Virus record (IMG/VR): IMGVR_UViG_3300050821_006672
Span: 45,476-109,475 of that record
DNA length: 64,000 bases
From: a virus
Direction: 5' to 3' (one strand)
In this document: positions 1-64,000 of the stretch, piece after piece
Position numbering within the stretch: the first letter of the stretch is position 1
Layout of the letters: every line of letters begins with the position of its first letter
Position numbers and translations under genes: made by a program
Notes under the pieces: generated by a model
What the model saw: only the letters and a program-made list of their open reading frames with translations
The model's database searches: none
What the model was told of the DNA's origin: nothing

Positions 1-2
1 CC

Positions 3-500
3 CAAGGCTCCTCCGAACTCGAAAACGAATACAACGAGGGCACCGACGAATACCGCGACGAAGCTGCCGAAGCCGCTGCGGAATCTCGCGGCCGTCAAGA
101 TGATCGTGAGCAGGTAGCGACTGGTCCCACTAACGAATTCAGGGAACCAGTAGGTATCGCCGATGCGCGGACAAGGCGCTTTGGTGGTCGCGGCTCGGAT
201 AAGGCGGGTGGGAGGGATGTAGAGTTTTCAAGGGAAACCCACGCTAAGCTTGCCAAGCATTTTGAGGAAATGGCCGCAAAGTCGCAGAACTATCCAGACG
301 CGCAGAAGAGGCATAAAGAGTTAGCTGAGCATAATAGGAGAAAAGCGGAAGAATTGGGTCGCGATCTTGCTATGGACCCGCTGGAGAAAGGCTCTGGCAA
401 AGAAACGATTTCGCACAACATTAGCGAGATGGTACACAGCGGCCATCCACAGAACCAGGCTATTGCTGCCGCGATGCATTCTGCGGGCAAGTCGCGCTAG
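3..500 (+). CDS. 5'-truncated hypothetical head-associated protein; C-terminal small domain PLEKGSGKETISHNISEM...QAIAAAM
   Basis: The frame of ORF 270..500 is open back to base 3. The C-terminal segment resembles a common small phage domain and follows a LAMD motif. Confidence 0.6.
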   Translation, partial: QGSSELENEYNEGTDEYRDEAAEAAAESRGRQDDREQVATGPTNEFREPVGIADARTRRFGGRGSDKAGGRDVEFSRETHAKLAKHFEEMAAKSQNYPDAQKRHKELAEHNRRKAEELGRDLAMDPLEKGSGKETISHNISEMVHSGHPQNQAIAAAMHSAGKSR

Positions 501-1162
501 TGACTATTTCAATTACTGCTATCGGTACCGGAACCACCTCCATCTCCATAGGCGCGGGCGGTGTGCCTGCCGGATCGCAAATTGTTCTTTGTTGCTGCGA
601 TGATGGAAACGGGAGCATTGCGCAAGCTACCGTTACAGACACAGCAGGGAACACCTACGTCTCGGTTACAGGCTCGACGCTGGCTGCTCCTTACGTTGAT
701 ATCATTCGTGCCCGCACAGGTCTCGCTCTAGTTAACGGCAATACGATAACCTACACGCGTAGCAGTGGCGGAACGCATTCCAACATTGAAGCCTTCTACG
801 CAACTGGCCTCGCTAATGTCGTTGCTCAGGCTCAAGCTACGAATAGTGGAATAGCTGGAGCGTCGCCTACAGTGACTTCAGGAACTCCTAACGATGTAGG
901 CTTCTTGTTTGTGGGAGTAGTGGGTGGTTCTGCTGCTATTTCATCCTTCACTCAAGATAGTACAAATGCGGCTTGGGGCTCTCCCCCAGGACAAGTATCG
1001 ATTGCATTGCCCCCGCTGGGGGGCGGTACTGTGATTAATAGCAACAAGTCGGCGTTGACATATAATCCTGCTTTTGGAACGCCTACGAATTGGGGTGCGG
1101 TGATCACCGCTCTGCGCGGCGAGTTTACAGATATGACCAGCCGCGCTTTAATGATGTCCTGA
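500..1162 (+). CDS. Gly/Thr/Ser-rich putative virion structural protein
   Basis: 220 aa with a beta-rich, small-residue composition; translationally coupled between the upstream ORF and the portal. Confidence 0.55.
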   Translation: MTISITAIGTGTTSISIGAGGVPAGSQIVLCCCDDGNGSIAQATVTDTAGNTYVSVTGSTLAAPYVDIIRARTGLALVNGNTITYTRSSGGTHSNIEAFYATGLANVVAQAQATNSGIAGASPTVTSGTPNDVGFLFVGVVGGSAAISSFTQDSTNAAWGSPPGQVSIALPPLGGGTVINSNKSALTYNPAFGTPTNWGAVITALRGEFTDMTSRALMMS

Positions 1163-1163
1163 G

Positions 1164-2798
1164 ATGCTCGACCGCGTAACTAAGCCAAAACCCATACGTA
1201 ACGCTTCACCTAAGAGGGTGAAAGTTACTCCATGGATAGTCGCGCGAGATAGGCTCCACGCTAATCTGCTTAAGCAGCGCGAGCGCAGGCAGTCTAGTCA
1301 AACTAAGTTATTCGAGCCCGCACCTAACATCTTTCCTCCCGAGGTCGGACCAAAGGTTGCTCCCAATATGCCTAAGCTGGCGATGGACGACAATATGTCG
1401 TCTACGCTGTCGTGGGCGCAGAATGCGATACAGTCTACATTTGCGGAAGGCTTGACATTCCTCGGCTACGCTTTCCTTGCACAGCTTGCTCAACGTCCAG
1501 AATATCGCCGAGCCGCCGAAATCCTTGCGGAGGAGATGACTCGCAAATGGATCAAGCTGCAATCGGTAAGCGACGATATCGACAAGACGGATCGCATCAA
1601 AATACTCACCGATGTCATTGATAAGTTCAAGATCAAAGATCATTTCCGCAAGCTCGCCGAACAAGATAACTATTTTGGTCGCGCGCATCTCTACGTTGAT
1701 CTTAAAGGAGCGAAAGACGACCACGACGAGCTGAAGACCTCGATTGGTACGGGCCGCGACGATACATCTAAGCTCAAAGTCGGTCAGGGGAGTTTGCTAG
1801 GCTTTAAATGCGTTGAGGCTGTGTGGTGTTATCCGACTACTTACGACTCCTACGATCCACTAGCGGGCGATTGGTACAATCCCACTCTGTGGTACGTAAT
1901 GGCGAGGCCTATTCATGCCACCCGACTTCTCAAATTTGTCTGCCGAGAGGTCCCCGACCTCCTCAAGCCCGCTTACGCTTTTGGAGGGTTGTCGCTTTCG
2001 CAGATGGGCAAACCTTATGTCGATAATTGGCTTAGAACGAGACAGAGTATTGCCGATCTTATCCACTCATTCTCCGTATTTGTTCTTAAGACCAACTTAT
2101 CTTCGTCTCTCCAAGACGGAGGCGAAGAGTTCTTCGAGCGATTGAACCTCTTCGTATCCAACCGCGATAACCAAGGCGTGATGGCGATCGATAAGGATAC
2201 GGAGGATTTTGGTAATGTCTCGGCCTCGATTGCTGGCCTCGAAGGACTGCAGGCGCAGACGCAGGAACATCTGTGCGCGGTTTGGGGTATCCCCGCTATC
2301 AAATACCTCAACATCCAGCCAGCGGGCTTTAATGCAAGTTCCGAGGGTGAAATCCGAACGTTCTACGATACCATCTTGGCTTTGCAAGAGCGTTTCTTCC
2401 GACCTAACTTGACGCGGGTACTCGATTTCATAATGCTCCATCTGTGGGGCGAGGTCGATCAGGAGATTACATTTGCGTTCGAACCGCTATGGTCGCTCGA
2501 TGAAGAGCGTATGGCGGCTAAGCGCAAGACAGAGGCGGATACGGATGTAGCGCTTATGGATGCGTCCGTACTTTCTCCGGAAGAAATACGTAAGCGCGTA
2601 GCGGCTGATCCCAATTCTCCTTACTCGTCGATTGACGTAGACGACTTGCCTGAGCCGCCTGCTGAGGAAGGGATGGGAGGCGAAATGGAGGGAGAAGGTG
2701 GTGAAGAAACCGAAAACTCTGAGGCCCCTTCATCCGAACACAGGGATCGAGGCGGCGTATCGCAAGAAGATAATGGCCCTAGTAGAAGAGATGAATGA
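1164..2798 (+). CDS. Portal protein (DUF1073/HI1409 family)
   Basis: Motifs AEEMTRKWI, FGGLSLSQMGKPYVDNWLRTRQS, PAGFNASSEGEIRTFYD and FEPLWSLDE; acidic tail; directly upstream of MuF. Confidence 0.9.
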   Translation: MLDRVTKPKPIRNASPKRVKVTPWIVARDRLHANLLKQRERRQSSQTKLFEPAPNIFPPEVGPKVAPNMPKLAMDDNMSSTLSWAQNAIQSTFAEGLTFLGYAFLAQLAQRPEYRRAAEILAEEMTRKWIKLQSVSDDIDKTDRIKILTDVIDKFKIKDHFRKLAEQDNYFGRAHLYVDLKGAKDDHDELKTSIGTGRDDTSKLKVGQGSLLGFKCVEAVWCYPTTYDSYDPLAGDWYNPTLWYVMARPIHATRLLKFVCREVPDLLKPAYAFGGLSLSQMGKPYVDNWLRTRQSIADLIHSFSVFVLKTNLSSSLQDGGEEFFERLNLFVSNRDNQGVMAIDKDTEDFGNVSASIAGLEGLQAQTQEHLCAVWGIPAIKYLNIQPAGFNASSEGEIRTFYDTILALQERFFRPNLTRVLDFIMLHLWGEVDQEITFAFEPLWSLDEERMAAKRKTEADTDVALMDASVLSPEEIRKRVAADPNSPYSSIDVDDLPEPPAEEGMGGEMEGEGGEETENSEAPSSEHRDRGGVSQEDNGPSRRDE

Positions 2799-3486
2799 CT
2801 CTATCCGACATTGGCTTGAGGCTTCTTATCGCAAGAATGAGCCAATACTGGCGCAGGATGCCTTGCCGGCAAACAAGCTGCGCAAGACTAGGCAAGAGTT
2901 GCGCAAGCGCTGGGAGAAGCGTTTCGATGATATGGCGCCGAAGCTGGCTGAGTATTTTGCGAAGACTGTTTCACGTCGTTCGGATTCGACGCTCCAACGT
3001 ATCTTCAACCAAGGCGGCGTGTCCGTTAAGTTCAAGGCAACAAAGGCGCAGAACGATGTATTACAAGCCTCGGTACATGAGAATGTATCTCTTATCCGAT
3101 CGATACCAGCGCGACATCTGGACGAGATTGAGGGCTTGGTAATGCGTTCGGTACAGCAAGGCCGTAACCTGGGCGAGTTGAGCAAGGAGCTAAACAAGCG
3201 TTTTGGAGTAACGAGGCGTAGGGCGGCTCTTATCGCGCGAGATCAAAACAATAAGGCTAGCGCCAGCTTCCATCGTGTAAGACAGCTTGAGTTAGGAATA
3301 ACTCGCGCTTTGTGGGTTCACAGCGGCGGTGGTAAGCATCCTCGTCCTACTCATGTAAAAAATAATGGCAAATCTTTCGACGTAGCCAAGGGATGGCTCG
3401 ACCCTGCTATCGGCAAGCGCATATGGCCTGGTACTGAAATTCAATGCAGATGCGTCAGCCGCGCAGTAGTTCCTGGATTTAGTTGA
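2698..3486 (+). CDS. Head morphogenesis protein (MuF/SPP1 gp7 family)
   Basis: RRAALIARDQNNK, RPTH and PGTEIQCRC motifs; follows the portal. Confidence 0.9.
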   Translation: MVKKPKTLRPLHPNTGIEAAYRKKIMALVEEMNDSIRHWLEASYRKNEPILAQDALPANKLRKTRQELRKRWEKRFDDMAPKLAEYFAKTVSRRSDSTLQRIFNQGGVSVKFKATKAQNDVLQASVHENVSLIRSIPARHLDEIEGLVMRSVQQGRNLGELSKELNKRFGVTRRRAALIARDQNNKASASFHRVRQLELGITRALWVHSGGGKHPRPTHVKNNGKSFDVAKGWLDPAIGKRIWPGTEIQCRCVSRAVVPGFS

Positions 3487-4295
3487 TGCCTGGCGGCTAT
3501 CCCTTTGGTATAGAGTGCTGTAATGCGCAGGACGTGGGCACGATATCCAGCGGCTCGGTTGGAACGTCCGTTACTTGCGGTACGGCAAACGTCAAGGGCG
3601 GCTGGACACAGCTTATCTCGTCTTTAGGCGCCGATTGTTGCTGGACAGTAGTAGAATTGGCCTGCTTATCGCTTGCCAAAAGCGTGTTGGTGGACATCGG
3701 TATTGGCAGTCTTAATAATGAACAGCCTGTAGTAAACAATTTATGGTTTAGAAGCCCGGCTGGGGTTGGATCAATTGATGTTGTTAAGTACTGTTTCCCT
3801 CTACAAATACCCTCGGGCTCTCGGATATCTGTAAGAGGTCAGTCGAATACTGCGGCACAGGTATTTACAGCGAAGATGTCCTGCTATGATGGCGCTTTTA
3901 CTATGATGGAGGGCGCTGCTAGGATCGATATGGTAGGGGTCAGTACCGCCACCAGCAGTGGTACTGCAGTTATGCCAAACGCAACGGCTAACACGAAAGG
4001 GAGCTTTGCCCAATTAATCCTTTCCACAACTAAGGACTATTGTGGACTAATTGTGGTAGTAGGTTTGATAGGTACAGTATCAACTGATTACCTTTTCGAT
4101 ATTGCTATTGGAGGGGCTGGTAGCGAACAAGTAATTATTCCAAATATACACGGAATGCCGCAGACCTCTGCCCCTATGATGACCGTTTTTGTGCCAATCC
4201 CTGTACCGAGTGGGTCGAGACTATCGGCTAGAGCCCAGGCAAATGGAGCTTCTGCTGCCAACTGTCAAATTGCGGCGGGAGGGATTTATATATGA
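3483..4295 (+). CDS. Putative virion protein with internal tandem duplication
   Basis: The two halves share ANxKG..QLIxS...DIxIG..xEQ...P(I/V)PSGSR(I/L)SxRxQ. Confidence 0.65.
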   Translation: MMPGGYPFGIECCNAQDVGTISSGSVGTSVTCGTANVKGGWTQLISSLGADCCWTVVELACLSLAKSVLVDIGIGSLNNEQPVVNNLWFRSPAGVGSIDVVKYCFPLQIPSGSRISVRGQSNTAAQVFTAKMSCYDGAFTMMEGAARIDMVGVSTATSSGTAVMPNATANTKGSFAQLILSTTKDYCGLIVVVGLIGTVSTDYLFDIAIGGAGSEQVIIPNIHGMPQTSAPMMTVFVPIPVPSGSRLSARAQANGASAANCQIAAGGIYI

Positions 4296-4621
4296 CTTGG
4301 ACACTCTCCCAAAGCGGTACTACATCGGCGCTTTCCATAGGCGTCGAAACAACTTTGGCTACAGATACCAATAACGCTACATTTGTGTTGGAGGTGGATA
4401 CGAGCAATCTGACGCTTGGGGATGAATTGGAGATACGTATTTACACCATTATGTTGGGTGGGGGTTCTCTTACTCAGGCGTGGAAGGGTGCGTACCAACA
4501 CGCACAGATAAATAACCACAAGATCAGCCCCCCAGTTGCTAGTGACCAGTCGATTAAGTGTACGCTTAACCAGACGGCTGGGACTGGACGAACGTTTGCT
4601 TGGAAGATGTTGAGAATATAG
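4292..4621 (+). CDS. Small putative virion beta-sandwich protein
   Basis: 109 aa; ATGA overlap with the previous gene; phage structural-like composition. Confidence 0.6.
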   Translation: MTWTLSQSGTTSALSIGVETTLATDTNNATFVLEVDTSNLTLGDELEIRIYTIMLGGGSLTQAWKGAYQHAQINNHKISPPVASDQSIKCTLNQTAGTGRTFAWKMLRI

Positions 4622-4766
4622 CGAAGATGTTCAATTTACAGAATTACGGACTGACTACGGAATTGCCAGCTGCTAGTACTTCTTCGAATACTTACGCTCA
4701 GGGATTTTTCATGGTCCCATGCTTAACTTGGTTTGTGTTGTGGATTAGCGTCGTGGGTGCGGGCGT

Positions 4767-5423
4767 ATGGCTCTGATATTTAGAGGAGGGGGTTTTATTC
4801 CTCCAGCAATTGCGGGTGGCCTTGTTGTATTAGATGCTGTCGGTACTGTAACTCAGCATACAACAACTTATACTGGAATGACAGTTGGTTCTGGGTTAGT
4901 TGGTGGTGCACTGGTAATTGTGATAAATACTGCGACAGCTCAAACGGTTACGTCTGTCCCTGTGTGGGGTTCACAGACAATGACGTTGATAGGCTCCGTA
5001 AATCTTGGTAATGTTGGGGTAACTGGCGCAACAACATACATGTATGGATTATTAAATCCCCAGTCTGGTAATCAAACTGTGACGTATGCATTAACTGGTA
5101 ACAACGCTAGTGTTTGTGGCATCTCATTCAGCGGAGTCAATTCGGTATTTGGAACAGCGTTCCAACACTATAATTCTAACGGTGCTATTGCGTCGTCAAT
5201 TTCTACGTCCATTGTGAGTGCTACCAACCATATGGTTTTGGGTGTGGCTGGAGACCCGCAAAACAGCATCAACACCATTTCTGGTACGCAAAAATGGCTT
5301 AGCAATGCTTTCATTGTTGATACTGCAGGCTGTATCAATCCGGGTGCGGCCAGTGTCAATGTTTCAGCAACATTCAGTGCGGCAGATCAAGTCGGCGTAG
5401 CTGGTGTGGACATAAGCTTCTAG
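4767..5423 (+). CDS. Gly/Thr/Ser-rich putative virion protein
   Basis: 218 aa; composition similar to 500..1162 and 61479..62168. Confidence 0.6.
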   Translation: MALIFRGGGFIPPAIAGGLVVLDAVGTVTQHTTTYTGMTVGSGLVGGALVIVINTATAQTVTSVPVWGSQTMTLIGSVNLGNVGVTGATTYMYGLLNPQSGNQTVTYALTGNNASVCGISFSGVNSVFGTAFQHYNSNGAIASSISTSIVSATNHMVLGVAGDPQNSINTISGTQKWLSNAFIVDTAGCINPGAASVNVSATFSAADQVGVAGVDISF

Positions 5424-5424
5424 G

Positions 5425-8400
5425 ATGTCACTCGACGCTGAAAATGTTTCAGGCCAAGGTGGCGGTTCCAATCTTGTGTATAGGAACCTGCGTTCTTCTG
5501 CCTTTGGGGATTTTCCATCCTATAACACAACTGACAGGCCGGCGCGTAGTTCTGCCGATTGGTTGCATATGGATGGGTTACTATTGTGTTATCCTTACGA
5601 CCTCACTGCGATGGGGACGTGGGGAACTAACATATCGACAGCGAAGGGTTTTCGTTATGTATGGTTCATAGCCCCTGACCATGATTCTGAATATGCGTGG
5701 GGCCTTGACGCGGAAATGATTTATCGTGGGTTCAGTAATGACCCAACAATACTGCCTGATCCCTCGACGCTTGTTCCTATCGTTTCAGTGCTCGGTACCA
5801 CGCAGACGGGCACGGCTGCTAGTTTTACGGCGTCTATTGCTGGCGATGGAGTAACATTGAATGTATCTGGAATCTCGTCGGGCATTATTGCTTTAGGCTA
5901 TCAGATTGCTGGTACAGGTATTACCGGATCACCCCATATTGTGTCTATGGGAACTGGGATGGGAGGTACGGGTACTTACGTCTTATCGGTTAACCAGGGT
6001 GGAGCTATTGGTAGCGAGGGGATGACGGCCACTGTGACAGGCAGTGGGCTATTTAATGGCCACTTTTTTCCGTGGTTTGTGTTCAATGCAGATACCAATC
6101 AGGGTCATCTCTATCTCCAATGCATCGTCACGTCCGGCATCAATGATAACGCTTGGAACGAAGGCTGTTGGACGACAACAGATATTGATAACTACACTTT
6201 CCAAGGCATTGCGTTTACTAACAGTCTAAACCCCGGTTTCGGCTTTGCCTCGGGGATGACGGTGTATCGTCTCGGCGTCAATAATTGGATAGCTTTTGGG
6301 TCGGCGGACACGGGTTCTAACGACGGCAAAAAAGGCTACTGGACATCAACAGATGGCCTGCGCTTTACGTTCCAGGGGCAGATAACCGGCAAGGTTGGGT
6401 CTAGTGTTTATACTATCCAGGGGGCGCCTAAGTTCACGGTCGGGGGGCAGGATTATGTTCTGACGTGGGAGGACGCGAGGGGCAATGCATGGAGTAGTTC
6501 GACGACTTATGCTATTGGAGATCGCGCAAATATTATAACTTACAGCGGACCTCGCAACGAGCATTATTACGAGTTTCAGACTTACCAGTCGTTGACTAAC
6601 GGTAATCTGAATAACAACCCATCTACTAGTCCGGCGAATTGGGTCACTGTGACTGATGGTGGGCAGTTTCTCGCGCAAGTCGTAATCGATTCACATGGCA
6701 ACGTTTTAGCCTCTCCTGCTCCGGTTAGACAGTCGGCTATGTATACGGGAACGTTTCCTGGCCCTACTTACGTCAGCTATGTTAGCGGCATCATGGAGAG
6801 TGGTTTTTGCGTTGCGCTCGTTCTTCATGGATTTTACCCAGCACTGAATCCAGCGACACTTCCTGCGCCCTATATTCAGGGCGGTGGGTTGAGTGAAGAA
6901 TACCTAGACGTATATCCGGTTATTGTGGACGCAACAGCAGCACCTAACGCTGCTCCATTTGGAGTTAGGTGTTCATGCGCTGGTGGCAACATCCTGATCC
7001 GTTGGTTTGATATCAGCCCTGGACACAATTACCGCGTCAAGCGTGCGACGAGTCTTGGGGGCACCTACGCGAACCTCGCTGACGTGACAGTTGGACAATA
7101 CATTGATACGACTGGGACGCTTGGGACGGTTTACTATTATAAGGTCGTGACGCTCAATGGTGGTGTTGAAAAAGATTCGCGTACTGTCAGCACTTATTGC
7201 GGTCAGTATGACAGCTTCACTTGCGCTCATGTGACGCGCGCTCTGGCGGCTGGTGCGGATGCGACAACGATATCTGAGTGGCGCATTGCCAAGGTGGTGC
7301 GGTGGCTCATTGAGCATGATAAGCTCAAGCACCTCCGTGTGGGGACGGCTGCTTGGATGGGCGTCGTTCAGGATGGCAGTCACAACATCAGCAGGATATT
7401 CGATCTCGGCACTACTCTCTTGCCCCGGATGGGCGACCTAACACCAACAACGGCTACGGGGACGACTTACAGTGCGACAGCGATCAATTCAGTAACACCG
7501 GGATGGATTAACGCCAACAATAACTCATTTGGAATGTACGGTAATTTTGGCAAAGGGACAGGATCGCAGGGGCGTTTGAATAATATCCGTAAGTGGGATG
7601 CCTGCACGTTCTTTGCCAGCTACCAAAAGTCAAATGCTAATCAGACAACATTCGTGTCCACTGGGGAATTTAACAGCGGCTTGACGCTTCGAGTCGCAGC
7701 AGGTTCACCCGGCACGCCGCAATTCCTGATGGCAGACAAGGTGACGAGCCACACTGCAACGGGGCCGGCGTTGTCTGGCGCAACACCCCACATCATTGCC
7801 GGCACTTACGACGGGAATGGTACGGCCAAGTGCTATACAGAAGGTGTGGCCGGCACTCCTGTTACTGGGATTGCAGACAATTCGGTATTGCTTGGGCAGA
7901 CAGGTGTGGCGGTTCTTAATTTTTTCTTAGGGACTGGGACTACGAGCCTAAAGTTTGGTGCCAATTCCTCTCCCCCAGGGCCAGGGGGAACCTATGTATT
8001 TGAGAACAACGAAGCTCAGTATAACGGGCATGCGAATTTTGGATTCGACGTACTGTTTACCGATCCCGAGATTGCTTCGTTCACCCAACTACTTCGCGAC
8101 GATACGACGGCCACTATAGTTGACGATATTAAGGCCACCTACGGCGCGAAGGGTGATGGCCAGAAACTGCTGTCTACCTGGACTACTAGCGGGATGACGC
8201 TGACGTGCAATGGCACCAGCCCATTTGTTTCCGGCGACACTGGCAAGTATTTTGCGTTGAGTGGTGCTGGCACTGCTGGCGGCATATTAAGTGGAACGCT
8301 GACTTTTGTTAGTTCCACTCAGGTAACAATGAGCGTCAGCGCTATCACGCCTTTGACTTCTTCGTCGCAGACATTAGAATGGGGAACGAACGATAGCGCC

Positions 8401-10227
8401 ACTTTTGCTGCTTTTAATACTGCGAGGGCGGGCAGCACATCTCCGGTTGAATTGGATATTCCTGCTGGGCGGTATTGCTTCATGGGGGCTGGGTTGGGGA
8501 TTGGTTTTACTTGGAACGTAAAAAATCTTCGCGTTGTTGGTAGCGGAACTGCGGTGTTCACGGATATGTCCGGAACAGGGAGAGGATGGTTCTTGGGCGG
8601 TTGCGCGGGAGGTCAATCGAATAATAACACGAGTCAGGCTCGTACCAGTACCGCGAACGCCGGTAGTTCGATGATCACCCTGAAGAACTCCTCCGATGCC
8701 TCGCGGTTCTCTCCGCCATGTTGGGCATTGATGACCGGATTAGATATACAAGGATTCGGATATCCGAGTAACCAGCAATTTTATGAGTGGGTATACGTTA
8801 CGTCGATTGTTGGCGCGGCTGTTAATCTGCAGTCGCCGCTCGTCAACACTTACAAAGATACGTGGCCGGTATTCAACGCCGGCAATGCTAGTAATGTAGA
8901 CTGTGGGGGTCCTGCTACGCTCTACGCGATCGAGGCGGGGTGGGATTGTGACCATGAATACGTCAACATCCAGCAAGAATCGACTGGGCAAATAAATAGC
9001 ATCGGCCGTAACGTCACTTATACTGGAGGTGGTTCCATCGCCGGCAACAGTGCGGGATGTTGTGTCTACCCTTCGAGAAATAAGGTGTGGACGTGCAATG
9101 GCGTGGACACGACGGCTGGTAGTTCTGAGATCGATAAGTTGATTGCCAACGTGGTCGTGAATGGTGGTCATTGGAGTAGACCAAAAACCCAGAGTCCATC
9201 CCCAGATAGTATGACGTTTGAGAACGTTGTCATGAACAGCAATATGCTGGGGTCACCGAAGAATACGAGTCTCAAGGGCTGCTACCTCAACGGCGGCGCG
9301 TCATTTGGGCCAACTGCTTTTGGCTACGGAACGTCTGTTTATTCCGAGGCGTGTTCTTTTGCTAATGTGGGTGCCAGTAGCGGTTTTATCGGCGGAGTAG
9401 CTGAGAGCGACGTGTTGGGGGCTGGGGCGTACCAATTCATTGGCGGCGGGATCATCAAGAGACTTAAGTCTGGTGGATCAGGATCGCCCCCTCAATGGGG
9501 AACTTCTAATGGAATTTGTTTCATCGGCACTAATTCTCTGACCACAGAATATATATTTCAAGTCACAGATATTTACGAGGATGGGACTTATATTTACATT
9601 CGAACTACACTGGACGGATTTCCGACTATTCCTGGCCCCACGTGGAACATTCACACTCACCCGTGCCCGCAGCTTACTATGGTTGCGTGCGTAGGCTGCG
9701 TTGATGCAATCGATATGTCGGGGGCACCGACTGCTAGAGCACCGATATACTCATACACCAAGCGGACGTTCTCAAACTGGGCTGCTCAGCAGCAGAGCAC
9801 ATCTTGGATTTGGGGAAGGTTGGTATCGTATACGCTTGGCGGATATCCAGGAGATACACCTTATACGGGTGTGTTAGGTACGCTAAAGCTGGAGCCTGCA
9901 GCACAGTTGGGAGCGGCCTGCGTTTCTCCTACGGGAGGAGCCTCTATATTCTATGATCCAGTGTTAAACATGATAGTTGGAGGGCAGCGTATTCTACTAC
10001 CTGGGTCTGTTTCTGCACAATCAGGCGATGTCCTTGGCGCAGCTCCAGGAGCATTATGGTTTACCAAGAGCGTGTCTCCATTTCTAGACAGTAGCATTTC
10101 GGGAGAATCCTCTTCTGTTTGGCCAACGATTACTATTGAGCTAGTAACTGATCAGACTGTTATTCAAGTTCCTTACCAAACTAATCTACCTAGCAGCCAG
10201 CGTGGTTTTTTCCGTCATGTCGTCTAA
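5425..10227 (+). CDS. Large multidomain fibre/spike-like protein (propeller-like, FN3-like, LamG-like and beta-helix-like segments)
   Basis: 1600 aa. FN3-like YRVKRATSLGGTY...YYYKVV; LamG-like HIIAGTYDG; tailspike-like YGAKGDG...GTNDSATF...LDIPAGRY. Confidence 0.7.
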   Translation: MSLDAENVSGQGGGSNLVYRNLRSSAFGDFPSYNTTDRPARSSADWLHMDGLLLCYPYDLTAMGTWGTNISTAKGFRYVWFIAPDHDSEYAWGLDAEMIYRGFSNDPTILPDPSTLVPIVSVLGTTQTGTAASFTASIAGDGVTLNVSGISSGIIALGYQIAGTGITGSPHIVSMGTGMGGTGTYVLSVNQGGAIGSEGMTATVTGSGLFNGHFFPWFVFNADTNQGHLYLQCIVTSGINDNAWNEGCWTTTDIDNYTFQGIAFTNSLNPGFGFASGMTVYRLGVNNWIAFGSADTGSNDGKKGYWTSTDGLRFTFQGQITGKVGSSVYTIQGAPKFTVGGQDYVLTWEDARGNAWSSSTTYAIGDRANIITYSGPRNEHYYEFQTYQSLTNGNLNNNPSTSPANWVTVTDGGQFLAQVVIDSHGNVLASPAPVRQSAMYTGTFPGPTYVSYVSGIMESGFCVALVLHGFYPALNPATLPAPYIQGGGLSEEYLDVYPVIVDATAAPNAAPFGVRCSCAGGNILIRWFDISPGHNYRVKRATSLGGTYANLADVTVGQYIDTTGTLGTVYYYKVVTLNGGVEKDSRTVSTYCGQYDSFTCAHVTRALAAGADATTISEWRIAKVVRWLIEHDKLKHLRVGTAAWMGVVQDGSHNISRIFDLGTTLLPRMGDLTPTTATGTTYSATAINSVTPGWINANNNSFGMYGNFGKGTGSQGRLNNIRKWDACTFFASYQKSNANQTTFVSTGEFNSGLTLRVAAGSPGTPQFLMADKVTSHTATGPALSGATPHIIAGTYDGNGTAKCYTEGVAGTPVTGIADNSVLLGQTGVAVLNFFLGTGTTSLKFGANSSPPGPGGTYVFENNEAQYNGHANFGFDVLFTDPEIASFTQLLRDDTTATIVDDIKATYGAKGDGQKLLSTWTTSGMTLTCNGTSPFVSGDTGKYFALSGAGTAGGILSGTLTFVSSTQVTMSVSAITPLTSSSQTLEWGTNDSATFAAFNTARAGSTSPVELDIPAGRYCFMGAGLGIGFTWNVKNLRVVGSGTAVFTDMSGTGRGWFLGGCAGGQSNNNTSQARTSTANAGSSMITLKNSSDASRFSPPCWALMTGLDIQGFGYPSNQQFYEWVYVTSIVGAAVNLQSPLVNTYKDTWPVFNAGNASNVDCGGPATLYAIEAGWDCDHEYVNIQQESTGQINSIGRNVTYTGGGSIAGNSAGCCVYPSRNKVWTCNGVDTTAGSSEIDKLIANVVVNGGHWSRPKTQSPSPDSMTFENVVMNSNMLGSPKNTSLKGCYLNGGASFGPTAFGYGTSVYSEACSFANVGASSGFIGGVAESDVLGAGAYQFIGGGIIKRLKSGGSGSPPQWGTSNGICFIGTNSLTTEYIFQVTDIYEDGTYIYIRTTLDGFPTIPGPTWNIHTHPCPQLTMVACVGCVDAIDMSGAPTARAPIYSYTKRTFSNWAAQQQSTSWIWGRLVSYTLGGYPGDTPYTGVLGTLKLEPAAQLGAACVSPTGGASIFYDPVLNMIVGGQRILLPGSVSAQSGDVLGAAPGALWFTKSVSPFLDSSISGESSSVWPTITIELVTDQTVIQVPYQTNLPSSQRGFFRHVV

Positions 10228-10513
10228 ATCAATCTTTAACGGCTCCGGCTACTTCCTCAGCGACAACCGCGCTTCGGGTGGAAAGCTCGAAGAAGATGAT
10301 CTCTTAGGGTGTGGGCACTGCCCCCGTCCTGTCAAGAAGCGTAAATGGTCTCTTAAAGGGGGAATGTGTTTCGTTTGTGCTAACGCGCTGTGTTTCGAAT
10401 GCTATTCAAAAGTTCACATAACCGGTTGTACGGGGCCGGATGTAGACAAACTCCTGCGGGCGGTTAACGAAGAATACCGCAAGCAGCAGAATGCCAAAGT
10501 GCTTGGCATTTGA
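10202..10513 (+). CDS. Cys-rich zinc-finger-like protein
   Basis: CGHC, CFVC and CFEC motifs. Confidence 0.6.
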   Translation: MVFSVMSSKSIFNGSGYFLSDNRASGGKLEEDDLLGCGHCPRPVKKRKWSLKGGMCFVCANALCFECYSKVHITGCTGPDVDKLLRAVNEEYRKQQNAKVLGI

Positions 10514-10558
10514 AAGAGGCCTGGAGTGGTGACTAGGCATGACTAAAGGAGCAAGACA

Positions 10559-11032
10559 ATGCCTACGATGACTTCAGGTAACGGTGCTTTCACGCCGAGC
10601 ACCAGCACCGACAATTGGACTTGGGATACCCAAACCGCCAACGTATTTGGCAAAGTGGTCGCGATTGGTTGGGGTGGTCGCCTTACGACCTCGACCGCAT
10701 ATCGTACTCGATGGACCCGACCGACCACCGCCGCTGCCGGTACCTTCACGGCCTTGACCTCTGCGTTCCATCAGCCGAACTACACTTCATTCGGTTCTCG
10801 CGTTGGTACTTTCAGCAACGCTGCGACGCTCGCGTCCGATCCTAGTGGCAATCTTTGGGCGCAAGATTGGAACGCGCAAGGCGGTGTCGGCATGATCGTC
10901 ATGCCCCTTGCAAACCCCTGGTGGTGCGTTGGTGCGGCGGGTGCTGGCGCTTTGCAAGGCCAGATTTCATGCCGCAACATCGCTGGTACTGACGCTTCCG
11001 GCAGTAGCTATGAAGTCACGATCGAGGAGTAA
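10559..11032 (+). CDS. Putative virion structural protein
   Basis: Strong RBS (AAGGAG); 157 aa, Thr/Gly/Ala-rich. Confidence 0.65.
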   Translation: MPTMTSGNGAFTPSTSTDNWTWDTQTANVFGKVVAIGWGGRLTTSTAYRTRWTRPTTAAAGTFTALTSAFHQPNYTSFGSRVGTFSNAATLASDPSGNLWAQDWNAQGGVGMIVMPLANPWWCVGAAGAGALQGQISCRNIAGTDASGSSYEVTIEE

Positions 11033-11037
11033 TTGCT

Positions 11038-11325
11038 ATGGCAGTCAACATCAAGTTTAGAGGCGTCAATCGCGCCGATGCCTTCGACGAACTGGCACAC
11101 GCGGATAACGTTCCTTCGGGTCTGCGCCAACTTGTTCACACTGCAATCGACCAGCTTCCCGAGTCTGAACTGGAAGTCGAGATTGCCTACGATAGAGACG
11201 ATAGCGGCGTGACGGCGAGTGTTGCTGTAAAAGTGCTGGGCCTTGCGCGACCGATGCCAGTGACTTTTACGCGTGATCAAGTGGTCGAACAGCGTAATCG
11301 AACCGGCACGATTATGAAGGGCTGA
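11038..11325 (+). CDS. Hypothetical protein
   Basis: GGAG RBS; tightly packed in the operon. Confidence 0.6.
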   Translation: MAVNIKFRGVNRADAFDELAHADNVPSGLRQLVHTAIDQLPESELEVEIAYDRDDSGVTASVAVKVLGLARPMPVTFTRDQVVEQRNRTGTIMKG

Positions 11326-11327
11326 CC

Positions 11328-11630
11328 GTGCCGGGGTTTAGCTTACAAGTGGGGTCAGGCGCACGTCGCCTGACCATCCATTGTCGTTATTGCGGGGCGA
11401 CGTTACCTTGTCCTCCTGAAGAAGCTGATTTGTGGGTTTGGATGAAAAAGGACGATGTAAAGGAATTCTATCGTTCTCACAGAGAGCATGCTGGCGTCTT
11501 TGCGGACAAGCTCGTCGGTGCTGAGATTGAGTTCGATGAGGATTTGGTTCCCAAGAAAAAAGAGGACTTACCACCTCTCATGAACTTACTGAGTCCTGAA
11601 GGCATGCAAGCTATCGCGGCGAATAAGTAA
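11328..11630 (+). CDS. Hypothetical protein (CxxC)
   Basis: Operon-packed; stop overlaps the next start. Confidence 0.55.
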   Translation: MPGFSLQVGSGARRLTIHCRYCGATLPCPPEEADLWVWMKKDDVKEFYRSHREHAGVFADKLVGAEIEFDEDLVPKKKEDLPPLMNLLSPEGMQAIAANK

Positions 11631-13711
11631 TGTTTGTTTTATCATCAACTCGCCAGATACCGCAAGATCATCCTCTGCCGCGGATGTTTGCTGGGGTGCA
11701 GGGGCCTAATGTCGCTCCGCCCCCACAGATTGGCTCGATTGTCCTTAAACAGGAATATCCAGAGCGTCTGAGCTCAACATTTGCGAGTGGTGTAGCTCCG
11801 GTGCCGGCAGTTGTGTTGATGAACGGCATATTTGTTGATGCCGAACAGCCTACTTTGTATACTTCAATACTCAATACTTTAGTAGTAAGCTCTGTAGTAC
11901 TATCACCAGTAGGAAAGTTGTTTACATCTCAGGAGCAACCTTTCCATCCGCTTCCACGCTTTAATCCAGCCGTTATCCCCGGCAATGTCGCAGCAATACC
12001 TCAGATAGGTCGGTTGGTAACAGTACAAGAACTGCCTGCTCAGCCTCCATCTATATTGGCGGTCGGTCCTCCCGCCCTACCTTCCTCTGTGTCCCCGGTT
12101 GGGGGAATACTTGTACGAGAGGCAGAAGTCGCTCCTCGACCCGTTCTGAGATTTGTGTTCGGCGTATTTCTGACGACGCCAACTCCACTAGTTACATCTC
12201 CTTTACTAGTAAAACAAGAACAGCCGATTCAGCCCACATCGTCGTTAGCGGCTAGTGGTTCGTTCGTTGCTCCGGCAATAATTCCGCCGGTATCTACTCT
12301 AGTATTGACATTGCAAGAGCGACCCATTCAATCCCCGTCGTTCGTTGCTCCAGGAAGATTCTTGGGCGCGGCTGCTATTACGTTGCCTAGTGTACTGCCA
12401 ATTCTGGTTAAGCAAGAATTTCAAGATCATCCAATTCCTAAGATATTTAGCGGTCTGCCCCCAGTACCAGCCTCAGTCCTGATGAATGGCGTATTCGTTG
12501 ATGCCGAGCAGCCTACTTTGTATACTCCAATAACTAATGCTGGAGTTCAAACGCCGGTTATTGCGACTTCTCTCAGTCCCGGTTTCGTTTTTGGTAAAGC
12601 AGAGGTTCCAACCTACTCGCAACTTGCGTTGGTGTTTGGTGTTCAGGGCCCAGATGTAGCACTTATTCCCTCTCCGCTGATTTCTGTCCAGGAACAACCA
12701 CCCCGCTCTTATTCGAACTTGGTATCTAGCACTATATTCTTACCTCCGATTACCCTACCACCGTTCCGCGCCCCTATTCTAACTGCGCAAGAGGGACCTT
12801 TCCATCCCGCACCTCAGATGCGAGCTAGCATTCAGGGGCCTAATGTCGCCGCTCCCCCGCAGATCGGTGAAATACTGATAACTCAGGAGCAACCTTGGCA
12901 TCCGTTGCCTTCGTTGCGAGCTATTCTGCCGCCCCCCATAGTCCCTGTAATAGGAACGCCAGAGACTAGGGTTATAGTAGTAAAACAAGAATTGCCGTCC
13001 CACCCTTACCCGCAAATGAAAGCGAGTATTCAAGGGCCGAATGTGGCCCAGCTGCCCTTGGTCGGCAGGATACAGATTACACAGGAATTGCCGTTCCATC
13101 CCGGTTCAATATTTACGTCTGCGGTAATTCCTGGCAACGTCGCCGCGCTTCCGCAGGTAGGGCGCTTGGTTACGGTGCAAGAGCTTCCTGACCATCCGAA
13201 ACCGTCTCTGCGAGCGCCCGCGCCGCCTTCGGTCGCTCTATTGCCTCAAGTAGGGGCAATAGTCACAACGCAGGAAATACCGTTCCATCCGTCCTCCAAG
13301 ATAAGTCCTGCTCTTATCCCGGGTAATGTTGCTGCGCTGCCCCAGGTAGGTCGGTTGGTAACAGTGCAGGAGTTACCATTCCACCCCAACTCGCAGTTCA
13401 ACCCAAGCGTATTCCCGCCGCCGCCTCCGGTATCGCCCGTCGGACGTACGATCGGTTCACAAGAGCAGCCATACCATCCGGGTCCGAGGTCTTGGTCTTA
13501 TCCGCCGACTTCAGTTCCCTTTACTGGAACCGGCGGTCAGTTGATGCCAGTGCAAGAATACCCGTACCATCCACCTTCAATGTTGTTCTTTACGGGATAC
13601 GATCCCGAGTTCGCATCTCCCGGTCCTAACTTTGCGCGGCTGCTATTCAACACTAAGATTCGCGTTCGTACCCTCGTCAATAAGACCCCGCGCACGATTA
13701 GGTACAACTGA
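11630..13711 (+). CDS. Proline-rich repeat protein (~20 QExPxHP-anchored repeats)
   Basis: Repeated QE(L/Q)P(F/x)HP...GPNVA/PGNVAALPQxG units of about 33-38 aa. Confidence 0.75.
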   Translation: MFVLSSTRQIPQDHPLPRMFAGVQGPNVAPPPQIGSIVLKQEYPERLSSTFASGVAPVPAVVLMNGIFVDAEQPTLYTSILNTLVVSSVVLSPVGKLFTSQEQPFHPLPRFNPAVIPGNVAAIPQIGRLVTVQELPAQPPSILAVGPPALPSSVSPVGGILVREAEVAPRPVLRFVFGVFLTTPTPLVTSPLLVKQEQPIQPTSSLAASGSFVAPAIIPPVSTLVLTLQERPIQSPSFVAPGRFLGAAAITLPSVLPILVKQEFQDHPIPKIFSGLPPVPASVLMNGVFVDAEQPTLYTPITNAGVQTPVIATSLSPGFVFGKAEVPTYSQLALVFGVQGPDVALIPSPLISVQEQPPRSYSNLVSSTIFLPPITLPPFRAPILTAQEGPFHPAPQMRASIQGPNVAAPPQIGEILITQEQPWHPLPSLRAILPPPIVPVIGTPETRVIVVKQELPSHPYPQMKASIQGPNVAQLPLVGRIQITQELPFHPGSIFTSAVIPGNVAALPQVGRLVTVQELPDHPKPSLRAPAPPSVALLPQVGAIVTTQEIPFHPSSKISPALIPGNVAALPQVGRLVTVQELPFHPNSQFNPSVFPPPPPVSPVGRTIGSQEQPYHPGPRSWSYPPTSVPFTGTGGQLMPVQEYPYHPPSMLFFTGYDPEFASPGPNFARLLFNTKIRVRTLVNKTPRTIRYN

Positions 13712-14022
13712 TGTACTGCGGTCAGGATTGGGACCCGATCGACGCCAACGAGACGGATGTGTTCTCGATGGATTTTCGTAACGACGTTAATCCCGGTGAG
13801 GGCATAGTCTCGGCGAGCTGGTCCATTGGTGTCAGCTACGGTAACGATCCCGTGCCTGCTATGCGCCTAGTAGGTAATCCCGGTGTATTAGGTACGATCA
13901 CGTCCCAAACGCTGACTACGGCACAGTCTGGCGTCATTTACTGGTTGGCTGCACTTATAGTTACGACTACGGGCCGCAAGCTTGAGTTGTGGGGGCATGT
14001 TCCCTGCGTTATTCCGATGTGA
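13711..14022 (+). CDS. Putative fibre adaptor-like small virion protein
   Basis: DPIDANETDVFSMDFRND...IVSASW pattern typical of small phage adaptor proteins; ends the fibre-like gene block. Confidence 0.55.
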   Translation: MYCGQDWDPIDANETDVFSMDFRNDVNPGEGIVSASWSIGVSYGNDPVPAMRLVGNPGVLGTITSQTLTTAQSGVIYWLAALIVTTTGRKLELWGHVPCVIPM

Positions 14023-14032
14023 GGTGAGACAT

Positions 14033-14332
14033 ATGGAAGCCCTAATGCCAAAGATGCGGCCCAATCAGAAATTGATCGAGGCGCTTAAGACGATGCTTGC
14101 GAAAGCGCAGTTGGGTGAGATTACTGACGGCGTTTTGCTTGGAAAAGGCTATGCCGATCCTGGCGGCCAGGAACCTTGGTTTCATCATTTTTCTATTGAG
14201 CGCGACGAGGACGTTGTGACGTTCGTTGGTGAATTGGATATATTCAAGGATGTGATGAAAGCGAATGTTCACAATACTCGCAATCGCGCTGCTGGCGTCG
14301 GCCGTATCAAGTCGATTGGTGGTTTGTCATGA
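14033..14332 (+). CDS. Hypothetical protein
   Basis: ATG follows a GAGGTGAG RBS, within ORF 13982..14332. Confidence 0.55.
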   Translation: MEALMPKMRPNQKLIEALKTMLAKAQLGEITDGVLLGKGYADPGGQEPWFHHFSIERDEDVVTFVGELDIFKDVMKANVHNTRNRAAGVGRIKSIGGLS

Positions 14333-14529
14333 ACGAACCCGAGGAATATCTGCTTCAGTTCTTTGCTTACAGCCATCTTAAGCCTGAACTACAAGAGTTC
14401 AGCAAGCCATTTGGGGAACTTGCAAGCTCGCTTGTTGTAATGCTCCCCCGCAATCCCGAGCGAACGACAGCGCTTCGCAAGCTGCTAGAGGCCAAGGACT
14501 GCGCAGTTCGGGCTAAATTGTATAAGTAA
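14329..14529 (+). CDS. Small helical-hairpin protein, possibly Acb2/Tad1-like
   Basis: QFFAYSHL...SKPFGELA...PERTTALRKLLEAKDCAVRA, a recurrent phage family; the function is inferred. Confidence 0.55.
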   Translation: MNEPEEYLLQFFAYSHLKPELQEFSKPFGELASSLVVMLPRNPERTTALRKLLEAKDCAVRAKLYK

Positions 14530-17500
14530 TGCAACCTGCTTTAAGTACCCTCCCCAACTCTGGTCTTCCACTTGCTAGGAAGCCTGTGGAAGACCAGCTT
14601 GTTCGCGCGGCGGGACTTATGGTCGTAACGCCGAACGGCGAGGCGCTATTTCTGCGATATGCGCCCGACCACGATCACAGCGGCGAGTGGGCTTGGCCGG
14701 CAGGAGGGCTAGAAGGCGATGAGGAAGCACGTGACGCAGCGGTCCGGGAAACCCGTGAAGAAACCGGGTGGATACCAAATGAAGAAATCAAGGAAGTCGA
14801 TAGCTCTCAAGACGAGATCGATTTTACGACGTTTGCGACAACTACAGGCAACCAGTTCATCCCTGAATTGAGCAGCGAACACGATAGCTGGTGCTGGGCG
14901 CCTCTTACTAACCCTCCTGAGCCTTTGCACCCCGGCGTAAAGCAGCTGTTGGCTAACGATCAGGCGCCTATTGCTCATCCCGCCGCTGCAAACATTGCCT
15001 CGCGCTCCGAACTTAATTCTATTGGACCACCTTCTAAGCAGCCCAAAGAGACGCGCGCCATCAACGTCGCTTACGCGCATGGCGGGACTACTGGGCCCGA
15101 AGCTAAGCAGTCGTCTCAGGCAAATCGCTACATAGACTCCGGTGGCTTGACGGAACACGACCGCGAGCGAACAGGAAAGAGCAAAGCCGTGTTGGGGAAA
15201 GATGCAGTGAAGAAGGAAGCGAGCAAGGGCCGTTTCTTTGATAGTGCGAGCGATGCTGGCGTTATTAACTACAAAGGCTATGAGATTCGTGCCGTACCTG
15301 GTGGCGATTTTCGTGTCTACAAAAACGGACGCGAAAAAAAGAATATGTACAGCCTTTCATTAGCTGATGCTAAGCAAGGCATTGATTTTGTTGCTGGCGT
15401 CGAGAACGTAGAGCGAGAAGAGGGGCCGCTTCAACGAAACAAACTTAGCAGAGACGCCGAATACGTCGAAAAGCCTCATATTGGCCGCCTTCCGCCTCGC
15501 GAAGCTGAGCGATTGTCGCGGGATGCGGCTGAGGATGCCTCACAGCAAGTCGAGGCTTACAAGAAAGCTTTGCATGAGGGGAAAATTACTCGAAAGGAAT
15601 TCGACGGTTTTATGGAAGCTCTCGGCGAGAAAAATCTGAGTGAGCAGCACAAGGAAGCTTTCAAGAATCGTCCTGCCAAAGACGCTGAGGACTACCGCTC
15701 TGAGCGAGGTTTTGTCGCTAAGCTTACCGACGAAAAGGGCAGCACAATTGAAACCTCGCCGCTAATGATTTCGCGTAATAGTGCGCAGCGATGGCTCGAC
15801 GAAAAGGCAGCAAAGTTGAAGCGCCTCGGCCGCGCGGTGCAAGGTACTATCCGCGAAAGTTTTATGGACCCTGCTTACATTAATGCCGACTCGATTGCCT
15901 TCGATGAAGGTTCTGTCCGCACTACCGACCCAGACGGCCGCCTTCACGTCTCGACTACCAACATCTCCAAAGCAGTAGTCAATCCTTACAAGGGCAGTGA
16001 AATACCGGATTATGAGAAGCTCGGCTTAGAGCCCGACAAAATTTATCACCTGTATCGCGATCCGGACGAGTTAGCGAAAGCGGCCCCGACGTTCAATAAT
16101 CTCCCCCTGCTCAAGCAGCATGTCCCTATTACTGCGGACACCCACAAGCCTGAGCTTGTATTAGGCTCGACGGGGACAGACGCTTCTTTCGAACATCCTT
16201 TCCTTAAGAATAGCCTGGTTCTGTGGAGTAAGGACGGTATTGACGATGTTACGTCCAATAAGAAAAAAGAACTGTCGTCGGCATATCGTTACATAGCAGA
16301 TATGACGCCTGGTACTTGGGAAGACCCAGAGACCGGCGAGCAGAAACCCTTTGATGGAATAATGAGGAATATCGTGGGCAATCACGTCGCCCTCGTAAAG
16401 GAGGGTCGTGCGGGTCACGACGTAGTTGTAGGAGACAGTGCAGCCGGATTGGTGGCCGGACGTAAACGAAAGAGGCGGGTCATGAGCACTATGACAAAAA
16501 CGGCCGCCAATACGGTACTCGTTCTGAGTTCGTACATTCGGCCCAAACTGGCCCAGGATCAGAAGGTGAATCTGCTTCCTGTGGTTGAGGGCCTGACGGC
16601 CAAAAACTTTGATGAGCGTCGTTCCGGTATTATCCGCGAGGTCCGGAAATTGACGAAAGGAAAGCTCGCGAACGACGCTTCGATTGGTGAGATCGCAGAA
16701 GTACTCGATTTGCTCGAAGCCCACCCCGATACTGGCGAGGACGCGCCTGTTACGGATGTACAGGAGGCAATGATGTCAGAAATGACGGATGTGCCTGGCG
16801 CCTCTAACGTTAGTGGTCAGGGCAGTCCAGGCGGCGACCGGCGCGCGCGTGATACTCGTCGTGCTCGCGATACTTACGATCGTAAAGCACGGGATCGGAA
16901 AGCGCGAGATGCTTTCCCCCCTCCACAGGACCGGGAAGATGATCGCGATCAGGAAGGCGAAGATCGTCGCGCGCGCGATGCTGATCCTACTGCCGCAGTC
17001 GAGTCCTTCTTGAAGGACAAGGTTAGCGGCTCCGATCTCCAGCACGTCTGCAATCTCATGCGCGGGGGCGCTACTCAAGACGATACGCTTTCGGATGGGG
17101 GTGACACTGAGCCCCATGCCGAGGGCGAAGAGGTTCTCGAGGAGCTAGGCGCTTCGCATGGTGCAGAGGACAATCCCGATGATGTACCGGATCGCAGCGA
17201 TATTGATCGCTCTCGCGAATGGCACGTCGGCGAGGGCGAGGAACCTGGTGCTGGTCATTCCGGCAAGACGGTTCAGGACCGCAACGCTTACGACAAACGC
17301 GGCGCGAAGGATCGCCGCGCAAAGGATCGCAAACGGGCTCACGACGAGCCGCCTCCGTTCAAGGGAATGCCGAAAGTGGGTGAAGGTCCCGATAAGCGAG
17401 CCATGGATACCGCAGTAAAGATTGCGGTCGAACAGGCTACCAACAATCAGCGCGAAATCCGCAAGGCCGAGCGCGATGTGCGTCCGTGGGTTGGTGAGCT

Positions 17501-17732
17501 CGCGATGGACGAGGCCAAGTGCCCCGAAGATGTCTACGCCGCTGCTCTCAAGGCGCGTAACATCAAGATCGATGGAGTTCATCCGTCGGCTTACTCTGTC
17601 ATCCTCAAAAACCTTCCGCTGCCGGGTCAGGGCGCAACTCGTAGTTCGTCGCCGCGTGTGGCTATGGATGCCGCAACTCGTGCTTCGTTCAACGATCGCT
17701 TCCCGAACGTTGGCCGGATTGGCCTGTTGTAA
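14529..17732 (+). CDS. Prohead protease (DUF2213) / scaffold polyprotein with N-terminal NUDIX hydrolase
   Basis: Nudix box [22 protein letters not shown]; DUF2213 motifs [24 protein letters not shown] and [12 protein letters not shown]; charged scaffold-like C-terminus. Confidence 0.88.
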
Positions 17733-17746
17733 AGGAGGGCCAAACC

Positions 17747-18742
17747 ATGCCTGATTTCCCCAACCAAGTTAACACTGTTCCGGCTCCGGCCGTAGAGGGC
17801 GACTTTGCCGACACCAATCCGCGGTTCACGGCTGCGGCTGGTCCTGGCGGACTGGTCGCGGGTCCTAGTGGCGTTACCATCGGTCGTTTCTGCTGGTTCT
17901 TCGGTAGCACTTTCGACCCCGATCAAACGCCTCAGCAGGTCACGAACACTTTGCAAGGTGTTCAGCCGTTTGGTGGTACCAATGCGACGGCTCAGACTAA
18001 CGTCGTGGGTCTCGTGGGACGCGCTCAGCAGGGCCTGATCACTACCTACCTGACGGCCTCGGGAATGCTCATTCCTGCTGGCTTCCCGGTCACGGTGTTC
18101 AGCGGTGGCGATTTCTTCGTTAAGAATACTGGCACGGGTGCGGCTATCCTTGGAATGAAGGCTTACGCCAACTTCTCCAATGGTGCCGTTACGTTCGCTG
18201 CGACGGGTTCTCCCACAACCGGCTCTTGCACCGGCTCTATCGGCCCGCAGACGGTCTCGTTCACGGGCTCGATCGCCGGTAACGTGCTGACGGTCTCAGC
18301 CGTTTCGTCGGGCACGCTCGTCGCAGGCGCCGTCCTTTCCGGCGGCACAGGTATCGTAACGAACACTACGATCGTCTCGCAGATTTCGGGAACGACGGGA
18401 GGTGTTGGAAGCTACGCCGTCAACATTCCCGAGCAGACGGTGGCTTCAGCGGGTCTTACAGGCTCCTACGGCCTCCTGACGGTCGCTACGATGACCTCGG
18501 GCACCCTTGGGGTAGGCGATACCCTGACAGGTACGGGTGGTGGCGGTGTCACTGCGGGCACGTACATCTCGCAACTCGGGACGGGTACCGGCGGGGCTGG
18601 CACCTACTACGTCTCGCCGACACAGACTGTGTCTGTGGGCACGGTAATTACGTTCGCGTTGAACGTTGAAACTAAATGGTACGCCATGAGTGGTGGTCTG
18701 GCGAATGAACTTGTAAAAATCAGCTCGCACCCGTTGGGCTGA
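17747..18742 (+). CDS. Capsid decoration/cement protein with two inserted Gly/Thr-rich modules
   Basis: [23 protein letters not shown]...GVTIGRFCW and C-terminal ETKWY...ELVKIS; lies between protease and major capsid. Confidence 0.8.
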
Positions 18743-18759
18743 GGCCAGGAGAAACCACT

Positions 18760-19878
18760 ATGAACTTCCAAGAAGCTCGTGCAGCTTGGCTGGCCGACGC
18801 GCCTGAGTTTGCGGCTCGCGGTGTAAGCCTTCCTAACGTCCTCGCCTATCTGCCGGAAGAGTTCAAGCGGGATGAACATCTCGCCATGGACGCGATGATG
18901 CAGATCGGTATGGACGCGCAACCTACATTGACGACCGCGGTCAACTCCGCGGTCCCGGCGTTCCTCACTACGATGATCGACCCTGCGGTATTCAAAATCC
19001 TGTTTGCGCCAAACAGGGCAGCGATCATTATGGGCGAGGTCCGAAAAGGAACGTGGCTGGATGAAACAATCATGTTCCCCACCATCGAGTATACAGGTGA
19101 GGTCTCATCCTACGGTGACTTTGCCGACTCGGGTCGTGCTGGCGTCAACACCAACTGGCCCCAGCGGCAGGCCTACCTGTTCCAGACTATCAAGCAGTAC
19201 GGTGATCGCGAACTGGAGCGTGCTGGTCTCGCAAAGATCAACTACGTCTCCGAGATCGATCAGTCCGCTGCTTTGGCACTGAATAAGTTCAGCAACTTCT
19301 GCTACTTCTTCGGCGTTGGGAATGGTTTGCAGAACTACGGTCTGATCAACGATCCCAACCTGACGGCTTCGCTTACGCCTGCAACCAAGGCTGCTGGTGG
19401 TACCAAGTGGATTACAACTGGCGGCGTCATGAATGCGACGGCCAACGAGGTCTACGCGGATATTCAGGCGATGTACTACCAGCTTATCCAGCAGACTGCG
19501 GGTCTCGTCGAGGCCGACAGCAAACTGGTGTTGGCGATGTCGCCTGGATCGGAGGTCGCGTTGACGATTACCAACAGCTTCAACGTCAACGTGTTTGATC
19601 TTCTCAAGAAGAACTTCCCGAACATTCGCTTCGAGACGGCGGTTCAGTACGGTGTTACGACTACCGCCAACTCTCAGGGCAATGCGGCGGGCAACATCGT
19701 CCAGCTTATCGCTGAGGAGATCGAAGGCCAGCAAACCGGCTACTGCGCGTTCAACGAGAAGATGCATGCACAACCGATCGTGCGCTTGCTATCGTCCTTC
19801 CGGCAGAAGGTGTTGGCTGGTGTTTGGGGCACAGTGATTCGGCAGCCTCTAGGAATCGTAAACATGCTGGGTGTGTGA
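18760..19878 (+). CDS. Major capsid protein (DUF2184 family)
   Basis: 372 aa; MDAQP, KGTWLDET, TGEVSSYGD, QYGDRELERAG and NYGLINDPNL motifs; strong RBS. Confidence 0.92.
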   Translation: MNFQEARAAWLADAPEFAARGVSLPNVLAYLPEEFKRDEHLAMDAMMQIGMDAQPTLTTAVNSAVPAFLTTMIDPAVFKILFAPNRAAIIMGEVRKGTWLDETIMFPTIEYTGEVSSYGDFADSGRAGVNTNWPQRQAYLFQTIKQYGDRELERAGLAKINYVSEIDQSAALALNKFSNFCYFFGVGNGLQNYGLINDPNLTASLTPATKAAGGTKWITTGGVMNATANEVYADIQAMYYQLIQQTAGLVEADSKLVLAMSPGSEVALTITNSFNVNVFDLLKKNFPNIRFETAVQYGVTTTANSQGNAAGNIVQLIAEEIEGQQTGYCAFNEKMHAQPIVRLLSSFRQKVLAGVWGTVIRQPLGIVNMLGV

Positions 19879-19879
19879 A

Positions 19880-19994
19880 TTCTTGCGGCGGCGTTGAAAG
19901 CAGAAACGCCCCCATCACCAACTACGATGGGAGAAGACGCGCCCGAAAGGGAATATGCAAATCTTTAGTCGGAGTAGCGCCCGGCCCGCAAGAA
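19880..19994 (+). ncRNA. Candidate multi-stem structured RNA directly after the major capsid stop
   Basis: Closing stem TTCTTGCGG/CCGCAAGAA encloses four hairpins: GGCGTT/AACGCC, CCCATC/GATGGG, CCC-GAAA-GGG and GTCGG/CCGGC. Confidence 0.6.
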
Positions 19995-20013
19995 CTTTTA
20001 AGAGGAGTAAATC

Positions 20014-20538
20014 ATGGTAGCGCGTGTAAGTGCGAAGAGGCAAGAACCAATCGAGGACCGGGTCAAGCCAGTCCCGCAGCCTGCGTCAGGTACTGAAACG
20101 GTAGTCATTGGCTGCAAACTGCCCAACGGCATCATGTTGCGTCAGTTCCGCATGGTGAAGAAGACCCGCAATATCGGCGGCCACTACTTTGATGAGCAAA
20201 TGGCTGAGGATACGGGCCGACGTTTTACTGTCCGGGGGCCAGCCGTACCTTTTGGCCAAATTCCCAACATCCAGATTGTCGGGGGTTACGCCTTGACCCC
20301 CGGCGTTCCCCAAGACTTGGCTGAAATCTGGTTCGATCAGAACAAGGATGCCGATTGCGTCGTCAATCAGCTTATGTTCTGGGAAAGTGACGTGGATCGC
20401 GCTGCGGCTCGCGCTCGTGAACTCAATGCAGTCAGGTCGGGCCTAGAGCCGGTCGATCCCAATAAGACTATTCCTGGTTTGGGAAAAGTCACTAAGGCCG
20501 ATTTGAGCGATAAGGATATGGGTCTTGCGAACAGCTAA
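20014..20538 (+). CDS. Conserved hypothetical head-module protein
   Basis: VIGCKLPNG, GGYALTPGV and SGLEPVDP motifs; syntenic between capsid and DUF4054 in this phage type. Confidence 0.75.
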   Translation: MVARVSAKRQEPIEDRVKPVPQPASGTETVVIGCKLPNGIMLRQFRMVKKTRNIGGHYFDEQMAEDTGRRFTVRGPAVPFGQIPNIQIVGGYALTPGVPQDLAEIWFDQNKDADCVVNQLMFWESDVDRAAARARELNAVRSGLEPVDPNKTIPGLGKVTKADLSDKDMGLANS

Positions 20539-20556
20539 CCGCACGCGTATGATTAG
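20525..20556 (+). promoter_or_regulatory. Sigma70-like promoter TTGCGA-17-TATGAT (GCGTATGATTAG motif)
   Basis: -35 at 20525-20530, -10 at 20548-20553; the motif recurs elsewhere in the window. Confidence 0.65.
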
Positions 20557-20562
20557 GTTGTA

Positions 20563-20698
20563 GCGGGTTCAAGGTGTAATAGCTTTGTACTAATGTGGTG
20601 TCCGGCGATGTCGGAGTTAACACTGACAAAAGTCTTGGTGTGCCCAACGGCAGGAATTGCAAACGGTTCGCCCATGCAAAACCTAACCAAGAGCCCGC
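20563..20698 (+). ncRNA. Candidate structured RNA or 5' leader
   Basis: Closing stem GCGGGTTC/GAGCCCGC with internal pairings TCCGGC/GTCGGA, CTTGGT/ACCAAG and TTGCA/TGCAA; starts just after the promoter. Confidence 0.4.
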
Positions 20699-20708
20699 GA
20701 GGATTTAG

Positions 20709-21140
20709 ATGGGCGTTCAAGTAGGCTTCAACCTAACAGCGTGGCGGGCGCGTTATCCGGAGTTCGATGACGTACCCGATCCGCTGATTCAGCAGTACTT
20801 TACTGAGGCCACGATCTTTCATCGTAATGATGGTGGTGGTCCTGTGAGGGATAGCAATCAGCAGTTGGTCTTGTTGAATATGGTGGTTGCTCACATTTGT
20901 AAGCTGAATGCGCCTGTGCGTGGCGAACCTTCTCCTGATATCGTCGGTCGTATCTCCAATGCAAGCGAGGGTAGCGTGAGCGTCGCTACGGAAATGGACT
21001 TGCCTCCTGGGTCTGCACAATGGTGGGGACAAACCAAATATGGGATTGCGTACTGGACTGCATCCGCGCCGTTCCGACAAATGAGATATAGGGTTGGTCG
21101 TCAGCGAAACTTCAACCCATGGTATCCGGCAGGTTATTGA
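20709..21140 (+). CDS. Head-tail adaptor (DUF4054 family)
   Basis: WRARYPEF, LLNMVVAHI, VGRISNASEGSVSV and WWGQTKYGIAYW motifs. Confidence 0.88.
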   Translation: MGVQVGFNLTAWRARYPEFDDVPDPLIQQYFTEATIFHRNDGGGPVRDSNQQLVLLNMVVAHICKLNAPVRGEPSPDIVGRISNASEGSVSVATEMDLPPGSAQWWGQTKYGIAYWTASAPFRQMRYRVGRQRNFNPWYPAGY

Positions 21141-21149
21141 TTTTTCTGT

Positions 21150-21353
21150 GTTGGGGTTAGCTGGGATCGGGCTAGGTATGTTATGTTTGAGGTACGGTAT
21201 GGTCTTTTTCCTTAGTCAATTTTACCTTTGTGTTGAGTTGTGGCTAGCTAAGGTGTGGTATGTTACGTTGAGGTGAGCTGCGGTAGGTTTCGTTTTCGGG
21301 TAAGTTGAGTTCTGCTAAGCTCAGGTTTGGTACATTCTGGTAAGGTAAGTTTT
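21150..21353 (+). repeat. Three tracts of in-phase G-N-Y-NN pentamers (11, 13 and 11 units); candidate guide-RNA array
   Basis: Tracts at 21150-21205, 21232-21296 and 21299-21353, e.g. GTTGA GTTGT GGCTA GCTAA GGTGT GGTAT GTTAC GTTGA GGTGA GCTGC GGTAG GTTTC GTTTT. Confidence 0.85.
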
Positions 21354-21373
21354 TGCTTCTCGTATGGTAGAGA

Positions 21374-21497
21374 TATCGCGGCGACTAACGCGATAGAAAC
21401 GCGGCACCAATACACGAACCTCCTTCGCGTTCGGTGTCGCTGAAAGGTGACCCCTGTAACTCGCGTTTCCGGGCTTAGTCGGCTGGGCGCGAAGGAG
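21374..21497 (+). promoter_or_regulatory. Structured 5' leader of the RAMP gene with anti-Shine-Dalgarno element
   Basis: Stems TATCGCG/CGCGATA and GAAACGCG/CGCGTTTC; CTCCTTCGCG (21420-29) is complementary to CGCGAAGGAG (21488-97, the RBS). Confidence 0.6.
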
Positions 21498-21505
21498 ACA
21501 CAGCT

Positions 21506-22123
21506 ATGGTAGCCAAGGCTAAGGTAATTCACATCAATGAGCCGACTGATGGGGGCAACGAGGCAATCGGCTATTCGGAACCTTACTCGGTTCGCGTCGC
21601 GCTAGAAGGCGCAGCCGATTACCTGTTTCATCGGTACAACTGCGAATCAGTTGAGGCTAAAAGCAACGCGGCAAAGGGTTCGAAGGCCAAGAAGACTGAC
21701 GACATTGAGAGTTACGTTTGGCGGACGAACGACGGGCAACTTGCCATTCCTGGCGAACATCTTCGCGGAGCGATCATCAAAGCCGCTAAGTTCCGCCAAG
21801 ACCCGCGCTCTCCGCGTAAGTCGGCAATGGATTTGTTTAAGGCCGGCATCGTGGTTACGACAGGATTAGCCCCAGTGGGAAAGAAGGATTGGGATTACCT
21901 CCACAAGGGGCGGGTAGTTGTGCACGGAAGCGCTATCCCCCGCGTCCGTCCTGCGCTTCGGCAGGGTTGGAAGGTAGCTTTTGATGTCTCAGTAATCTTG
22001 CCGGAGTACATTGATAAAAACTCTCTGCGAGAGACTATCGAGGCTGCGGGTCGTCTTTGTGGCCTTGGCGACTATCGACCAACCTTCGGCCGATTTGGGA
22101 TTATTTCTTACCAATCAGCTTAG
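21506..22123 (+). CDS. Stand-alone RAMP (Cas7/Csm3-like) protein
   Basis: 205 aa. First strand VRVALEGAADYLFH; IPGEHLRGAIIKAA (cf. RAMP IPGSSLKG); C-terminal Gly-rich loop GLGDYRPTFGRF. No other cas genes in the window. Confidence 0.8.
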   Translation: MVAKAKVIHINEPTDGGNEAIGYSEPYSVRVALEGAADYLFHRYNCESVEAKSNAAKGSKAKKTDDIESYVWRTNDGQLAIPGEHLRGAIIKAAKFRQDPRSPRKSAMDLFKAGIVVTTGLAPVGKKDWDYLHKGRVVVHGSAIPRVRPALRQGWKVAFDVSVILPEYIDKNSLRETIEAAGRLCGLGDYRPTFGRFGIISYQSA

Positions 22124-22220
22124 GTCTGGTGTGGTTAGTTGGGGTCAGGTGGTGTTTGGTAAGATTTGATCGGGTAAGGTAAGGTCTTTGCGTATGTCTA
22201 AGTTAGTCTAGGTTCTGTTC
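22123..22220 (+). repeat. Fourth G-N-Y-NN pentamer tract (13 units plus degenerate tail)
   Basis: GGTCT GGTGT GGTTA GTTGG GGTCA GGTGG TGTTT GGTAA GATTT GATCG GGTAA GGTAA GGTCT (22123-22187), starting on the last base of the RAMP stop codon. Confidence 0.85.
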
Positions 22221-22255
22221 CCCCAGTCCTCCCCCCGCAGCAGGGCCTAGATGTA

Positions 22256-22303
22256 CCCGCGTCGCTCCCTTCCCCCTCCCCCCGAGCCTGGGAGCGACGC
22301 GGG
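22256..22303 (+). terminator. Perfect 14-bp GC hairpin with C-rich loop (terminator-like or processing signal)
   Basis: CCCGCGTCGCTCCC / GGGAGCGACGCGGG with a 20-nt loop; only a weak U-tract follows. Confidence 0.5.
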
Positions 22304-22327
22304 GAACTCTTTCGAGAGGACCAGCCC

Positions 22328-22558
22328 ATGATTACAGGGTTATTCACCGATGGGCAGTCCGTTGAACTTTCGCTTCCTTGTGACGCGACACTTGCAGTGC
22401 GTTATCTAGGGAATGAGGACGACGTTCTTGTGCCGAACGGCTCTTGCGGTGTTGTGGTATCAGTGCTTGAGTATAATCTAAATACGTTGGCTACTGTCAA
22501 ATTCGATGGACTCAAGCGTGATCTTGTAATCCCCACCAAGTATTTGAAGGCATGTTGA
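22328..22558 (+). CDS. Hypothetical protein
   Basis: GAGGA RBS; 76 aa. Confidence 0.55.
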   Translation: MITGLFTDGQSVELSLPCDATLAVRYLGNEDDVLVPNGSCGVVVSVLEYNLNTLATVKFDGLKRDLVIPTKYLKAC

Positions 22559-22704
22559 TATGAGCGAGTGCCTTTTCAAGCTTTCAGAGGCTCACGGAGC
22601 ATGGTGCTACAGTTGGCGGCCTGTTCCTATGGTCGAAGGTGCTCCACGCCTCAAGAAAGTTCCATTTGGCTACGTTTTGATGCGTTACGAAGGGAAGCGT
22701 TTAC

Positions 22705-23241
22705 ATGGCTGACCGCAAATACCTCCCGACTTTCGCCGATCTCGTTGATAGGCTCTGCATTACGCAGATGAAAGCGATCTTCATCCCTGAACGGCAGGGC
22801 GAATACGTTGAAGAAATGTCGTTGATTATGCATGACATCGATCTTATCTTGGAAAGTCAAGCTAAGACGATTGCCGCTACTGACGTTCGTGCGATGCTTG
22901 TGCTTATGTTGAGCAACCGTTTCATATGGGAGAATGAAACAAAAGCGCGAGCGGGCGGGACGGATCAGGACAAGCTTCTTAAATTGACTCATAGTATAAA
23001 TGGCGTGAGGAATACAGCTAAGAATGCATTGGCCCATATTGATGGCGGTCGGAGAGACTTCAAAACGGATTGCTTTGCTGCGGAGTTAGTTGCTGACTTC
23101 GGTAATTGGAATGTATTTGGAGTGCAGAACGGCGAGGCTCGATGGGAAACCGATCAGAGAAATTATACTCAACTGGCGGATAGACGGGATAAATCTGTGC
23201 ATGGTGGGGCTGGGCGTGTTCTGCCCTCGTCGGATTATTAG
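22705..23241 (+). CDS. Helical protein of the kind seen in sugar-synthesis clusters (DUF4254-like)
   Basis: LPTFADLVDRLCITQMK...IWENE...NGVRN pattern; first gene of the sugar cluster. Confidence 0.5.
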   Translation: MADRKYLPTFADLVDRLCITQMKAIFIPERQGEYVEEMSLIMHDIDLILESQAKTIAATDVRAMLVLMLSNRFIWENETKARAGGTDQDKLLKLTHSINGVRNTAKNALAHIDGGRRDFKTDCFAAELVADFGNWNVFGVQNGEARWETDQRNYTQLADRRDKSVHGGAGRVLPSSDY

Positions 23242-23246
23242 GCAAG

Positions 23247-23861
23247 ATGCTCCAAATCGTAGCTAGAAACCGAATAACGCGCAGCGACTTGCAGGAGTTT
23301 ACGCAGCGCGTTGCCGACGCGTTCAATGCTGGCGAAATCCACGCTCCCGTCCACCTTAGCGGCGGCAATGAAGATCAGCTGATTGATATCTTCTCGGAGA
23401 TCGCTCCAACCGACTGGGTATGCTCAACATGGCGTAGCCATTATCATGCGATCCTCAAAAACATTCCTCAAGAACAACTGATGTCGGACATTCGTGCGGG
23501 ACGCTCGATCTCATTGTGCTATCCAGAACACCGTCTTATTTCCTCGGCAATTGTTGCGGGCTGTTTGCCCATTGCGGTGGGTCTTGCCTGGTCCATCAAG
23601 AATGCCGAGAAGGATGAGCACGTCTGGGCCTTCTGTGGTGATATGGCAGCGACAACCGGAATATTCTCCGAGTGCACTCGATACGCTGAGAGCTATCGCC
23701 TTCCCGTTACGTTCATAATTGAGGATAATGGCAAGTCGGTCTGTACGAATACCAAACAAGTTTGGAACGGACAACACGATAATTGGCAAAGCAATGTGCG
23801 GTATTACTCCTACAAACTGCCATGGCCCCATAGTGGTGCCGGCAAACGAGTGAACTTCTAA
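23247..23861 (+). CDS. Minimal TPP-dependent E1-alpha-like subunit
   Basis: HLSGGNE and STWRSHYHA; TPP-binding motif variant GDMAATTG...IIEDN. Confidence 0.88.
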   Translation: MLQIVARNRITRSDLQEFTQRVADAFNAGEIHAPVHLSGGNEDQLIDIFSEIAPTDWVCSTWRSHYHAILKNIPQEQLMSDIRAGRSISLCYPEHRLISSAIVAGCLPIAVGLAWSIKNAEKDEHVWAFCGDMAATTGIFSECTRYAESYRLPVTFIIEDNGKSVCTNTKQVWNGQHDNWQSNVRYYSYKLPWPHSGAGKRVNF

Positions 23862-23899
23862 CCGGCGAGTGGTGACGCCCCTCTTCCGGGAACAGGAAC

Positions 23900-24484
23900 A
23901 TGAACCTTAACCTTTGGGATTCAAGCAGAGGCACCGTTACAATCGGATTGCCGATGGACCTAGCTGCGGGGGCTTCGCAGACGGTGGCCGGTCAGGTACA
24001 GCTATCTTCTGCTGGGGTAAGCCCCGGTGCGACAGGCGCCGACAACGTGCTGGCTGTTTTCTCAATCCCGCCGGGCTCATTTGCGGCTGCTGGGAACGGG
24101 CTTTACATTGCGGCCTATGGCACATTTGCTAACAACGGCAACAACAAGCGGGTGAAGATCATATTCAATCCTGCAACTGCCGTAGTTGGAGCGACTGTTG
24201 GGGCAGGCGGCACAACTATCGCTGACACAACGACTTACTCCACCTCTGCGCTGTCCGCTTTCACGTTGGAGGCTACAGTTTTCAAATATGGTGCGGCGGG
24301 GAGCAATACGCAGATAGGCATAAATGGTGAAAACACCGTAGCAGCGGTTAGCGAGACCCTCATTGTGCCTCAGCTTATTACTGCAAATGAGGCTGCGGTG
24401 ATTCTCATTGCGGTTACTGGGAATGCTGGATCGGCCGTCGCAGACATCCTATTGAATGCGCTTGCGATAACTCCTATTTCGTAG
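23900..24484 (+). CDS. Ala/Gly/Thr-rich putative virion protein
   Basis: Structural-protein-like composition; sits between the E1 alpha and beta genes. Confidence 0.55.
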   Translation: MNLNLWDSSRGTVTIGLPMDLAAGASQTVAGQVQLSSAGVSPGATGADNVLAVFSIPPGSFAAAGNGLYIAAYGTFANNGNNKRVKIIFNPATAVVGATVGAGGTTIADTTTYSTSALSAFTLEATVFKYGAAGSNTQIGINGENTVAAVSETLIVPQLITANEAAVILIAVTGNAGSAVADILLNALAITPIS

Positions 24485-24494
24485 AGAGGCAGTC

Positions 24495-24791
24495 ATGGCA
24501 AGTTCACTTCCGCTCCAATTGAATGAAGACACTATTCCTGTGCTTCTCGCCAGAATGGGGACCCCCCTCAAAGGCGATGGGCAACTCCACCTTATGGCGG
24601 GCATGGCCTTTCGCGTTGGCGACGTACTGTCTGAGGCGTCTGTTACTGCCATAGTTCCGGCTGTTGTAGCTACTCCCGCCAAGAACGGCATTCCTGCTCA
24701 GAACTTTACGGCGAGCGAGGCTGCTTTGCTTGTAGCGGAATTGCACAATAGAGGGGCGACTGTGGAAAGTAAGGGGAAGAGCAAAAGGTAG
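24495..24791 (+). CDS. Hypothetical protein
   Basis: GAGG RBS; operon-packed. Confidence 0.5.
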   Translation: MASSLPLQLNEDTIPVLLARMGTPLKGDGQLHLMAGMAFRVGDVLSEASVTAIVPAVVATPAKNGIPAQNFTASEAALLVAELHNRGATVESKGKSKR

Positions 24792-25312
24792 TGGGCTACT
24801 TTTCCAACCTCTGCGCTGCGATGCAACTAGTCAGCGAGCATCCGCAGTCTGTCTTTATGGGACAAGCGGTTGCGTGCGAAGGAACGGCTATGTTCCGCAC
24901 GCTCGCTGATGTTCCAATAGAAAAGCGCCTTGAACTACCAGTCGTTGAAGATATGCAGATGGGGATGGCAATTGGCATGTCCCTTAGCGGCCATCTCCCC
25001 GTTTGTATCTATCCAAGGTTCAATTTCCTGCTTCTCGCGCTGAATCAGCTTGTTCTGCACCTCGACAAGCTGCCTTTAATGGGCGATTACAAGCCGAAGG
25101 TGCTTGTCAGAACGGCTGTAGCAACCTCGAAGCCGCTTTACCCTGGGCCGCAGCACATCGGAAACTACACGACTGCGCTCGCACATATGCTGGATACAGT
25201 AGCTATTGACCGGCTTGAGCACGCAGATGATATTGTCCCCGCGTATGAAAGAGCGTTGGGGCGCGACGGTTCGACGCTCTTAATCGAATATCATGAGAAA
25301 TACGACGCTTAG
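24791..25312 (+). CDS. TPP-dependent E1-beta / transketolase pyrimidine-binding subunit (no C-terminal domain)
   Basis: FMGQAV, ELPVVEDMQMGMAIG, NQLVLHLDK and GPQH motifs. Confidence 0.85.
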   Translation: MGYFSNLCAAMQLVSEHPQSVFMGQAVACEGTAMFRTLADVPIEKRLELPVVEDMQMGMAIGMSLSGHLPVCIYPRFNFLLLALNQLVLHLDKLPLMGDYKPKVLVRTAVATSKPLYPGPQHIGNYTTALAHMLDTVAIDRLEHADDIVPAYERALGRDGSTLLIEYHEKYDA

Positions 25313-25320
25313 GGAGGTGC

Positions 25321-26091
25321 TTGGTGATACCTCGGAATAAAGACACGCTCTTCTATTTCAATGCGCTTAGGCTGTTGCCGCGACGCGCCTATGGCGTTGT
25401 ATACTTACTTACGAACATAGACACGGGGCGATCTTATGTAGGGCAGACTACACAAGCCGTTCCTTTTGATCGAATATTTACACATCGAAAGAGCGCCCTA
25501 AGCGGGAATAGCAGTAACATCCTGCATCGGGCCATACGAAAGTACGGTTGGTCGGCATTTCGAATTGAAATTATTGCCAACTGCGATAACCGAAAAGCGT
25601 TGGATGCTGCTGAAGCGTATTTTATTGAACTATACCAGACGATGTCCCCAAACGGCTATAATATGAAGCATGGGGGTGCCAAAGGGCGATTTTCTGAACA
25701 ATTTAAGCGCAAGCTTCGAAGAGTCCACTCTGCTCCTAAAGTCAGCCAAAAGCATCGAGAAACTATCACTGCATGTTGGGCCGACCCAGCGCATATGGCG
25801 AAGCTAAAAGTAACTTGGAAGGTCAAAAATGCTTTGTCGGCTCCCGCACGCGCAGAAAAGAAGCGTGTTAAAAGGGAAGCGTGGATAGCTACTAAGCCCG
25901 AGCGCCTTGCTAAGAAAAATGCAGCTATAAAAGCTGCGCATAGCAGGCCTGAGGTAAAAGAAAAAGTCGGACGTGGTACAAGAAATAGCCGATGGATTTG
26001 TAGGGGGATAGCGTCGCAACGATTAAAGCTGGGAGAACCCCTTCCTAAGGGTTGGAATTTCGGAAGGGGAGCTTCTTATGAGCGCTCGTGA
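25321..26091 (+). mobile_element. Free-standing GIY-YIG homing endonuclease
   Basis: GVVYLLTN...SYVGQT, LHRAIRKYG, E-x-x-FI and GYN motifs; basic C-terminal DNA-binding region. Confidence 0.85.
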
Positions 26092-27211
26092 ATTTTGGTT
26101 TCCTACTGGGTTCAAATATTGGGGAGTGGAAGAAGACGAAGCCATTGCTAGAGTGATATCTAGCGGCTGGTTTACATACGGCAAAGAGGTTGCAGCTTTT
26201 GAAGAAGAGTACGCTGCTTACCACAAGCGCAAGTATGCGGTTATGGTGAATAGCGGCAGTTCCGCTAACTTGATTGCTGTAGCTGCTCTTTGTAATTTGC
26301 GATCTCGAAAGCCGTTATCCCGCGGGGATACGGCCCTTGTTCCCGCGGTTGCTTGGTCAACAACCTATGCTCCCTTAATACAGCACGGTCTAGAATTGCG
26401 GCTGCTTGACGTAGACGATACTTGGAATGCATATCCTTATGGGGGTACTGAGTCCTTTAGGCTAATCGTCGGGTGCTCCATATTAGGTAGTCCTGCTCGA
26501 CTGGAAGAATGCCAAAAGTTTGCCAACCGTAACGGAGCGTATTTCATCAATGATGACTGCGAATCTCTAGGTGCCTCGATTGGAGGACGAACAACCGCAT
26601 CTTTCGGTTTGATGGCAACCAGTAGTTTCTTCGCTTCCCATCAGATATCTGCTATCGAGGGCGGCGCTATTTTGACAGATGAGGATGAATGCTATAGACT
26701 TTGTCGTATGCTGCGCAGCCATGGGTGGACGCGAGACGTTGAGCCTCCAAAGAACTTTGATGAAGAATATTCGTTCGAACTTTTCGGTCTAAATGTTCGT
26801 CCAGTCGAGATGCACGCGGCTATAGCTCGGGAGCAGTTGAAGAAGCTTTCACATATGATCGATGCACGTCAGAAGAACTTGGATCATTTTTGGAGGCTGA
26901 TGCAGGGCCTACCAATCGCATTGCAGGGTCATTATCTAGGGACTAAGCGATCGTCCTTTGGCATCGCCTTTACGGTAGCGAACAAGAACATTCGATCTAA
27001 GCTGGCCGACGCGCTACGCGCTGAGGATATTGACTGTCGCTTACCCACGGGAGGGTCATTCCGTATGCATAAGTATGGTGAGCGGTGGAGAGCGCAGGCA
27101 ACGCCTAATGCTGACCGCATCCACGAGACTGGGTTGTTCCTTGGGCTTGCGCCGTTCCCAATTGAGGATAAAATCGAGCGTGCTGTGAATGTTATGAAGG
27201 GGGTATTGTGA
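26078..27211 (+). CDS. DegT-family PLP enzyme, ColD-like NDP-4-keto-6-deoxyhexose 3-dehydratase
   Basis: VNSGSSANL, DDCESLGA, SFFASHQISAIEGG (His at the usual Lys position), RSHGWTR and NVRP motifs. Confidence 0.82.
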   Translation: MSAREFWFPTGFKYWGVEEDEAIARVISSGWFTYGKEVAAFEEEYAAYHKRKYAVMVNSGSSANLIAVAALCNLRSRKPLSRGDTALVPAVAWSTTYAPLIQHGLELRLLDVDDTWNAYPYGGTESFRLIVGCSILGSPARLEECQKFANRNGAYFINDDCESLGASIGGRTTASFGLMATSSFFASHQISAIEGGAILTDEDECYRLCRMLRSHGWTRDVEPPKNFDEEYSFELFGLNVRPVEMHAAIAREQLKKLSHMIDARQKNLDHFWRLMQGLPIALQGHYLGTKRSSFGIAFTVANKNIRSKLADALRAEDIDCRLPTGGSFRMHKYGERWRAQATPNADRIHETGLFLGLAPFPIEDKIERAVNVMKGVL

Positions 27212-27445
27212 TGTCTCGTCCTAAAGCATCCTACCGTGCCGAGCGACGACGTACTTGTCGCCAAATGCGAATGATTTGGAGCGAATTTCAAAAGCGCCAC
27301 CCAGTAGAATCGCTGCGACCTAAGAAGAAACAATACAAAGGGACATCAGGCTGATGTCTCTTATGCAAGGTGTCGTTGTAGGATTATTGATAGAGGCCGA
27401 AGCGGTAGTTATTACCTTGCTGATTTTTCATCTTTTTGGAGCTTT

Positions 27446-27757
27446 GTGGTGATGTTAAGCAGATTTTGGTTTTGGGTTAATCGTATTGACATAATTTCGG
27501 AGGCTGAGGGCGAAGACTGGGCGCGTGAGTGGATGCGAGAACACGGTTGTAAGTGGAACGGGTTTTGTAGTTACTGGTTCAAATGGGAAGAGGTGCTTAA
27601 TGATGAGGTTCGACAAGGATTAAAGCCTGAGCCGCTTTTATGGCAAATTCAACGCGAGAGTACGCAGCGAAAACGTAGGCGTCGCGATAAATACGATTGC
27701 TGGGATCGGCTAATCGGTAACGACCTCTTCGATACCATTCACGGTGGTATTTTCTGA
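27446..27757 (+). CDS. Hypothetical protein
   Basis: Stop overlaps the start of the next gene. Confidence 0.45.
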   Translation: MVMLSRFWFWVNRIDIISEAEGEDWAREWMREHGCKWNGFCSYWFKWEEVLNDEVRQGLKPEPLLWQIQRESTQRKRRRRDKYDCWDRLIGNDLFDTIHGGIF

Positions 27758-28731
27758 TGCGCTGTTTGATAACTGGCGGCGCTGGCTTCATCGGTAGCGT
27801 TCTCGTCCCCTCCCTTCTCAACGAAGGCTTCGCTGTTACTGTCGTTGATAACTTTATGTATGGCAACTCGCTATCGCTAGCGGCTTGTTGTACCCATTCC
27901 AAATTCGACGTTATCCGAGGCGATGCGCGCGATCCAAGGGTAATCGGCCCGCTGCTCGCTAAGCACGATGTAATTATTCCCCTTGCTGCGATCGTCGGCG
28001 CTCCTGCTTGCGATAACGATGTGTGCGCTACGGGGACAACGAATGTCGTTGCTATCGAGAATATGGTATCGAAGCTTTCCGCCGACCAATGGATTATCGC
28101 GCCTATCACTAACAGTGGCTATGGGATCGGTTCGCAGGACGAGTGCACCGAGGAATCGCCTCTGAACCCCGTCAGTCTTTACGGAAAGTCAAAGGTCGAA
28201 GCAGAGAAGGCAGTTCTCAGCCACAAGAATGGGATTAGCCTGCGCCTTGCGACGGTGTTTGGTATGTCGCCTCGGATGCGTCGTGACCTGCTGGTGAACG
28301 ATTTTGTCTGGCGTGCTGTAACCGACCGCGCGGTGACGTTGTTTGAGGCCCATTTCCGCCGTAACTACGTGCACGTGCGAGATGTGGCTAGGGCCTTTTT
28401 GCATGTATTTAGCTGTTTTGCTGGTGAGGAAAATAAGTATCTAGCAGTTCTTCCTCCTGTGGGCCTTCCGCTTGCGTCAGGCGCTTACAACATTGGTCTT
28501 AGCGATGCCAATCTGTCCAAGCTCCAGCTTTGCGAAAAGATCAAAGAACACGTTCCCGGCTTTGTGTTCTGGGAAGCGCCTGTGGGTGAGGATGCGGACA
28601 AGCGCGATTACGTCGTAAGCAACAAGAAGATCGAAGCCACTGGATTTCGATGTGAGTACAGCCTGGACGACGGTATTCGCGAGCTAGCCAAAGGCTATCG
28701 GATGATGCGGAGGGAGTACTCGAATGTATAA
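27757..28731 (+). CDS. NAD-dependent epimerase/dehydratase/reductase (extended SDR)
   Basis: TGGAGFIG, LAAIVG, YGKSK and LRLATVFG motifs. Confidence 0.92.
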   Translation: MRCLITGGAGFIGSVLVPSLLNEGFAVTVVDNFMYGNSLSLAACCTHSKFDVIRGDARDPRVIGPLLAKHDVIIPLAAIVGAPACDNDVCATGTTNVVAIENMVSKLSADQWIIAPITNSGYGIGSQDECTEESPLNPVSLYGKSKVEAEKAVLSHKNGISLRLATVFGMSPRMRRDLLVNDFVWRAVTDRAVTLFEAHFRRNYVHVRDVARAFLHVFSCFAGEENKYLAVLPPVGLPLASGAYNIGLSDANLSKLQLCEKIKEHVPGFVFWEAPVGEDADKRDYVVSNKKIEATGFRCEYSLDDGIRELAKGYRMMRREYSNV

Positions 28732-29041
28732 GCTCGTATTCAAAGTCATCGATGATGAAACAAAAGAAGATGTCTTTCCCTATCAGCAGACATTGCTTGA
28801 ATTGTCCGAGGACATTTTACGCAAGGCCGACGAGAAAGACGCCGATGCGATCAAGAAAGAAATTGAACTCCTAGGCGGGCAAGAGATGTATGCTACCTAT
28901 GTCCGTAACGGACGAGGTAGAGTGGTTAGAGATATTTGCCAAGCTGCTGGGATCATCGTTAGCAGAGTCATTGAGAGGCATTTAGCTACTCGTCTTGGTT
29001 GTAAGCACATTGCGCTGCTTGATAAGGCGAAGGAGCGGTGA
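28724..29041 (+). CDS. Hypothetical protein
   Basis: GGAG RBS; overlaps the previous stop. Confidence 0.55.
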   Translation: MYKLVFKVIDDETKEDVFPYQQTLLELSEDILRKADEKDADAIKKEIELLGGQEMYATYVRNGRGRVVRDICQAAGIIVSRVIERHLATRLGCKHIALLDKAKER

Positions 29042-29077
29042 GTTCGTTTGGGAAGGGACTGACGAGAAGGTGGGGGC

Positions 29078-29332
29078 GTGAGTATTAAGCTAGCCAAGCC
29101 TGAGCACGAGGTTCTTTATCAGGATTTGTGTAATCTTGTTGGTAAGCACGGGGATAAAGTTGATGCATTTGAAATGCTGGCGATTGCGGCGAATATGATA
29201 GGCAAGCTTATTGCTATGCAGGACCAGAGGAAGATTACAAGGGAAATGGCGCTAGATTTGGTAATTCGGAATATTGAAGAAGGGAATAAACAAGTGCTGG
29301 AGCAGCTACATAATACTGTTGGGCGAGGGTAA
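29078..29332 (+). CDS. Hypothetical protein
   Basis: 84 aa, helical; operon-packed. Confidence 0.55.
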   Translation: MSIKLAKPEHEVLYQDLCNLVGKHGDKVDAFEMLAIAANMIGKLIAMQDQRKITREMALDLVIRNIEEGNKQVLEQLHNTVGRG

Positions 29333-29336
29333 ACAG

Positions 29337-30854
29337 ATGTATGAAGCAGACGCTCTCGTCGGTGACAACTACAGCTACGATCTCGCTATTATTCACCCGT
29401 GGCCTCGCGGTATTTATAGTCACCTTGAAGACGAGTTCGCAGCGGTCGAGCCGCCTTTGTGGGTGCGACTTATTGGGGGATACATTCGCGACCAGCGCTA
29501 TTCGGTTGCAGTCATCGATCAGGAAGCCGAACAGCTCAACGATGTCCAGGTAGCGGCAAGGGTCTTTTCCTATCGACCTCGTGTCGTCGCTATCGTCGCT
29601 TACGGCCATCAGCCTTCGGCCTCTACTCAACAAATGGTCGGAGTTCGCAGTGTTGCGAAAGCCGTGCGGACCGTAACCCCCGCGAAGATCATTATTGTAG
29701 GAGGTCACGTTTCGGCGCTTCCCGAGCGCACGCTGAAAGAGGAAAGCGTTGATTATGCTTGCGTGGGGGAAGGTCCGTTGACTATCCTTGGACTTTTGCA
29801 AGAGAAAGTCCTTGGCGAAATCCCTGGGTTGGTATGGCGAGATAGCGAGCAGAAGGCTGTTAAAAATATGCCAGCAATGCTTTTGGAGCCCTACTTTCTC
29901 CGCGGAAGCCTGTGGGACAAATTACCGCTCCAACGCTACCGCGCCCATAATTGGCAATGTTTCGGTGATATCTCCGCGCGCCAGCCCTATGCTTCAATCT
30001 ACACAAGTCTGGGGTGTCCCTTCAAATGTCACTTTTGTTGTATCAACGCGCCCTTTGGGAACAGCAGCTACCGGCTCCGATCTCCTGTGGACGTAGTAGA
30101 GGAAGTTGACCGTTTATACAGGTATGACGGCGTCAAGACGTTCAAAATTATTGACGAGATGTTTGTTCTTAATCCAAAGCACTACGTCGCGATTGCGGAA
30201 GGCTTATCCGCCCTGCCCTTCGCAGACGATCTGAATTTCTGGGCTTACGCTCGCGTCGATACCGTTAAGGAAGGGCATCTAGCGCTCTTGCGAAAAGCAG
30301 GCATCCGTTGGCTGGCATTAGGTATTGAGTCGGCAAGTCAGTACGTCCGCGACGGCGCTGACAAGCGCTACTCCAACGAGGATATCGCCGAGGTCGTACG
30401 TGCGGTGCAGAAGGCTGGGATCAATGTCATCGCCAATTATATTTTTGGCCTGCCCGATGATGACCTCAATTCGATGCGAGCCACCCTGCAAATGGCGTGC
30501 GATCTCAATACCGAGTTCGCTAATTTCTACTCAGCGATGGCCTATCCTGGCTCTCCGCTATACCAGCAGGCTTTGTCGGAGGGGTGGAAGCTACCGGAGA
30601 CATGGGCAGGCTATTCACAACACAGTTACGAGACTTATCCGCTGCGGACGAAGCATGTAGATGCGGCGACCGTACTGAAATTCCGGGACGAAGCATTTGA
30701 CATCTACTTTACTCGTCCTGATTATCTCGACATGCTCTTGGATAAGTTCGGTATCGAAGCTGTTGAGCACGTCCAGCGTATGACCAAGAGTAAGCTGAAG
30801 CGTCGCCTGTTGGAAGATACTTACGCTCCGAAAGAGCGAGTGTCGTCGCATTGA
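29337..30854 (+). CDS. Cobalamin-binding radical SAM enzyme
   Basis: B12 domain (EPPLW, VGGHVSALP, GEG) plus CPFKCHFC and GIESAS; likely start MYEAD at 29337. Confidence 0.92.
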   Translation: MYEADALVGDNYSYDLAIIHPWPRGIYSHLEDEFAAVEPPLWVRLIGGYIRDQRYSVAVIDQEAEQLNDVQVAARVFSYRPRVVAIVAYGHQPSASTQQMVGVRSVAKAVRTVTPAKIIIVGGHVSALPERTLKEESVDYACVGEGPLTILGLLQEKVLGEIPGLVWRDSEQKAVKNMPAMLLEPYFLRGSLWDKLPLQRYRAHNWQCFGDISARQPYASIYTSLGCPFKCHFCCINAPFGNSSYRLRSPVDVVEEVDRLYRYDGVKTFKIIDEMFVLNPKHYVAIAEGLSALPFADDLNFWAYARVDTVKEGHLALLRKAGIRWLALGIESASQYVRDGADKRYSNEDIAEVVRAVQKAGINVIANYIFGLPDDDLNSMRATLQMACDLNTEFANFYSAMAYPGSPLYQQALSEGWKLPETWAGYSQHSYETYPLRTKHVDAATVLKFRDEAFDIYFTRPDYLDMLLDKFGIEAVEHVQRMTKSKLKRRLLEDTYAPKERVSSH

Positions 30855-31210
30855 CCCCCGTCTACCAAACGAAATCGGGTCCAGAGGTCGGCAACTGTTA
30901 TCAAGCCTCGGTTGCCAGCCTTTTGGGCCTTCCTCTCGAAGATGTTCCTGACTTTGGGCAAGAGGATGATCCAGAGCGATCCTATAAAGACTTTGTCTAC
31001 GGGCTCGGTTTTGTTGTGCTCAAACCACCGATTACTCTTAAGCCGAATTGCTATTACCTCGCTTTTGGACCCTCGATTGTTACTGGACGGCCGCACGTTG
31101 TCGTCTATCGCGCCGGTCGTCTCGAACACGATCCCCACAAGGGCCGTAACGGATTGAGTTCGGTTGAGGTAATTCACCTATTGGTTCCGATGGAGATTGA
31201 TCTGTCGTGA
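30851..31210 (+). CDS. Small Cys-His-Asp (papain-like/C39-like) protein
   Basis: GNCYQASVASLL ... HVVV ... HDP. Confidence 0.55.
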   Translation: MTPVYQTKSGPEVGNCYQASVASLLGLPLEDVPDFGQEDDPERSYKDFVYGLGFVVLKPPITLKPNCYYLAFGPSIVTGRPHVVVYRAGRLEHDPHKGRNGLSSVEVIHLLVPMEIDLS

Positions 31211-31920
31211 GCTTAGCGACTGACGGAGGCTTTTGGGAATTGAAGGACGGCGATTGGCACGGTCCTGACGTTATCGAGCATTTGATAGATGCCGAGACTT
31301 GCGTCGTTGCTTTTGCCTCAAACGAGGGCGAGTTCTCTGTCGAGATGCCTCATTTTGAATTCGGTAAGACGTTGCGGGGAATGGGCGTTGCTTACGTCCT
31401 AGTACGAGACTCCACAGGCTATCGGCAGCATTACGGTATTCAAGGTATTGGAGATCGCGCAGCTGTTGTAAGTTACCTGCTTCAACTTGGCGATAAGTAT
31501 CAACGCTTAGTCCTAGTCGGTCTGTCCTCCGGCGCGCTAGCTGCAATGATGTACGGTCAGCTGATGGCAATGGATGCACTATTTATTCACGACGGTTTAG
31601 AAGTCATTGCGATCTCGCCTTATAGCGACGTAGGCGATCCTCCTGGCGCGTATGGTAAAGATTGGCAATCTCGCGGACCTTGGGACGTGTTGAGTATGAG
31701 TTTACTATCAGACATCAAGCCTATCTTCGAGGGCGGTCCCAAAGTAAAAATCCGAGCATTCTACAGTGACGGCATTGGGACGGAGTATGACTTTGAGCAG
31801 GCGCATCGGATTGGAGTTACTGACTTGACGCTAGTTCCTGGAGCTTCCCACTCTGGACTAGGGAAGCTTATGCGCGACAAGGGCTTGCTGCAAAAGGTAT
31901 TGCTGGGGAAACAGACTTGA
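31207..31920 (+). CDS. Alpha/beta hydrolase-fold protein
   Basis: GLSSG nucleophile elbow; C-terminal Asp and His (GASH). Confidence 0.6.
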   Translation: MSLATDGGFWELKDGDWHGPDVIEHLIDAETCVVAFASNEGEFSVEMPHFEFGKTLRGMGVAYVLVRDSTGYRQHYGIQGIGDRAAVVSYLLQLGDKYQRLVLVGLSSGALAAMMYGQLMAMDALFIHDGLEVIAISPYSDVGDPPGAYGKDWQSRGPWDVLSMSLLSDIKPIFEGGPKVKIRAFYSDGIGTEYDFEQAHRIGVTDLTLVPGASHSGLGKLMRDKGLLQKVLLGKQT

Positions 31921-32819
31921 GAGTTGTCGTCCTTACTACTCACACTAACAACACGCCGATCTTGTATTCGGCGCTGGCGGCAAGTCGTAGTGTTTCCGTC
32001 ATCACTTACGATCGAATGCACTCTTTCGACTATTTGTCGGAACAGGTGGAGCAACTCAATCCCGACTGGGTTCTCTACATCGGCGCTATTCCCGAACACC
32101 ATCGCTTGCGTGTTCCGTCTATTCCCGAGTTGAAGGCAATCCAACGCAAGAAAGTTCACTTATGCTGTGATGGTGCTGACGATGCGTGGTGGTCTCTTCT
32201 GGGTGATTACCATACCCACAACGTCTTCGATTTGCAGATCAATATTGATGGTGTGAAAGCCGGACCTATTGGCGATCACGGCTGGACGACTATCGCCCCG
32301 ATCGATCCTTCAGGCTTTGGCGAGCCCATTCCCTGGTCGCAGCGTAAGACGTTCGCAGGCTTTGCAGGATTAGTGATGGGGGGTGACCGTGCTGAGACGT
32401 TACGAGCCCTAGTCGCCAAAGATTTGATTACTTACCGCTCTCGCGATGAAAAAGGCTCTGGCGATTATATCAGTTGGTTGAAGGATTGCTGCGTAATTTG
32501 GAATCATCCCGAGACCGGGGGAATGAAATCTCAGCACGTCAAGGCTCGTGTAATTGAAGCGGCGTTGGCTGGATGTCTTGTGCTGGAGAAATTGGGTTCG
32601 CCCTTAGAAAATTGGTTTGAACCGGGAATTGAATACTTTGAATGGATAGACGTTGAGCAGATTGTCTTGATATTGGATTGGGTTAAAGAGAACCCCTCCT
32701 ATGCTGAGAGCCATGCGCGTAGAATGCGTAATAAAATACTTACTCAGTACAACGTCGAGACTTTCTGGCAGCGTGTCGAGCGGCGGATAGGAGTTAGGGA
32801 TTTGGAATGCGTGGCTTGA
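31917..32819 (+). CDS. Glycosyltransferase (CgeB/Glyco_trans_1_2-like)
   Basis: HVKARVIEAALAGC...WFEPGIEY C-terminal GT-B motif. Confidence 0.8.
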   Translation: MRVVVLTTHTNNTPILYSALAASRSVSVITYDRMHSFDYLSEQVEQLNPDWVLYIGAIPEHHRLRVPSIPELKAIQRKKVHLCCDGADDAWWSLLGDYHTHNVFDLQINIDGVKAGPIGDHGWTTIAPIDPSGFGEPIPWSQRKTFAGFAGLVMGGDRAETLRALVAKDLITYRSRDEKGSGDYISWLKDCCVIWNHPETGGMKSQHVKARVIEAALAGCLVLEKLGSPLENWFEPGIEYFEWIDVEQIVLILDWVKENPSYAESHARRMRNKILTQYNVETFWQRVERRIGVRDLECVA

Positions 32820-33691
32820 TTTTTACGACCGGTTCTCGCGATACCGAGAAGATGTATCAATCTTTTACCTACCAATATCCAGACTCTATGGTTGTCCAAT
32901 ACGACAAGCCTAACCTTGATATGGTGCACATTGCTCAGTCGTTTAGGCCGGATATTATCGTTTGGATTGGCGCGCATCGCGGCTCGCATCACATTCCCGG
33001 CGTGCGTCCAGTTCCCGATACGGCAGAACTCGTGCGCGTTGGACGGGTTGCGCCGATGGTTCATCTGTGTCCGGACTCAGGCGACACGCCTTGGTGGCCT
33101 GAGATCGAGGATTTCCATCGGGCCGGTGCTTTCCGTCTTCAAGTAGGAATTGATGGGTGCCACGACTCGCCTATCGCCAGCTTCGGGATGGTAGCGCTTA
33201 CCCCAATTGATCCCGCTTTCTTCCCTGATGTGCCTTGGGAGCATAAAATCTACAGATGCGGTTTCTCTGGCGGCGGGGGCTTTCGAGAGCAGATGCTTAA
33301 TGGTCTTCAACAAAGAGGCTTTTTGACCCGCTTTCAGGATAGTTCCTACAAGGATATGTGCATTTCCTACACACAGTGTAAACTGATCCTTAACGATGCA
33401 CGGACGGGCACAGGCACCAAGCGCCACGTCAAGGGAAGGTTTGTAGAGGCTGCATTAGCCGGCGCGGTTCCTATTGAGCCCCACGATGCCCCGACGCATA
33501 ATTGGTTCAAGCCCGGTGAAGAGTACTTGGTGTGGGCGAACGAAGGCGAAATTGAAGCGCATATTGGCAGAGTGCCTGAGTTAGACGAACAGTATCGCGC
33601 TATGGCTGCGAACCTGCGCAAGCGTATGATAGAAGAGCACTCGGCCCCCGTGTTTTGGGGCAAGGTGCTTAAAAGGATGGGGTTGCAATGA
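32807..33691 (+). CDS. Glycosyltransferase, paralogue of 31917..32819
   Basis: HVKGRFVEAALAGA...WFKPGEEY; shares VHLCxD and QxxIDG. Confidence 0.8.
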   Translation: MRGLIFTTGSRDTEKMYQSFTYQYPDSMVVQYDKPNLDMVHIAQSFRPDIIVWIGAHRGSHHIPGVRPVPDTAELVRVGRVAPMVHLCPDSGDTPWWPEIEDFHRAGAFRLQVGIDGCHDSPIASFGMVALTPIDPAFFPDVPWEHKIYRCGFSGGGGFREQMLNGLQQRGFLTRFQDSSYKDMCISYTQCKLILNDARTGTGTKRHVKGRFVEAALAGAVPIEPHDAPTHNWFKPGEEYLVWANEGEIEAHIGRVPELDEQYRAMAANLRKRMIEEHSAPVFWGKVLKRMGLQ

Positions 33692-33854
33692 CTCCTTACG
33701 AACGAGCGCAGATACGCTTGCAGGCATTTAAGCTTTTAGCGGGGTGGGGCACCACCTTTCCTGGTGCAGAAAAATTGGAAGATCGATTTAAGCCCTGGGA
33801 ATTGGAAAAATTAAAAAGTGAAGCCACTGTGCTCGCTGATTGGGCGGTTAGTCC

Positions 33855-35021
33855 TTGATCTTCAACTTTTCGCTTTACAACTACACTCCTGGCGGCTTTG
33901 GGACGTATGAGGATATCATTCGTCCAATCAAAGCTATTCTGGAGGATTTGGGGCACGTCGTTACCCGTGATAATACGCTGCATCCGCCCCCGATTATCAA
34001 CATCCTGTTTGAAGGCTTCGACCAGCCAGTTAACCTAGATGTTCTTAAGCGGGCTCGCGCTGTTGGGTACCGTTTTGTGCTTGTGGCAACAGAAATGCCT
34101 ACCCACAAGACAGACCATTCATTCTATTGGAACGATCATCGCATTACGTATTGGCTGGATCGAGCGAGCGGGTTCGTTGTGGCGCTGCCTTACGCTGATG
34201 CTGTTTGGTGTGTGGTTCAAGGAACTGCTGAGTACCTTCGCAAATTTCATCCCCATACGGCCGATATTGAGTTGGGGTATAGTCCTCGACTGGTAAATTC
34301 AACCCGTGTTGAACCTCATTACAACTTTTGTATCTATGGCTCGCCTTCTGAACGACGTTTCGAGATTACGGCTCAGCTGCGTAGTAGAGGGCACGGAGTA
34401 ATTGAGAACTACACATTTCCCTTTGTTGAAGAGCGTAATCGCCTAGTGTTATCATCGCGGGTTGTTTTGGACGTCAAGCTTAAGCCTCACCTAACAGTTG
34501 TTTCTACGTCACGCATCGTTACGTCACTCCATCTGGGCCGGCCTTGCATCTCGGAACCGCGCGGACCAGAAGCTACCCAAGTGCAGCGGTGGAAGCGCGC
34601 TACGAGGTTTGCTTACAGTGACGATACGTTTATCGATGAGGCTATTTCTATGTTGCCTCACTGGAGAGAGGGCCATCGCGAGCAGTTCGAGGCTCTAAGA
34701 AACATGCAGGCGATTGACATTCTCAACGACGCAGTCAAGATTATCCCCGACAAATTCCCCGACGTTGTCGAGGGTGTATTTCAGATGCCGTTGCCTGGGA
34801 AGGTGCTAACTATCCATCAAGCTTCTGCGCCAGATAGCGCAAGTCCATATTTGCTGTGTTCTTACAACTACCACAATATAGTCGCTTATGGGCACGAGTA
34901 CTTTGTGATACCGCAGGGGATTGGTGAGGTCAATCTAGCATTAGCGATTGATCGCGCTCGGCCTGGCATCCAGCGTTTTCCTTCCGAGCACGAGGCTAAG
35001 ATGGCTGTGGGGGCGATATGA
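33855..35021 (+). CDS. Putative glycosyltransferase with C-terminal accessory domain
   Basis: ATEMP, FCIYGSPSERR and STSRIVTSLHLGRPCISE motifs; paralogue of 38379..39395. Confidence 0.7.
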   Translation: MIFNFSLYNYTPGGFGTYEDIIRPIKAILEDLGHVVTRDNTLHPPPIINILFEGFDQPVNLDVLKRARAVGYRFVLVATEMPTHKTDHSFYWNDHRITYWLDRASGFVVALPYADAVWCVVQGTAEYLRKFHPHTADIELGYSPRLVNSTRVEPHYNFCIYGSPSERRFEITAQLRSRGHGVIENYTFPFVEERNRLVLSSRVVLDVKLKPHLTVVSTSRIVTSLHLGRPCISEPRGPEATQVQRWKRATRFAYSDDTFIDEAISMLPHWREGHREQFEALRNMQAIDILNDAVKIIPDKFPDVVEGVFQMPLPGKVLTIHQASAPDSASPYLLCSYNYHNIVAYGHEYFVIPQGIGEVNLALAIDRARPGIQRFPSEHEAKMAVGAI

Positions 35022-36040
35022 AGGTCGGGTTGGCAAATCAATTAGAACCTACTCGGTTCGACGAAGCGGTCGCTTTGGGCGAGCGGATTATTGAGTCCGT
35101 AGAGACGCGACCTCAGCTTATTGAAAAACTTGGCGTTGATCCTAGGTTTGGCTTTCCTGATGCAAATTGGCATCCTAAAGAGCAAAACGATTTCCGCGAG
35201 GGATACAATCTTCTTGCTACGCTCAAATGGGACGAGGTCAAATACTTGCGCTTTCGGGCGCAGAATTTCAATGGGTTTAGCTTACTGCATATGGCCTATG
35301 GTGTTGGGAGTTCTAGTGAGCCAATACCTGTTGACTACGATACGCGGTTGTCAGAAGAGTGTTTGGATGACTTGGTTGGACGTTGGCGTGAGAGAATTAC
35401 GGGGCTTCCTCTTCAATTTATATTTCGTCCAAAAGCAATGCTTGGCGAGGTTGGCTGGCAATGGTTTGATGCTTCGGTTACGGGTGTACTGATCAATGCC
35501 GACACTGTTGCGTATCAGGAGCGGATGTTTTTACTGTACAATGGTGCATTGCTGGAAACCCCGGATAAGGTATTAGAGATTGGTGGGGGGTATGGAGCAC
35601 TTGCCTACGCCATAACTAACGGCCTTCCTGAAACCGAGTATTGGATTTGTGACTTGCCTGAGTCGCTTCTGTTCTCTGGCTTGTACTTGACGATGACTAC
35701 GAATCGAGATGTAAAGCTTTGGCCTGAACGCGGCTCAATCACGCTAGTCCCTAATTATCTATTCGGACAGATCAAAGACAAATTCGATTTGTTTATCAAC
35801 ACACTTTCTCTAGCCGAGATGACTGAATATCAGGTTAGGATGTACGTGCAAGGAATACGCGACCTGATGAGCCCTGGAGCTAAGTTCTTCGAACAGAACC
35901 ACCTCAACAACGATCTACCGGACGGTACTCACCAAGCTACAGTGAAGCAGATTTGTGCTGAGACATTCTCGGGAAGGACTAGCCTTCTTCATACGCCTTT
36001 TGAGATACTCAACGGTCCTGCCGACGTGTGGAGTACGTAA
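35018..36040 (+). CDS. Putative sugar O-methyltransferase (SAM-dependent)
   Basis: VLEIGGGYGALA, ICDLPESL and DLFINTLSLAEM motifs. Confidence 0.82.
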   Translation: MKVGLANQLEPTRFDEAVALGERIIESVETRPQLIEKLGVDPRFGFPDANWHPKEQNDFREGYNLLATLKWDEVKYLRFRAQNFNGFSLLHMAYGVGSSSEPIPVDYDTRLSEECLDDLVGRWRERITGLPLQFIFRPKAMLGEVGWQWFDASVTGVLINADTVAYQERMFLLYNGALLETPDKVLEIGGGYGALAYAITNGLPETEYWICDLPESLLFSGLYLTMTTNRDVKLWPERGSITLVPNYLFGQIKDKFDLFINTLSLAEMTEYQVRMYVQGIRDLMSPGAKFFEQNHLNNDLPDGTHQATVKQICAETFSGRTSLLHTPFEILNGPADVWST

Positions 36041-36807
36041 TGGCTGACGCTCCCGATCCGCTTTTCCTTTTGCAGCAGGACGGCATTTACGTGCCGTCTG
36101 AGCCTGTACTATCTCTAACGCAGGCTTTCGAATTCCGTTCCTATCTCAGCAGCGTCCCGGTTTACAGGCATCACATAGCGGGCAAGGCGACGGAGTCAGC
36201 CCCTAATTTTGCAACGGCCTGGAAACAGGGATGGTCAGTGTTCGCTCCTAAGACGGAAGACGTCATCAAAGCGCCACACTGGTTCGAAACTGCGCTATCC
36301 TACATGTCCCTTGCCAAAGCCTATTTTCGTCAGCAGCCGCGTATGTATTCGATAAGCGCCTTCTGGACGACGCCGGCTGAAGGTCCGTTGTATGGCGATA
36401 CGCAGACTTGGCATCGCGATCAGGATGACAAGTTCCAAATGACGCTGTTTATGTTGGGCTCTGATGTGCCCGATCCTTCTGAGGGGGCGCACTTATATCA
36501 GCGGGGTACGCATAGGACACCTGACGCAGACTTAGGGCGTGACCCTCCTTCGCCGCCCCCCTGCGGTATCGTTTCTACTGTCTACGGGCCTGCTGGAACG
36601 CTCGTCGTTGCAGATACCTGGGGATTACACAAGGCCATTAGGCCAGCTAAGCTGCCCCGCTTACTTGTGTGGGCACGGTATGCAGTCGCCAATCCGCCCT
36701 TCACGTATGTTAACGATGGGCTCGCTCCGGTGAGTAGGGATTTGTTGGGCGACCGCTATCCGACCGATCCGGAGCTTCAGGAAGCAGTGAGGCTTGTCGC
36801 GGTATAG
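36040..36807 (+). CDS. Fe(II)/2-oxoglutarate dioxygenase (PhyH-like)
   Basis: WHRD...GTH...GPAGTLVVADTWGLH facial triad. Confidence 0.8.
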   Translation: MADAPDPLFLLQQDGIYVPSEPVLSLTQAFEFRSYLSSVPVYRHHIAGKATESAPNFATAWKQGWSVFAPKTEDVIKAPHWFETALSYMSLAKAYFRQQPRMYSISAFWTTPAEGPLYGDTQTWHRDQDDKFQMTLFMLGSDVPDPSEGAHLYQRGTHRTPDADLGRDPPSPPPCGIVSTVYGPAGTLVVADTWGLHKAIRPAKLPRLLVWARYAVANPPFTYVNDGLAPVSRDLLGDRYPTDPELQEAVRLVAV

Positions 36808-36984
36808 AGCGGGAGAGGCCCTACAATGGGACCGACAGAACTTAATAGCAGTATTTCTTTTCTTGAGAAATCAGTTAGGAACCTTATCCAAGAGGTTGTG
36901 CGGCTAGAAAAACGTATTGAAACCTTGGAAAGGGAACGCCGTCCTACAGACGCGATTTCTCCAACTCATTGGATAAGCGGGTAA

Positions 36985-37509
36985 ATGGCTACGATCCACG
37001 GTGGTGATAAGCTTAGGAACGCGCTAGTCAAGTTGACGCGCAACATCTCTAACGGCGCGACGCTGCATGTGGGCTTCTTGTCTGGTGCTACTTATCCCCA
37101 GCAAGCAAGGGCTGCGCTGCGAGCGCGCTATGCTAAGCGACGAAAGAAAGGTGTACAGGGAGCAGTAAAGGGTTCTGCTGGAGGTGTATCTGTAGCAATG
37201 ATTGCTGCGATACAGGAATTTGGTGCTCCTAGCCGCAATATCCCCCCGCGTCCGTTCTTTCGGAACATGGTAAAAAACAAGAGTAAAGAATGGCCTGCGG
37301 CGATAGCTGCTCTGTTGAAGGCAAACAACTACGATGCAAAGAGAACATTGGAGTTGACAGGGCAGGCGATTGCCGGTCAATTGCGGCAAAGCATAGTTGA
37401 TACGAATAGCCCGCCGCTGAAGGCCACTACAGTTAAACGGAAGGGGTTTGCCAAGCCCCTTGTTGATACTTCGCACATGCTCAATTCAGTTGACTATGAG
37501 GTCAAATAA
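36985..37509 (+). CDS. Neck / tail-completion protein
   Basis: IQEFGA, IPPRPFFR and KPLVDTSHMLNSV motifs. Confidence 0.8.
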   Translation: MATIHGGDKLRNALVKLTRNISNGATLHVGFLSGATYPQQARAALRARYAKRRKKGVQGAVKGSAGGVSVAMIAAIQEFGAPSRNIPPRPFFRNMVKNKSKEWPAAIAALLKANNYDAKRTLELTGQAIAGQLRQSIVDTNSPPLKATTVKRKGFAKPLVDTSHMLNSVDYEVK

Positions 37510-37700
37510 TGGAGGAGGTTGCTATGGTGTGTGAATATGTTTCCGCCGACCTCGGGCCGTGTCCGTACTGTCATCGGTGTGGAGATGTTTTGGAGAAGAA
37601 CGGAAATACTTTATCCTGTCCCGGATGTGGGGCAGTTCGCGATTGGGCGGATAAAGTCGCCGCCCGGCAGGCAATAAGAAAGTTGGAGCGTCTGCGATGA
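37509..37700 (+). CDS. Small zinc-ribbon protein
   Basis: CPYC, CHRC and CPGC motifs. Confidence 0.5.
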   Translation: MEEVAMVCEYVSADLGPCPYCHRCGDVLEKNGNTLSCPGCGAVRDWADKVAARQAIRKLERLR

Positions 37701-37983
37701 TCCCCCGCAAACCAACTCCGACCGAGCCTGACTATCGCGTCCTCCGCGGCTGCTGGGTAGGCAGCGGTATGGCCTGCCGCGTATGGTATATTCAAGGCGG
37801 TCAGGTCCGTATGGTTTTCTCAAGTGGTATGTCGGAATGGGAAATCCACAAAGCGATTATGGAAGCGAGACGATGAATATTTTTGGGTATTTTGTAATGC
37901 TTGTGGTAGGAGTAACGTGGATTTTAGTACTTGCCTTAGCTGGGCGAGTGATTTTGGATCATATACCCAAAAGATAAGATACT

Positions 37984-38178
37984 ATGAACGAGCGCAATGG
38001 AAATACCGATACGCGCCGACCGAGAATGGTAGCGCAGGCGACGCAGACATATGAAGATGCATTTCCCTATCCCTCGCCTAGCGAGATGCGCGATTTGCTG
38101 TCTAAGCTTCTGACTGAGCAGATCAAGACGAATTTGCTTTTGGCGAAGATCGAGAAGCTTTTGGTGGATGGTGCCTAA
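37984..38178 (+). CDS. Hypothetical protein
   Basis: 64 aa; abuts the next ORF. Confidence 0.45.
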   Translation: MNERNGNTDTRRPRMVAQATQTYEDAFPYPSPSEMRDLLSKLLTEQIKTNLLLAKIEKLLVDGA

Positions 38179-38382
38179 ATGCGCGAATGGCTTGTGATTG
38201 AAAAGACTATTAGTCGATCTCCATTTGCGAGGGACGAAGAGCGCAAGCCGTCGGGGTACATACCCCGCGACGCTGCTGAGGCGTTGTTGGGACGCGATCT
38301 TGGTAAGGTGACTTTCTTTCGGCGAGACGAAAGTGAAAAGATGCGTCAGCATCCTGAGTGGTGTGAGGCTTTAGACGAATGA
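38179..38382 (+). CDS. Hypothetical protein
   Basis: 67 aa; ATGA overlap with the next gene. Confidence 0.45.
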   Translation: MREWLVIEKTISRSPFARDEERKPSGYIPRDAAEALLGRDLGKVTFFRRDESEKMRQHPEWCEALDE

Positions 38383-39395
38383 GCGTCTTTCTCGTTTGGT
38401 TAGGAAATCACACTCCAACGGGCCAGCGCTCGCTTGAAGATGTTGTCGGAATTTTCGGCCATCAACTTCGTGCTCTAGGTCACGAATGCATTTGGGACCC
38501 AAAGAACGATCAGTTCCTTACTCAGGATATGGGCTACAATATCATTGTCGAAGGCTTTACTGATGCGTCCATCTCCCTTATCGGTGCAGCTCACCAACAA
38601 GGCGCGCGTTTTATATGTATAGCTACAGAGGAACCGACGCCAAAAGGCTTCAATCACGGCCGCGACCGCGAGATGGTAATGCGCCAGGAAAAGTTCCCGA
38701 TGGCGGCGCAGTTCTTCGATGCGATATTTCACCTAGTCCCGGGGAATCATATAACGAACTGGTACGCTCAATATGCGCCTTCGGCTTACGTTGAACTTGG
38801 TTACGCCCGAACGCTCTATCGCCCTGATATTTGGCCTTTGTCTCTGCAGGAGCCTGTATACAACTTTGGGTTCTTCGGTTCGCTCACCCCACGTCGCCTT
38901 AAGATACTCAAGCGCCTAGCGCGGGCGATAGGGACGAAAGATGCTGTACGAATAGAAGCAACTTTCGCTACGCAGGAAGAGCGCGATAGAATCATGCGCG
39001 AGGCACGGGTAATCGTCCAGCTTCGCAAACATGAGGAGATGGGCCTTGTCTCTAGTTCTCGTTGCAACACTGCTCTGCATCTCGGTCGTCCCGTCGTTGC
39101 CGAGCCTCATCTTTTGGCTGATCAATGGAATAGCATCGTCAAATTCTCGCAACATTGTGACGCCTGCGCCTCCGGACAAACAGTCAAACGGTCGCGTAAC
39201 GAGGTCTGCGACCGGTGCGTCGAAAACTTCATTAACGATTGTCTCCTGGCCCAGGCAATGTGGAAAGGCTTGCACGGTACGCAATTTGCGGCGTTCAAAG
39301 AGCGCATGACACCTGAGTACTGTGTCGGTCGCGCGTTGAAGGAAGTAGGACTGCGTCTGACTGTAAATTCACCGTTGAAAGTCTTCGCGGCCTAG
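38379..39395 (+). CDS. Putative glycosyltransferase with CxxC..CxxC insertion
   Basis: ATEEP, FGFFGSLTPRR and SSSRCNTALHLGRPVVAE; CDAC...CDRC. Confidence 0.7.
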   Translation: MSVFLVWLGNHTPTGQRSLEDVVGIFGHQLRALGHECIWDPKNDQFLTQDMGYNIIVEGFTDASISLIGAAHQQGARFICIATEEPTPKGFNHGRDREMVMRQEKFPMAAQFFDAIFHLVPGNHITNWYAQYAPSAYVELGYARTLYRPDIWPLSLQEPVYNFGFFGSLTPRRLKILKRLARAIGTKDAVRIEATFATQEERDRIMREARVIVQLRKHEEMGLVSSSRCNTALHLGRPVVAEPHLLADQWNSIVKFSQHCDACASGQTVKRSRNEVCDRCVENFINDCLLAQAMWKGLHGTQFAAFKERMTPEYCVGRALKEVGLRLTVNSPLKVFAA

Positions 39396-39406
39396 CGTAT
39401 GATTAG
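39375..39406 (+). promoter_or_regulatory. Sigma70-like promoter TTGAAA-17-TATGAT (GCGTATGATTAG motif)
   Basis: -35 at 39375-39380, -10 at 39398-39403. Confidence 0.7.
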
Positions 39407-39696
39407 ATGTCTGAGTGGCTTTTCGCTTAGGGGGATTGATGCCGGTGGCGAATAGGCGCGTACAAGTCAATCCCCCACTAACTTATGGAGGTGCCAGCCG
39501 TGAAATCGCATCGCACTGGAATGTAAATTGTAGCTTTTGCGACCGGCCTGTTTTGTGAATGATGATGAAAAGGCGCTCCGCCTTTGAGGAGATTGGACTA
39601 GGGAGGCTGTCATGTAGTGAGGATCGCGGCGGTGGGTTGATAAAGCCAGCCTTTAGAATGCCCTTCAGCCCACCCGCCCCCACTGCATGATTTGAT

Positions 39697-40071
39697 ATGA
39701 ACCTCCACAAAGTCGTTTCCGGCACTATCTCTGCGGTCAACCAGAACCGGCGCGCTACGTTGCAGATTTCATCCGGCTATACGACTAATCCCGATGGCTC
39801 TCGCACGCCGCAGTACAGCAATCCAATTATGGTGACAGCGCAGATACAGGCTTTGACGACGCACGACCTTCGGCATCTTGAGGGCTTGAATATTCAAGGC
39901 TCCCAGCGTTCGATCTATCTTAATGGCGCATTGAACGGCGCGCAGCGGCCTAGCGCTCTTGGCGGCGACTTGATTACGATCTACGACGGCACGCTTTGGC
40001 TTACTACGGCCGTTTTGGAACAGTGGGACAGCTGGGTAAAAGTCGCGGCCACGTACCAGAACAATGCGTAA
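39697..40071 (+). CDS. Head-closure / neck protein
   Basis: MNLH..V..ISAVN, QIQAL...LNIQG, GGDLI and VLEQW motifs. Confidence 0.8.
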   Translation: MNLHKVVSGTISAVNQNRRATLQISSGYTTNPDGSRTPQYSNPIMVTAQIQALTTHDLRHLEGLNIQGSQRSIYLNGALNGAQRPSALGGDLITIYDGTLWLTTAVLEQWDSWVKVAATYQNNA

Positions 40072-40179
40072 GAAAACATCAAAGCGACGTTGGAAAAAGC
40101 GGCTGCATCTTGGGCGCCTCATTCCCCGCTTAGTTTTTGATCAGTATCCCGACTTACAATCGCGGTTAGTTGGCGGTGT

Positions 40180-40944
40180 TTGGGACGATACATTTCTGGT
40201 TTGGCGAAGGTGCCTTCCCTTTCCGTAACCCAATCGGCCGCGCAAACGGTCCTGCGTTCGTTTCTAACGACGTTGCTACCGAATGCTGACGTTATTGAAG
40301 CTCAAAATAATCGCGTCCCTGAGCCCGCTAATGTCAACTTTATCGTTATGACGGCCATACGCCGCGACCGCATCGAAACCAACACGGATAGCTATGTCGA
40401 CGTCCTCTTCACCGGTTCAATTGCAAATACTGTGCTCACCGCGAGCAGTTTCAACTTTGGTTCCCTATCAAACGGTAACCCTGTGTTCGGTATCAACGTT
40501 GCTCCCACCACTAGCATCGTCGGTCAGCTATCCGGTCCGGTTGGTGGGCCTGGAACCTACACCGTCACACCAAGTCAAAACGTCGCCTCAGAACTCCTAG
40601 CCTCCGGAACCCAATCGCTCCTTTCGCCCACAGAACTCACTTATCAACTCGATGTGCATTCCAACACTGTCGATACCGCTGCAACAATGGCGCAGATAAT
40701 TACTACGGCTTTTCGTGACTCCTACGCCTTCGATTTCTTTACAGCCCAAAATCCTAACGTTGTCCCGCTCTATGCTGATGAGGCCAAGCAGATAGGGTTT
40801 ATTTCGGGAGAGGACCAATGGGAGACACGCTGGATTATTGAGGCTCATCTACAGGTGAACGCTGCGCTCATCAATCTGCCGCAGCAATTCGCTGGTGCGC
40901 TAAGCGTCGGTTTGGTGGACGTGAACGCTACGTACCCTCCGTAA
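40180..40944 (+). CDS. Tail terminator / neck protein with inserted Gly/Thr-rich module
   Basis: QNNRVPEP, QLDVH, PLYADE and EDQWETRW motifs; start uncertain (40180 or GTG 40210). Confidence 0.78.
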   Translation: MGRYISGLAKVPSLSVTQSAAQTVLRSFLTTLLPNADVIEAQNNRVPEPANVNFIVMTAIRRDRIETNTDSYVDVLFTGSIANTVLTASSFNFGSLSNGNPVFGINVAPTTSIVGQLSGPVGGPGTYTVTPSQNVASELLASGTQSLLSPTELTYQLDVHSNTVDTAATMAQIITTAFRDSYAFDFFTAQNPNVVPLYADEAKQIGFISGEDQWETRWIIEAHLQVNAALINLPQQFAGALSVGLVDVNATYPP

Positions 40945-40959
40945 GCGAGGACCAATACA

Positions 40960-42900
40960 ATGCCTACCATTCCGGCCTCCACACTCGTCGCGATCAATCC
41001 TAGCGTTGTCAGCGCTGGCGGCACGGCGCTCGACCTGTCGGGATTGATCCTTACCCGCAGTACTCGCGTTCCTATAGGTACGGTGGCGTCCTTCCCAATT
41101 GCGGCGGCAGCCTCGGCATATTTTGGCGCCACCGATCCGCTTGCAATTGGGGCTGGGGTGTACTTCTCGGGCTTTGATGGGTCCGATGCTAAGCCCGCAG
41201 CGATGCTCGTCGTTCAGTATCCTGCGTCTGCTGTATCTGCGTATCTGCGGGGCGGTAACATTTCAGGAATGTCTAACGTCTCCTTGCAGGCGTTGAGCGG
41301 ATCACTGAGCATAGTCGTAGACGGATATACTCGGACCAACGCCTCTATCTCGCTGTCCGGCGCCGCCAGCTTCTCGGCTGCGGCTACGATTATTGCGGGT
41401 GCTCTATCGGTCCCGACTATCGTAACGGGCATTACAGGCTCGATCGGCCCAGGCACGGCTTCCTTTACAGCCTCGATCTCGGGCCAGACGATGTACGTAA
41501 CTGCCGTAGCAGCTGGTACGATTGTTGATGGGGGTACGGTAGCCGGTTCTGGGGTTCTGGGTGGCACAATCATTACGGGCCAGCTATCGGGCGTAGCGGG
41601 TGGGGCAGGCACCTATGCGGTAAATCTCACCCAGGTCGCGGCCAGCGCAGCGATGACAGAAGCCTACGGGATATTTACGGCGTCTGTCGTCGGTGCCGGT
41701 GTAATCGCTATCGGGCAGACGGTCAGCGGTACGGGCGTGACCGCCAGTACAGAAATTACCCAGCTAGGAACCGGAACCGGGGGTACTGGCACTTACTATG
41801 TCGCACCATCGCAGACGGTACCCAGCCAAGCGATGACGATGACGGCGACGCCTATCACAGTGACTTACGATTCGGTCAGTGGTGGGTTCCTGTTTACGTC
41901 GGGAACTATGGGGTCAGAGGCTACCATAGCCTTCGCAACGGGCACTCTCGCCGCACCTTTGTTGCTTACCCAGTCTACAGGTGCAGTCCTCTCGCAGGGC
42001 GCGGAGCCGACTACGCCGGCAGCGTTCATGAGTTCGATCGTAAACCTGACCCAGAACTGGGCTACCTTCATGCTTCACTGGGACCCTGATGGCGGAACAG
42101 GCGGTGGAAACGTTCAGAAGCAGGCGTTTGCAGCTTGGAAGAATACTCAGAATAATCGCTTTGGCTTTGTGTGCTGGGATCAGGATTTGTCTCCGACCAC
42201 AACTGTTCCTGCAACGACCTCGCTAGGGAATATCTTACAGAATAACTCCGACTCGGGAACATGCCTAATCAATACCACAGACGTGCTCAAAGCATTCTTT
42301 GTCTGCGGTGCGGCGGCTAGCATCAATTTCCAAGGGTTGAATGGCCGTATTACGTTCGCCTTCAAGTGGCAAGCGGGATTGACTGCCGACGTAACCGACC
42401 CAACCGTTGCATCGAACTTGATTGCGAATGGTTACAACTACGGTGGCGCTTACGCGACTGCGGCTACGAACTTCACCTTCTTCTACAACGGACAGGTTAC
42501 AGGACCGTTCAAATGGTTTGATGCCTTCGTCAACCAGATTTGGCTTAGCAACGGAATGCAGCTTGCCTTGGTTAATCTGCTGACTCAGGTCAAGTCCGTG
42601 CCTTACAATTCCACAGGCAATGCGCAGATTGAGGCGGCTCTGTTGAGCATCATCAACCAGGCCCTTAACTTTGCTATGTTCGCGCCGGGCGTAGCTCTGT
42701 CGTCCTCGCAGATTGCGGCAGTTAATGCCCAAGCGGGAACTAACATTGCTACGACGCTACAGAACCGGGGCTGGTACTTGCAAATCCTGCCGGCCACTGC
42801 CCAGGTACGAGCGGCGCGCGGTACACCTCCGATGTCGTTTTGGTATTCGGATGCTGGATCGGTTCAAAAGATTAGCTTGTCTTCTATTGCGGTGCAGTAA
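40960..42900 (+). CDS. Contractile tail sheath protein (DUF3383 family)
   Basis: TIPASTLVAINPSV, TQNWATF, FAFKWQAGL, GWYLQI and WYSDAGSVQKI motifs. Confidence 0.9.
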   Translation: MPTIPASTLVAINPSVVSAGGTALDLSGLILTRSTRVPIGTVASFPIAAAASAYFGATDPLAIGAGVYFSGFDGSDAKPAAMLVVQYPASAVSAYLRGGNISGMSNVSLQALSGSLSIVVDGYTRTNASISLSGAASFSAAATIIAGALSVPTIVTGITGSIGPGTASFTASISGQTMYVTAVAAGTIVDGGTVAGSGVLGGTIITGQLSGVAGGAGTYAVNLTQVAASAAMTEAYGIFTASVVGAGVIAIGQTVSGTGVTASTEITQLGTGTGGTGTYYVAPSQTVPSQAMTMTATPITVTYDSVSGGFLFTSGTMGSEATIAFATGTLAAPLLLTQSTGAVLSQGAEPTTPAAFMSSIVNLTQNWATFMLHWDPDGGTGGGNVQKQAFAAWKNTQNNRFGFVCWDQDLSPTTTVPATTSLGNILQNNSDSGTCLINTTDVLKAFFVCGAAASINFQGLNGRITFAFKWQAGLTADVTDPTVASNLIANGYNYGGAYATAATNFTFFYNGQVTGPFKWFDAFVNQIWLSNGMQLALVNLLTQVKSVPYNSTGNAQIEAALLSIINQALNFAMFAPGVALSSSQIAAVNAQAGTNIATTLQNRGWYLQILPATAQVRAARGTPPMSFWYSDAGSVQKISLSSIAVQ

Positions 42901-42941
42901 GGATAACGTATGGTAATTTTGAAATACAGGGGGGAGGGGAG

Positions 42942-43406
42942 ATGGAAAACAAGGTATTGGGTAATGCTAAGCAAGCCGGTAAGGATTATTTTTGCGATAG
43001 TCCAAATTCTAGCTACGCAACGGCCGAACGCGCCGCTCGCAAGAGATACACAGTTCTCATTGAGCGAGAACTTTTTGTGGAGGGCTGGAATCAGGCGTTT
43101 TGGGATGAGCAGGAGCGCGTACTGAAGGAGAGTACAAATATGCAAGGTCGATGGGGCGGTAGAGCTTCTAATAAATCGGGCGGGAGGGACGGCGGTCCTG
43201 GAAGCGGTCCTCGCGAAAAGACTGCTGCGGACCCTGTGCCAAAACTCGACGTTCTAGAAAACAAATACATGAATGCCCTCTCAAATTACAGGCTGCTTAA
43301 AGTAAAAGCCGAATACGACCGTTCCGTTGCGCCAAAACTAATTAAGGCCGAACAGCAGATGAACGCCGCTAAATCTGCATTTGAGGCAGAAAAGACAAAA
43401 CGGTAG
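42942..43406 (+). CDS. Hypothetical protein (inserted gene)
   Basis: GGAG RBS; follows a CGTATGGTAA motif. Confidence 0.5.
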   Translation: MENKVLGNAKQAGKDYFCDSPNSSYATAERAARKRYTVLIERELFVEGWNQAFWDEQERVLKESTNMQGRWGGRASNKSGGRDGGPGSGPREKTAADPVPKLDVLENKYMNALSNYRLLKVKAEYDRSVAPKLIKAEQQMNAAKSAFEAEKTKR

Positions 43407-43585
43407 TCTGTTGGCACGCAAGGAAAACGACTGCTCTCCTGAAACCGACGAGCTAATCAAAGAGTTCTGTCGAGAGAACGACGTTGGGAAAATGGCGGGA
43501 TGTCCTAAGTGCGGTATGACAGGAAAAGATTTGACGCTGTGCTTCCTTTGCTTGCATGAATATTGTCCGATAAGGGAGTGGAGAA

Positions 43586-43906
43586 ATGCTAAAGGTTCCT
43601 GACAAGCAATGGCGTAATTGGGGCGAGCGTATTCTTGCTGGCGAGCACTTGGAAGAGGAAATGCAGAACGCAGGCGTTCTCCCAAACGCCAATACGCCGC
43701 TCCCGCCGACGAATGCGACAATTCATATTCTTGGGGGTGAAAGCGGATATGGTACTCCCGAACGGGAGTTTCTCACGATTTGTGGAGTTACTTGGAAAGC
43801 GCGAGAAGATACCGGCGAACACAAGCACGTTATGCAAAGCGAGCCCCATTGGTTTAAGCACGTCAACTGTGCTAGCTGCCGTCGCTTATACGGCTTGGAG
43901 CTATGA
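43586..43906 (+). CDS. Hypothetical protein
   Basis: GGAG RBS; H...CG...CASC. Confidence 0.5.
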   Translation: MLKVPDKQWRNWGERILAGEHLEEEMQNAGVLPNANTPLPPTNATIHILGGESGYGTPEREFLTICGVTWKAREDTGEHKHVMQSEPHWFKHVNCASCRRLYGLEL

Positions 43907-44824
43907 TTGAATGGGCCTCATCTCGTTTTATCGCGAGGCAAGCATAACGTTGTCAAGTACAACGACCAATACTACGTCGTCCCGCAGCGTTATGGCACGT
44001 TGCACCTCGACGTAGTTCAAGACCGCTGCCGCCCAAACATAATCTGCGTCGGTACTCTCAACGAAGCCTTAGCACATCTAGGAGATAAAGTGACAATACC
44101 TGTTATTTTTGTAGTAGGTGCCGACAAAGGCGGAACGGGAAAGACCACGCTATGCCGCGTCCTTCTCGATTGGTTGGACGAGCATCTTCCTCCAGGCAGC
44201 ATCCTTCGCACGTTTGATACGCAGCTTCCTCTAGGCAACCTCAAGCGCTTCCGATCCGGCGTCGATGTTGTAAATATCAACGATGTTGAGGATCAAATGA
44301 AGGTCTTCGATAATGTCGAGGACGCGCAGGCGACCGTTGTAGACGTTTGCGCCGGCAATCTGTTCTCTATCTTGGAAACCTTAGACAAGGCTGGACTGCT
44401 AAAGGACATCGCTTCGGGCGCAGTACGAATGGTCGTTATGCATGTGGTTGGTCCTAACATCGCCTCGATGGAAGAGATTGGCGAGGTAATGGCTAGGATT
44501 GGTGGCGGCGCGGTTCGCCCTGTCCTAATCAAAAACCACTACACCAAGACTAAGTTCAAGGTTGCTGAAGACCCGCGCTATGCTGAGGCCCTACGCCTCG
44601 CCGCTCCCGGAACGATCAACGTCCCGCAGCTTGCATCCGAGGCGATGGAAGAGATCGAGATGCAGGGCGTTGGGTTCGCGCAGTTCATTAAGGGGCTCGA
44701 TGTAAACAATCAGCCCTTGCCGAAGCGCAATTCGCGTATGCTGGTAGGTTACACAGCCCAGTGGCTACAGAGTGTGTGGGGTGAGTTCGATCGTGTCAAC
44801 ATTGCAAATGTCTTCTCAAGTTAG
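43907..44824 (+). CDS. ParA/MinD-like P-loop NTPase with N-terminal accessory domain
   Basis: Deviant Walker A GADKGGTGKT; FDT and VVDV motifs. Confidence 0.75.
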   Translation: MNGPHLVLSRGKHNVVKYNDQYYVVPQRYGTLHLDVVQDRCRPNIICVGTLNEALAHLGDKVTIPVIFVVGADKGGTGKTTLCRVLLDWLDEHLPPGSILRTFDTQLPLGNLKRFRSGVDVVNINDVEDQMKVFDNVEDAQATVVDVCAGNLFSILETLDKAGLLKDIASGAVRMVVMHVVGPNIASMEEIGEVMARIGGGAVRPVLIKNHYTKTKFKVAEDPRYAEALRLAAPGTINVPQLASEAMEEIEMQGVGFAQFIKGLDVNNQPLPKRNSRMLVGYTAQWLQSVWGEFDRVNIANVFSS

Positions 44825-44932
44825 AAATGGCCGGTGACGGGGTCGCGAGGCCGCGGCAGGAGCCAGATCGATATGCAGTGCTGCATAATAACGCCACCCG
44901 CTGCATGTTGAAGACGAAAAGGACTAAGTACA

Positions 44933-45364
44933 ATGGCTAGTATCACAGACGCAAACGCGCAAATCCTGATATCGATCCCCTCCCTGTTCCCTGTCCCACA
45001 GAACCTTCAAGGGTTTGCGGTGGAGGACATATTCGACGTCGATCCTATCGAGCCCGTCGAGACGCTGATGGGAGTGGATGGCATCCTTTCGGCAGGGTTC
45101 GTGTTCGTACCTATCAACCAGACCTTTGCTTTACAGGCCGACTCGCCCTCGATCGTGATCTTCGATACGTGGTGGACGGCAATGCAGATCGTCAAGGATG
45201 TGTACTTTGCGTCGGCTACCATCCTCCTGCCCGGTCTCAGCAAGAAGTGGGCGATGAATCAGGGAGTGCTGACAAACTATAAGCCAATGCCTGATGCTAA
45301 GAAGGTATTACAACCTCAACGCTTTCGGATTACATGGCAGTCCGCCCTCCCCGCGGTCGCATAA
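44933..45364 (+). CDS. Tail tube protein
   Basis: SITDANA, LQGFAVEDIF, MGVDGILSAG, LQADSPS and PDAKKVLQP motifs. Confidence 0.85.
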   Translation: MASITDANAQILISIPSLFPVPQNLQGFAVEDIFDVDPIEPVETLMGVDGILSAGFVFVPINQTFALQADSPSIVIFDTWWTAMQIVKDVYFASATILLPGLSKKWAMNQGVLTNYKPMPDAKKVLQPQRFRITWQSALPAVA

Positions 45365-45520
45365 GGTCCAAATACCAGCCCTCACGAAAAAAGGATACGT
45401 TGTCCCCCGAGAAGCGCCAGCAGGTTGACCGCGCTCGACATTGGCTGCTTAGGGCTTGGGAAGAAGGCGACGAGAACTTGATAGCAAGCGCGACAATCCT
45501 ACTACAGAAACTGATACGAG

Positions 45521-45988
45521 GTGACGGTGCGTAAAACAACGTTCGTTCAAATCTCACAAGAAGAAGGCAATCGTGACTCAGGAAAGATATTCTTCATCAA
45601 GGAAATGCCAGCGCTACAAGCCGAGAAATGGGCGCTAAGGCTTATATTGGCATTGTCACGAGCGAACGTGGATATTCCCGATGACGTTGCTAACGCAGGT
45701 ATGGCGGGTGTCGCTACCTTGGGTTTGAAGATGCTGGGGCAGATGTCCTTTCCGGATGCGGAAAGTCTCCTAGACGAGATGATGTCATGCGTGCGCCATA
45801 TTCCCGATCCTAGCCGAGTTGAGGTTACTGTTCCGCTTATTATGCAGGGAGGTGACGGAGATACGATTGAGGAGATTACGACACTTACCAAGCTCCGATT
45901 GGAGGTGCTGCAATTGCACGCTGGTTTTTTTACCAGCGCACTCCAGTCGAATTTTGGGAAGCCGAGTTCGACGCCCCCCGTGGTCTAA
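45521..45988 (+). CDS. Tail assembly chaperone
   Basis: RDSGKIFFIKEMPALQAEKWA...IEEITTL..LRLEVL.LH; lies between tube and tape measure. Confidence 0.82.
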   Translation: MTVRKTTFVQISQEEGNRDSGKIFFIKEMPALQAEKWALRLILALSRANVDIPDDVANAGMAGVATLGLKMLGQMSFPDAESLLDEMMSCVRHIPDPSRVEVTVPLIMQGGDGDTIEEITTLTKLRLEVLQLHAGFFTSALQSNFGKPSSTPPVV

Positions 45989-46164
45989 AATCCTATATAA
46001 ACGTGCCCCGCAGTATTGCAGCAGTGGTTTCATCTGGAAAAGCGACATTGCACGAATGCTCGACGATCTACAGCGTCGAAGACGTATACGACCTGCTGGA
46101 GATTATTCTAGTGGATGCCCATAACAAATACGTATGCGAAAAGCAGGCGAGGACCAGACTATGA
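45931..46164 (+). CDS. -1 frameshift extension of the tail chaperone (G/GT type)
   Basis: The -1 frame after the slippery T TTT TTT (45925-31) is open: YQRT...NVPRSIAAVVSSGKATLHECSTIYSVEDVYDLLEII...; its stop overlaps the tape measure ATG. Confidence 0.75.
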   Translation, partial: YQRTPVEFWEAEFDAPRGLKSYINVPRSIAAVVSSGKATLHECSTIYSVEDVYDLLEIILVDAHNKYVCEKQARTRL

Positions 46165-47648
46165 CTCTCGACCAGCTCGTCATCGAACTGATTTTGGACC
46201 CAAAGAAGCTAACGCGTGGGCAGCAGCAGGCTATTGCGTCCTTCAAACAAACCCAAGAACAGTCAAAGAAGATCGCCGAGTCGATCGAGGAAGCCGGCAA
46301 GCGCATCATCGATGTCCTCTACAAGATACGTAGTCAATTCATTTCATTTACTGCAGCGGCTTTAGAGGCGTCGGGCGTTGAGCAATTCTTTTCGAACATC
46401 GTTAAGTCCAACGCCGATCTTGGCCGTCTAGCTCGCTCACTGGGCCTTACAGTCGAGGAAATGTCTCAGTGGCGGATAGCCATTAAGCTTTCGGGTGGGG
46501 CCGCTGAGGATGCGGATCAGGCCATTGGGAGCCTCGTAGATCAAATTCAATTGATGAGGATTGATCCAACCCAGGCTACCCACCTGTTGACGTTCCTACG
46601 CGCTCTATCGGGGGCCTCGGGGGTTTCCTTTGCGAAGGAATTGCAGGATGTACAAGAAGGCAAGGTCAACGCTCTTACAAACCTGATTCTTAAGATCGCT
46701 CAAGCCGGGGGAGGTCGTAACGTCGCACAGATGACGACGTTCTTCCGACAGATGGGATTTCCCCCTGGATTTATACAAGCCCTTACTCAGGGTGAAGGTG
46801 CGCTTCGACGATATCTTGACCAAGCAGCGAGGTTGCGTCCACAGACAGAGAGCGACATCAGGATATCGCGCGAGTTCGAAGCATCATGGGATCGCATATC
46901 GACTGCCATGATCCGCTTTGGCGAGGTGCTCGTTATTCAGGTAGCTCCTAAGCTCGCTTCATTCTTTGACTGGCTGTTGGATAAAGTCCACATTGTAGGT
47001 GGGGTAATCGTTGGTAGCGGTCTCGGCGCTTTGATTGGCTCGGTTGTTCCTGGTGTGGGAACTGTAGCGGGCGGCGTTATTGGCGGTCTGATGGGAGGGG
47101 CAGTTGGTGCGTTGCCGGCAATGCGCGGCGGCGGTCTAAACCAGGATTTCCTGCGACGCCTCGACGAAGCTCGTAAGGCGATGCCTTCGGGTATGTCTTT
47201 TTCGATAGGTAGTGGCTTTCGTACTTACGAGGAACAATCGCGTCTCTATGCTAATCGCGGTTCTAACCCCTATCCCGTGGCTCGCCCCGGAACCTCTGCG
47301 CATGAGAGCGGATTGGCTGCCGATCTCAAGTTTAGTTCGCCCGCCGCAGAAGCCTGGTTCCGCTCCCATATGGGACAGTTTGGTATCGGGGCTCCGGTCG
47401 CCAATGACCCCGTTCATTTTGAGCTGGCCAAGAAATACGCAGCTATGGCGGGGGCCGCTTCCTCGATGTCGGCAGCAACCGGACGTACGACAAACAATAA
47501 CGCGTCGTCTGAGGTCAATATTGGCTCTGTCAACTTTAATGGCACTAACATTAGAGATGCGCGAGGCGCCGCTCAGGAGTTTGGCCCATTCTTGACTGCA
47601 CAGCAGCGTCGTGCGTTGGGGATAGCCGCAAATGGCGGATCAAATTAA
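46161..47648 (+). CDS. Tape measure protein with C-terminal M15-family peptidoglycan peptidase
   Basis: LDQLVIELILD N-terminus and helical body; SGFRTYEEQ...ARPGTSAHESGLAAD...DPVHFEL. Confidence 0.85.
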   Translation: MTLDQLVIELILDPKKLTRGQQQAIASFKQTQEQSKKIAESIEEAGKRIIDVLYKIRSQFISFTAAALEASGVEQFFSNIVKSNADLGRLARSLGLTVEEMSQWRIAIKLSGGAAEDADQAIGSLVDQIQLMRIDPTQATHLLTFLRALSGASGVSFAKELQDVQEGKVNALTNLILKIAQAGGGRNVAQMTTFFRQMGFPPGFIQALTQGEGALRRYLDQAARLRPQTESDIRISREFEASWDRISTAMIRFGEVLVIQVAPKLASFFDWLLDKVHIVGGVIVGSGLGALIGSVVPGVGTVAGGVIGGLMGGAVGALPAMRGGGLNQDFLRRLDEARKAMPSGMSFSIGSGFRTYEEQSRLYANRGSNPYPVARPGTSAHESGLAADLKFSSPAAEAWFRSHMGQFGIGAPVANDPVHFELAKKYAAMAGAASSMSAATGRTTNNNASSEVNIGSVNFNGTNIRDARGAAQEFGPFLTAQQRRALGIAANGGSN

Positions 47649-47657
47649 TGGTGGAGT

Positions 47658-47888
47658 GTGACTTTATCTAACACCGACCGTGCAAGGCTGCTTGCTGAGA
47701 CAGTTTTGAAGGTAGACGCAGAACTGCGAGAAGAGGAGCGTAAGACAATGGACTTCGCACTCGAACTCGAAGAGCTTGTCAAGGACTACCTAACCTGGAA
47801 CTCGACGGTTCCGGTTGAAGAGCGCCGCGCTGAGATCATCAAGACATTAGAACAACAGATTGAGTCGCTGAAAAATGGCGTTCCCTAA
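47658..47888 (+). CDS. Hypothetical protein
   Basis: GGAG RBS; helical. Confidence 0.5.
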   Translation: MTLSNTDRARLLAETVLKVDAELREEERKTMDFALELEELVKDYLTWNSTVPVEERRAEIIKTLEQQIESLKNGVP

Positions 47889-48609
47889 CGTCCCGTTCGT
47901 TCCTGGCGTGCCTGCGGTCCCGCGTCCGCCTGGGTTTGTGCAGAGTTCGCTGTCGTTGCTCGTCAACGATACGATCCAATCATTCCTTACCAACATCTAC
48001 GCGCTTCAGTGGGGCATTTGGAAAGACGGTAATCCCATCATCATTCCCAACAGTATCATCTCCCTGGATTTCAAAAAGGACTATACGATTTCGTCTTATC
48101 CGGTAGAAGGTGGATTCAATACGGGCGGAACGACTGCCGCTGGCTTCCAAAGCTACGATAAGGTACAGACGCCTTTCGAAGCGCGGGTGCGGATGTCCTT
48201 CAGCAGTGGCATCTCGCTTGGCCCATTTTTGCCCAGCATCTCTGGCATTCCCGGAACTGGCGCTGCGGGACGCGCTGCCTTCTTGAATACGCTCGAGGCG
48301 ATTGCAGGTGACCTTAACCTTTATGATGTAGTCACGCCTGAGAAGACTTACGAAAGCGCCAATATCCATCACTACGATTATCAACGTACTGCTGTCAATG
48401 GGGCTGGTATGATCGTTGTGGATGTTTGGCTTACGCAGGTCGTGCAGGTATCGACTACAGTGTTTTCCAATACACAAAACCCAGGCAGCGCAGATCCGAT
48501 TTCTGGTGGCCAGGTAGAGGCCAAGCCTCCAGGTTCGAACTTGCCCACGCCCCCATTGTTGGGTGCGATAGCAAATTCCCCCACACTTGCACGTAACAAC
48601 ATTTTTTGA
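47875..48609 (+). CDS. Baseplate tube-initiator (Dit-like) protein
   Basis: QWGI, ISSYPVEGG, SYDKVQTPF and YDVVTPEKTY motifs. Confidence 0.8.
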   Translation: MAFPNVPFVPGVPAVPRPPGFVQSSLSLLVNDTIQSFLTNIYALQWGIWKDGNPIIIPNSIISLDFKKDYTISSYPVEGGFNTGGTTAAGFQSYDKVQTPFEARVRMSFSSGISLGPFLPSISGIPGTGAAGRAAFLNTLEAIAGDLNLYDVVTPEKTYESANIHHYDYQRTAVNGAGMIVVDVWLTQVVQVSTTVFSNTQNPGSADPISGGQVEAKPPGSNLPTPPLLGAIANSPTLARNNIF

Positions 48610-48619
48610 GGGAGGTAGG

Positions 48620-49195
48620 ATGCATCTAATCCTTATTGTGGCAGTTCTCTTCTTGTCCTCCAGCGCAGCCGAAGCAAAGCGGCATCACCAACATCATCAT
48701 TTGCACAAGCAATCCCAGAAGCCCAAACCGCGAAGACACGTACCTGTAATTAAACACGCACAGCACGATGTGGACGAGCTTCACGATTCGCCTGAGCCCC
48801 AACCCTTGATTGAGACTGCGCGGCAATTCCTTGGAGGCAATCCTACGGGTTGGGCTCATCAGTGGTGTGGTGCGTTTTTGCGGCTTATTGTGAGGTCTGT
48901 GGGGTTGCCAGATTTGCCCGATGGGAATGCCGCAATTGCCTGGGCACGTTACGGGCGCGCAAGCGAGCCAAAGCCCGGGGCTATATTGGTTTACCCGCAC
49001 CATGTGGCCTTGATTACAAAAGTTCTTGATATGAAGAAGGTTGTCGCAATTAGTGGTAATGACTGGGATGCAAACCATCGTCCGAGGGTTCTAGAGCGTG
49101 CGCGGTCTCTTGCGGGCGCTGTGGCTGTTCGGGAGGTAATAGTAGCAGTGTTGCGTCGATTTGAGTTAGCTCCAGCTTTCACATTCCGTGCATAA
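48620..49195 (+). CDS. Secreted CHAP/NlpC-P60-like peptidase
   Basis: Signal peptide, His-rich linker, WCGAF...HVA...ISGN; GGAGG RBS. Confidence 0.75.
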   Translation: MHLILIVAVLFLSSSAAEAKRHHQHHHLHKQSQKPKPRRHVPVIKHAQHDVDELHDSPEPQPLIETARQFLGGNPTGWAHQWCGAFLRLIVRSVGLPDLPDGNAAIAWARYGRASEPKPGAILVYPHHVALITKVLDMKKVVAISGNDWDANHRPRVLERARSLAGAVAVREVIVAVLRRFELAPAFTFRA

Positions 49196-49197
49196 AA

Positions 49198-49521
49198 ATG
49201 CAAGTCGTCCCGCTTCAATCCGTTCCTAACCAGATTGTGAACGTTGGCTTGACGAATCAGCAGTGCACCGTTTCGCTTCATCAGAAAACGACTGGTTTGT
49301 TCTTTGATCTATCAGTTGCGGGCGGGGTTATCATTACAGGGGTGCTTTGCCTCGATCAGAATTTGTTAGTACGCAATACCTATCTTGGATTTGTAGGCGA
49401 CCTGGCCTTTTTCGATACTCAGGGAACCAATGATCCTGACTACACAGGTCTCGGCGGGCGCTACCAATTGGTCTACCTAGCGCCCGGTGACATTACGGGC
49501 CTTCCGCCTGGGGTAAGTTGA
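49198..49521 (+). CDS. Baseplate protein (plug-like)
   Basis: PLQSVPNQ, YLGFVGDLAFFDTQG and DPDYTGLGGRYQL motifs. Confidence 0.8.
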   Translation: MQVVPLQSVPNQIVNVGLTNQQCTVSLHQKTTGLFFDLSVAGGVIITGVLCLDQNLLVRNTYLGFVGDLAFFDTQGTNDPDYTGLGGRYQLVYLAPGDITGLPPGVS

Positions 49522-49522
49522 C

Positions 49523-50476
49523 TTGGTTCTCAACGTAGGAACCATAACTCCGACTCGTCTTCTAGGAGGACAACCGTCTTTCGTCCAACGACTACTTAGG
49601 TTCACGTTTACGCTTGCCTCACAGCAAGTATCCGGCAAGCTCAACACATTTACGAGTTCTGGTGGGGCAAATACAGCAGTCGTTTCTAACCTCAGGTCCT
49701 CTGCTAGGATCACTGGCGCAGGCAGTCCCGTTCCCGGAAGGCTCGACTTACAGATTTGGGGCATGCCCCAGAACTTGATGGATAATCTCTCGACGTTGGG
49801 AATGATTATCAATATTGGAACTCGTAACACGGTGACGATAGAGGCCGGCGACAACGTAAATGGCTTCGCTACTGTCTACATTGGCCAGATTGTGAACTGT
49901 TGGGGCGCCTACGAGAACGTCCCGGAGGTGCCTTTCCATATAGAGTCACAGACTGTCGTGGGCGACCAAGTAATCCCAGCGTCTCCCACGACCGTCCCGG
50001 GCTCGGCCGACGCGGCAACTATCTTGTCTGGGCTGGCCCAGCAGATGGCCCTGCGGTTTGAGAATAATGGCGTCAGTGTCAAGCTATCCAATGCTTATTA
50101 CTACGGGTCGCCCTGGGATCAGGCGCAGCAGGTTGCTCGCGACGCAGGCATTGGTATGGTCCGAGAAAACGGTGTTTTAGCGATCTGGCCCCAGAATGGT
50201 TCACGCGGCGGCGCAATTCCCCAGGTAGACCCAAGTCACGGACTAATTGGTTATCCAACTTACGTTGCGAACGGGATAGAGATCAGGACCGTATTCAATC
50301 CTTCGATTACTCTGGGCGGGCAGATTAGTGTGGAGAGCACGTTGAAAGAAGCGAGCAAGACATGGCGGGTATTCGCCCTTAACCACTCGTTGGACTCGCT
50401 CCTGCCTAATGGCCTGTGGGAATCACGAATAGCCTGCTCGCCGCTTGCAACAACGCCCATCTTACCACCATTCTAA
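49523..50476 (+). CDS. Baseplate hub protein
   Basis: LQIWGM, IEAGD, FENNGV and GLIGYP motifs. Confidence 0.8.
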   Translation: MVLNVGTITPTRLLGGQPSFVQRLLRFTFTLASQQVSGKLNTFTSSGGANTAVVSNLRSSARITGAGSPVPGRLDLQIWGMPQNLMDNLSTLGMIINIGTRNTVTIEAGDNVNGFATVYIGQIVNCWGAYENVPEVPFHIESQTVVGDQVIPASPTTVPGSADAATILSGLAQQMALRFENNGVSVKLSNAYYYGSPWDQAQQVARDAGIGMVRENGVLAIWPQNGSRGGAIPQVDPSHGLIGYPTYVANGIEIRTVFNPSITLGGQISVESTLKEASKTWRVFALNHSLDSLLPNGLWESRIACSPLATTPILPPF

Positions 50477-50595
50477 AATAGACTATGACTGGGTTCTATC
50501 TCAATGAGAGTTTGCTCCTGGGAATAGCTATCGGAGTAGTGTTATTTGGCATCTTGGTATTGAGCTTCATGCTCTAACTCGAAAGGACAACGAAA

Positions 50596-51036
50596 ATGAC
50601 CGGCTCAGCTCTGTTTGATTTCTTCATCGCTCTAATCTTGTTGGCTGGGGCTGTGACCTTGTTCTTCTACGCAATCGAAGGCATGTCGCCTAACGAGCTC
50701 TTTACAAGAATTGCGCGACTAGCCATTGGGTTGGTCGCGGTTGTGGTGTTTCTATACGCGATAAAAGGGGTATTCTTTGGAGGAGGTGGCGGCGTCAGTA
50801 TTACGCCTTTCGGCGTAGTGCAATTTGCAATTGGAATTATTGTAGTTCTGGTAGTAATATACGTAGTGAAATGGGGTGTATCGTTTTTCTTACCTCAATT
50901 TTCAGAACCTATACTGTACGTGGTCGGAGCAATAGCCTTGATCGCACTGCTGGCGCTGTTCGCACAGATATTTTTCGGAGGTGGCCTGACCTTTGGGAAT
51001 GTTGGCAGCCGCCCGGCGATTAGCCAGCAGAGGTAA
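50596..51036 (+). CDS. Four-TM membrane protein (holin-like?)
   Basis: Four hydrophobic segments; AAGGA RBS. Confidence 0.6.
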   Translation: MTGSALFDFFIALILLAGAVTLFFYAIEGMSPNELFTRIARLAIGLVAVVVFLYAIKGVFFGGGGGVSITPFGVVQFAIGIIVVLVVIYVVKWGVSFFLPQFSEPILYVVGAIALIALLALFAQIFFGGGLTFGNVGSRPAISQQR

Positions 51037-51039
51037 AAC

Positions 51040-51568
51040 TGTGGACCCTACCGTCCAAGTCGCGTTGATCGTAGCCATATTTGCGTTTGTTGGCCCAGTA
51101 GTTATGGCTGCTGTTACGTATTTGGTTCATCGTAGCGAAAAGAAACAGGATTACGCTCGACAGGACGCCGTGGCCGCCAACGCGGCCGAAGCCGCGCGTA
51201 AGCTATCGATCAGGCAGGACCAGACCGCGGCGAAAGCCGACATCGTTGCTGAATCCTTGTTGGCTTCTAATGAACGCGTCGCAGAAACTGCAAAGACGGC
51301 CGCCGATGGGCTTGTGGTCACGAACACCAAGCTCGACCTGATCCACACGCTGGTCAATAGCCAGATGACTGCGGCTATGGAAGCCGAATTAATGGCAACC
51401 CAGCGTGAACTAGCAATGATGCGGGAGGTGGTTTCCTTGAAGACTGCTGCGGGTCACGAACCAAGTACAGAAGCTCTTGGAGAGATCAGTGCGACTGAGA
51501 AGAAGGTCTCGGAACTGCGGGCAAAGTTGGCGGATCGTTCAAAAACAGCGTTAGGTCTAACGACCTAA
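51040..51568 (+). CDS. N-terminal TM plus coiled-coil protein
   Basis: GTG start after GAGG; TM helix; IHTLVNS motif. Confidence 0.6.
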
Positions 51569-51624
51569 TCCCTTCGACCTAATCTTCGCGCGACTTTTAT
51601 TCCTGAAGGTGTCAGGGTAAGGTA

Positions 51625-52261
51625 TTGAAAAGGAACAGGAAGGTGGTGGCTTCTAAGACGACAACCGTGGAGCCCAAAGTGGCGAATGGAAATGGCAATG
51701 GCACAAGTCAAGTGCTGCCTTGGGTTTTCGCGGGTGTTGGTATGGTGGGAGCCATCGTCGTATTTGTGTGGGGGCAGATCAATCCGAAAGTTGATATTGG
51801 GAATGTTAAGACGGACCTCAGCGAGCGCATATTGCAGGGAGAACAGAGAAACCACGATACCGATGCCGCTCTGAAGAAGGACATTGAAGAGGTAAAACGT
51901 TTGGTGGATTCAAGGCTAACAATAGCTGAGCACAAGGAATATACGCTGCGAGTAGATAATGAATTGAAGCGGATTGATGACGTAGTTCGTATGCTAGCTC
52001 AAACGCGTGTCCACAGAACAGAATACGAGAGAGAGAGAGCTGACGAACATTACAGATCGGATGACTGCGTTGCGAATGGTAGTCGAGAAAGTTCAATCTG
52101 ACATATTTGGTAGCTACAACGTTGGCAAGCAACTCGACAATCTTCAGGCACAGCAAGTCAAGCAGGCTGAAATTACGGCGGCGCAGATTGCGGAGTTGCG
52201 CCGCTCATTGGATATGCGGCAACCAGCAGTAGTTTCACCTACAATAAGAGTGCCGCAGTGA
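51625..52261 (+). pseudogene. TM plus coiled-coil gene split by a frame switch at (GA)6G
   Basis: ORFs 51625..52101 and 52007..52261 join in frame if the GA tract at 52027-52039 gains one unit or loses two. Confidence 0.55.
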
Positions 52262-52986
52262 ATGAGTTCGGCTATGGACAGCTACAGCCGGTCGATACGG
52301 CCGACGAGTATTCTGTTATCTCGTTTATTGTCCGCCAACTCATCAACAAGATCAGTACCCTTATCCCTGTTAAGATTGTGTCCGTTCATGTTCAAGGCGG
52401 TGTAGCGCCTGCGGGAACTGTGGACGTACAACCGCTTGTAGCCCTCTTAGACGGCGCTGGGAATGCCTCGCAGCACGGGATTGTCTACGGCCTGCCCTAC
52501 CTTAGACTACAAAGCGGTACTACAGCAATCATTATGGACCCGGTGCCTGGGGATATTGGCTTCATCATCTGCGCCGACCACGATATTTCAGCCGTAAAGA
52601 GTACCAAGGCGGCAGCGCCTCCAGGCTCTCGCCGACGTTTCTCGTTGTCGGATGGCATCTATTTTGGGGGCTTCTTAGGTCCGACGCCTCAACAATACAT
52701 TCAGATCAGTTCTACGGGCCTGACACTTGCCGACAGCAGCGGCAACACGATATCTACCGGACCGACTGGAATTACGCTTTCGGGAACGAACATCATTGTA
52801 AGCGGAAATTTGCAGCTTATCAATGGCACAATCCAAGGCGCTAACGGCGCGACCTACAGTGGCAATATTACGACTACAGGAACAGTTACTGGCAGCAATG
52901 TTCAAGCGGGAAGCATCGACTTGCTAAACCACAAACACAGTGGCGTTACGGTGGGTGGGGGCAGTACAGGACCAGCATTCGGATGA
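52258..52986 (+). CDS. Baseplate central spike protein
   Basis: VDVQPLV, PYLRLQSG, DPVPGDIG and RRFSLSDG; apex HKHSGV. Confidence 0.87.
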   Translation: MNEFGYGQLQPVDTADEYSVISFIVRQLINKISTLIPVKIVSVHVQGGVAPAGTVDVQPLVALLDGAGNASQHGIVYGLPYLRLQSGTTAIIMDPVPGDIGFIICADHDISAVKSTKAAAPPGSRRRFSLSDGIYFGGFLGPTPQQYIQISSTGLTLADSSGNTISTGPTGITLSGTNIIVSGNLQLINGTIQGANGATYSGNITTTGTVTGSNVQAGSIDLLNHKHSGVTVGGGSTGPAFG

Positions 52987-53390
52987 GAAAACTTTTGCTT
53001 GCAATCTCGTTTCTTCTTGTAGCGGATGTGGGGCATTCTCGTACTCTCTATCCCGGTCAATGGGCTCAAGTCGATCCTGCTGAGCGCGAATGGTTCCGCT
53101 CGCAGAGGGCGCCCAATTCCAAAATCCCTTGCTGCAACGAGGCTGATGGGGCCTATGCCGAGGAAGAAATTCGTGGCGACCATTACTGGGTACGATTCAC
53201 GTGGAAGTTCCTGATGAACGGCGCTTCTCACGATATGCAGACTGATTGGGTCGAAGTACCTGAAGATGTAGTGATTAAGGACCCGAACCGGCACGGAGCG
53301 CCTGTCGTGTGGTGGGCTTGGGAAACCGGGACAACGCTAGAGACGGCTAAGGTCAGGATCAGATGCTATGCGCCGGGAGCGGGGATTTAG
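52983..53390 (+). CDS. Secreted Cys-containing hypothetical protein
   Basis: Signal peptide; WF...CCNEADG...VVW...CYAPG. Confidence 0.6.
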   Translation: MRKLLLAISFLLVADVGHSRTLYPGQWAQVDPAEREWFRSQRAPNSKIPCCNEADGAYAEEEIRGDHYWVRFTWKFLMNGASHDMQTDWVEVPEDVVIKDPNRHGAPVVWWAWETGTTLETAKVRIRCYAPGAGI

Positions 53391-53393
53391 GGT

Positions 53394-53750
53394 ATGGCTT
53401 CGACCTTGCTTCTCGACCAAAGTACCTGGGACCTCGTTGTTGACGCTTCAGGGAATATCGCGGCTGCGAGTAATCCCTACTCACTAGCCCAGGATGCAGC
53501 CAGTGAGTGTAAGACGGTTCAGGGCGAGGTTTACTACGATACAACGCGAGGCATCCCGTACTTTAGTCAGATACTAGGGCAGCGTGCTCCATTATCCCTA
53601 ATCAAGGCAAAATTGACGAGCGCAGCGCTTCTGGTCCCCGAGGTTACAAGTGTGCAAGTCTTCATCTCGGCTATTTCCAATCGTACTGTGTCGGGGCAAA
53701 TCCAAATCCCTGTGAGTGCTACGGCACAGACGATTGCGATTAACTTTTGA
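53394..53750 (+). CDS. Baseplate wedge / sheath initiator (gp25-like)
   Basis: LLLDQSTWDLVVDASGNIA...AQDAAS...GEVYYDTTRGIPY. Confidence 0.82.
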   Translation: MASTLLLDQSTWDLVVDASGNIAAASNPYSLAQDAASECKTVQGEVYYDTTRGIPYFSQILGQRAPLSLIKAKLTSAALLVPEVTSVQVFISAISNRTVSGQIQIPVSATAQTIAINF

Positions 53751-54114
53751 TGAAGGATACCCGCTCACTGTAGTATCCGTTGGATGATCCATACCACCTT
53801 ATGTCAACACTTCCTTTGATAGTCCTCAACTTATAGAAAGTCCAGGTTTGGCTTTCGTCTTCATATTCTCGTTTGAACCCCGGCGGATCGTCTTCGCTCG
53901 TCGCTTCTTCGGCAGATAAAATTGGAGTGCCGACTAGATCGGCGAGGTCGCCTGTGATGCTTTCTACAACTACCGATTCGCAGCAGTCTTGATCGTGGTA
54001 GAGTTTGAAGTGATCGCCTTCTTTAGTGCTGAATACGATCTCTTCATTATCGACGTTTCGTACGTCTGTCAGAACCTTTCCGACAAGACTTGAGAATGAT
54101 AACTCTTCTTCCAT
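53740..54114 (-). CDS. Conserved phage hypothetical protein (opposite-strand insertion)
   Basis: HDQDCCESV...TWTFYKL.T.KG.V.IRWYGSSNGYYSE; GGAG RBS before MEEE. Confidence 0.7.
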   Translation of the reverse strand: MEEELSFSSLVGKVLTDVRNVDNEEIVFSTKEGDHFKLYHDQDCCESVVVESITGDLADLVGTPILSAEEATSEDDPPGFKREYEDESQTWTFYKLRTIKGSVDIRWYGSSNGYYSERVSFIKS

Positions 54115-54131
54115 TTTGGTTTCTCCCATAA

Positions 54132-55796
54132 ATGACAACCAACGTTCCCCCGATCACTTTTACCATTACGGGCTTCACGGGTCCGAATGATAGTACCATA
54201 CTATCCGGCGTACAGGCGGATATCAATGCCGCGTTCGGCGGTAACCTTAACCCTAGCCTTACGACGCCACAAGGGCAACTTGCATCGTCCTTTACCTCGA
54301 TCGTCAGCGAGGTCAACGCTACCTTCCTCCTATTCCAGAATCTAGTAGACCCATCATACACTTTTGGCAGGTTTCAGGATGGCATCGGCCGTATTTATTT
54401 CCTCAATCGTAATCCAGCGCTCCCAACGACGGTTCAGGCAATCTGTTCGGGGCTCGCAGGCGTTACAATTCCAATCGGTGCCCTCGCACAAGCGGCAGAC
54501 GGATCAATTTACGCTTGTACTGGGTCTGGTACCATCCCCTCTACTGGATCAATTACATTATCTTTCGCCAATAACGCTGTCGGACCAATCCCCTGTCCCG
54601 CAGGAACTCTCAATGTCATTTACCAGGCCGTCCCCGGTTGGGATTCCGTCAACAACCCCTCCGATGGAGTACTCGGCCAGAACACAGAAAGCCGAACCCA
54701 ATTTGAACAGAGACGTGCTGCCTCAGTCGCTGGCAATTCACGAGGGGCCGTCCAGTCTGTGCTGGGAGCCGTCCTTGCTGTCCCGGGAGTACTGGGGGCG
54801 TATGTCACAGAAAACCCTAACGCTACCTCGTTAACGATACAGGGCTTTACGCTTGCTCCTAACTCTCTCTACGTAGCTGTTGCGGGAGGCGCAGCATCGG
54901 CCGTAGCGCAGGCGGTCTGGTCTAAGAAGGCTCCAGGGTGCGCATACAATGGCAACACGACCTTTACGGTACAGGACACTTCCACCGGCTACTCGCCTCC
55001 TTTTCCGTCTTATACTGTTACTTGGCAGACGCCGACCGCGCTCCCAATCGTCTTTTCCGTCAATCTTGTATCCACACCGCAAGTCCCTTCTAACGCTAAT
55101 ACGCTAGTACAAAATGCAATTGTTAACGCCTTTGCAGGAGGGGACGGTGGCACAGTCGCAACAATTGGCTCAACGATACTCGCGAGCCGCTATTATCCTC
55201 CTGTGTCTGCGCTTGGCCCTTGGGCGCAGATACGCTCGCTCCAGATTGGTTCGGCTAACACCGCCTCAGCCTCTGTCCTCGGGTATGTTCAAGGAACAAC
55301 TCTATCCGTTACGACGCTTCAGTCTGGGCTGCTTGCAGTCGGACAAACTCTGGTTGGAGGCTCCGTCGGGGGTTCCAGTGCTGCTGGCGGCTCGGGTATC
55401 GTTGCAGGAACTACAATCACTGCTCTAGGTAGCGGCGTAGGTGGGACCGGCACTTATACAATCTCAATATCGCAGAACCTAGGCGCATCATTTATTGGGA
55501 CGAGCGGGAGTGGCGCGACGCTGACTGTGGCTTCAATCAATGGGGCGATAGGAATAGGAGACACGCTTTCCAATGGCACGGCGGTCGGGGCAGGGATAAC
55601 GATTACGGGGCAACTATCCGGTACGATTGGTGGCAATGGGATTTACACTACATCCTCGCAATTGAGCTTGTCTGGGTTGGCGATGCAGGCAAACGTTCCT
55701 ATACAAGGGGTGCTAGCGAACCAGAACTCGGTAAGCGTCAACATCAACCAGATACCGACAATCAACATCGCGAATATTGCTGTGACGGTCACCTAG
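54132..55796 (+). CDS. Baseplate J protein with inserted Gly/Thr-rich modules
   Basis: TTPQGQLA, GRFQDGIGRIYFLNR, ESRTQFEQRR and KKAPGCAYNG motifs. Confidence 0.9.
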   Translation: MTTNVPPITFTITGFTGPNDSTILSGVQADINAAFGGNLNPSLTTPQGQLASSFTSIVSEVNATFLLFQNLVDPSYTFGRFQDGIGRIYFLNRNPALPTTVQAICSGLAGVTIPIGALAQAADGSIYACTGSGTIPSTGSITLSFANNAVGPIPCPAGTLNVIYQAVPGWDSVNNPSDGVLGQNTESRTQFEQRRAASVAGNSRGAVQSVLGAVLAVPGVLGAYVTENPNATSLTIQGFTLAPNSLYVAVAGGAASAVAQAVWSKKAPGCAYNGNTTFTVQDTSTGYSPPFPSYTVTWQTPTALPIVFSVNLVSTPQVPSNANTLVQNAIVNAFAGGDGGTVATIGSTILASRYYPPVSALGPWAQIRSLQIGSANTASASVLGYVQGTTLSVTTLQSGLLAVGQTLVGGSVGGSSAAGGSGIVAGTTITALGSGVGGTGTYTISISQNLGASFIGTSGSGATLTVASINGAIGIGDTLSNGTAVGAGITITGQLSGTIGGNGIYTTSSQLSLSGLAMQANVPIQGVLANQNSVSVNINQIPTINIANIAVTVT

Positions 55797-55801
55797 CGCG
55801 T

Positions 55802-56089
55802 ATGATTAGATATTACATTGAGGACAATAACATGCGGGGTGAGCAGGTTGGTAGCCTGGGCAGGCTTTGGAAGGCATTCAAGATGCTTTTCACGGCCTGC
55901 TTCTCGGAAGAGACTTTTGGTTCGAATCCAACACCTCCGCACCATTTTTCAGAAAACAAGTCGGAGCGAGAAATCCGCCTCCGACTTAAGGAAGCTCGTC
56001 GCCGCTTTCGAAGAAGGCTTCAAAAAGAAAAGCCCTATTTGAGTCAACGGGAGCTGGACGCGCAAGCCAAGTTTAGTAATTTGTCATGA
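55802..56089 (+). CDS. Hypothetical basic protein (inserted gene; true start probably further downstream)
   Basis: Follows a GCGTATGATTAG motif; GAGG precedes MRGEQ. Confidence 0.45.
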   Translation: MIRYYIEDNNMRGEQVGSLGRLWKAFKMLFTACFSEETFGSNPTPPHHFSENKSEREIRLRLKEARRRFRRRLQKEKPYLSQRELDAQAKFSNLS

Positions 56090-56279
56090 CTAAGTACCAA
56101 CTTGGAGTTCTGGTGTTTGTTGTAGCGTTTGCCTACTCGGCACTTCTTTGGAACCTGGACCTATACAATCTGAGTGTTCTGCTTATGCTGATGAGCCTTG
56201 TTTTGTCCGTAACGATACTTTGGGAAATATGCCGGCCTAAGAAGACTAGGAAGAAGCTTCGCTAGAGTATGATTTAGGT

Positions 56280-57038
56280 ATGGATAAGAATCGCATTGTG
56301 ATTTGGTGGTCTACGGGCGCGGCTAGCGCAGTCGCGGCGCGTATTGTTTTAGCTGAAACGCCAAAGGCGATGCTGGTTCGAACTGAAACAAATAATGAAG
56401 ACCCAGATAATTACCGATTTGAGAAGGATGTCTTGCACTTTTTAGGAGTACCGCTGACAATTCTCCAATCTGATAAGTACAATAGCGTTTACGACGTTTG
56501 GGTTGGGGAAAGGTATATGGCAGGAATCCACGGAGCGTCTTGCTCTCGTGCAATGAAGGTGCGGCCTCGCTTAAGCTTTTCCAAGCCCTACGATCTTAAC
56601 GTATTTGGCTACACATTCGACAAGAATGATAGGAATAGATTTCAAAGGCTGAAAGACAACTACCCAGAAATGAAGGTCCGCGCTCCGCTGATTGAGCAAA
56701 AATTTACTAAAGCCCACTGCCTTTCGTTGATAAAGCGCTGGGGAATTGAACTTCCTCGGTCTTACGCAATGGGCTTTCCTAACGCTAATTGCTTGCAAAC
56801 AGGTTGCGTAAAGGCGGGCAGTCCGGATTATTGGTCTCTATACCGCAAGCATTTCCCCGAGCAGTTTGCTAAGACGGCTGCTCTTGCGAGAGAGTTGGGG
56901 ATTCAACTAGCCACAATTAAAGGCGAGCGCGTATTCATAGACGAAATTCCTGCGAACTGGCCTACAACTCGGCCGATAGTTCCCGTTTGCGATTTCTTGT
57001 GCCAAGCCTCAGCCTTGGAACTCGACTTTTTGACGTAA
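56280..57038 (+). CDS. PAPS-reductase-like (adenine nucleotide alpha hydrolase) protein
   Basis: PP-loop-like WSTGAASAVAA; CSRAMK, GFPNANC..GCVKAG and CDFLC. Confidence 0.75.
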   Translation: MDKNRIVIWWSTGAASAVAARIVLAETPKAMLVRTETNNEDPDNYRFEKDVLHFLGVPLTILQSDKYNSVYDVWVGERYMAGIHGASCSRAMKVRPRLSFSKPYDLNVFGYTFDKNDRNRFQRLKDNYPEMKVRAPLIEQKFTKAHCLSLIKRWGIELPRSYAMGFPNANCLQTGCVKAGSPDYWSLYRKHFPEQFAKTAALARELGIQLATIKGERVFIDEIPANWPTTRPIVPVCDFLCQASALELDFLT

Positions 57039-57046
57039 ATGGATCG

Positions 57047-57706
57047 TTGAATTTGTCCGGCCCTCCATACCCCCCGCTGCCAACCGACAACAGCCTCGGA
57101 AACTTTGTTATCGGCGTCAGCCCGCTCGGGACTATTCCGCCATTCAACTACTGGCAGACAATCATTTCTCAATACTCCAACTCGCCGATCCTTACGACCC
57201 TCATAGGTAATTTCTTTCAGTACATAGATCAGACCGCGAACTTGGACTCATTCTTTGACAACATCTGGAACCTTACGACTGCGACTGGCGTTGGCCTCGA
57301 TATCTGGGGGCGGATCATTGGCGTTACCAGGATTTTGTTCATTCCCGGATCGCAGCGTTACTTTGGTTTCGACGAGGGGACGCTAGCCTATGACCCTTGG
57401 AACCAGTCGCCGTTCTATGCGGGCGCTCCGCTGACCCAGAACTACCTGCTCAATGATAGCGCCTACAGAACGTTGTTATATGCCAAGGCGCTGACTAACA
57501 TCTCGGACGGTAGTATTCCCTCGATCAACACTATCCTGCGCACGTTGTTTCCAAACCGGGGCAATTGCTTCGTGACCGACGGAAACAATATGACGATGAC
57601 CTACACATTCCAATTTGTGCTTACTGCCGTCGAGCTTGCAATAGTTCAGCAGACTGGGGTGTTGCCTAAGCCTGTAGGCGTTAAGGCAACGATTGTACAT
57701 CAGTAA
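57047..57706 (+). CDS. Baseplate wedge protein (DUF2612 family)
   Basis: TIISQYSNSP, TATGVGLDIWGRIIG, YRTLLYAKA and LPKPVGV motifs; start uncertain. Confidence 0.85.
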   Translation: MNLSGPPYPPLPTDNSLGNFVIGVSPLGTIPPFNYWQTIISQYSNSPILTTLIGNFFQYIDQTANLDSFFDNIWNLTTATGVGLDIWGRIIGVTRILFIPGSQRYFGFDEGTLAYDPWNQSPFYAGAPLTQNYLLNDSAYRTLLYAKALTNISDGSIPSINTILRTLFPNRGNCFVTDGNNMTMTYTFQFVLTAVELAIVQQTGVLPKPVGVKATIVHQ

Positions 57707-57715
57707 GGGGTAATC

Positions 57716-58039
57716 ATGGCCGACGTAATCAATTTGACTGGAAAGCTTCTTGAACGCATTGCCGATCAAGACGACGAGATACAGCGCCTTAAGGAAAATA
57801 CTCCTGGAATTGTGACTACAGAACTGCCTCCTGTATTTGGGATGGGAACGTCGGAAGGGGGTTTTGAGTCAATGGATGTTGAAGCCTTCTTTAATATGCG
57901 AGGGTGGCTGCAGTCTGCTTGCGAAGCTAAAGGCGCGCGAATGACTGGAGGGGGAATGGGCTGCGGCGTTGCTGATATCGATATCGAACTTGACGGCCAT
58001 CACTACAACATAACAATTAAGCCTCTGCCCGACCGATAG
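57716..58039 (+). CDS. Hypothetical protein
   Basis: RBS present; 107 aa. Confidence 0.55.
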   Translation: MADVINLTGKLLERIADQDDEIQRLKENTPGIVTTELPPVFGMGTSEGGFESMDVEAFFNMRGWLQSACEAKGARMTGGGMGCGVADIDIELDGHHYNITIKPLPDR

Positions 58040-58048
58040 GCCCTCTCC

Positions 58049-59083
58049 ATGCAAATTAGCAACATACCCGTTAAATTCCCTATACCTTGGGGAAGCGGCG
58101 CCGTCTCGCCGACCTACATCCGTACCATCCCAGTCGCATCGCAGATTGGTATTAATCAGGGCTTTGCTTCGCTTACGGATGGGTTTCCGCCGCTCTGCTT
58201 CTCGCCTATCAATGTTGGCGGCCTCCCTCCCTTCGGGCAGGACGCTAACGGCATCCTTAAGCAGGTTACGCAGTGGTTACAGTGGCATGAGGCCGGTGGG
58301 CCTGTTATCTGGGACAGTTCCTACTCAACATCGATAGGCGGCTATCCGCAGGGCGCCGTAGTGCCTGCTGCGGCCGGGTCGAGTAGTGACCATTGGGTAT
58401 CGCTAGTCGATAACAACGCAGGAAATCCCGATGCCGGTGCTGACAATTGGAATACGTTTGGCCGTTTCGTTACTGGCGATCTCAAGTTCCGTCCTACAGG
58501 AGAAACTCTATCGGGATGGGTCAAGTGCAATGCTACAACGATAGGGAGCCCGTCATCCGGCGCGGGGCAACTAGCTAACAACGCATGCCAAGCCCTGTAT
58601 GTCTATCTGTGGGCGAATTTCTCTAACACGCAGTGCCCCGTTACAGGTGGGCGAGGTGGGAGTGCGGCGGCGGATTTTGCAGCGAATAAGTCTATCCAAG
58701 TGTTGGACCTGAGGGGCTACGGAATTATTGGTATGGATACGATGGGAGGCGGCGCGTCTACGAGGTTGACTGGAGTACCAGTAACCTCTGGGAATGCGAC
58801 TACGGCTGGATCGCTGCTCGGGGAGAACCTCCACGTGCTGACCTCTCCTGGAGAACTGCCTGCACACACCCATGGGGTAACTGATCCCACGCATACCCAC
58901 AGCTACAGCATTTTCGTACCGCAAGCGAACACTAATGCTGGCCCTAACGCTCCTGGCGGTTCGAACGGTGGGGGAACTACTGGAGCAAGCACTACAGGCT
59001 TGACCGTAAATAGCACAGGTTCTAGCGGGGGTCACAATACAGTTTCGAATGCGATCACAGGAACGTGGTACCTCAAGCTTTAG
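58049..59083 (+). CDS. Tail fibre protein with collar domain
   Basis: ASLTDGFPP...GGLPP.GQD.NGIL, GGYPQGA, WVSLVDNN, DLRG and ELPAHTH motifs. Confidence 0.85.
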   Translation: MQISNIPVKFPIPWGSGAVSPTYIRTIPVASQIGINQGFASLTDGFPPLCFSPINVGGLPPFGQDANGILKQVTQWLQWHEAGGPVIWDSSYSTSIGGYPQGAVVPAAAGSSSDHWVSLVDNNAGNPDAGADNWNTFGRFVTGDLKFRPTGETLSGWVKCNATTIGSPSSGAGQLANNACQALYVYLWANFSNTQCPVTGGRGGSAAADFAANKSIQVLDLRGYGIIGMDTMGGGASTRLTGVPVTSGNATTAGSLLGENLHVLTSPGELPAHTHGVTDPTHTHSYSIFVPQANTNAGPNAPGGSNGGGTTGASTTGLTVNSTGSSGGHNTVSNAITGTWYLKL

Positions 59084-59355
59084 TATCTGATAGCTATTAA
59101 ATCTGCCTGAAGCAATTTTCCTAGGTCCACTAATGAACTTGCTATAAGCTCCGTGTCACTCAGTGAAAGAAAATCTTGTGGATATTCTTTTCGATAATCC
59201 CTCACCTGCTTAATTAACTCATCTAAGGTTGAACCATTATTACTTTCTAACAGGTGACCCACGAGACCGTGATCTTTCCATACGTTTTTTAGGTCGGTTG
59301 ATACAGGTCGAACCTTACCGTAAGTATCGTGAGTATTTCGATAAAACTTAATCAT
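59080..59355 (-). CDS. AT-rich hypothetical protein (opposite-strand insertion)
   Basis: GAGGAG RBS before MIKFYR; upstream minus-strand CGTATGAT motif; visibly lower GC. Confidence 0.55.
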   Translation of the reverse strand: MIKFYRNTHDTYGKVRPVSTDLKNVWKDHGLVGHLLESNNGSTLDELIKQVRDYRKEYPQDFLSLSDTELIASSLVDLGKLLQADLIAIRY

Positions 59356-59396
59356 ATCTGTTTCTCCTCGTATGTACGATATCATACGGAGTTACC

Positions 59397-59957
59397 ATGG
59401 TACACAAAGTGCTAAGGCGTTCGATCCTTCCTCCGCTTGGCCGAGGTGGGGACGCATTCGCGCGGGCCGTGCAGATGTATGCGTCAGAAATGCAGTCTTA
59501 TCGTACCCACCTAGCGAATGTGGCCGCTGACCCTGTCAATTTCCAGGCTTACCCCGCGCCTACCGCATCTCCGGATATTGCGGCATCGATCAATCCGACC
59601 ACGCTTCAGCCGGACTATGAGATCGTTGATTATCTGCCCGTCGAAAAGGGCGATATCCGCGCCTTAGAGCTACGTAAAGACGAACTACATCACCAAGTTC
59701 AGCAGATGGAAGCCGTTGCTCAACATAATCTCCTGCCGGCGCGAAAGTGGCGATTGGCGGGATTGGAGTACGAACGGGCTGTCAATGTTCCCGTATCAGT
59801 TCGCACATTAGAGGATAACCAAGTCATTAAATTCCACACTGAAAGGGCAGATAATCTTCGAGAGCTTCAATTGCATCACGCCAGGCTTGAGGCTCAAATC
59901 GAGGACTTGAATTTTGACACGATCAACTCCTGGACGCCACGGCCTTTCGGAGGGTGA
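59397..59957 (+). CDS. Hypothetical protein, possible fibre-assembly chaperone
   Basis: Follows the tail fibre; helical C-terminus ending in W.P.PF. Confidence 0.5.
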   Translation: MVHKVLRRSILPPLGRGGDAFARAVQMYASEMQSYRTHLANVAADPVNFQAYPAPTASPDIAASINPTTLQPDYEIVDYLPVEKGDIRALELRKDELHHQVQQMEAVAQHNLLPARKWRLAGLEYERAVNVPVSVRTLEDNQVIKFHTERADNLRELQLHHARLEAQIEDLNFDTINSWTPRPFGG

Positions 59958-60139
59958 AAAATGCGCGAGCGTGAAGAACGCATAGCAGAGTTCAGACGTA
60001 AGCAGCCAATTGAAGAACTACGTCGCAAAGCTAACCTAGCTACCGATAGGTTCAATTTGTGGTCGCAGGAAGAACTAGATTTAGCGGATGCTGAGGCGCG
60101 TGAATTAGCCGCCTTCTTTACAAGCGCGGAGAATAAAAA

Positions 60140-61189
60140 ATGACTAGGCTTATATTGCTGCTCTGTCTCTTAGCCTCTCCTGCGTGGGCGCAGTCCTTCC
60201 CAACGAATCCTCCTATGCGACAAGGGTTGGTACCTACAATTGGGCAATGGAACAATTATTTTTCCCAAAAGCAGGATGTACTCGGCTTTACTCCCGTCAA
60301 CAAAGCCGGCGATTTGATGCTAGGCAAGCTAACGGCGTTTGCCTCGACAGCTGCCTCCGCTTCCTTTAACATCGCGCAAGGCGTAGCTCCCACAACTCCA
60401 CAGAACGGGGATATGTGGATAACATCGGCCGGCCTCTTTCTGTACTCGGGGGGCGCTACCACAGGACCAATTGCAGCAGGTCAGGGAAATCCTGGAGGCA
60501 GCACGGGGCAGTTGCAGGTCAATGGCGGCAGCAATACTTTTAGCGGAATTACGGCTGGGGGAGATGTTTCCTTTGCTAACCCCAATTTTACAGTAAACAG
60601 AGTTAATGGTGTTCTGCCTGGGGCTTTATACTCATTAAATGTTGGTACGGGCCTTGCATCGGCTGGAGGAAATTTGAACCTTACTGTTCCTGTGTCCGCA
60701 ACAAACGGTGGAACAGGAATAAACAACGGGGCAAACACGATCACATTAGGAGGCAATTTTACGACCTCGGGCGCTTTCAATTTTACAGCGACCTTGACGG
60801 GCGCTACGAACAGCACCTTCCCCGCTGGTACTCACAACCTCGCCGCGCTCGATCTTGCGGATCAGACGGTAAGTGGTGGCGCTAACGTTACGTCCTCCAG
60901 CCTCGGAACGCCGACGAACGGTTCTACCTTGACTATTGACTGCGGAACGGCCCCGCTGCAATTCCTTACCAACAACGTTGTAGGATTTACGATCGCCGCT
61001 CCGAGCAATGATGGCTCTTGTCTTATGAAGGTTACTAATGGTGCTTCGGCCGGTACGATTACTTTTTCAGGCTTCACTGTTGGGAATAACACGGGCGATC
61101 TGTTGACAACGACCAACGGCAATATTTTCTCTGTCTCAATCTGGCGCATCAACGGAACATCAGGATATAGGATATCGGCGCACCAATAG
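60140..61189 (+). CDS. Fibre-like protein with signal-peptide-like N-terminus
   Basis: MTRLILLLCLLASPAWA; LGFTPVNKAGD, PGGSTGQLQVN and NGGTG fibre motifs. Confidence 0.7.
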   Translation: MTRLILLLCLLASPAWAQSFPTNPPMRQGLVPTIGQWNNYFSQKQDVLGFTPVNKAGDLMLGKLTAFASTAASASFNIAQGVAPTTPQNGDMWITSAGLFLYSGGATTGPIAAGQGNPGGSTGQLQVNGGSNTFSGITAGGDVSFANPNFTVNRVNGVLPGALYSLNVGTGLASAGGNLNLTVPVSATNGGTGINNGANTITLGGNFTTSGAFNFTATLTGATNSTFPAGTHNLAALDLADQTVSGGANVTSSSLGTPTNGSTLTIDCGTAPLQFLTNNVVGFTIAAPSNDGSCLMKVTNGASAGTITFSGFTVGNNTGDLLTTTNGNIFSVSIWRINGTSGYRISAHQ

Positions 61190-61202
61190 GGAGGAAATTG
61201 CC

Positions 61203-61469
61203 TTGAATCATCCGTGGCAGAGAGTCGTTTGCATTGACTACACAAATTGGCGGAGCCAACGATCGGTTCGGCACATTCATCCACTAAGGCTAGTGTTTGA
61301 GAGCAACAAGTGGCATCCTGATACGCAGTGGCTCCTTGAAGCGACCGACGTTACAAGCGGCGAGATACGTACATTCGCATTGGCTACCATCCATCGATGG
61401 TCCGTCGATCCAATTATGTCTAAGGGGCCAGCCGGCGATCCGGGGCAAGTCGGATGGCTTGGGGGATGA
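61203..61469 (+). CDS. Stand-alone WYL-domain protein
   Basis: IDYTNWR...RHIHP...QWLLEA.D...IRTFAL; GGAGG RBS. Confidence 0.78.
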   Translation: MNHPWQRVVCIDYTNWRSQRSVRHIHPLRLVFESNKWHPDTQWLLEATDVTSGEIRTFALATIHRWSVDPIMSKGPAGDPGQVGWLGG

Positions 61470-61478
61470 GGCCGGCTT

Positions 61479-62168
61479 ATGAACCTTCGCCTTTTCCTTG
61501 CTATTTTTGTCTTGTGGGGCTGTGCTTGCCTTGCACAAATCGGCCCTGTCCCGACTATCGCCCCCGTCTTTCCGCAAGAGCCCTTATCTGTCGGTACGTT
61601 CTTACAAGGTGGCGGAGGTTCCAACGCTACATCTTTCGCAGGCGTAAATTTTGGAACAGCTGACGCTACTAGATATATTATTGTAGTTGGTTATGTCATC
61701 AGTGCGCAATCTTTCGGCAGCATTACAATAGCAGGAACGACTGCGACAACCATAACAACTGCCACTGATGGCGTGTCTCAACTGCGAATTGGCGTTGCTG
61801 CTGTGCCGACCGGTGCAAGTGGAACTATCGTGCTGAACTATTCAACTCCTGGGACGGCCTTTTACAGCGCATATAGCCTGGTAAAATCGGCCAGGGGTAC
61901 GTCAGGAACTGGGACCAGCGGGAGCGCTGTTCCCTTTAGCGCGACGCCTACAGTTCCGACCGGCGGATTTGTAATCGGCGCTAGCGGAGATGCAGTTAAC
62001 GTTGCTCGCACTTGGACTAATATAACGCAGGATACTAATCAAGTTGTTAGTACCAGTTCTCTTACTACAGCAAGTAGACAATTTCGAGGGTCTACCAACA
62101 GCACGGCATTTTCTGTGAATTGGTCCTCCAATACTCCGATAGCGGGATTTGCGGAGTTTTTCCCATGA
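61479..62168 (+). CDS. Gly/Thr/Ser-rich protein with signal-peptide-like N-terminus
   Basis: Hydrophobic N-terminus; FAGVNFGTADATRYIIV and VPTGASGTI. Confidence 0.6.
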   Translation: MNLRLFLAIFVLWGCACLAQIGPVPTIAPVFPQEPLSVGTFLQGGGGSNATSFAGVNFGTADATRYIIVVGYVISAQSFGSITIAGTTATTITTATDGVSQLRIGVAAVPTGASGTIVLNYSTPGTAFYSAYSLVKSARGTSGTGTSGSAVPFSATPTVPTGGFVIGASGDAVNVARTWTNITQDTNQVVSTSSLTTASRQFRGSTNSTAFSVNWSSNTPIAGFAEFFP

Positions 62169-62413
62169 TAAAGTTTTGGGCCACTCTTGGCTTTGGCTGG
62201 CTGTTATTTTGGATACTAATTATTGGATGTGCACTATTAGCAGACGCTCAATCCCCCGACAAAAAAGACTACGCGCTTGCAGCCTTAGAGGCGCAGCGCA
62301 ATGAGGCGTGGAACCGCGAGGCGCGGTGCCAGAGCGAAGCGCTGTTCATGATTGACGACCTCAAGAAGCAGATCGCAGACCTGAAGAAGCAACTGGAGGA
62401 CAAGCCCCAATGA
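62165..62413 (+). CDS. TM plus coiled-coil protein upstream of the lysin
   Basis: MIKFW start with ATGA overlap; one TM helix. Confidence 0.5.
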   Translation: MIKFWATLGFGWLLFWILIIGCALLADAQSPDKKDYALAALEAQRNEAWNREARCQSEALFMIDDLKKQIADLKKQLEDKPQ

Positions 62414-63078
62414 TTAACCCAGTCGTTGTTGATCTCAACCATGCTAACACAATCAACTTTACCAAAGTCAAGGCTGCTGGAATCCTCGGTATCATCCACA
62501 AAGCTACGCAAGGTGTAGGATATCGCGATCATGCCTATCAGTCGCGCCGTTCGGCTGCTGAGGCGATGGGGTTCCTGTGGGGAGCCTACGATTTCGCTAC
62601 CGGAGATGAGGTAGAAGCAAACGTAGCGGCATTTTTCGAGGCGGCGCAACCCGGACCAACGACGCTGATGTGCCTCGATTTCGAGGATAATTCACACAGC
62701 GAAATGTCAGGAGAGCAAGCGCGCGAATTTCTTGACCGAGTGGACCAGAAACTCGGCCGTGCGTGCTGGATTTACGGAGGGAACCGCATTTTTGAGCACA
62801 TCCCGGAAGACGACGATTTCTTCGCACAGCACCCACTGTGGCTCTGTCAGTACAAGCTCATCCAAGTCGATAGCCTTGAAGAGCTAAACAAACACATCAA
62901 AGTCCCGCCGCCGTGGAAGGATTACACACTTTTGCAGTACACGGGCGACGGCGTAGGCCCGAAACCCCACACTGTCGGTGGCTTGGAGGACGGCGCCGAC
63001 CTCAACGCTTTCAAGGGCGATCTACTTGTTGATGTGGGAATATGGACCTCAGGTTTAGCTCCTGGCGTTGGAGTTTAA
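62410..63078 (+). CDS. Endolysin, GH25 muramidase
   Basis: VVDLNH, IHKATQG, GAYDF, LDFE, QYT and DLN motifs. Confidence 0.88.
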   Translation: MINPVVVDLNHANTINFTKVKAAGILGIIHKATQGVGYRDHAYQSRRSAAEAMGFLWGAYDFATGDEVEANVAAFFEAAQPGPTTLMCLDFEDNSHSEMSGEQAREFLDRVDQKLGRACWIYGGNRIFEHIPEDDDFFAQHPLWLCQYKLIQVDSLEELNKHIKVPPPWKDYTLLQYTGDGVGPKPHTVGGLEDGADLNAFKGDLLVDVGIWTSGLAPGVGV

Positions 63079-63082
63079 GTAT

Positions 63083-63550
63083 ATGAGTAAAGTCTACTGC
63101 GCATTGTTTATGGGGCAGGGAGGTATCTTTACCTCTTGGGGCATGAGTTGGATGGCGTCCGATTTGCGTAAGCTTGGTGCTGAAGCTGATGTTTATTCCT
63201 ACAACGATTGGCAGCGTGCAGAGACGGTACTTGATGCAAAGCGCAACGAGGGGTATCGGCTGGCACTCATCGGCTATTCGTTAGGAGACAGTGCCGCTAC
63301 CTATCTACAGACGCTATCCCCCTTTGACTTGGTAGTCTGTATCGCCGAGTCTGAGCTGGCGCAGAACTATCGTATTGACAAACGCCACACCAAAAGATCG
63401 GTATTGCTTTACGGTTGGGGTACGCTGTCGGGCGGGGGCCTTGACTCGGGATTTGATCAGGCGATTGGGGTGTACCTACCTCATCTACTGATGGATTTGT
63501 CTCCGACCGTATTCAGTACGGTTAAGCAAGAGGTTAATAAGCTTTTGTGA
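63083..63550 (+). CDS. Small alpha/beta-hydrolase-like protein
   Basis: IGYSLG elbow; C-terminal His. Confidence 0.6.
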   Translation: MSKVYCALFMGQGGIFTSWGMSWMASDLRKLGAEADVYSYNDWQRAETVLDAKRNEGYRLALIGYSLGDSAATYLQTLSPFDLVVCIAESELAQNYRIDKRHTKRSVLLYGWGTLSGGGLDSGFDQAIGVYLPHLLMDLSPTVFSTVKQEVNKLL

Positions 63551-63603
63551 GCGCGTATGATAAGGTATCCTGGCTTATCACGTGTCTCTTTAGGAGATTG
63601 CCT

Positions 63604-64000
63604 ATGTGGACTGAGCAGGATTTCCAAGTTCTAAATGGCAAGTTGGACGCCATCTTATCCAATGTCCAGCGTATTCAGCAAAAGGAAAGCTTCATCATGG
63701 CACTAGCAGACGACCTCAACAATGCAGTAACGGCCCTCGCCACTGCATCCGCAGCCGAGGATGCGGCAGTTCAGGCGGAACTCGCTGCGCTTGCTACGGC
63801 TATTTCGGCAGCGGACCCGGCTACCAAGGCGGCGGTAAATCAGGCTATCGCGAATATCGGAACCATCACGAGCAAGATCGCCGCGGATACGGCAGCTCTT
63901 ACGGCCTCGATCCCCGCAGCAACTACTGTGCCTCCGCCGCCTCCGCCTCCGCCCCCGCCGGTTCCCTCGACAGTGACGCCTCCGGTTGTGGCAACGCCTC
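63604..64000 (+). CDS. 3'-truncated Ala-rich coiled-coil protein with poly-proline tract
   Basis: GGAG RBS; MWTEQDF...; ten Pro codons at 63931-63960; runs off the window. Confidence 0.6.
   Translation, partial: MWTEQDFQVLNGKLDAILSNVQRIQQKESFIMALADDLNNAVTALATASAAEDAAVQAELAALATAISAADPATKAAVNQAIANIGTITSKIAADTAALTASIPAATTVPPPPPPPPPPVPSTVTPPVVATP

What the first reader, a model, noticed from the sequence alone, without database searches (positions are those of the whole stretch)
21141..22310. Solo Cas7/RAMP-like gene flanked by pentamer-coded (G-N-Y + NN) arrays: candidate RNA-guided system without a CRISPR array
Seen: a 205-aa ORF (21506-22123) with RAMP hallmarks (IPGEHLRGAI, terminal G-loop GLGDYRPTFGRF) and no cas1/2/3/5/6 or canonical repeat-spacer array in 64 kb. 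On both sides lie four non-coding tracts of 11, 13, 11 and 13 in-phase pentamers (one extra base in tract 1). Across 48 units the first base is G in 46 and the third is a pyrimidine in all 48 (GGT 23, GTT 13, GCT 5, GAT 3, GGC 2, ATT 1, TGT 1), while positions 4-5 vary freely. Established: Cas7-family RAMPs polymerise along RNA with a fixed nucleotide step. Inference: each pentamer binds one subunit, the triplet acting as handle and the NN being displayed for pairing. Each 55-65 nt tract would then be a guide that specifies a discontinuous target, possibly against competing phages or host genes. I recall a similar phage architecture being called VIPR (GGY/NN); that recollection needs a literature check. 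The triplet here is more relaxed (GNT).
Basis: partly seen in the sequence, partly recalled or inferred. Interest (0 to 1): 0.97.

Follow-up and report, generated by a model that had tools for sequence, protein, structure and literature searches.

The report
Phage VIPR system, G-N-T guide repeats
This uncultured 109-kb phage carries a real example of the VIPR system described in 2026 preprints (a small Cas7-like protein plus guide RNAs built from five-letter repeats), so it is a new member of a known kind, with a slightly different repeat spelling and unknown targets.

Summary
There are four in-phase pentamer tracts of 11, 13, 11 and 13 units. G is at position 1 in 46 of 48 units, a pyrimidine at position 3 in 48 of 48, and positions 4-5 vary. 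The tracts flank a 205-aa ORF.

The protein matches the solved SUSP1 Vipr chain (E 2.6e-18 by profile) and its model has a Cas7/Csm3 fold (Z 11.6). The published RNA-contact residues are kept. In 54 of 57 homologue loci, period-5 arrays lie within 800 bp of the gene and almost nowhere else.

The 109-kb phage genome gave no match to the Cas1, Cas2 or RAMP Pfam families, and the window holds no CRISPR-like repeats.

Local peculiarities:
- The second G of GGY is relaxed (G in 26 of 48 units) and position 3 is almost always T. The 87%-identical sister locus shares this, together with lineage-specific substitutions in the thumb and helix 1.
- There is no conserved accessory (vap) gene.
- I did not identify a SUSP1-like pseudoknot tail.
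- The cassette sits inside the head-gene operon.

No target was found under the 1-nt-skip rule.

This scan has already reported VIPR loci on other DNA (356 notes that hold VIPR-related words, in at least 275 genomes). Verdict: a new member of a known kind, of modest interest.

The parts
21150..21205 (+). vrRNA array T1: 8 G-N-Y-N-N units, one extra base (21190), then 3 units (GGTAC GGTAT GGTCT) that resemble the 3' ends of T3 and T4
21206..21231 (+). T-rich spacer with the motif CTTAGTCAATTTT. Similar motifs separate or precede the arrays in L009 and L001, and TTAGTC also occurs in the SUSP1 vrRNA2/3 tails. It may be a boundary, promoter or tail signal; its function is not shown.
21232..21296 (+). 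vrRNA array T2: 13 perfect G-N-Y-N-N units
21299..21353 (+). vrRNA array T3: 11 units (one is ATT). It joins T2 with only a 2-nt offset and ends GGTAA GGTAA GTTTT.
21366..21505 (+). Conserved leader of vipr. 21420-21436 pairs with 21482-21497, which contains the Shine-Dalgarno AAGGAG (21492-21497). The leader is conserved in L009 (87% nt) and L001.
21506..22123 (+). vipr gene, 205 aa: a minimal single-RRM RAMP with a G-loop (GLGDYRPTFGRF) and a beta-hairpin thumb
22123..22187 (+). vrRNA array T4: 13 units (one is TGT). It starts on the last base of the vipr stop codon and ends GGTAA GGTAA GGTCT.
22206..22302 (+). Two strong hairpins with C-rich loops (22206-22252 and 22257-22302). They are a probable 3' end or terminator of the vipr-T4 transcript and are kept downstream of vipr in L009.

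Best explanation
This is a VIPR (Viral Interference Programmable Repeat) system of an uncultured 109-kb phage with direct terminal repeats. The 205-aa Vipr protein is a minimal Cas7-like RAMP. By homology with the SUSP1 system, one protomer binds each pentamer of a vrRNA transcribed from the four flanking arrays. It sequesters the G-N-T triplet and displays the NN dinucleotide. The filament then reads double-stranded DNA that matches NN-x-NN-x (one skipped base per unit) and silences transcription of a competing element. Shown here: the protein's family and fold, conservation of the RNA-contact residues, the arrays and their statistics, and the array-gene association across homologues. Inferred: transcription and processing of the arrays, RNP formation, DNA rather than RNA targeting, the 1-nt-skip rule in this clade, and a target in rival mobile elements. 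In my reading each guide has about 8-10 variable units followed by 2-3 near-constant 3' units.
For: Sequence: phmmer to the PDB gives 36pp_D 'SUSP1 Vipr protein' at E 1.8e-8. A 60-sequence profile gives E 2.6e-18 over almost the whole chain. hhalign gives 99.0% probability and E 3.3e-18. tblastn hits phiSUSP1 and its Felix-O1-like relatives (125 phage records match in all).

Fold: the AF2 model has pLDDT 93. The best Foldseek hits are type VII Cas7 and Csm3 at E about 1e-7. VIA-align gives Z 11.6 to Csm3 and Cmr4.

Contact residues named in paper .720927 align as H17/D177/R138/R179/C173/E71 to H42/D189/R148/R191/C185/E84. H42, R148, D189 and R191 are the same in every homologue locus where the position could be read.

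Arrays. In 54 of 57 homologue loci arrays lie within 800 bp of vipr, totalling about 2,900 units against about 100 units farther out.

The sister locus L009 (87% protein identity) keeps the leader, the gene and the G-N-T scaffold but has entirely different NN and a different number of arrays. That is the pattern expected of programmable guides.

The best match of each guide to the phage's own genome under the 1-nt-skip rule is 65-73% of NN positions, no better than shuffled guides. The paper likewise reports no self-targeting.

Phage context: major head protein, head protease and DUF4054 virion protein lie immediately upstream. The record is complete with direct terminal repeats.
Against: No natural target was found.

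No sigma-70-like promoter lies on the + strand next to the arrays, so expression may depend on read-through from the late head operon or on unrecognised promoters.

I did not identify a SUSP1-like pseudoknot tail (no pseudoknot-aware fold was run), and there is no conserved vap gene.

G2 is G in only 54% of units, and the G2-stacking Trp of SUSP1 is Tyr here. The handle recognition therefore cannot be assumed identical.

Identity to SUSP1 Vipr is only about 27-37%.
Confidence: 0.85

Rival explanations
1. The locus is a decaying or inactive VIPR remnant, and the relaxed triplets are mutational erosion of former GGY units.
For: G2 is G in only 26 of 48 units. No target was found. There is no vap gene.
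Against: The erosion is position-specific: G1 is kept in 46 of 48 units and Y3 in 48 of 48, while only G2 varies. The sister locus L009 shows the same pattern (G1 49/50, G2 17/50, T3 50/50) with unrelated NN. The ORF is intact and all tested contact residues are kept. Array sizes of 11-13 units fall in the published range of 9-16.
Confidence: 0.06
2. The system is a working Vipr-vrRNA complex that acts differently from SUSP1. It could use another skip length, target RNA rather than DNA, or regulate the phage's own or the host's genes rather than attack rivals.
For: The clade is distant from SUSP1 (27-37% identity). It lacks vap, no SUSP1-like tail was identified, and its arrays are built differently. 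It lies in a late structural operon. Exact 1-nt-skip patterns found nothing in the public collections.
Against: No skip length from 0 to 2 gave a self-match above shuffled controls either. The perfect matches at skip 3 are the arrays themselves. The thumb and helical-bundle architecture and the KKTD segment align with SUSP1. The paper reports that all seven VIPR types use the same repeat logic.
Confidence: 0.08
3. The pentamer tracts are DNA-level elements, such as protein-binding sites or slippage-prone microsatellites, and are not guide RNA genes.
For: No promoter or terminator consensus flanks them. Transcription has not been measured.
Against: Arrays are tied to vipr homologues in 54 of 57 loci whose neighbouring genes are otherwise unrelated. 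In almost all of these loci the arrays lie mainly on the gene's strand. A scaffold-plus-variable-NN composition is not what slippage produces. In SUSP1 such tracts are sequenced RNAs that co-purify with Vipr.
Confidence: 0.02

Closest known systems
Type II VIPR of Escherichia phage SUSP1 and the Pseudomonas fulva prophage (bioRxiv 10.64898/2026.04.26.720920; structures in 10.64898/2026.04.26.720927; PDB 36pp)
   Same: The Vipr protein is homologous (E 2.6e-18), with the same single-RRM RAMP fold and G-loop. The residues that contact G1 (His, Asp), G2 (Arg) and Y3 (Arg, Cys, Glu) are kept. Plus-strand tandem pentamer arrays of 11-13 units lie on both sides of the gene. The system is phage-encoded, there is no CRISPR array, no Cas1 or Cas2 was found, and there is no self-targeting.
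   Different: G2 is relaxed here (G-N-T), whereas the degenerate SUSP1 units I read are N-G-T. The G2-stacking Trp178 is Tyr190 here and Phe in most of this clade. There is no vap1-like neighbour. I did not identify a roughly 40-nt pseudoknot tail; the arrays end in 2-3 near-constant units plus a T-run. The locus sits in the head-gene operon. Targets are unknown.
Other published VIPR types with 'a related consensus' (NNNGG, YNNNG, NNNNG), staggered arrays or single vrRNAs (same preprint, methods and legends of figs S17-S20)
   Same: These are variant repeat consensus sequences and variable array architecture around a Vipr homologue. Six vap genes are described for seven types, so at least one type may lack a vap (my inference).
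   Different: The alternatives listed there all keep the G next to Y (G2) and relax G1 or Y3. Here G1 and Y3 are kept and G2 is relaxed (YNNGN in the paper's notation). I could not see figs S16-S17 or data S4, so I cannot assign a type or exclude that this consensus is shown there. No hammerhead ribozymes were found in 20 related loci, or in the window locus at E up to 10.
Class 1 CRISPR-Cas backbone subunits (Cas7, Csm3, Cmr4, type VII Cas7)
   Same: Same RAMP fold (Z 10-11.6; Foldseek E about 1e-7), with a thumb and a G-loop. By homology it oligomerises along a guide RNA with a fixed step.
   Different: There is no repeat-spacer array. No Cas1 or Cas2 was found and no other RAMP matched Pfam PF03787. 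The step is 5 nt with 2 displayed bases instead of 6 nt with 5. Sequence identity is only 10-17%. The Pfam RAMPs model does not match.

Membership tests
VIPR system | Vipr protein homologous to the experimentally characterised Vipr (SUSP1) | tested here: met
   phmmer E 1.8e-8; profile E 2.6e-18 over chain residues 5-190; hhalign 99.0% probability; tblastn to phiSUSP1
VIPR system | Minimal RAMP fold: single RRM core, glycine-rich loop, thumb | tested here: met
   AF2 model pLDDT 93 and pTM 0.85; Csm3, Cmr4 and type VII Cas7 are the top hits; G-loop GLGDYRPTFGRF; beta-hairpin at residues 131-151
VIPR system | Residues that read the GGY handle in the SUSP1 structure (H17, D177; R138, W178; R179, C173, E71, M72) | tested here: met
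   H42, D189, R148, R191, C185 and E84 are kept. W178 is Y190 and M72 is H85. H42, R148, D189 and R191 are the same in every homologue locus where the position could be read.
VIPR system | Tandem YNNGG-type pentamer arrays (at least 4 units; 9-16 in the type II vrRNAs) in the intergenic DNA flanking vipr | tested here: met
   Four arrays of 11-13 units on the gene's strand. The consensus is G-N-T/NN rather than GGY/NN. The same association holds in 54 of 57 homologue loci.
VIPR system | Constant 3' tail after the variable repeats (a pseudoknot in the SUSP1 clade) | tested here: inconclusive
   T1, T3 and T4 end in GGTAx GGTAx GKTYT plus a T-run. A TTAGTC-containing spacer is shared with L009, L001 and the SUSP1 tails. 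I did not identify a pseudoknot, and no pseudoknot-aware fold was run. T4 is followed by two conserved hairpins.
VIPR system | Accessory vap gene next to vipr (typical, not universal) | tested here: not met
   No neighbouring ORF family is shared across the 59 loci apart from lineage synteny. The 76-aa and 50-aa ORFs downstream are absent in L009 and have no Pfam or PHROG match.
VIPR system | Non-CRISPR context on a virus or other mobile element | tested here: met
   Complete 109,475-bp viral record with direct terminal repeats; head genes adjacent; no CRISPR-like repeats in the window; no Cas1, Cas2 or Pfam RAMP match
VIPR system | vrRNAs expressed and bound by Vipr | not testable with these tools
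   Needs small-RNA sequencing and a pull-down
VIPR system | DNA targets that match NN-x-NN (1-nt skip), typically in rival elements | tested here: inconclusive
   No match of 80% or more in the phage's own genome, in the fetched loci or in 3 related records. No exact match of full or core patterns in viral contigs or genome contigs. The collection scans were exact-match only, and T1 was never scanned in a public collection.
CRISPR-Cas class 1 effector module | Repeat-spacer array and further cas genes (cas1/2, cas5, cas6, large subunit) | tested here: not met
   No direct-repeat families in the window; no Cas1 or Cas2 in the genome; no Pfam RAMP match; cas3, cas5 and cas6 were not searched

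The most novel reading that the evidence does not exclude
The lineage formed by this window and L009 has re-specified the Vipr handle. Here G2 has become free, position 3 is fixed as T, and the protein carries substitutions in the RNA-contacting elements: thumb tip Q140H and R141G, helix 1 Y85H (which aligns with SUSP1 M72 of the Y3 pocket), W44Y next to the G1-reading His, and R135G. This would be a natural, possibly orthogonal, variant of the VIPR code (YNNGN). That consensus is not among those listed in the preprint, and it could add a third programmable or neutral position.
Probability: 0.3. Interest if true: 0.55.

Novelty: new member of a known kind. Interest (0 to 1): 0.3.

Why it matters
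It adds a complete phage genome to the VIPR family, from a very large and mostly metagenomic clade. That clade has 6,137 hits at 90% clustering and 1,161 representatives at 50% clustering, and its only named phage homologue (DSL-LC04) is annotated as an HTH regulator. The locus shows that a vipr gene with arrays can work as a self-contained cassette, without a vap gene, dropped into unrelated phage backbones. Its G-N-T repeats, together with lineage-specific substitutions in the thumb and helix 1, are a natural test case for which handle bases Vipr really needs. That question bears on engineering orthogonal VIPR tools. It does not change what is known about the class.

Tried and rejected
1. 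Targets. I scanned the whole 109-kb genome with skip lengths 0-3 against shuffled guides. The only matches above the shuffled guides were the arrays themselves at skip 3 and one 20/26 match of T2 at skip 0 (shuffled maximum 19), which is below the paper's 80% threshold.
   - Exact 1-nt-skip patterns for T2, T4 and T3 at full length, for T2 and T4 units 2-11, and for T2 and T4 units 1-10 gave 0 hits in viral contigs.
   - The units 2-11 cores of T2 and T4 gave 0 hits in genome contigs.
   - Allowing up to 3 mismatches gave 0 hits in three related phage records.
   - Approximate scanning of 210 kb of fetched loci gave nothing above shuffled guides.
2. I tested whether the Tyr at the G2-stacking position explains the relaxed G2. 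It does not: the sister locus L009 has Phe there and an even lower G2 fraction (0.38).
3. The 76-aa ORF (22328-22558) and the 50-aa ORF were considered as vap candidates. They are absent from L009, not conserved in any homologue locus, and have no family match.
4. Hammerhead or other known RNA families: nothing relevant in the window locus or in 20 related loci.
5. Pfam has no model for the protein. PHROGs gives only phrog_4652, of unknown function.
6. Host inference from the major capsid protein gives only distant (50% identity or less) hits, mostly to phages of proteobacterial hosts. Relatives cannot be drawn for a virus record.
Homologue loci came from the search for related loci instead.
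8. The preprint's supplementary tables are not held, so I could not assign a VIPR type.

Full report
**What is there.** The window is bases 45476-109475 of a complete 109,475-bp viral record with direct terminal repeats. Nearly all long ORFs are on the + strand. Just upstream of the finding lie a head maturation protease, a minor head protein, the major head protein and a DUF4054 virion protein. Between the DUF4054 gene (stop at 21140) and the next conserved gene (22705) sits a compact cassette:
- array T1 (21150-21205)
- a T-rich spacer
- arrays T2 (21232-21296) and T3 (21299-21353)
- a 150-nt leader
- a 205-aa ORF (21506-22123)
- array T4 (22123-22187)
- two strong hairpins (22206-22302)

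**Observation.** There are 48 pentamers. Position 1 is G in 46, position 3 is a pyrimidine in 48 (T in 46), and position 2 is G 26, T 14, C 5, A 3. Positions 4-5 are mixed. Perfect G-N-Y-N-N runs reach 13 units, against a maximum of 4-7 in shuffled windows and no more than 5 elsewhere in the window. A looser caller finds nothing longer than 6 good units in 7 anywhere else in the genome. A period of five cannot be a coding periodicity.

**Literature.** VIPR systems are described in bioRxiv 10.64898/2026.04.26.720920, with cryo-EM structures in 10.64898/2026.04.26.720927 and phage-satellite biology in 10.64898/2026.10.15.759431.
- A Vipr RAMP protein oligomerises one protomer per GGY/NN pentamer of a vrRNA.
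- It hides the GGY and presents the NN.
- The complex binds dsDNA that matches NN-x-NN-x and represses transcription.
- Most systems are viral or proviral.
- There are seven types, six vap accessory genes, variable array architectures and some alternative repeat consensus sequences.

**Membership.** The ORF hits the solved SUSP1 Vipr chain directly (36pp_D, E 1.8e-8). A profile of 60 homologues raises this to E 2.6e-18 over almost the whole chain, and hhalign gives 99.0% probability. tblastn finds phiSUSP1 and its Felix-O1-like relatives (125 phage records match in all).

The AlphaFold model is confident (pLDDT 93). Its best structural neighbours are Cas7-family backbone subunits: type VII Cas7 and Csm3 by Foldseek at E about 1e-7, and Csm3, Cmr4 and Cmr-beta at Z 11.5-11.6 by VIA-align.

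The residues the structure paper names as reading the handle align as follows:

| SUSP1 | Window | Role in SUSP1 |
|---|---|---|
| H17 | H42 | G1 |
| D177 | D189 | G1 |
| R138 | R148 | G2 |
| W178 | Y190 | G2 stacking |
| R179 | R191 | Y3 |
| C173 | C185 | Y3 |
| E71 | E84 | Y3 pocket |
| M72 | H85 | Y3 pocket |

H42, R148, D189 and R191 are the same in every homologue locus where the position could be read.

No Cas1, Cas2 or Pfam-RAMP match exists in the genome, and there are no CRISPR-like repeats in the window.

**Association test.** The family is very large: 6,137 hits among 90%-identity clusters and 1,161 representatives at 50% clustering. I fetched 7 IMG/VR loci and 49 metagenome loci, plus phage DSL-LC04.
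- In 54 of 57 loci, period-5 arrays lie within 800 bp of the gene, about 2,900 units in total. Only about 100 units lie in the remaining flanks.
- Neighbouring genes are not conserved. The only shared ORF family is vipr itself, apart from synteny among close relatives.
- The gene plus its arrays therefore behaves as a self-contained cassette, and this clade has no recognisable vap.

**Sister locus.** L009 has 87% protein identity and sits at the same place in a related phage. It keeps the leader (87% nt identity) and the gene (76% nt identity over leader and gene together). It has four upstream arrays of 12-13 units with completely different NN and no downstream array. This contrast between a conserved scaffold and hypervariable NN is what programmable guides predict. 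It argues against erosion.

**Local peculiarities.**
1. The handle is G-N-T rather than GGY.
   - G2 is G in 54% of units here and 34% in L009, and T3 is nearly exclusive. Most of the clade has G2 at 0.7-1.0 and mixed C/T at position 3.
   - The degenerate units I read in SUSP1 are mostly N-G-T. All alternative consensus sequences listed in the preprint (NNNGG, YNNNG, NNNNG) keep G2. A YNNGN consensus may therefore be undescribed, but I could not see fig. S17.
   - The relaxation is not explained by Tyr190, because L009 has Phe there.
   - The window and L009 share W44Y, Y85H, R135G, Q140H and R141G, against 38-52 of 52 other clade members (R135 is the least uniform, at 38 of 52). The full signature is carried only by the window and P0001, that is 2 of the 121 sequences compared (the window plus the top 120 hits). 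Positions 140-141 lie at the turn between the two strands of the predicted beta-hairpin that I take to be the thumb (strands 131-139 and 142-151). Position 85 aligns with a residue of the SUSP1 Y3 pocket.
   - This is one lineage, so it is suggestive only.
2. Three arrays end alike (GGTAx GGTAx GKTYT, then T's), and T2 ends similarly. I read the last 2-3 units as a constant 3' end and the first 8-10 units as the guide.
3. I did not identify a SUSP1-like pseudoknot tail (no pseudoknot-aware fold was run). Spacers carry a TTAGTC(A/C)ATTTT motif shared with L009 and L001, and the hexamer TTAGTC also occurs in the SUSP1 tails.
4. T2 and T3 abut with a 2-nt offset. This may relate to the 'staggered arrays' of the preprint but is unresolved.
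5. In the predicted fold the vipr Shine-Dalgarno is paired with an upstream CUCCUUCGCG stretch. The pairing is conserved in three loci, but with little covariation.
6. Two hairpins with C-rich loops follow T4 (z = -4.1) and are kept in L009.

**Targets.** Under the published 1-nt-skip rule no guide matches its own genome above shuffled controls (65-73% of NN). This agrees with the paper's report of no self-targeting. Exact full-length and core patterns found nothing in IMG/VR or in 596 Gb of prokaryotic genomes. Mismatch-tolerant scans of three related phage records and of all fetched loci found nothing either. The rival element is therefore unknown. The public scans accept exact matches only, so this negative result is weak.

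**Verdict.** This is a genuine VIPR locus and so a new member of a known kind. The same scan has already recorded VIPR loci on other DNA: 356 notes that hold VIPR-related words, in at least 275 genomes. What remains of interest is the G-N-T handle with co-occurring substitutions in the thumb and helix 1, the architecture without a vap gene or an identified tail, and the position inside a late structural operon.

Noticed in passing
window 21420-21436 and 21482-21497: A long-range stem in the vipr leader pairs an upstream CUCCUUCGCG stretch with the Shine-Dalgarno AAGGAG. It is conserved in L009 and L001 and may control translation of vipr.
   Followed up: partly
window 22206-22302: Two strong hairpins with C-rich loops lie downstream of T4 (z = -4.1). 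They are kept downstream of vipr in L009, with two compensatory pairs. They could be a terminator or the 3' structure of the vipr-T4 transcript.
   Followed up: partly
window 22328-22712: Two small ORFs (76 aa and 50 aa) lie between the VIPR cassette and the next conserved gene. They have no family match and are absent from the sister locus L009.
   Followed up: partly
window 23247-25312: Genes like the TPP-dependent E1 dehydrogenase alpha and beta subunits lie directly downstream of the cassette, inside a phage structural region.
   Followed up: no
L059 2501-3118 (Phage DSL-LC04, OR003939.1): This is the only named GenBank phage with a close homologue (55% identity). It annotates the Vipr gene as 'helix-turn-helix transcriptional regulator', and GGY/NN arrays lie directly upstream.
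   Followed up: partly
L012 241-357; L016 398-514; L020 352-468; L023 365-481; L057 283-399: The Rfam family Betaproteobacteria-1 RNA (RF02932, about 75 bits) lies roughly 2 kb upstream of vipr on the opposite strand in a group of related freshwater phage contigs. It hints at a host for that group.
   Followed up: no
L005 2365-2930: In this homologue locus the long upstream array (about 110 units) lies on the strand opposite to vipr, while a second array downstream is on the gene's strand.
   Followed up: no

What the first reader, a model, noticed from the sequence alone, without database searches (positions are those of the whole stretch)
21150..22187. Variable dinucleotides of the four tracts spell four different candidate target codes
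Seen NN strings. T1: GG TA GG CG TA AT AT TG AC AT CT. T2: GA GT TA AA GT AT AC GA GA GC AG TC TT. T3: AA GA CT AA CA TT AC CT AA AA TT. T4: CT GT TA GG CA GG TT AA TT CG AA AA CT. The strings are mutually unrelated, unlike a slippage-generated microsatellite. Every tract ends in a T-run (GGTCTTTTT, GTTTT, GTTTTT, GGTCTTT), which suggests unit boundaries or processing sites. Inference: 22-26 informative bases per tract are enough for a unique address. If one target base is skipped between dinucleotides, recognition could ignore codon wobble positions. I could not search for targets by hand.
Basis: partly seen in the sequence, partly recalled or inferred. Interest (0 to 1): 0.85.

Follow-up and report, generated by a model that had tools for sequence, protein, structure and literature searches.

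The report
Phage VIPR guide-RNA arrays

Summary
Four plus-strand tracts of 11, 13, 11 and 13 pentamers G-N-T-N-N flank one 205-aa gene. They are unique in the 109-kb phage genome and absent from shuffles. The four NN strings are exactly as read and are mutually unrelated.

The gene encodes a Vipr protein, a minimal Cas7-like RAMP. Its profile hits SUSP1 Vipr (PDB 36pp) at E 7e-12, hhalign gives 98.4%, the top folds are Cas7/Csm3, and the GGY-contact residues are conserved. Three 2026 bioRxiv preprints describe VIPR. Its vrRNAs are 9-16 GGY/NN repeats whose NN bases pair with DNA while skipping one target base, usually the codon wobble.

In 57 loci of this Vipr clade, 50 carry such arrays. NN differs even in an 87%-identical syntenic relative. 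My own cross-target test shows enrichment only at a 1-nt skip (60 hits against 0 in shuffles). Two independent guides drive it, and both are aimed at rival vipr genes.

No natural target of T1-T4 was found. There is no self-match and no exact hit in the viral, metagenome or genome collections.

Local peculiarities are a relaxed second G, U-run tails instead of a pseudoknot, and no vap gene. This scan has met VIPR before on other DNA. Verdict: a new member of a known kind, of modest interest.

The parts
21150..21205 (+). vrRNA array T1: 11 G-N-Y-NN units with a 1-nt insertion (A21190). The last unit, GGTCT, probably begins the tail.
   Evidence: terminal GGTYT plus U-run recurs in relatives
21206..21231 (+). 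Short T1 tail: a U-run plus TTAGTCAATTTT (21212-21223). The same motif separates arrays in L127 and L001.
21232..21296 (+). vrRNA array T2: 13 units ending GTTTC GTTTT, with no separate tail before T3
21299..21353 (+). vrRNA array T3: 11 units ending GTTTT-T
21354..21505 (+). Conserved structured leader of vipr, possibly also the T3 tail. It has the hairpin 21374-21395, whose loop GACTAA pairs with TTAGTC at 21475-21480 (a pseudoknot), and a long stem that covers the AAGGAG ribosome-binding site.
   Evidence: loop/partner covary in L001: GATCAA/TTGATC; 76% nt identity to L127
21506..22123 (+). vipr gene: a 205-aa minimal RAMP (Cas7-like) protein
22123..22187 (+). vrRNA array T4: 13 units, with a 14th in-register unit at 22118. 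It overlaps the vipr stop codon and is absent from the syntenic relative L127.
22188..22302 (+). T4 tail (TTAGTC at 22203-22208) followed by two strong hairpins with C-rich loops (stems 22206-22219/22239-22252 and 22257-22269/22290-22302). The hairpins are also present right after vipr in L127.
   Evidence: z = -3.8

Best explanation
The locus is a VIPR (Viral Interference Programmable Repeat) system of an uncultivated ~109-kb tailed phage. It consists of one vipr gene (21506-22123) and four guide-RNA (vrRNA) arrays on the same strand, three upstream and one downstream. By homology with the SUSP1 system, one Vipr protomer binds each pentamer. It buries the constant G-N-Y bases and presents the two variable bases. 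The resulting filament reads double-stranded DNA as NN-x-NN-x, skipping every third target base, and blocks transcription of the bound gene. Each tract would therefore address a 30-38-bp site using 20-26 informative bases. The likely targets are competing mobile elements of the same host: rival phages, satellites or prophages. What is shown here is the anatomy, the homology and fold of the protein, the conserved array-gene association, the hypervariability of NN, the absence of self-targets, and the 1-nt-skip rule operating in this clade. What is inferred is the expression and processing of the four RNAs, filament formation, silencing, and the identity of the targets, none of which were found.
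For: Protein. The profile of 21 family members hits PDB 36pp 'SUSP1 Vipr protein' at E 6.7e-12, and the single sequence hits at 1.8e-8. hhalign to SUSP1 Vipr from the phage record gives 98.4% and E 8e-15. SUSP1 H17, R138, D177, W178 and R179, the GGY contacts named in 10.64898/2026.04.26.720927, align to H42, R148, D189, Y190 and R191. The four non-aromatic ones are invariant in the family alignment. The AF2 model (pLDDT 75.8) is closest to type VII Cas7 and Csm3.
Arrays. There are 11, 13, 11 and 13 units against the published range of 9-16. All are strand-specific, intergenic and unique in the genome.
Association. 50 of 57 loci with a clade homolog carry arrays (139 arrays, 2784 units; G 97%, G 77%, Y 95%, then near-even N N). 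Conversely, 27 of 119 loci found only by a (GGTNN)x5+GGT DNA pattern encode a Vipr-profile hit.
NN hypervariability. In L127 (87% identical Vipr, syntenic) the leader and gene align at 76% nt identity, but the arrays do not align at all.
Rule. Best 10-unit windows with at least 19 of 20 matches numbered 60 at skip 1, against 2, 0 and 2 at skips 0, 2 and 3, and about 0 for shuffled guides. The skipped base is always codon position 3.
Self-targeting. There is no self-target at skips 0-2 above shuffles, as the paper reports for its own systems.
Against: No target was found for T1-T4. Exact 1-skip patterns of 10-13 units gave nothing in IMG/VR, in JGI metagenomes (T2) or in GTDB genomes (T4 and T2). 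Mismatch-tolerant scans of 2.6 Mb of held loci stayed at shuffle level. The scaffold is looser than published, with G at position 2 in only 54% of units. T1 has a frame slip. T2 runs into T3 without a tail. No SUSP1-like pseudoknot tail follows T1, T2 or T4. No vap accessory gene is recognisable. There are no expression data. The skip-1 enrichment rests on only two independent guides that hit one conserved gene in many loci.
Confidence: 0.9

Rival explanations
1. The tracts are Vipr-binding RNAs but not working guides. They could be decayed arrays, or decoys or sponges that titrate or regulate Vipr, for example by binding in the untranslated regions of its own mRNA, without addressing any foreign DNA.
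For: No target was found in any collection. G2 is relaxed. T1 has a frame slip and T2/T3 are fused without a tail. The arrays sit in the 5' and 3' untranslated regions of vipr, next to a leader that can cover its ribosome-binding site. Solo and decoy vrRNAs are documented in 10.64898/2026.10.15.759431.
Against: Positions 1 and 3 are kept in 46 of 48 units and the 5-nt phase is nearly perfect, which argues for ongoing selection. NN entropy is high and the guides differ between close relatives, as expected for guides in an arms race. Relatives of the same clade have guides with clear targets. The collection searches needed exact matches and the host is unknown, so a miss is weak evidence.
Confidence: 0.08
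2. The tracts are binding sites for a ring-shaped or other RNA-binding regulator in the manner of TRAP, which binds (G/U)AG triplets spaced by 2-3 nt. The NN bases would then be mere spacers with no information.
For: The 5-nt period and 11-13 units resemble TRAP sites. This was my first thought, from established knowledge, before any search.
Against: The adjacent protein is a RAMP homologous to SUSP1 Vipr, not a TRAP fold. In relatives the NN strings spell rival vipr codons at a 1-nt skip far above chance, so NN carries information.
Confidence: 0.01
3. The tracts are neutral simple-sequence DNA, either a slippage microsatellite or a compositional oddity.
For: None beyond the periodicity.
Against: The units are not copies of one another, with 15 of 16 dinucleotides used. 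Shuffles give no such tracts. All are on one strand. The tracts are conserved next to vipr homologs in 50 of 57 loci with otherwise different neighbours.
Confidence: 0.01

Closest known systems
Type II VIPR of Escherichia phage SUSP1 and the Pseudomonas fulva prophage (bioRxiv 10.64898/2026.04.26.720920, 10.64898/2026.04.26.720927 and 10.64898/2026.10.15.759431; PDB 36pp)
   Same: Both have a single small RAMP gene flanked by same-strand arrays of about 9-16 pentamers with a constant triplet and two hypervariable bases. The G-loop GDxRPxFGRF and the GGY-contact residues are conserved. Both are phage-borne and lack self-targets. In this clade the guides obey the 1-nt skip with the skipped base on the wobble position, and some are aimed at rival vipr genes, as reported for the SUSP1 family.
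   Different: Identity to SUSP1 Vipr is only about 31% over 156 aligned columns, so this is a separate clade, and its type could not be assigned because the paper's tables are not held. There is an extra invariant basic insert, RQDPRSPRK. The second scaffold base is relaxed (G-N-Y here; 54% G in the window and 77% in the clade). Tails are a U-run, with or without TTAGTCAATTTT, instead of a ~40-nt pseudoknot. There is no vap1 or any conserved neighbour gene. The locus sits inside the late head-neck gene block. The targets are unknown.
Class 1 CRISPR-Cas backbone proteins (Cas7, Csm3/Cmr4, type VII Cas7)
   Same: The RRM core, thumb and glycine-rich loop are shared, and these are the best structural matches. 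One protomer binds each repeat of guide, with bases flipped out periodically.
   Different: There is no CRISPR array, no other cas genes and no PADLOC hit. The guide period is 5 nt with 3 bases hidden, rather than 6 nt with 1 hidden. The guides are genome-encoded and are not acquired spacers.
TRAP-binding sites and type III toxin-antitoxin RNA repeats (ToxI)
   Same: Tandem short RNA repeats lie next to the gene of the protein that binds them.
   Different: The protein folds and repeat lengths differ, and in those systems the variable positions carry no address.

Membership tests
VIPR system | Vipr protein: a minimal RAMP with RRM core, thumb and G-loop, homologous to SUSP1 Vipr | tested here: met
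   PDB 36pp hit at E 6.7e-12 (profile) and 1.8e-8 (single sequence); hhalign 98.4%; top Foldseek hits are Cas7 and Csm3
VIPR system | Residues that hold the GGY bases (SUSP1 H17, R138, D177, W178, R179) | tested here: met
   They align to H42, R148, D189, Y190 and R191. H42, R148, D189 and R191 are invariant in 21 family members. The aromatic residue is Y or F instead of W.
VIPR system | vrRNA arrays of about 9-16 GGY/NN pentamers in the intergenic DNA flanking vipr, on the same strand | tested here: met
   11, 13, 11 and 13 units. The scaffold is G-N-Y, looser at position 2 than the published GGY.
VIPR system | NN hypervariable while the scaffold is conserved among related loci | tested here: met
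   The L127 arrays cannot be aligned although the flanks are 76% identical. Clade logo: G 97%, G 77%, Y 95%, N, N.
VIPR system | Conserved structured 3' tail after each array (a pseudoknot in the SUSP1 clade) | tested here: inconclusive
   T1 and T4 have a U-run plus a TTAGTC motif and T2 has none. Only T3 is followed by a pseudoknot-like element, which is also the vipr leader.
VIPR system | Adjacent vap accessory gene (present in six of the seven published types) | tested here: not met
   tblastn finds no homolog of SUSP1 vap1 or of the DSL-LC04 neighbour gene. No neighbour gene is conserved across the clade. This feature is typical rather than universal in the paper.
VIPR system | Guides match foreign DNA under the 1-nt skip rule and do not match their own genome | tested here: inconclusive
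   There is no self-target. The rule holds for two guides of relatives. No target was found for T1-T4.
VIPR system | vrRNAs are expressed and co-purify with Vipr, and the complex represses the target | not testable with these tools
   This needs small-RNA sequencing, pull-down and a reporter assay.
CRISPR-Cas | CRISPR array of 25-40-nt repeats with acquired spacers, plus further cas genes | tested here: not met
   There are no such repeats and no PADLOC or Pfam Cas hits in the neighbours.
TRAP-type RNA attenuation | TRAP-fold ring protein binding (G/U)AG triplets | tested here: not met
   The protein has a RAMP fold and the constant triplet is G-N-Y.

The most novel reading that the evidence does not exclude
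This Vipr clade (over 6,000 proteins in the big database, with no Pfam family) may be a vap-less, minimal form of VIPR. It would need only G1 and Y3 of the scaffold, end its guides with a U-run instead of a pseudoknot, and be used largely for vipr-against-vipr warfare. That would include guides embedded in frame inside the vipr gene itself, next to the owner's recoded copy of the target site (seen in L151/L154). The embedding hints at how new guides arise or how self is distinguished from rival. I did not see these details in the main text of the three preprints.
Probability: 0.3. Interest if true: 0.5.

Novelty: new member of a known kind. Interest (0 to 1): 0.3.

Why it matters
The locus adds an environmental large-phage example of VIPR from a clade far from the two studied systems. 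It shows which features hold: the RAMP contacts, the 5-nt phase, hypervariable NN, and the 1-nt skip on wobble positions. It also shows which features vary: the second scaffold base, the tail, the accessory gene and the genomic position. It gives a concrete set of four natural guides, of 20-26 informative bases each, whose targets could reveal what competes with this phage. The relaxed G-N-Y scaffold is a natural experiment on how much of GGY the protein really needs, which bears on redesigning VIPR guides as tools. As a discovery it is not new, since the mechanism was published in 2026 and this scan has already met several VIPR loci.

Tried and rejected
1. My first hypothesis was a TRAP-like ring-protein binding site or a CsrA/Hfq-type sponge. 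I dropped it once the neighbouring gene proved to be a Vipr/RAMP.
2. I considered a G-quadruplex array (G2N3 repeats). I rejected it because the second G is present in only 54% of units here.
3. Rfam gave no family hit in 20000-23500 apart from a sub-threshold F6 sRNA match on the hairpin at 22248-22311. No hammerhead ribozyme was found between the arrays.
4. Target hunting covered the following.
   - The own genome at skips 0-3.
   - All held loci.
   - Exact NN-x patterns for T2 and T4 at full length.
   - T2 and T4 units 2-12 in IMG/VR, T2 in metagenomes, and T4 and T2 in GTDB genomes.
   - T3 and T1 units 1-10 in IMG/VR.
   - T2 with 3 mismatches in the full record of L001.
   All of these were negative.
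L127 served instead.
6. 'relatives' is not available for a virus record, so no host pangenome could be searched with mismatches.
7. The paper's supplementary tables are not held, so the VIPR type could not be assigned.
8. The promoter/terminator scan found nothing on the + strand.

Full report
**1. Observation**

The region holds four tracts with a strict 5-nt period, all on the + strand.
- T1 is 21150-21205, 11 units, with one extra A at 21190.
- T2 is 21232-21296, 13 units.
- T3 is 21299-21353, 11 units, starting 2 nt after T2.
- T4 is 22123-22187, 13 units. Its first unit overlaps the stop codon of the gene it follows.

Over the 48 units, position 1 is G in 46, position 3 is T in 46 (C in 2), and position 2 is G26/T14/C5/A3. 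Positions 4-5 use 15 of 16 dinucleotides (3.65 of 4 bits).

A scaffold scan finds these four places and nothing else in the window or in the whole 109,475-bp genome, and nothing in shuffles. The contig ends overlap, so the genome looks complete. The four strings are no more similar to one another than shuffled strings.

**2. Context**

The window is a tailed-phage genome. Upstream lie a minor head protein, the major head protein (PHROG 264) and a DUF4054 virion protein. No cultured phage is close, with major capsid identity below 52%.

T1-T3 fill the gap between the DUF4054 gene and a 205-aa ORF (21506-22123), and T4 follows that ORF. The ORF has no Pfam family and matches only PHROG 4652, of unknown function.

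**3. The protein**

The 205-aa protein belongs to a large unnamed family of 6,137 database proteins. The family has strongly conserved motifs, IPGE.LRG and a C-terminal G.GD[YF]RPT[FY]GRF.
- A profile of 21 members hits one solved structure, 36pp 'SUSP1 Vipr protein', at E 6.7e-12. The single sequence hits at 1.8e-8.
- hhalign against the SUSP1 gene product from the phage record gives 98.4% probability.
- The AlphaFold model (pLDDT 75.8) is closest to type VII Cas7 and Csm3 backbone subunits.
- The residues that the cryo-EM preprint names as holding the GGY bases (H17, R138, D177, W178, R179) align to H42, R148, D189, Y190 and R191. All but the aromatic one are invariant in the family.

**4. 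What is known**

Three bioRxiv preprints of 2026 describe VIPR systems.
- A phage-encoded minimal RAMP, Vipr, polymerises one protomer per pentamer on vrRNAs made of 9-16 GGY/NN repeats plus a 3' tail.
- The NN bases pair with double-stranded DNA while every third target base is skipped. The skipped base falls mostly on codon wobble positions.
- No PAM is needed, and binding silences transcription.
- Natural targets are satellites, prophages and rival VIPR loci, and no self-targets are seen.

**5. Evidence from relatives**

Seven IMG/VR and 49 metagenome loci encode clade homologs at 48-87% identity.
- With the window's own genome that makes 57 loci, and 50 of them carry arrays. The total is 139 arrays and 2,784 units, with a logo of G 97%, G 77%, Y 95%, N, N.
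- The neighbouring genes differ between loci, and no accessory gene is conserved across the clade.
- Conversely, a bare DNA pattern of six GGT spaced by NN pulled out over 119 viral loci. Of these, 27 have a Vipr-profile hit in the fetched stretch, including all the multi-tract ones.
- L127 carries an 87%-identical Vipr and is syntenic with the window. Its leader and gene align at 76% nt identity but its arrays do not align at all. It has at least six upstream arrays and no T4 equivalent.

**6. Independent test of the skip rule**

I parsed all clade arrays and searched their NN strings against all held DNA (2.8 Mb, arrays masked) at skips 0-3. Unit-shuffled guides served as the control.

Best 10-unit windows with at least 19 of 20 matches:

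| Skip | Real guides | Shuffled guides (mean per shuffle) |
|---|---|---|
| 0 | 2 | 0.2 |
| 1 | 60 | 0 |
| 2 | 0 | 0.6 |
| 3 | 2 | 0.2 |

The signal comes from two independent guides.
- L167:4636-4710 spells the minus strand of the G-loop codons A-D-F-R-P-T-Y-G-R of vipr in 42 loci.
- L151:2499-2558 (identical to the array in L154) spells W-D-Y-L-D-T-R-R-V of vipr in 21 loci.

In both, the skipped base is always codon position 3. The window's own vipr matches these guides at only 21/30 and 16/24, below the 80% threshold used in the preprints.

**7. Targets of T1-T4**

None were found.
- The own genome has no match above shuffles at skips 0-2.
- The held loci have none.
- Exact NN-x patterns of 10-13 units have no match in IMG/VR, JGI metagenomes or GTDB genomes.

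These scans required perfect matches, and the host is unknown. The miss is therefore weak evidence against function, but the addresses remain unread.

**8. Local peculiarities**

- The second scaffold base is relaxed, so the unit is G-N-Y. The preprint describes base-specific hydrogen bonds for G1, a steric pyrimidine pocket for Y3, and only a salt bridge and stacking for G2. Tolerance at G2 is plausible on that basis, but this is my inference.
- Tails are short. Each tract ends in G[GT]T[CT]T followed by a T-run, and 63 of 114 terminal arrays in the clade carry TTT across the end. T1, T4 and the L127 and L001 spacers also share TTAGTC[AC]ATTTT.
- Only T3 is followed by a larger structure, the conserved vipr leader. 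Its hairpin loop GACTAA and the downstream TTAGTC change together in L001 to GATCAA and TTGATC. A long stem covers the AAGGAG ribosome-binding site. This could be a pseudoknot tail, an autoregulatory leader, or both.
- No vap gene is recognisable.
- T2 and T3 are separated by only 2 nt, and T1 has a 1-nt slip. The preprint mentions staggered arrays and internal degeneracy.

**9. Verdict**

The finding is real and is explained. It is a new member of the VIPR kind, with minor variant features. Confidence in that assignment is about 0.9. Silencing of a competitor is inferred by homology and was not shown here. Interest is modest because the mechanism is published and this scan has already found VIPR loci on other DNA.

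Noticed in passing
L151:2117-2791 (array at 2499-2558); the same in L154:939-1613: A 12-unit GGY/NN array lies in frame inside the vipr ORF, giving a 225-aa protein with a ~22-aa insert just before the WD.LD motif. Its NN string spells W-D-Y-L-D-T-R-R-V as rival vipr genes write it (21/24 matches in 21 loci, perfect over the best 10 units). The owner's own copy, 8 nt downstream, is recoded (WDFLDTRRV with other Leu and Arg codons) and matches only 18/24. Two independent groundwater assemblies show the same arrangement.
   Followed up: partly
L167:4636-4710: A 15-unit guide just downstream of vipr matches the antisense strand of the G-loop codons (ADFRPTYGR) of vipr in 42 other loci, with the skipped base on the wobble position. 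This looks like vipr-against-vipr targeting in this clade, as reported for the SUSP1 family.
   Followed up: partly
window 21354-21505: The vipr leader is conserved in L127 and L001. A hairpin loop and its downstream partner covary (GACTAA/TTAGTC against GATCAA/TTGATC), which supports a pseudoknot. A 17-bp stem sequesters the AAGGAG ribosome-binding site.
   Followed up: partly
window 22206-22302: Two strong hairpins with long C-rich loops lie after T4 (z = -3.8 against shuffles). The same element follows vipr directly in L127. Its function is unknown; it could be a terminator, or the C-runs could pair with G-rich guides.
   Followed up: no
L127:3013-3858 compared with window 21150-22187: The syntenic relative has at least six upstream arrays and none downstream. 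Two of its arrays share a block of about five units, pointing to guide duplication. T3 and the last L127 array share a short run of units (GTTGA .. GCTAA GCT[CG]A). Whole guides are evidently gained, lost and duplicated.
   Followed up: partly
L177:2501-3118 (Phage DSL-LC04, OR003939.1): This is the only cultured-collection phage with a close homolog (55% identity). Its Vipr is annotated as 'helix-turn-helix transcriptional regulator', which is probably a misannotation. GGY/NN arrays fill the 320 nt upstream.
   Followed up: partly
window 23247-23861: A thiamine-diphosphate E1-type dehydrogenase-like gene (Pfam E1_dh, E 1e-13) sits inside the phage structural region, shortly after the VIPR locus.
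   Followed up: no
G000 contig ends: The first and last ~50 bases of the 109,475-bp contig overlap. This suggests a circularly closed or terminally redundant complete genome.
   Followed up: no

Follow-up and report, generated by a model that had tools for sequence, protein, structure and literature searches.

The preQ1-II and SAM-II riboswitches place the Shine–Dalgarno (SD) sequence within a pseudoknot. The 5′ pseudoknot of T4 gene 32, the Escherichia coli rpsO (S15) pseudoknot, and the Mu com/mom hairpin are leaders through which proteins control translation; in Mu, a phage protein opens the SD-occluding hairpin. The lambda N leader and the T7 R sites are phage leaders processed by RNase III and need only a duplex of about 20 bp. 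HDV-like and twister ribozymes, which typically fold as double pseudoknots, are common in phage and mobile DNA.

VIPR systems, described in 2026 preprints, consist of a Vipr protein and vrRNAs, and the vipr locus of phage SUSP1 is among those described (bioRxiv 10.64898/2026.04.26.720920). Systems of this kind are characterized by expression of vrRNAs that Vipr binds and by DNA targeting under a 1-nt skip rule. vrRNA arrays interspersed with hammerheads are reported as well (bioRxiv 10.64898/2026.04.26.720920), and in the SUSP1 clade the vrRNA 3′ tail is given as a pseudoknot (bioRxiv 10.64898/2026.04.26.720920, 10.64898/2026.04.26.720927). Keyword searches of the preprints that mention VIPR found no structured vipr leader, the vrRNA 3′ tail being the sole pseudoknot that they describe.

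Here, we analyze a 64,000-nt stretch (the window) of a viral record of 109,475 bp with direct terminal repeats. The + strand carries nearly all long ORFs of the window. The leader sits in a 366-nt intergenic gap of the head module, downstream of a gene for a DUF4054 virion protein (20709–21140) and directly ahead of a 205-aa ORF for a Cas7/Csm3-like RAMP protein (21506–22123, + strand, ATG at 21506). Three tracts of GGY/NN pentamers resembling vrRNAs (21150–21353, + strand) lie upstream of the leader and outside the motif, and a fourth (22118–22187, + strand) lies just past the RAMP gene. A tandem repeat finder reported no repeats in 20900–21700 because the pentamer units vary too much.

The only profile match of the 205-aa ORF was phrog_4652, a family of unknown function. 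Its AlphaFold (AF2) model (pLDDT 73) gave type VII Cas7 and type III Csm3 as the top Foldseek matches (E 5e-6), and tblastn aligned the protein with that of the described SUSP1 vipr locus (37% over 73 aa, E 3e-6). In relatives, the vipr gene likewise adjoins extended series of GGY/NN pentamers. The window combines vrRNA-type genes of 9 to 16 GGY/NN pentamers, present as the four tracts that flank the ORF, with a minimal RAMP fold homologous to Vipr. Judged by sequence and modeled fold, the RAMP of the window is a Vipr protein that forms a VIPR system with the GGY/NN tracts. The Vipr of the nearest relative is 87% identical to that of the window.

A first-pass annotation of the window had drawn, between 21361 and 21508, a double-pseudoknot-like leader able to occlude the ribosome-binding site of the RAMP gene, and all the pairings that it listed are present in the sequence. 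The motif proper spans 21376–21497 on the + strand, the family size being about 125 to 135 nt. It begins with hairpin P1 (21376–21393, + strand; stem 21376–80/21389–93, 8-nt loop), which in the window phage can be stretched to 21374 and 21395 (TATCGCG, 21374–80; CGCGATA, 21389–95). Inside the P1 loop lies the 5′ strand of pseudoknot PK1, CGACTAA (21382–21388), which pairs with TTAGTCG (21475–21481). P2, located by an anchored helix search, joins GAAACGCGG (21396–21404) to 21461–21469; its core, as first annotated, was GAAACGCG (21396–403) with CGCGTTTC (21462–69). The 10-nt complementarity between CTCCTTCGCG (21420–29) and CGCGAAGGAG (21488–97), the core of the anti-SD/SD pairing, lengthens in RNAfold to a 16-bp helix, P3 (21420–35/21482–97), both strands of which are also seen in the alignment. 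The anti-SD strand of P3 is CUCCUUCGCGUUCGGU (21420–21435), and its 3′ strand (21482–21497) carries the SD as GGAG (21494–97), 8 nt ahead of the ATG at 21506.

P4 (21436–21451, + strand; 21436–41/21446–51, 6 bp) stacks directly on P3, so that the two together measure 22 bp, or about two helical turns. P5 (21452–21473, + strand), taken from the alignment, pairs CCC (21452–54) with GGG (21471–73) and encloses both J4/2 (CCCYUGA) and the 3′ strand of P2 (21461–69). The strands thus follow each other as P1, P2-5′, P3-5′, P4, P2-3′, PK1-3′, and P3-3′, and P3 crosses both PK1 and P2. The minimum free energy of the window leader (z = −1.5) marks it as no more stable than shuffles, and perfect inverted repeats of at least 10 nt within 120 nt number 7 in the window and 4.6 in block shuffles. 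Both values are near chance, so the single sequence alone is no proof of the fold.

Comparison with relatives provided that test. Relatives of the 205-aa protein were sought in viral contigs, and a recognizable copy of the leader was present in 9 of the 87 vipr loci obtained (eight distinct sequences). The PK1 strands read CGACTAA/TTAGTCG in the window and CGATCAA/TTGATCG, CTGCTAA/TTAGCAG, CGGTCAC/GTGACCG, or CAGCTAC/GTAGCTG elsewhere. A covariance model comprising P1, P3, and P4 (R1) was used with a core sequence pattern to scan viral contigs, metagenome contigs, and GTDB genomes. These scans recovered 65 distinct, R1-confirmed, full-length copies of a motif of about 130 nt on viral and soil metagenome contigs; the 57 distinct copies outside the seed scored 66 to 127 bits. 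The R1 match in the window (21368–21503, 121.6 bits, E 2e-28) holds by construction because the window is a seed sequence. GTDB species genomes contributed one true copy, on a Xanthobacteraceae metagenome-assembled contig, the other 13 pattern matches being chance. Apart from that contig, the sampled family comes solely from soil-type viral and metagenome contigs, and no close phage relative in GenBank spans the leader.

In the 65-copy alignment, P1, PK1, P3, P4, and P5 are paired in 97.9% of cells, compared with 82.3% after shuffling, and sliding the partners by 1 to 3 columns lowers pairing to 38 to 44%. Compensatory, double-sided changes occur in 27 of 37 pairs, and none of 500 shuffles reached any of the five measures. 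All five pairs of P1 show compensatory changes (98.5% of cells paired), as do 14 of the 16 in P3 (98.2% paired). PK1 is paired in 98% of cells and covaries at five of its seven pairs (e.g., AU 32/GC 31 and UA 33/CG 28); this support owes nothing to the construction of the alignment because PK1 is absent from the covariance model. At P4 pair 111/130, CG (37 copies) alternates with UA (28) with zero mismatches, and the third pair of P5 is CG in 59 copies, UA in five, UG in one, and CA in none; at both positions, the search pattern permitted all four combinations.

P2 varies in length and therefore cannot be aligned by columns. It lies outside R1, and a second model, R2, left it out of register (76% paired). 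The anchored search instead found a contiguous helix of 6 to 10 bp in 63 of the 65 copies, with 33 distinct strand sequences and a mean length of 7.37 bp, against 3.83 ± 0.23 bp when partners were exchanged. PK1, P2, and P5, none of which is in R1, are all formed in the window and supported across the family. Frequent G–U pairs (e.g., U–G in 58 of 65 copies at the P3/P4 junction) indicate that the structure belongs to the + strand RNA.

Covariation across the 65 distinct homologous leaders, strong in four of the five pairings first annotated, bears out a conserved, multiply pseudoknotted + strand RNA. The fifth, an inner hairpin CGAAC (21415–19)/GTTCG (21429–33), is present in the window but is not conserved, being paired in 56.0% of cells in the alignment of relatives and 56.5% after shuffling. 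An alternative hairpin that would act as an anti-anti-SD, CACGAA/UUCGCG, likewise pairs no more often than shuffles, and none of the hairpins compared with shuffles gave the anti-SD strand a conserved alternative partner.

Beside the heavily covarying stems, the junctions CAYC, CACGAA, CCCYUGA, and UCCRGGC are near-invariant. The sequence pattern by which most copies were found prescribes some of the junction positions, so this conservation is in part a product of ascertainment. A relaxed scan that dropped the CCCYUG requirement returned a single additional true member, which lacks the UG of CCCYUG; this eases the concern without removing it. At gathering threshold, Rfam 15 gave no family match in the 64-kb window, and a permissive Rfam scan of 21100–22350 gave no + strand match overlapping 21361–21508. 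We conclude that the window leader is a member of a previously undescribed family of phage RNAs that share a strongly conserved structure.

The motif occupies a defined place with respect to promoters. Of 64 relatives, 21 have a strong sigma-70 promoter, defined by a TTGACA-like −35 element, a spacer of 16 to 18 nt, and a −10 element with A2 and T6, whose end lies 6 to 11 nt upstream of P1; such a promoter was seen at 0 of 184 control anchors and in 5 of 1280 shuffles. For most relatives, a transcript start no more than a few nucleotides from P1 is probable, right behind this host-type promoter. The promoter-like sequence first annotated in the window stands in its −10 half, the hexamer TATGGT (21363–21368, + strand), which occupies the −10 position of the relatives 7 nt upstream of P1. 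Its −35 half is poor: the best promoter match, GTAAGG-17-TATGGT, fits at only two of six −35 positions because vrRNA tract 3 abuts the site. In several vipr loci, the motif follows immediately on a vrRNA tract and has no promoter of its own.

Tracts adjoin the motif on either side. It stands directly behind a vrRNA tract in five loci, and in another five a tract separates it from the next ORF. This neighborhood, a double-pseudoknot architecture of the type seen in HDV-like and twister ribozymes, and a P3–P4 stack of about two helical turns would suit an RNA-processing element, that is, a new self-cleaving ribozyme or an RNase III site formed by P3 on P4; a cut might detach the vipr mRNA from the vrRNA ahead of it, or activate translation by exposing the SD, as happens in the lambda N leader. 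The hammerhead-interspersed vrRNA arrays of the VIPR preprint lend this reading further weight (bioRxiv 10.64898/2026.04.26.720920). We nevertheless regard it as rather improbable. The 21 copies with a strong promoter probably begin their transcripts at P1, so a 5′ cut would release nothing. Moreover, PK1, P2, and P5 are all conserved, although RNase III needs none of them. The helix order is unlike that of HDV-like, twister, pistol, or hatchet ribozymes, and there was no match to an Rfam ribozyme; on these grounds the motif does not fit the HDV-like or twister class.

The position of the motif relative to start codons is equally regular. In 52 of 65 copies, a start codon follows GGAG at a distance of 2 to 10 nt, and GGAG is computed to be paired nearly all the time (median unpaired probability 0.02). 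In the remaining 13 copies, the 10 nt past GGAG hold no ORF start, the five with an intervening vrRNA tract and one with a small hairpin before the next ORF among them. Because GGAG is kept even without an adjacent ORF, it must be conserved at least partly for the fold itself.

This retention of GGAG is also what would be expected if its overlap with the SD were incidental and the RNA were a promoter-proximal transcription element, of the kind that directs put-like processive antitermination, or a stand-alone small RNA. The motif's location immediately downstream of sigma-70 promoters would agree with such a role, as would its single copy per genome, often in a divergent intergenic region where it heads an operon. 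Even so, we consider this a very improbable explanation, the least likely of all, because SD-like spacing is held in the 52 copies, cargo swaps included, because no terminator behind the motif would bound a small RNA, and because put RNAs are far smaller and less knotted than a motif of about 130 nt.

The SD of the downstream gene lies inside a conserved helix, which makes translational gating the most natural function. We infer such gating and think it on balance probable that the motif is a portable cis-acting 5′ leader, with the SD locked in the stable P3, that gates translation of the gene that follows. P3 would keep the ribosome-binding site of that gene, here vipr, shut until some trigger loosens the fold and so permits translation; candidates for this trigger are a small ligand, a protein of the host or the phage, and processing. 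The hairpin at the 5′ terminus might in addition stabilize the mRNA. Several features tell against gating: the 16-bp, GC-rich P3 far exceeds in stability the helices by which riboswitches usually switch, 13 copies keep GGAG with no ORF start close behind it, and in several vipr loci the motif follows a vrRNA tract and lacks its own promoter. Because P3 has more stability than a simple equilibrium switch allows and conserved alternative pairings were not found, a loosening agent must be assumed: a factor, a ligand that works via the tertiary contacts, ribosomal strand invasion from the helix end, or a processing step.

If the trigger were a small molecule, the leader would be a new riboswitch aptamer, a special case of the gating leader because it is the same leader with its trigger named. 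The junctions would form the ligand pocket, and binding would tighten or loosen the pseudoknots and so alter access to the SD. A size of about 130 nt with three crossing interactions is typical of aptamers, as are near-invariant junctions next to heavily covarying stems, and the motif lies in the 5′ UTR right after the promoter with the SD within its fold. Riboswitches in general are conserved, covarying elements of the 5′ UTR with an expression platform that takes in either the SD or a terminator, and the motif has this makeup. We still judge an aptamer unlikely: P3 is more stable than a classical switch would be, conserved alternative folds did not emerge, Rfam gave zero riboswitch matches, and the genes behind the leader are heterogeneous, with no common metabolic or transport theme that would point to one ligand.

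These genes were compared in 67 unique instances, namely the 65 full copies and two partial ones. A vipr-family gene stands directly behind the motif in 33 of the 67, and these include very distant members (phrog_4652 E 1e-5 to 1e-34) and one noncanonical system with CGC/NN repeats; the leader is unchanged with repeat type. The cargo in the other 34 includes an HNH/NUMOD4 nuclease, Bro-N, Peptidase_M78, DUF3799, a PDDEXK-like protein, DUF3223+AAA, a secreted aspartyl protease, several lipoprotein-like ORFs, and proteins of no known family; two of these 34 lie on truncated contigs and are uninformative. GGY/NN tracts go with vipr and not with the motif (22 of 28 against 8 of 39). Three near-complete phage genomes hold exactly one motif copy and no match to a close-Vipr profile. 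One copy per genome was the count in the window's own genome and in five other phage records. The motif is not Vipr-specific, as far as gene neighborhoods reveal.

The leader is kept independently of its downstream gene. On the leader tree, the vipr/other label changes 17 times, close to the 21.2 changes of shuffled labels, and one pair of sister leaders has different flanks and different cargo, an M78 peptidase in one and vipr in the other. In another pair, the leader and upstream sequence are common and divergence sets in right after the ATG; a further copy retains the first vipr codons fused to other sequence. The helices pair just as completely ahead of vipr as ahead of other cargo. The cargo swaps, the interleaved tree, and the intact helices together show the leader to behave as a conserved platform for gene exchange. 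Recombination at or just after the start codon would exchange the cargo gene, vipr being the commonest.

The same data bear on a role confined to the RAMP system, in which Vipr would autoregulate through its own leader or the RNA would scaffold or cap the VIPR ribonucleoprotein in the manner of the SUSP1 vrRNA 3′ tail. Half of the copies do head vipr-family genes, very distant members and the CGC/NN system included; the motif takes the place of a vrRNA tail in some loci; and a pseudoknot is present in SUSP1 vrRNA tails. Nonetheless, the fold is fully intact in thirty further copies that stand before unrelated genes, no close-Vipr match was obtained in near-complete phages that carry the motif, and cargo types are interleaved on the leader tree. 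There is also one copy per locus against four or more tracts, the motif occurs in just 9 of the 87 sampled vipr loci, the leader stays constant across repeat types, and R1 finds nothing in the vipr loci of SUSP1 or phage DSL-LC04.

Cargo heterogeneity, the phages without a close-Vipr match, and the interleaved tree make autoregulation or scaffolding unlikely as a general role, and we hold a RAMP-specific function to be very improbable. Of the two roles for the RNA in the first-pass annotation, a scaffold for the RAMP system is unlikely in general, since half of the 67 instances head unrelated genes and keep the fold equally well; a translational switch survives through the SD in its conserved helix, except that its RAMP-autoregulation part is unlikely to be general. 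A candidate pairing in trans between the P1 loop and a vrRNA tail was rejected as well. In the window, TTAGTC is also present in the tails of tracts 1 and 4; in relatives, the hexamer specific to the locus is missing from the tails, and we take the recurrence in the window as chance.

To return to the gating leader, its fold might, we suggest tentatively, be a sensor. It would then represent a new class of riboswitch-like or factor-binding RNAs of soil phages that switches on interphage conflict and accessory genes (Vipr, nucleases, antirepressor-type proteins, and surface lipoproteins) upon a cellular or infection signal, VIPR being the most frequent output. RNAs that combine such a size with several covarying pseudoknots and junctions that hardly vary usually prove to be riboswitches, ribozymes, or specific protein-binding RNAs. 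The motif would control, and does at least head, the VIPR effector gene in a subset of soil phages, and by that position it may decide when an RNA-guided silencing system is made. As a leader that stays intact while its cargo is repeatedly swapped, it resembles a natural portable expression module and may serve as a marker for an accessory-gene exchange hot spot in phage genomes.

Among described RNAs, the vrRNA tail of SUSP1 comes closest in location, as it too is a pseudoknotted RNA bounded by a GGY/NN tract on one side and the start codon of vipr on the other. Read from its sequence, the SUSP1 tail is an H-type knot of about 33 nt after every vrRNA, whereas the motif has about 130 nt, occurs once per genome, and is found also in phages without a close-Vipr match. 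Its identification as a SUSP1-type tail was rejected because it occurs once per locus and not after each tract, and because an R1 search of the SUSP1 and DSL-LC04 vipr loci did not detect it.

With preQ1-II and SAM-II/SAM-V, the motif shares its place in the 5′ UTR, an SD strand held in the pseudoknot helix of a conserved fold, covarying stems, and conserved junctions. It exceeds them two- to threefold in size, has three crossing interactions and a very stable 16-bp SD helix, lacks an Rfam match, and is associated with nonmetabolic genes. The HDV-like and twister ribozymes resemble it as compact RNAs of similar size with nested and crossing helices. Like the lambda N leader and the T7 R sites, it places a long, irregular duplex in the 5′ leader of a phage mRNA, where it could hide an SD until cut; it differs from them in its three further conserved tertiary pairings. 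The leaders of T4 gene 32, rpsO, and Mu com/mom are likewise structured 5′ elements, two of them pseudoknotted as the motif is. Those leaders are single-gene operators, each tied to one protein, whereas the motif has no co-conserved binding protein and heads many unrelated genes.

Near-identical copies of the leader, a multiply pseudoknotted RNA motif of ~130 nt, precede different downstream genes in two pairs of contigs, L097/L106 and L095/L153. Between L097 and L106, divergence begins immediately 3′ of the ATG. L095 carries an M78 peptidase gene behind the leader, whereas L153 carries vipr, the gene for the Cas7/Csm3-like Vipr protein, and the flanks upstream of these two leaders are also unlike. 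From these sequence comparisons, the leader appears to mark a boundary at which gene cassettes recombine.

Variant and decayed VIPR loci also occur behind the leader. In L091 (8100-9040), the motif is followed by a distant vipr (189 aa; match to the family phrog_4652, E 2.5e-5), and 3′ of this gene lie arrays of noncanonical CGC/NN pentamers. TTGACA is found upstream of at least two of these arrays, most of them end in AACGATTGTTTTAGCC-like tails, and a 212-aa ORF separates two array groups. The region L094:620-1900, within the complete 71.7-kb phage genome G001, is a decayed VIPR locus. It retains the leader and GGY/NN tracts, but vipr is reduced to its first ~11 codons, which read into a tract that is followed by a DUF3799 PDDEXK-like gene. 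A search with the profile of close Vipr relatives gave no match in the rest of the G001 genome.

Unusual arrangements were seen around other copies of the motif. In L181, the motif is followed some 270 nt downstream by a second, degenerate copy (1619-1741, − strand, 35 bits), and a small lipoprotein-like ORF lies behind each of the two. In L150 and L185, a two-codon mini-ORF (ATG CCC TAA) stands immediately 3′ of the motif, at normal spacing from the Shine–Dalgarno sequence, and some 130 nt separate it from the start of the next long ORF.

In the window, the hexamer TTAGTC (21475-21480), the 3′ strand of the pseudoknot with the loop of the 5′ hairpin P1, is found again in the short tails that follow vrRNA tracts 1 (21213-21218) and 4 (about 22202-22207). 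The P1 loop could therefore pair in trans with those tails; however, no such match was seen in relatives, and the recurrence is thus probably due to chance. Shortly 3′ of tract 4, within a C-rich stretch and 5′ of a 76-aa ORF (22328-22558), lies a perfect 14-bp GC-rich hairpin with a C-rich loop (22248-22311; arms CCCGCGTCGCTCCC and GGGAGCGACGCGGG). Its sole Rfam match, F6, scored 28 bits, below the required 46.

Immediately after the VIPR locus, inside the head–neck module, Pfam matches at 22705-39395 reveal split genes of the TPP-dependent E1-like type together with other enzyme genes, a group described as a sugar cluster in a separate first-pass remark. In L091, L113, L111, L102, and L200, the motif occupies a divergent intergenic region, first in its operon and with the upstream genes on the opposite strand. 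This setting is more like a control region of the early or immunity type than like the head module that houses the motif in the window.

What the first reader, a model, noticed from the sequence alone, without database searches (positions are those of the whole stretch)
22705..39395. Complete-looking branched-deoxysugar synthesis and transfer cluster inside the head-neck operon: candidate virion glycosylation system
Seen between the DUF4054 adaptor and neck genes: minimal TPP E1-alpha/beta, a His-type ColD-like PLP dehydratase, an extended SDR, a B12 radical SAM enzyme, an alpha/beta hydrolase, four glycosyltransferase-like genes (two paralogous pairs), a sugar O-methyltransferase and a 2OG-Fe dioxygenase. 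Established: 3-dehydratases give 3,6-dideoxy-4-keto NDP-sugars, and TPP enzymes add C-branches at C4 (yersiniose-type chemistry). Inference: the phage makes an unusual branched, methylated or oxidised sugar from a host NDP-4-keto-6-deoxyhexose (no nucleotidyltransferase is visible). The late, structural context favours decoration of virion proteins over DNA or host LPS modification.
Basis: partly seen in the sequence, partly recalled or inferred. Interest (0 to 1): 0.8.

Follow-up and report, generated by a model that had tools for sequence, protein, structure and literature searches.

The report
Phage heptose-sugar island in neck operon
A complete 109-kb lytic-type phage carries, between its head-adaptor and neck genes, a 14-kb set of enzymes that most likely turns a heptose sugar nucleotide into an unusual deoxy, carbon-branched sugar, plus four transferases, probably to coat its own particle, and the core enzyme set is an uncharacterised pathway shared with hundreds of bacteria.

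Summary

The chemistry is partly revised. The SDR is 58% identical to Cj1427, the GDP-heptose C4-dehydrogenase. The core set is this SDR, a His-type ColD-like 3-dehydratase, a minimal split ThDP enzyme and a B12-radical-SAM enzyme. It recurs in 53 viral contigs and at least 252 bacterial genomes. In bacteria it sits beside HddA, HddC, GmhA and L-2-hydroxyglutarate oxidase genes. The likely substrate is therefore an NDP-heptose oxidised at C4 by the phage enzyme, not a host 4-keto-6-deoxyhexose. This phage has no sugar-activation genes of its own.

Virion glycosylation is plausible but unproven. One GT-B gene lies between neck genes and is a fixed member of the head-neck operon in about 30 related uncultured phages. 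The heptose module sits at different places inside that operon, or elsewhere in the genome. I found no integrase, no membrane glycan machinery and no hydroxymethylase.

The boldest reading still open is that the module makes a caryose-type carbocyclic nonose.

The scan noted this same stretch again in an overlapping window of the same genome, not on other DNA.

The parts
22705..23241 (+). 178-aa phage-specific helical protein that travels with the heptose module in phages; function unknown
   Evidence: Homologs lie next to the module in 23 of 53 viral loci and in no bacterial locus. It is 55-67% identical in lineage relatives. Only virus-only clusters appear in the Atlas. The sole Pfam hit is a sub-threshold SnoaL_4 match.
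23247..23861 (+). Minimal ThDP-binding subunit (E1-alpha/PP-domain-like, 204 aa)
   Evidence: PF00676 1e-13 and PF02775 4.5e-6. PDH E1-alpha TIGR03182 7e-24, far below its cut-off. Invariant GDM...IIEDNGKS ThDP motif. Fused to the beta part in cyanophage S-SM2.
23900..24791 (+). Two unassigned ORFs (194 aa, rich in Gly/Ala/Thr/Ser and beta-like; 98 aa) that split the two ThDP subunit genes
   Evidence: No Pfam, NCBIfam or PHROG hit. The 194-aa protein has homologs in L146 and L151, in L151 inside the head module. E1a and E1b are adjacent in nearly all other loci.
24791..25312 (+). Minimal pyrimidine-binding subunit (E1-beta/PYR-domain-like, 173 aa)
   Evidence: PF02779 4.8e-4, below its cut-off. 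NF006667 2.6e-5. Present in all 133 related loci. Conserved ...ELPVVEDMQMG... with the Glu invariant.
25321..26091 (+). GIY-YIG homing endonuclease (selfish insert, not part of the pathway)
   Evidence: PF01541 1.2e-7. TIGR01453 1.7e-15, above its cut-off. Absent from related loci.
26078..27211 (+). ColD-type PMP-dependent NDP-4-keto-sugar 3-dehydratase
   Evidence: PF01041 5e-58. PDB ColD 3e-65 against E1/RfbH 7e-30. His at the ColD His188 position. His is near-universal at this position in the module's DegT family.
27446..27757 (+). 103-aa unassigned ORF
   Evidence: No hit in Pfam or NCBIfam.
27757..28731 (+). Cj1427-type NDP-heptose C4-dehydrogenase (extended SDR)
   Evidence: PDB 6VO6/6VO8 1e-92. 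[quoted passage not shown]
28724..29041 (+). 105-aa unassigned ORF
   Evidence: No hit.
29274..30854 (+). B12-binding (class B) radical SAM enzyme; C-C cyclase or C-methyltransferase
   Evidence: PF02310 6e-17 and PF04055 3.5e-18. Best NCBIfam hits are HpnJ (155 bits) and BchE (135 bits), both below their cut-offs. Conserved CPFKCHFC. Present in 46 of 53 viral and 53 of 80 bacterial loci.
30851..31210 (+). 119-aa ORF of unknown function that follows the radical SAM gene
   Evidence: phrog_5845 1.2e-18, function unknown. A homolog follows the radical SAM gene in L146.
31207..31920 (+). Alpha/beta-hydrolase-like protein (tentative)
   Evidence: PF12697 0.007, below its cut-off. GLSSG nucleophile-elbow motif. 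About 40% homologs in G001, L147 and L157.
31917..33691 (+). Two tandem paralogous CgeB/PF13524-type glycosyltransferase-like genes
   Evidence: PF13524 1e-8 and 8e-10. 32% identical to each other. Homologs lie in the same operon in relatives.
33855..35021 (+). GT-B glycosyltransferase paralog of the core neck-operon GT
   Evidence: 28% identity, 4e-29, to 38379-39395. Homologs lie beside the module in bacterial loci L088, L124 and L126.
35018..36040 (+). NanM-type sugar O-methyltransferase
   Evidence: TIGR04371 1.3e-20, 74 bits against a cut-off of 44. Weak PF00891.
36028..36807 (+). PhyH-like Fe(II)/2-oxoglutarate dioxygenase
   Evidence: Atlas feature score 0.97 and structure TM 0.84 to PhyH clusters. 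Invariant H129-x-D131...H201...R211. Weak profile hits to Fe/2OG hydroxylases in the PDB. No Pfam hit.
36985..37509 (+). Neck1/tail-completion connector protein (structural gene inside the reported interval)
   Evidence: phrog_222 6e-45. Conserved beside the adaptor or collar genes in all relatives.
37509..38382 (+). Four small ORFs (63-67 aa), one with a zinc-ribbon motif and one with a single hydrophobic segment
   Evidence: ORF list, sequences, hydropathy.
38379..39395 (+). Core GT-B glycosyltransferase of the head-neck operon
   Evidence: AlphaFold pLDDT 87. Foldseek and VIA top matches are all GT-B enzymes, Z about 18 over 1-328. At least 503 homologs at 53-93% identity in metagenomes. 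None in 50,697 GenBank phage records or in PHROGs. Fixed between Neck1 and the collar gene in relatives.

Best explanation
The island is a phage-encoded nucleotide-sugar tailoring and transfer system, probably co-transcribed with the head-neck genes.

Shown by homology: five core proteins, which form four enzymes.
- A Cj1427-type dehydrogenase.
- A His-type ColD-like 3-dehydratase.
- A two-subunit minimal ThDP enzyme.
- A B12-radical-SAM enzyme.

Inferred sequence of steps:
1. A host NDP-D-glycero-D-manno-heptose (GDP- or ADP-linked) is oxidised at C4. The tightly bound NADH is recycled with 2-oxoglutarate.
2. The ColD-like enzyme removes the C3 hydroxyl, using glutamate and releasing 2-oxoglutarate. 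The product is a 3-deoxy-4-keto-heptose.
3. The ThDP enzyme decarboxylates a 2-oxo acid, probably pyruvate, and adds the acyl anion to the C4 ketone. This makes a C4-acyl-branched sugar.
4. The radical SAM enzyme then either closes a ring or C-methylates.
5. An O-methyltransferase, a PhyH-like dioxygenase and a hydrolase-like protein tailor the sugar or its acceptor.
6. Four soluble GT-B-type transferases attach the sugar or sugars.

Most likely target (inferred, about 45-50%): exposed virion proteins, modified in the cytoplasm during assembly. Under this reading the coat would alter receptor interactions or recognition, or stabilise the particle.
For: Enzyme identities.

Heptose substrate:
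- The module co-occurs with HddA-like kinase in 50 of 80 bacterial loci and 25 of 53 viral loci.
- HddC-like guanylyltransferase is present in 40 bacterial loci, GmhA in 15 and GT9 heptosyltransferase in 9.
- L-2-hydroxyglutarate oxidase is present in 11 bacterial and 3 viral loci. Cj1427 reduces 2-oxoglutarate to L-2-hydroxyglutarate (PMC10680097).
- The lineage relative G002 has HddC-like and HddA-like genes directly after its module.
- Cyanophage S-SM2 has the fused ThDP enzyme inside a heptose cluster.

Precedents:
- Cj1427 plus the HS:5 C3-dehydratase make GDP-3-deoxy-4-keto-heptose in vitro (PMC10680097).
- Two-subunit ThDP branching is proposed for AviB1/AviB2 and Pau11/Pau12 (PMC4753412).
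- ThDP addition to 3,6-dideoxy-4-keto sugars is shown for YerE and ErwE (PMC9306805).

Virion target:
- The last GT-B gene lies between Neck1 and the collar gene.
- The same GT-B is a fixed operon member in about 30 related contigs. The heptose module is inserted before Neck1 or after the GT-B in about 12 of them, and lies elsewhere in the genome in G002, G409 and G411.
- The complete DTR genome has no integrase and no ThyA-type hydroxymethylase or C5-methyltransferase.
- No polytopic membrane protein is encoded in the island.
- Virion glycosylation by GTs encoded beside structural genes is known in mycobacteriophages (Freeman et al. 2023, as cited in PMC12619734).
Against: - No experiment or expression data exist, and promoter and terminator scans are at chance level.
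- The acceptor cannot be read from the GT-B fold. T4 DNA alpha-glucosyltransferase, PimA, TarM, BshA and SdgB all tie at Z about 18.
- In most of the 53 viral loci, including S-SM2, the module is not in a structural operon. The module itself is therefore not tied to virions.
- The head-neck junction also holds a homing endonuclease and variable cargo, so it may simply be an insertion hot spot.
- This phage has no sugar-activation genes and its host is unknown.
- The ThDP subunits are far shorter than AviB1/B2-type E1 subunits and score below the curated family cut-offs.
- The role of the radical SAM enzyme is not determined.
Confidence: 0.5

Rival explanations
1. The same pathway is used to remodel the host cell surface (LPS, capsule or another envelope glycan) during lytic infection. 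Possible purposes are blocking superinfection or stopping progeny from sticking to debris. The position in the structural operon would only reflect late timing or an insertion hot spot.
For: The module is a surface-polysaccharide-type cassette in bacteria. It lies beside GT9 heptosyltransferase and GT2 genes and is present in only 4 of 401 genomes of one family. In most viral loci and in cyanophage S-SM2 it sits away from structural genes, among nucleotide-metabolism or other genes. Phage GTs that change host serotype are well known (PMC12619734).
Against: The island has no flippase, polymerase, GtrA/B-like or other polytopic membrane protein. The genome has no integrase. The GT-B gene is as conserved as the capsid gene and fixed between neck genes across the lineage.
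Confidence: 0.22
2. One reading: the pathway starts from a host NDP-4-keto-6-deoxyhexose and gives a yersiniose-like C4-branched 3,6-dideoxyhexose. The SDR would act as a reductase or epimerase.
For: ColD acts naturally on GDP-4-keto-6-deoxymannose. YerE-type chemistry acts on 3,6-dideoxy-4-keto hexoses (PMC9306805). The phage has no heptose-activation genes.
Against: The SDR is 58% identical to Cj1427 over its full length and much further from reductases, 4,6-dehydratases and epimerases (E 1e-92 against 1e-20 or weaker). HddA, HddC, GmhA and L-2-hydroxyglutarate oxidase accompany the module. No 4,6-dehydratase is part of the conserved module.
Confidence: 0.1
3. The transferases glycosylate phage DNA (a hypermodified base) to evade restriction.
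For: T4 DNA alpha-glucosyltransferase is among the tied best structural matches of the core GT-B. A dioxygenase-plus-GT gene pair recurs, which superficially resembles TET-plus-GT DNA modification systems. The genome also carries 7-deazaguanine genes according to another first-stage note, which I did not check.
Against: The complete genome has no ThyA-family hydroxymethylase and no C5-cytosine methyltransferase. The dioxygenase looks PhyH-like rather than TET/JBP-like. The genes lie in the late morphogenesis operon, not with the replication genes.
Confidence: 0.07
4. The island is passenger cargo in a recombination hot spot. It would make a soluble glycoconjugate or modify host proteins, with no link to the virion.
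For: The content between adaptor and collar varies widely among relatives, from 0 to about 23 kb. G001 has an extra 12 kb of unassigned genes there, and the window has a homing endonuclease.
Against: The GT-B and the heptose module co-occur at genome level across the lineage even when they are unlinked. The module re-appears inside the same operon in two different arrangements.
Confidence: 0.1

Closest known systems
Campylobacter jejuni capsular heptose modification (Cj1427 C4-dehydrogenase plus HS:5 ColD-like C3-dehydratase)
   Same: The SDR is a close homolog of Cj1427 (1e-92, TM 0.84-0.91). The dehydratase is a His-type ColD-like enzyme. Together the two C. jejuni enzymes give GDP-3-deoxy-4-keto-heptose in vitro (PMC10680097). 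The module is associated with HddA, HddC and GmhA.
   Different: C. jejuni follows with epimerases and C4-reductases. It has no ThDP or radical SAM step, and the Cj1427-plus-dehydratase combination was an artificial mix. Here the two are naturally linked and followed by C-C bond-forming enzymes.
ThDP-dependent C4 acyl-branching of deoxy-keto sugars (YerE/ErwE; AviB1/AviB2 and Pau11/Pau12)
   Same: A 3-dehydratase is partnered with a ThDP enzyme. The two-subunit E1-alpha/beta-like organisation resembles that proposed for AviB1/B2 (PMC4753412). Ketone acceptor chemistry is established for YerE and ErwE (PMC9306805).
   Different: This is not the YerE (acetolactate-synthase-like flavoprotein) family. 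The subunits are only 204 and 173 aa, about half the size of E1 subunits, and score below the family cut-offs. The acceptor is probably a heptose rather than a 3,6-dideoxyhexose. No YerF-like branch reductase is in the conserved set.
Mycobacteriophage virion glycosylation (Freeman et al. 2023, cited in PMC12619734)
   Same: Glycosyltransferase genes are embedded in the virion structural operon of a phage.
   Different: Those phages use host sugar donors and attach glycans to the C-termini of capsid and tail-tube subunits. Here a multi-step sugar pathway is also phage-encoded, the host is probably Gram-negative, and neither acceptor nor glycan has been observed.
Heptose or 'LPS' gene clusters of T4-like cyanophages S-SM2 and P-TIM68
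   Same: The same ThDP enzyme is present at 38-41% identity, fused into one 402-aa protein in S-SM2. It lies among heptose isomerase, kinase, adenylyltransferase, SDR and GT genes.
   Different: The cluster is not in the head-neck operon and includes its own heptose activation genes. Its function is likewise unknown.
[quoted passage not shown]
   Same: The carbon count and functional groups match what the four conserved enzymes could build from a heptose. 3-deoxy would come from the dehydratase. C8-C9 with a terminal methyl at C4 would come from ThDP plus pyruvate. The C7-C8 ring closure would come from the radical SAM enzyme. Caryose biosynthesis is stated to be unknown (PMC9092360).
   Different: This is purely a retro-biosynthetic inference. 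I could not examine the B. caryophylli genome, and the radical SAM enzyme could equally be a methyltransferase.

Membership tests
ColD-type PMP-dependent NDP-4-keto-sugar 3-dehydratase | DegT/AAT type-I fold with His in place of the Schiff-base Lys (ColD His188) | tested here: met
   PF01041 5e-58. The alignment to ColD places ...FFASHQISAIEGG with His opposite His188, and the H188N and H188K mutant chains confirm the column.
ColD-type PMP-dependent NDP-4-keto-sugar 3-dehydratase | Closer to ColD (glutamate-recycled) than to E1/RfbH (needs the E3 reductase) | tested here: met
   ColD 3e-65 against E1 7e-30. A bacterial module member gives 9e-53 against 4e-32.
ColD-type PMP-dependent NDP-4-keto-sugar 3-dehydratase | C3 deoxygenation activity on an NDP-4-keto sugar | not testable with these tools
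   Needs an enzyme assay.
Cj1427-type GDP-heptose C4-dehydrogenase | Full-length sequence and fold similarity to Cj1427, well above other extended SDRs | tested here: met
   1e-92 against 3e-20 or weaker for the next family. Foldseek 9e-36 and TM 0.84-0.91 to 6VO6/6VO8, with titles naming Cj1427.
Cj1427-type GDP-heptose C4-dehydrogenase | Genomic association with GDP-heptose synthesis (GmhA, HddA, HddC) | tested here: inconclusive
   Met in bacterial loci and in the relative G002. Not met in the window's own genome.
Cj1427-type GDP-heptose C4-dehydrogenase | Ping-pong recycling of bound NADH with 2-oxoglutarate | not testable with these tools
   Indirect support only: L-2-hydroxyglutarate oxidase lies next to the module in 14 loci.
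Two-subunit ThDP E1-type sugar-branching enzyme (AviB1/AviB2-like) | ThDP-binding GDG...NN-type motif in the alpha part and a PYR domain with the activating Glu in the beta part | tested here: met
   Invariant GDM-x25-EDNG. Conserved Glu in ...VVEDMQMG.... The two parts are fused in S-SM2.
Two-subunit ThDP E1-type sugar-branching enzyme (AviB1/AviB2-like) | Full-length E1-alpha (about 320 aa) and E1-beta (about 330 aa) architecture, reaching the curated family scores | tested here: not met
   204 and 173 aa. TIGR03182 scores 84 bits against a cut-off of 394. PF02779 scores 20 bits against a cut-off of 27. It is a distinct minimal family.
YerE-type ThDP flavoenzyme | Acetolactate-synthase-like three-domain architecture | tested here: not met
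   The best Pfam hit is E1_dh. There is only a weak TPP_enzyme_C match and no N or M domains, and the enzyme is split into two small proteins.
Class B (cobalamin-binding) radical SAM | N-terminal B12-binding domain plus a radical SAM core with CxxxCxxC | tested here: met
   PF02310 6e-17 and PF04055 3.5e-18. CPFKCHFC is conserved.
Class B (cobalamin-binding) radical SAM | Reaction type (methyl transfer or carbocycle formation) | not testable with these tools
   The best hits, HpnJ and BchE, are both below their cut-offs. The PDB neighbours AprD4, TsrM and NocN are uninformative.
GT-B glycosyltransferase | Two Rossmann-like domains matching solved GT-B enzymes over the full length | tested here: met
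   Shown for 38379-39395: pLDDT 87, and all top Foldseek and VIA matches are GT-B, Z about 18 over 1-328. 33855-35021 is its paralog. The two PF13524 genes reach the Pfam cut-off.
Phage virion glycosylation system | GT genes inside the virion structural operon | tested here: met
   The GT-B lies between Neck1 and the collar gene, and this is conserved in relatives.
Phage virion glycosylation system | Glycan demonstrably attached to virion proteins | not testable with these tools
   Needs virion glycoproteomics.
PhyH-like Fe(II)/2OG dioxygenase | HxD...H facial triad with a 2OG-binding Arg, and family profile match | tested here: inconclusive
   The triad and Arg are invariant. Atlas gives 0.97 and TM 0.84. 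PDB profile hits are only E 0.015-0.14. Pfam PhyH gives no hit.
NanM-type sugar O-methyltransferase | Score above the NCBIfam TIGR04371 cut-off | tested here: met
   74 bits against a cut-off of 44.

The most novel reading that the evidence does not exclude
The conserved enzyme set is the missing biosynthetic pathway for caryose-type carbocyclic nonoses. It comprises the Cj1427-like dehydrogenase, the ColD-like 3-dehydratase, the minimal split ThDP enzyme and the B12-radical-SAM enzyme.

Proposed route:
1. NDP-heptose is oxidised to the 4-keto sugar.
2. The 4-keto sugar is deoxygenated to 3-deoxy-4-keto.
3. The ThDP enzyme adds an acetyl unit from pyruvate at C4, supplying C8 and the C9 methyl.
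4. The radical SAM enzyme closes the ring by joining C7 to C8.
5. The product is a 4,8-cyclo-3,9-dideoxy-nonose.

Under this reading the pathway is widespread: at least 252 bacterial species in many phyla, and at least 50 phage contigs including cyanophages. A whole lineage of uncultured 70-130-kb myoviruses would use it, with a dedicated neck-operon glycosyltransferase, to coat their virions with a carbocyclic sugar.
Probability: 0.25. Interest if true: 0.9.

Novelty: new variant of a known kind. Interest (0 to 1): 0.72.

Why it matters
- Virion glycosylation is documented for mycobacteriophages using host sugars. A phage of a probably Gram-negative host that makes its own exotic sugar next to its neck genes would extend that biology. 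It would also bear on phage immunogenicity, stability and host recognition.
- The analysis uncovers an uncharacterised enzyme module that is widely distributed in bacteria and phages. Its first two steps have direct biochemical precedent. Its last two steps predict a C4-branched or carbocyclic heptose-derived sugar.
- This gives a concrete, testable candidate for caryose biosynthesis, which is described as unknown (PMC9092360).
- It also offers a functional reading of the long-unexplained heptose clusters of cyanophages such as S-SM2.

Tried and rejected
- Megablast of the island against 50,697 phage records gave no match.
- tblastn of the core GT-B and of the 65-aa repeat domain against the same records gave no match. 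The repeat-domain query may have been masked as low complexity.
- An Rfam gathering scan of the window found nothing, so there is no sign of a group I intron around the GIY-YIG gene.
- Promoter and terminator scans and direct-repeat searches across 17-43 kb were at chance level with no shared motif.
- phmmer and profile searches of the GT-B family against PDB sequences gave no hit. Only fold comparison worked.
- Full-text searches for the PDB codes 6VO6 and 6VO8 failed, and the Cj1427 structure paper is not held. The identity was settled through entry titles in Foldseek.
- The search for homologous proteins on the SDR returned only generic names.
Context came from the search for related loci instead.
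- I considered a phosphonate or sulfopyruvate-decarboxylase reading of the small split ThDP enzyme. I rejected it because the hits are to E1/transketolase-type domains and the module is always linked to sugar-nucleotide enzymes.
- I considered that most module DegT proteins, about 28% identical to the window's, were aminotransferases. I rejected this because nearly all carry the His and match ColD best.
- My recollection that erwiniose and caryophyllose are chain-extended heptoses was wrong. They are long-branched hexoses (PMC9306805).
- I could not test the caryose idea on the Burkholderia (Trinickia) caryophylli genome.

Full report
**Setting.** The window is the last 64 kb of a 109,475-bp single-contig virus record with direct terminal repeats, rated 100% complete. 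The structural genes around the finding resemble those of the XM1 and E217-type contractile-tailed phages:
- XM1 gp53-like minor capsid protein, 17747-18742
- major capsid protein, 18760-19878
- DUF4054 adaptor, 20709-21140
- Neck1/tail completion protein, 36985-37509
- E217 gp28-like collar protein (weak match), 39697-40071
- neck terminator, 40180-40944
- DUF3383 sheath, 40960-42900

The capsid protein is at most about 50% identical to any cultured phage. The island has no nucleotide match in 50,697 phage records.

**Observation.**
- The PLP enzyme matches ColD at 3e-65. Its His aligns with ColD His188, and the H188N and H188K mutant entries fix the column.
- The radical SAM enzyme has a B12-binding domain and a conserved CxxxCxxC motif.
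- The O-methyltransferase passes the NanM cut-off.
- The 259-aa protein is PhyH-like by language-model and structural neighbours. It has an invariant HxD...H...R signature, although Pfam does not detect it.
- The two GT pairs are true paralogs, at 32% and 28% identity.
- The 338-aa member folds as a GT-B enzyme: pLDDT 87, and all best matches are GT-B at Z about 18.

The interval also contains a GIY-YIG homing endonuclease, a bona fide neck gene, and roughly nine unassigned ORFs.

**The SDR changes the chemistry.** It is 58% identical over its full length to PDB 6VO6/6VO8 (1e-92). [quoted passage not shown] Cj1427 oxidises C4 of GDP-heptose and recycles its tightly bound NADH by reducing 2-oxoglutarate to L-2-hydroxyglutarate (PMC10680097). 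The phage therefore encodes its own 4-keto-forming step, and that step does not remove the 6-hydroxyl.

**A conserved module.** I searched with the small ThDP alpha subunit.
- The search found 53 viral contigs and at least 252 bacterial genomes from many phyla, some on contigs of 0.7-4 Mb.
- In almost all of these, the alpha and beta subunits, a DegT-family protein, the Cj1427-like SDR and the B12-radical-SAM enzyme lie together.
- The DegT proteins are only about 28% identical to the window's. Nearly all nonetheless carry the His and match ColD far better than any aminotransferase.
- Neighbouring families in the bacterial loci are HddA-like kinase (50 of 80), HddC-like guanylyltransferase (40), GmhA (15), heptosyltransferase (9) and L-2-hydroxyglutarate oxidase (11, plus 3 phage loci). 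The oxidase scores 540 bits against a cut-off of 299.
- The oxidase is exactly what a Cj1427-type ping-pong enzyme would need to regenerate 2-oxoglutarate.
- The ColD-type step itself releases 2-oxoglutarate from glutamate (PMC10680097). The two steps may therefore be coupled; this is inference.
- In cyanophage S-SM2 the two ThDP parts are fused into one protein inside an annotated heptose cluster.
- The lineage relative G002 has HddC-like and HddA-like genes directly after its module.
- The window's own genome has none of these activation genes. It must therefore draw on a host NDP-heptose pool.

These co-occurrence figures are conditional on having searched with the ThDP subunit. Some single-cell or MAG contigs may themselves be viral.

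**Proposed pathway.** The first two steps, C4 oxidation and then C3 deoxygenation, have a direct in-vitro precedent: Cj1427 plus the HS:5 dehydratase give GDP-3-deoxy-4-keto-heptose (PMC10680097).

The ThDP enzyme has the cofactor motif and the activating Glu. At 204 plus 173 aa it is much smaller than E1 subunits and scores below the curated cut-offs, so it forms a distinct minimal family. Its most likely role is addition of an acyl anion to the C4 ketone. That chemistry is established for YerE and ErwE (PMC9306805) and proposed for the two-subunit AviB1/AviB2 and Pau11/Pau12 enzymes (PMC4753412).

The radical SAM step is open. It may be a C-methylation. Alternatively, its best though sub-threshold family hits are HpnJ and BchE, both of which form five-membered carbocycles. 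On that reading a C7 radical would add to the new C8 carbonyl. The second option would give a 4,8-cyclo-3,9-dideoxy-nonose. This is the skeleton of caryose, whose biosynthesis is stated to be unknown (PMC9092360). The fit is exact in carbon count and deoxy positions and needs no extra enzyme, but it is an inference only.

**Target.** In the window the last GT-B gene sits between Neck1 and the collar gene.
- Its family has at least 503 metagenomic members at 53-93% identity. It has none in GenBank phages or PHROGs.
- In 35 related viral loci the minimal operon reads capsid, g20014, DUF4054, Neck1, GT-B, collar, terminator, sheath.
- The heptose module is inserted before Neck1 in some relatives and after the GT-B in others. 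In G002, G409 and G411 it lies elsewhere in the genome.
- The GT-B is therefore a core morphogenesis-operon gene, and it is linked to the module at genome level.
- The complete genome has no integrase, no ThyA-type hydroxymethylase and no C5-methyltransferase. The island encodes no polytopic membrane protein.

These points favour a soluble cytoplasmic acceptor made late, such as virion proteins, over lysogenic serotype conversion or hydroxymethyl-pyrimidine DNA glycosylation. They do not prove it. The fold ties with DNA, lipid, teichoic-acid and protein GTs. Regulatory scans are uninformative. In most other phages the module is not in a structural operon.

**Possible acceptors (speculative).** A domain of about 50 aa occurs eight times in five virion proteins: the 1600-aa protein, the minor head protein, the neck terminator, the sheath and a 554-aa protein. 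It is present throughout the GT-B lineage. That co-occurrence is inherited rather than independent.

**Verdict.** The system is a new variant of known kinds, namely phage-encoded glycan synthesis and virion-operon glycosyltransferases. It also exposes an uncharacterised and widespread sugar pathway.

Noticed in passing
window 25321-26091: A GIY-YIG homing endonuclease gene sits between the ThDP beta subunit and the ColD-like gene and overlaps the ColD-like start. It reaches the 'group I intron endonuclease' NCBIfam cut-off, but Rfam finds no intron. It is absent from all related loci.
   Followed up: partly
window 5857-5997, 18287-18634, 40435-40587, 41491-41823, 55302-55655: Eight copies of a beta-rich domain of about 50 aa (LTV..SG.L..G..v.G.G....T.I..QLSG..GG.GTY.V..SQ) are inserted in five virion proteins. 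The same domain is found in the minor head, terminator and sheath genes of nearly all lineage relatives. It is a possible surface-exposed acceptor or adhesin domain.
   Followed up: partly
window 23900-24791: Two unassigned ORFs split the ThDP alpha and beta genes, which are adjacent in nearly all of the 133 other loci. The 194-aa product is rich in Gly/Ala/Thr/Ser and looks beta-structural. Its homolog in L151 lies inside the head module.
   Followed up: partly
bacterial loci such as L097:14480-15679; phage loci L046, L048, L049: An L-2-hydroxyglutarate oxidase gene (540 bits against a cut-off of 299) lies next to the module in 11 bacterial and 3 phage loci. This fits recycling of the by-product of a Cj1427-type dehydrogenase.
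   Followed up: partly
L144:9251-10900, L147:9273-10927, L175:9259-10855 (G002 68.8-70.5 kb): A PhyH-like dioxygenase gene immediately precedes a copy of the GT-B gene in several relatives, which suggests a hydroxylate-then-glycosylate pair.
   Followed up: no
G001 30.1-41.9 kb (L137:15130-19999, L138:1-6780): The closest complete relative has an extra 12 kb between the radical SAM and hydrolase-like genes. It encodes large proteins of 498, 568, 735 and 786 aa with no Pfam hit, plus a TylF-type methyltransferase just beyond that block, after the hydrolase-like gene (L138:7588-8337).
   Followed up: partly
window 14529-17732: A 1067-aa protein combines an N-terminal NUDIX domain with a DUF2213 (prohead protease/scaffold-type) domain.
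   Followed up: no
L142 (Synechococcus phage S-SM2, 149421-150629): In this cultured cyanophage the two ThDP parts are fused into one 402-aa protein annotated as 'transketolase central region-containing'. It lies within a 20-kb heptose and GT cluster. P-TIM68 has the same gene.
   Followed up: partly
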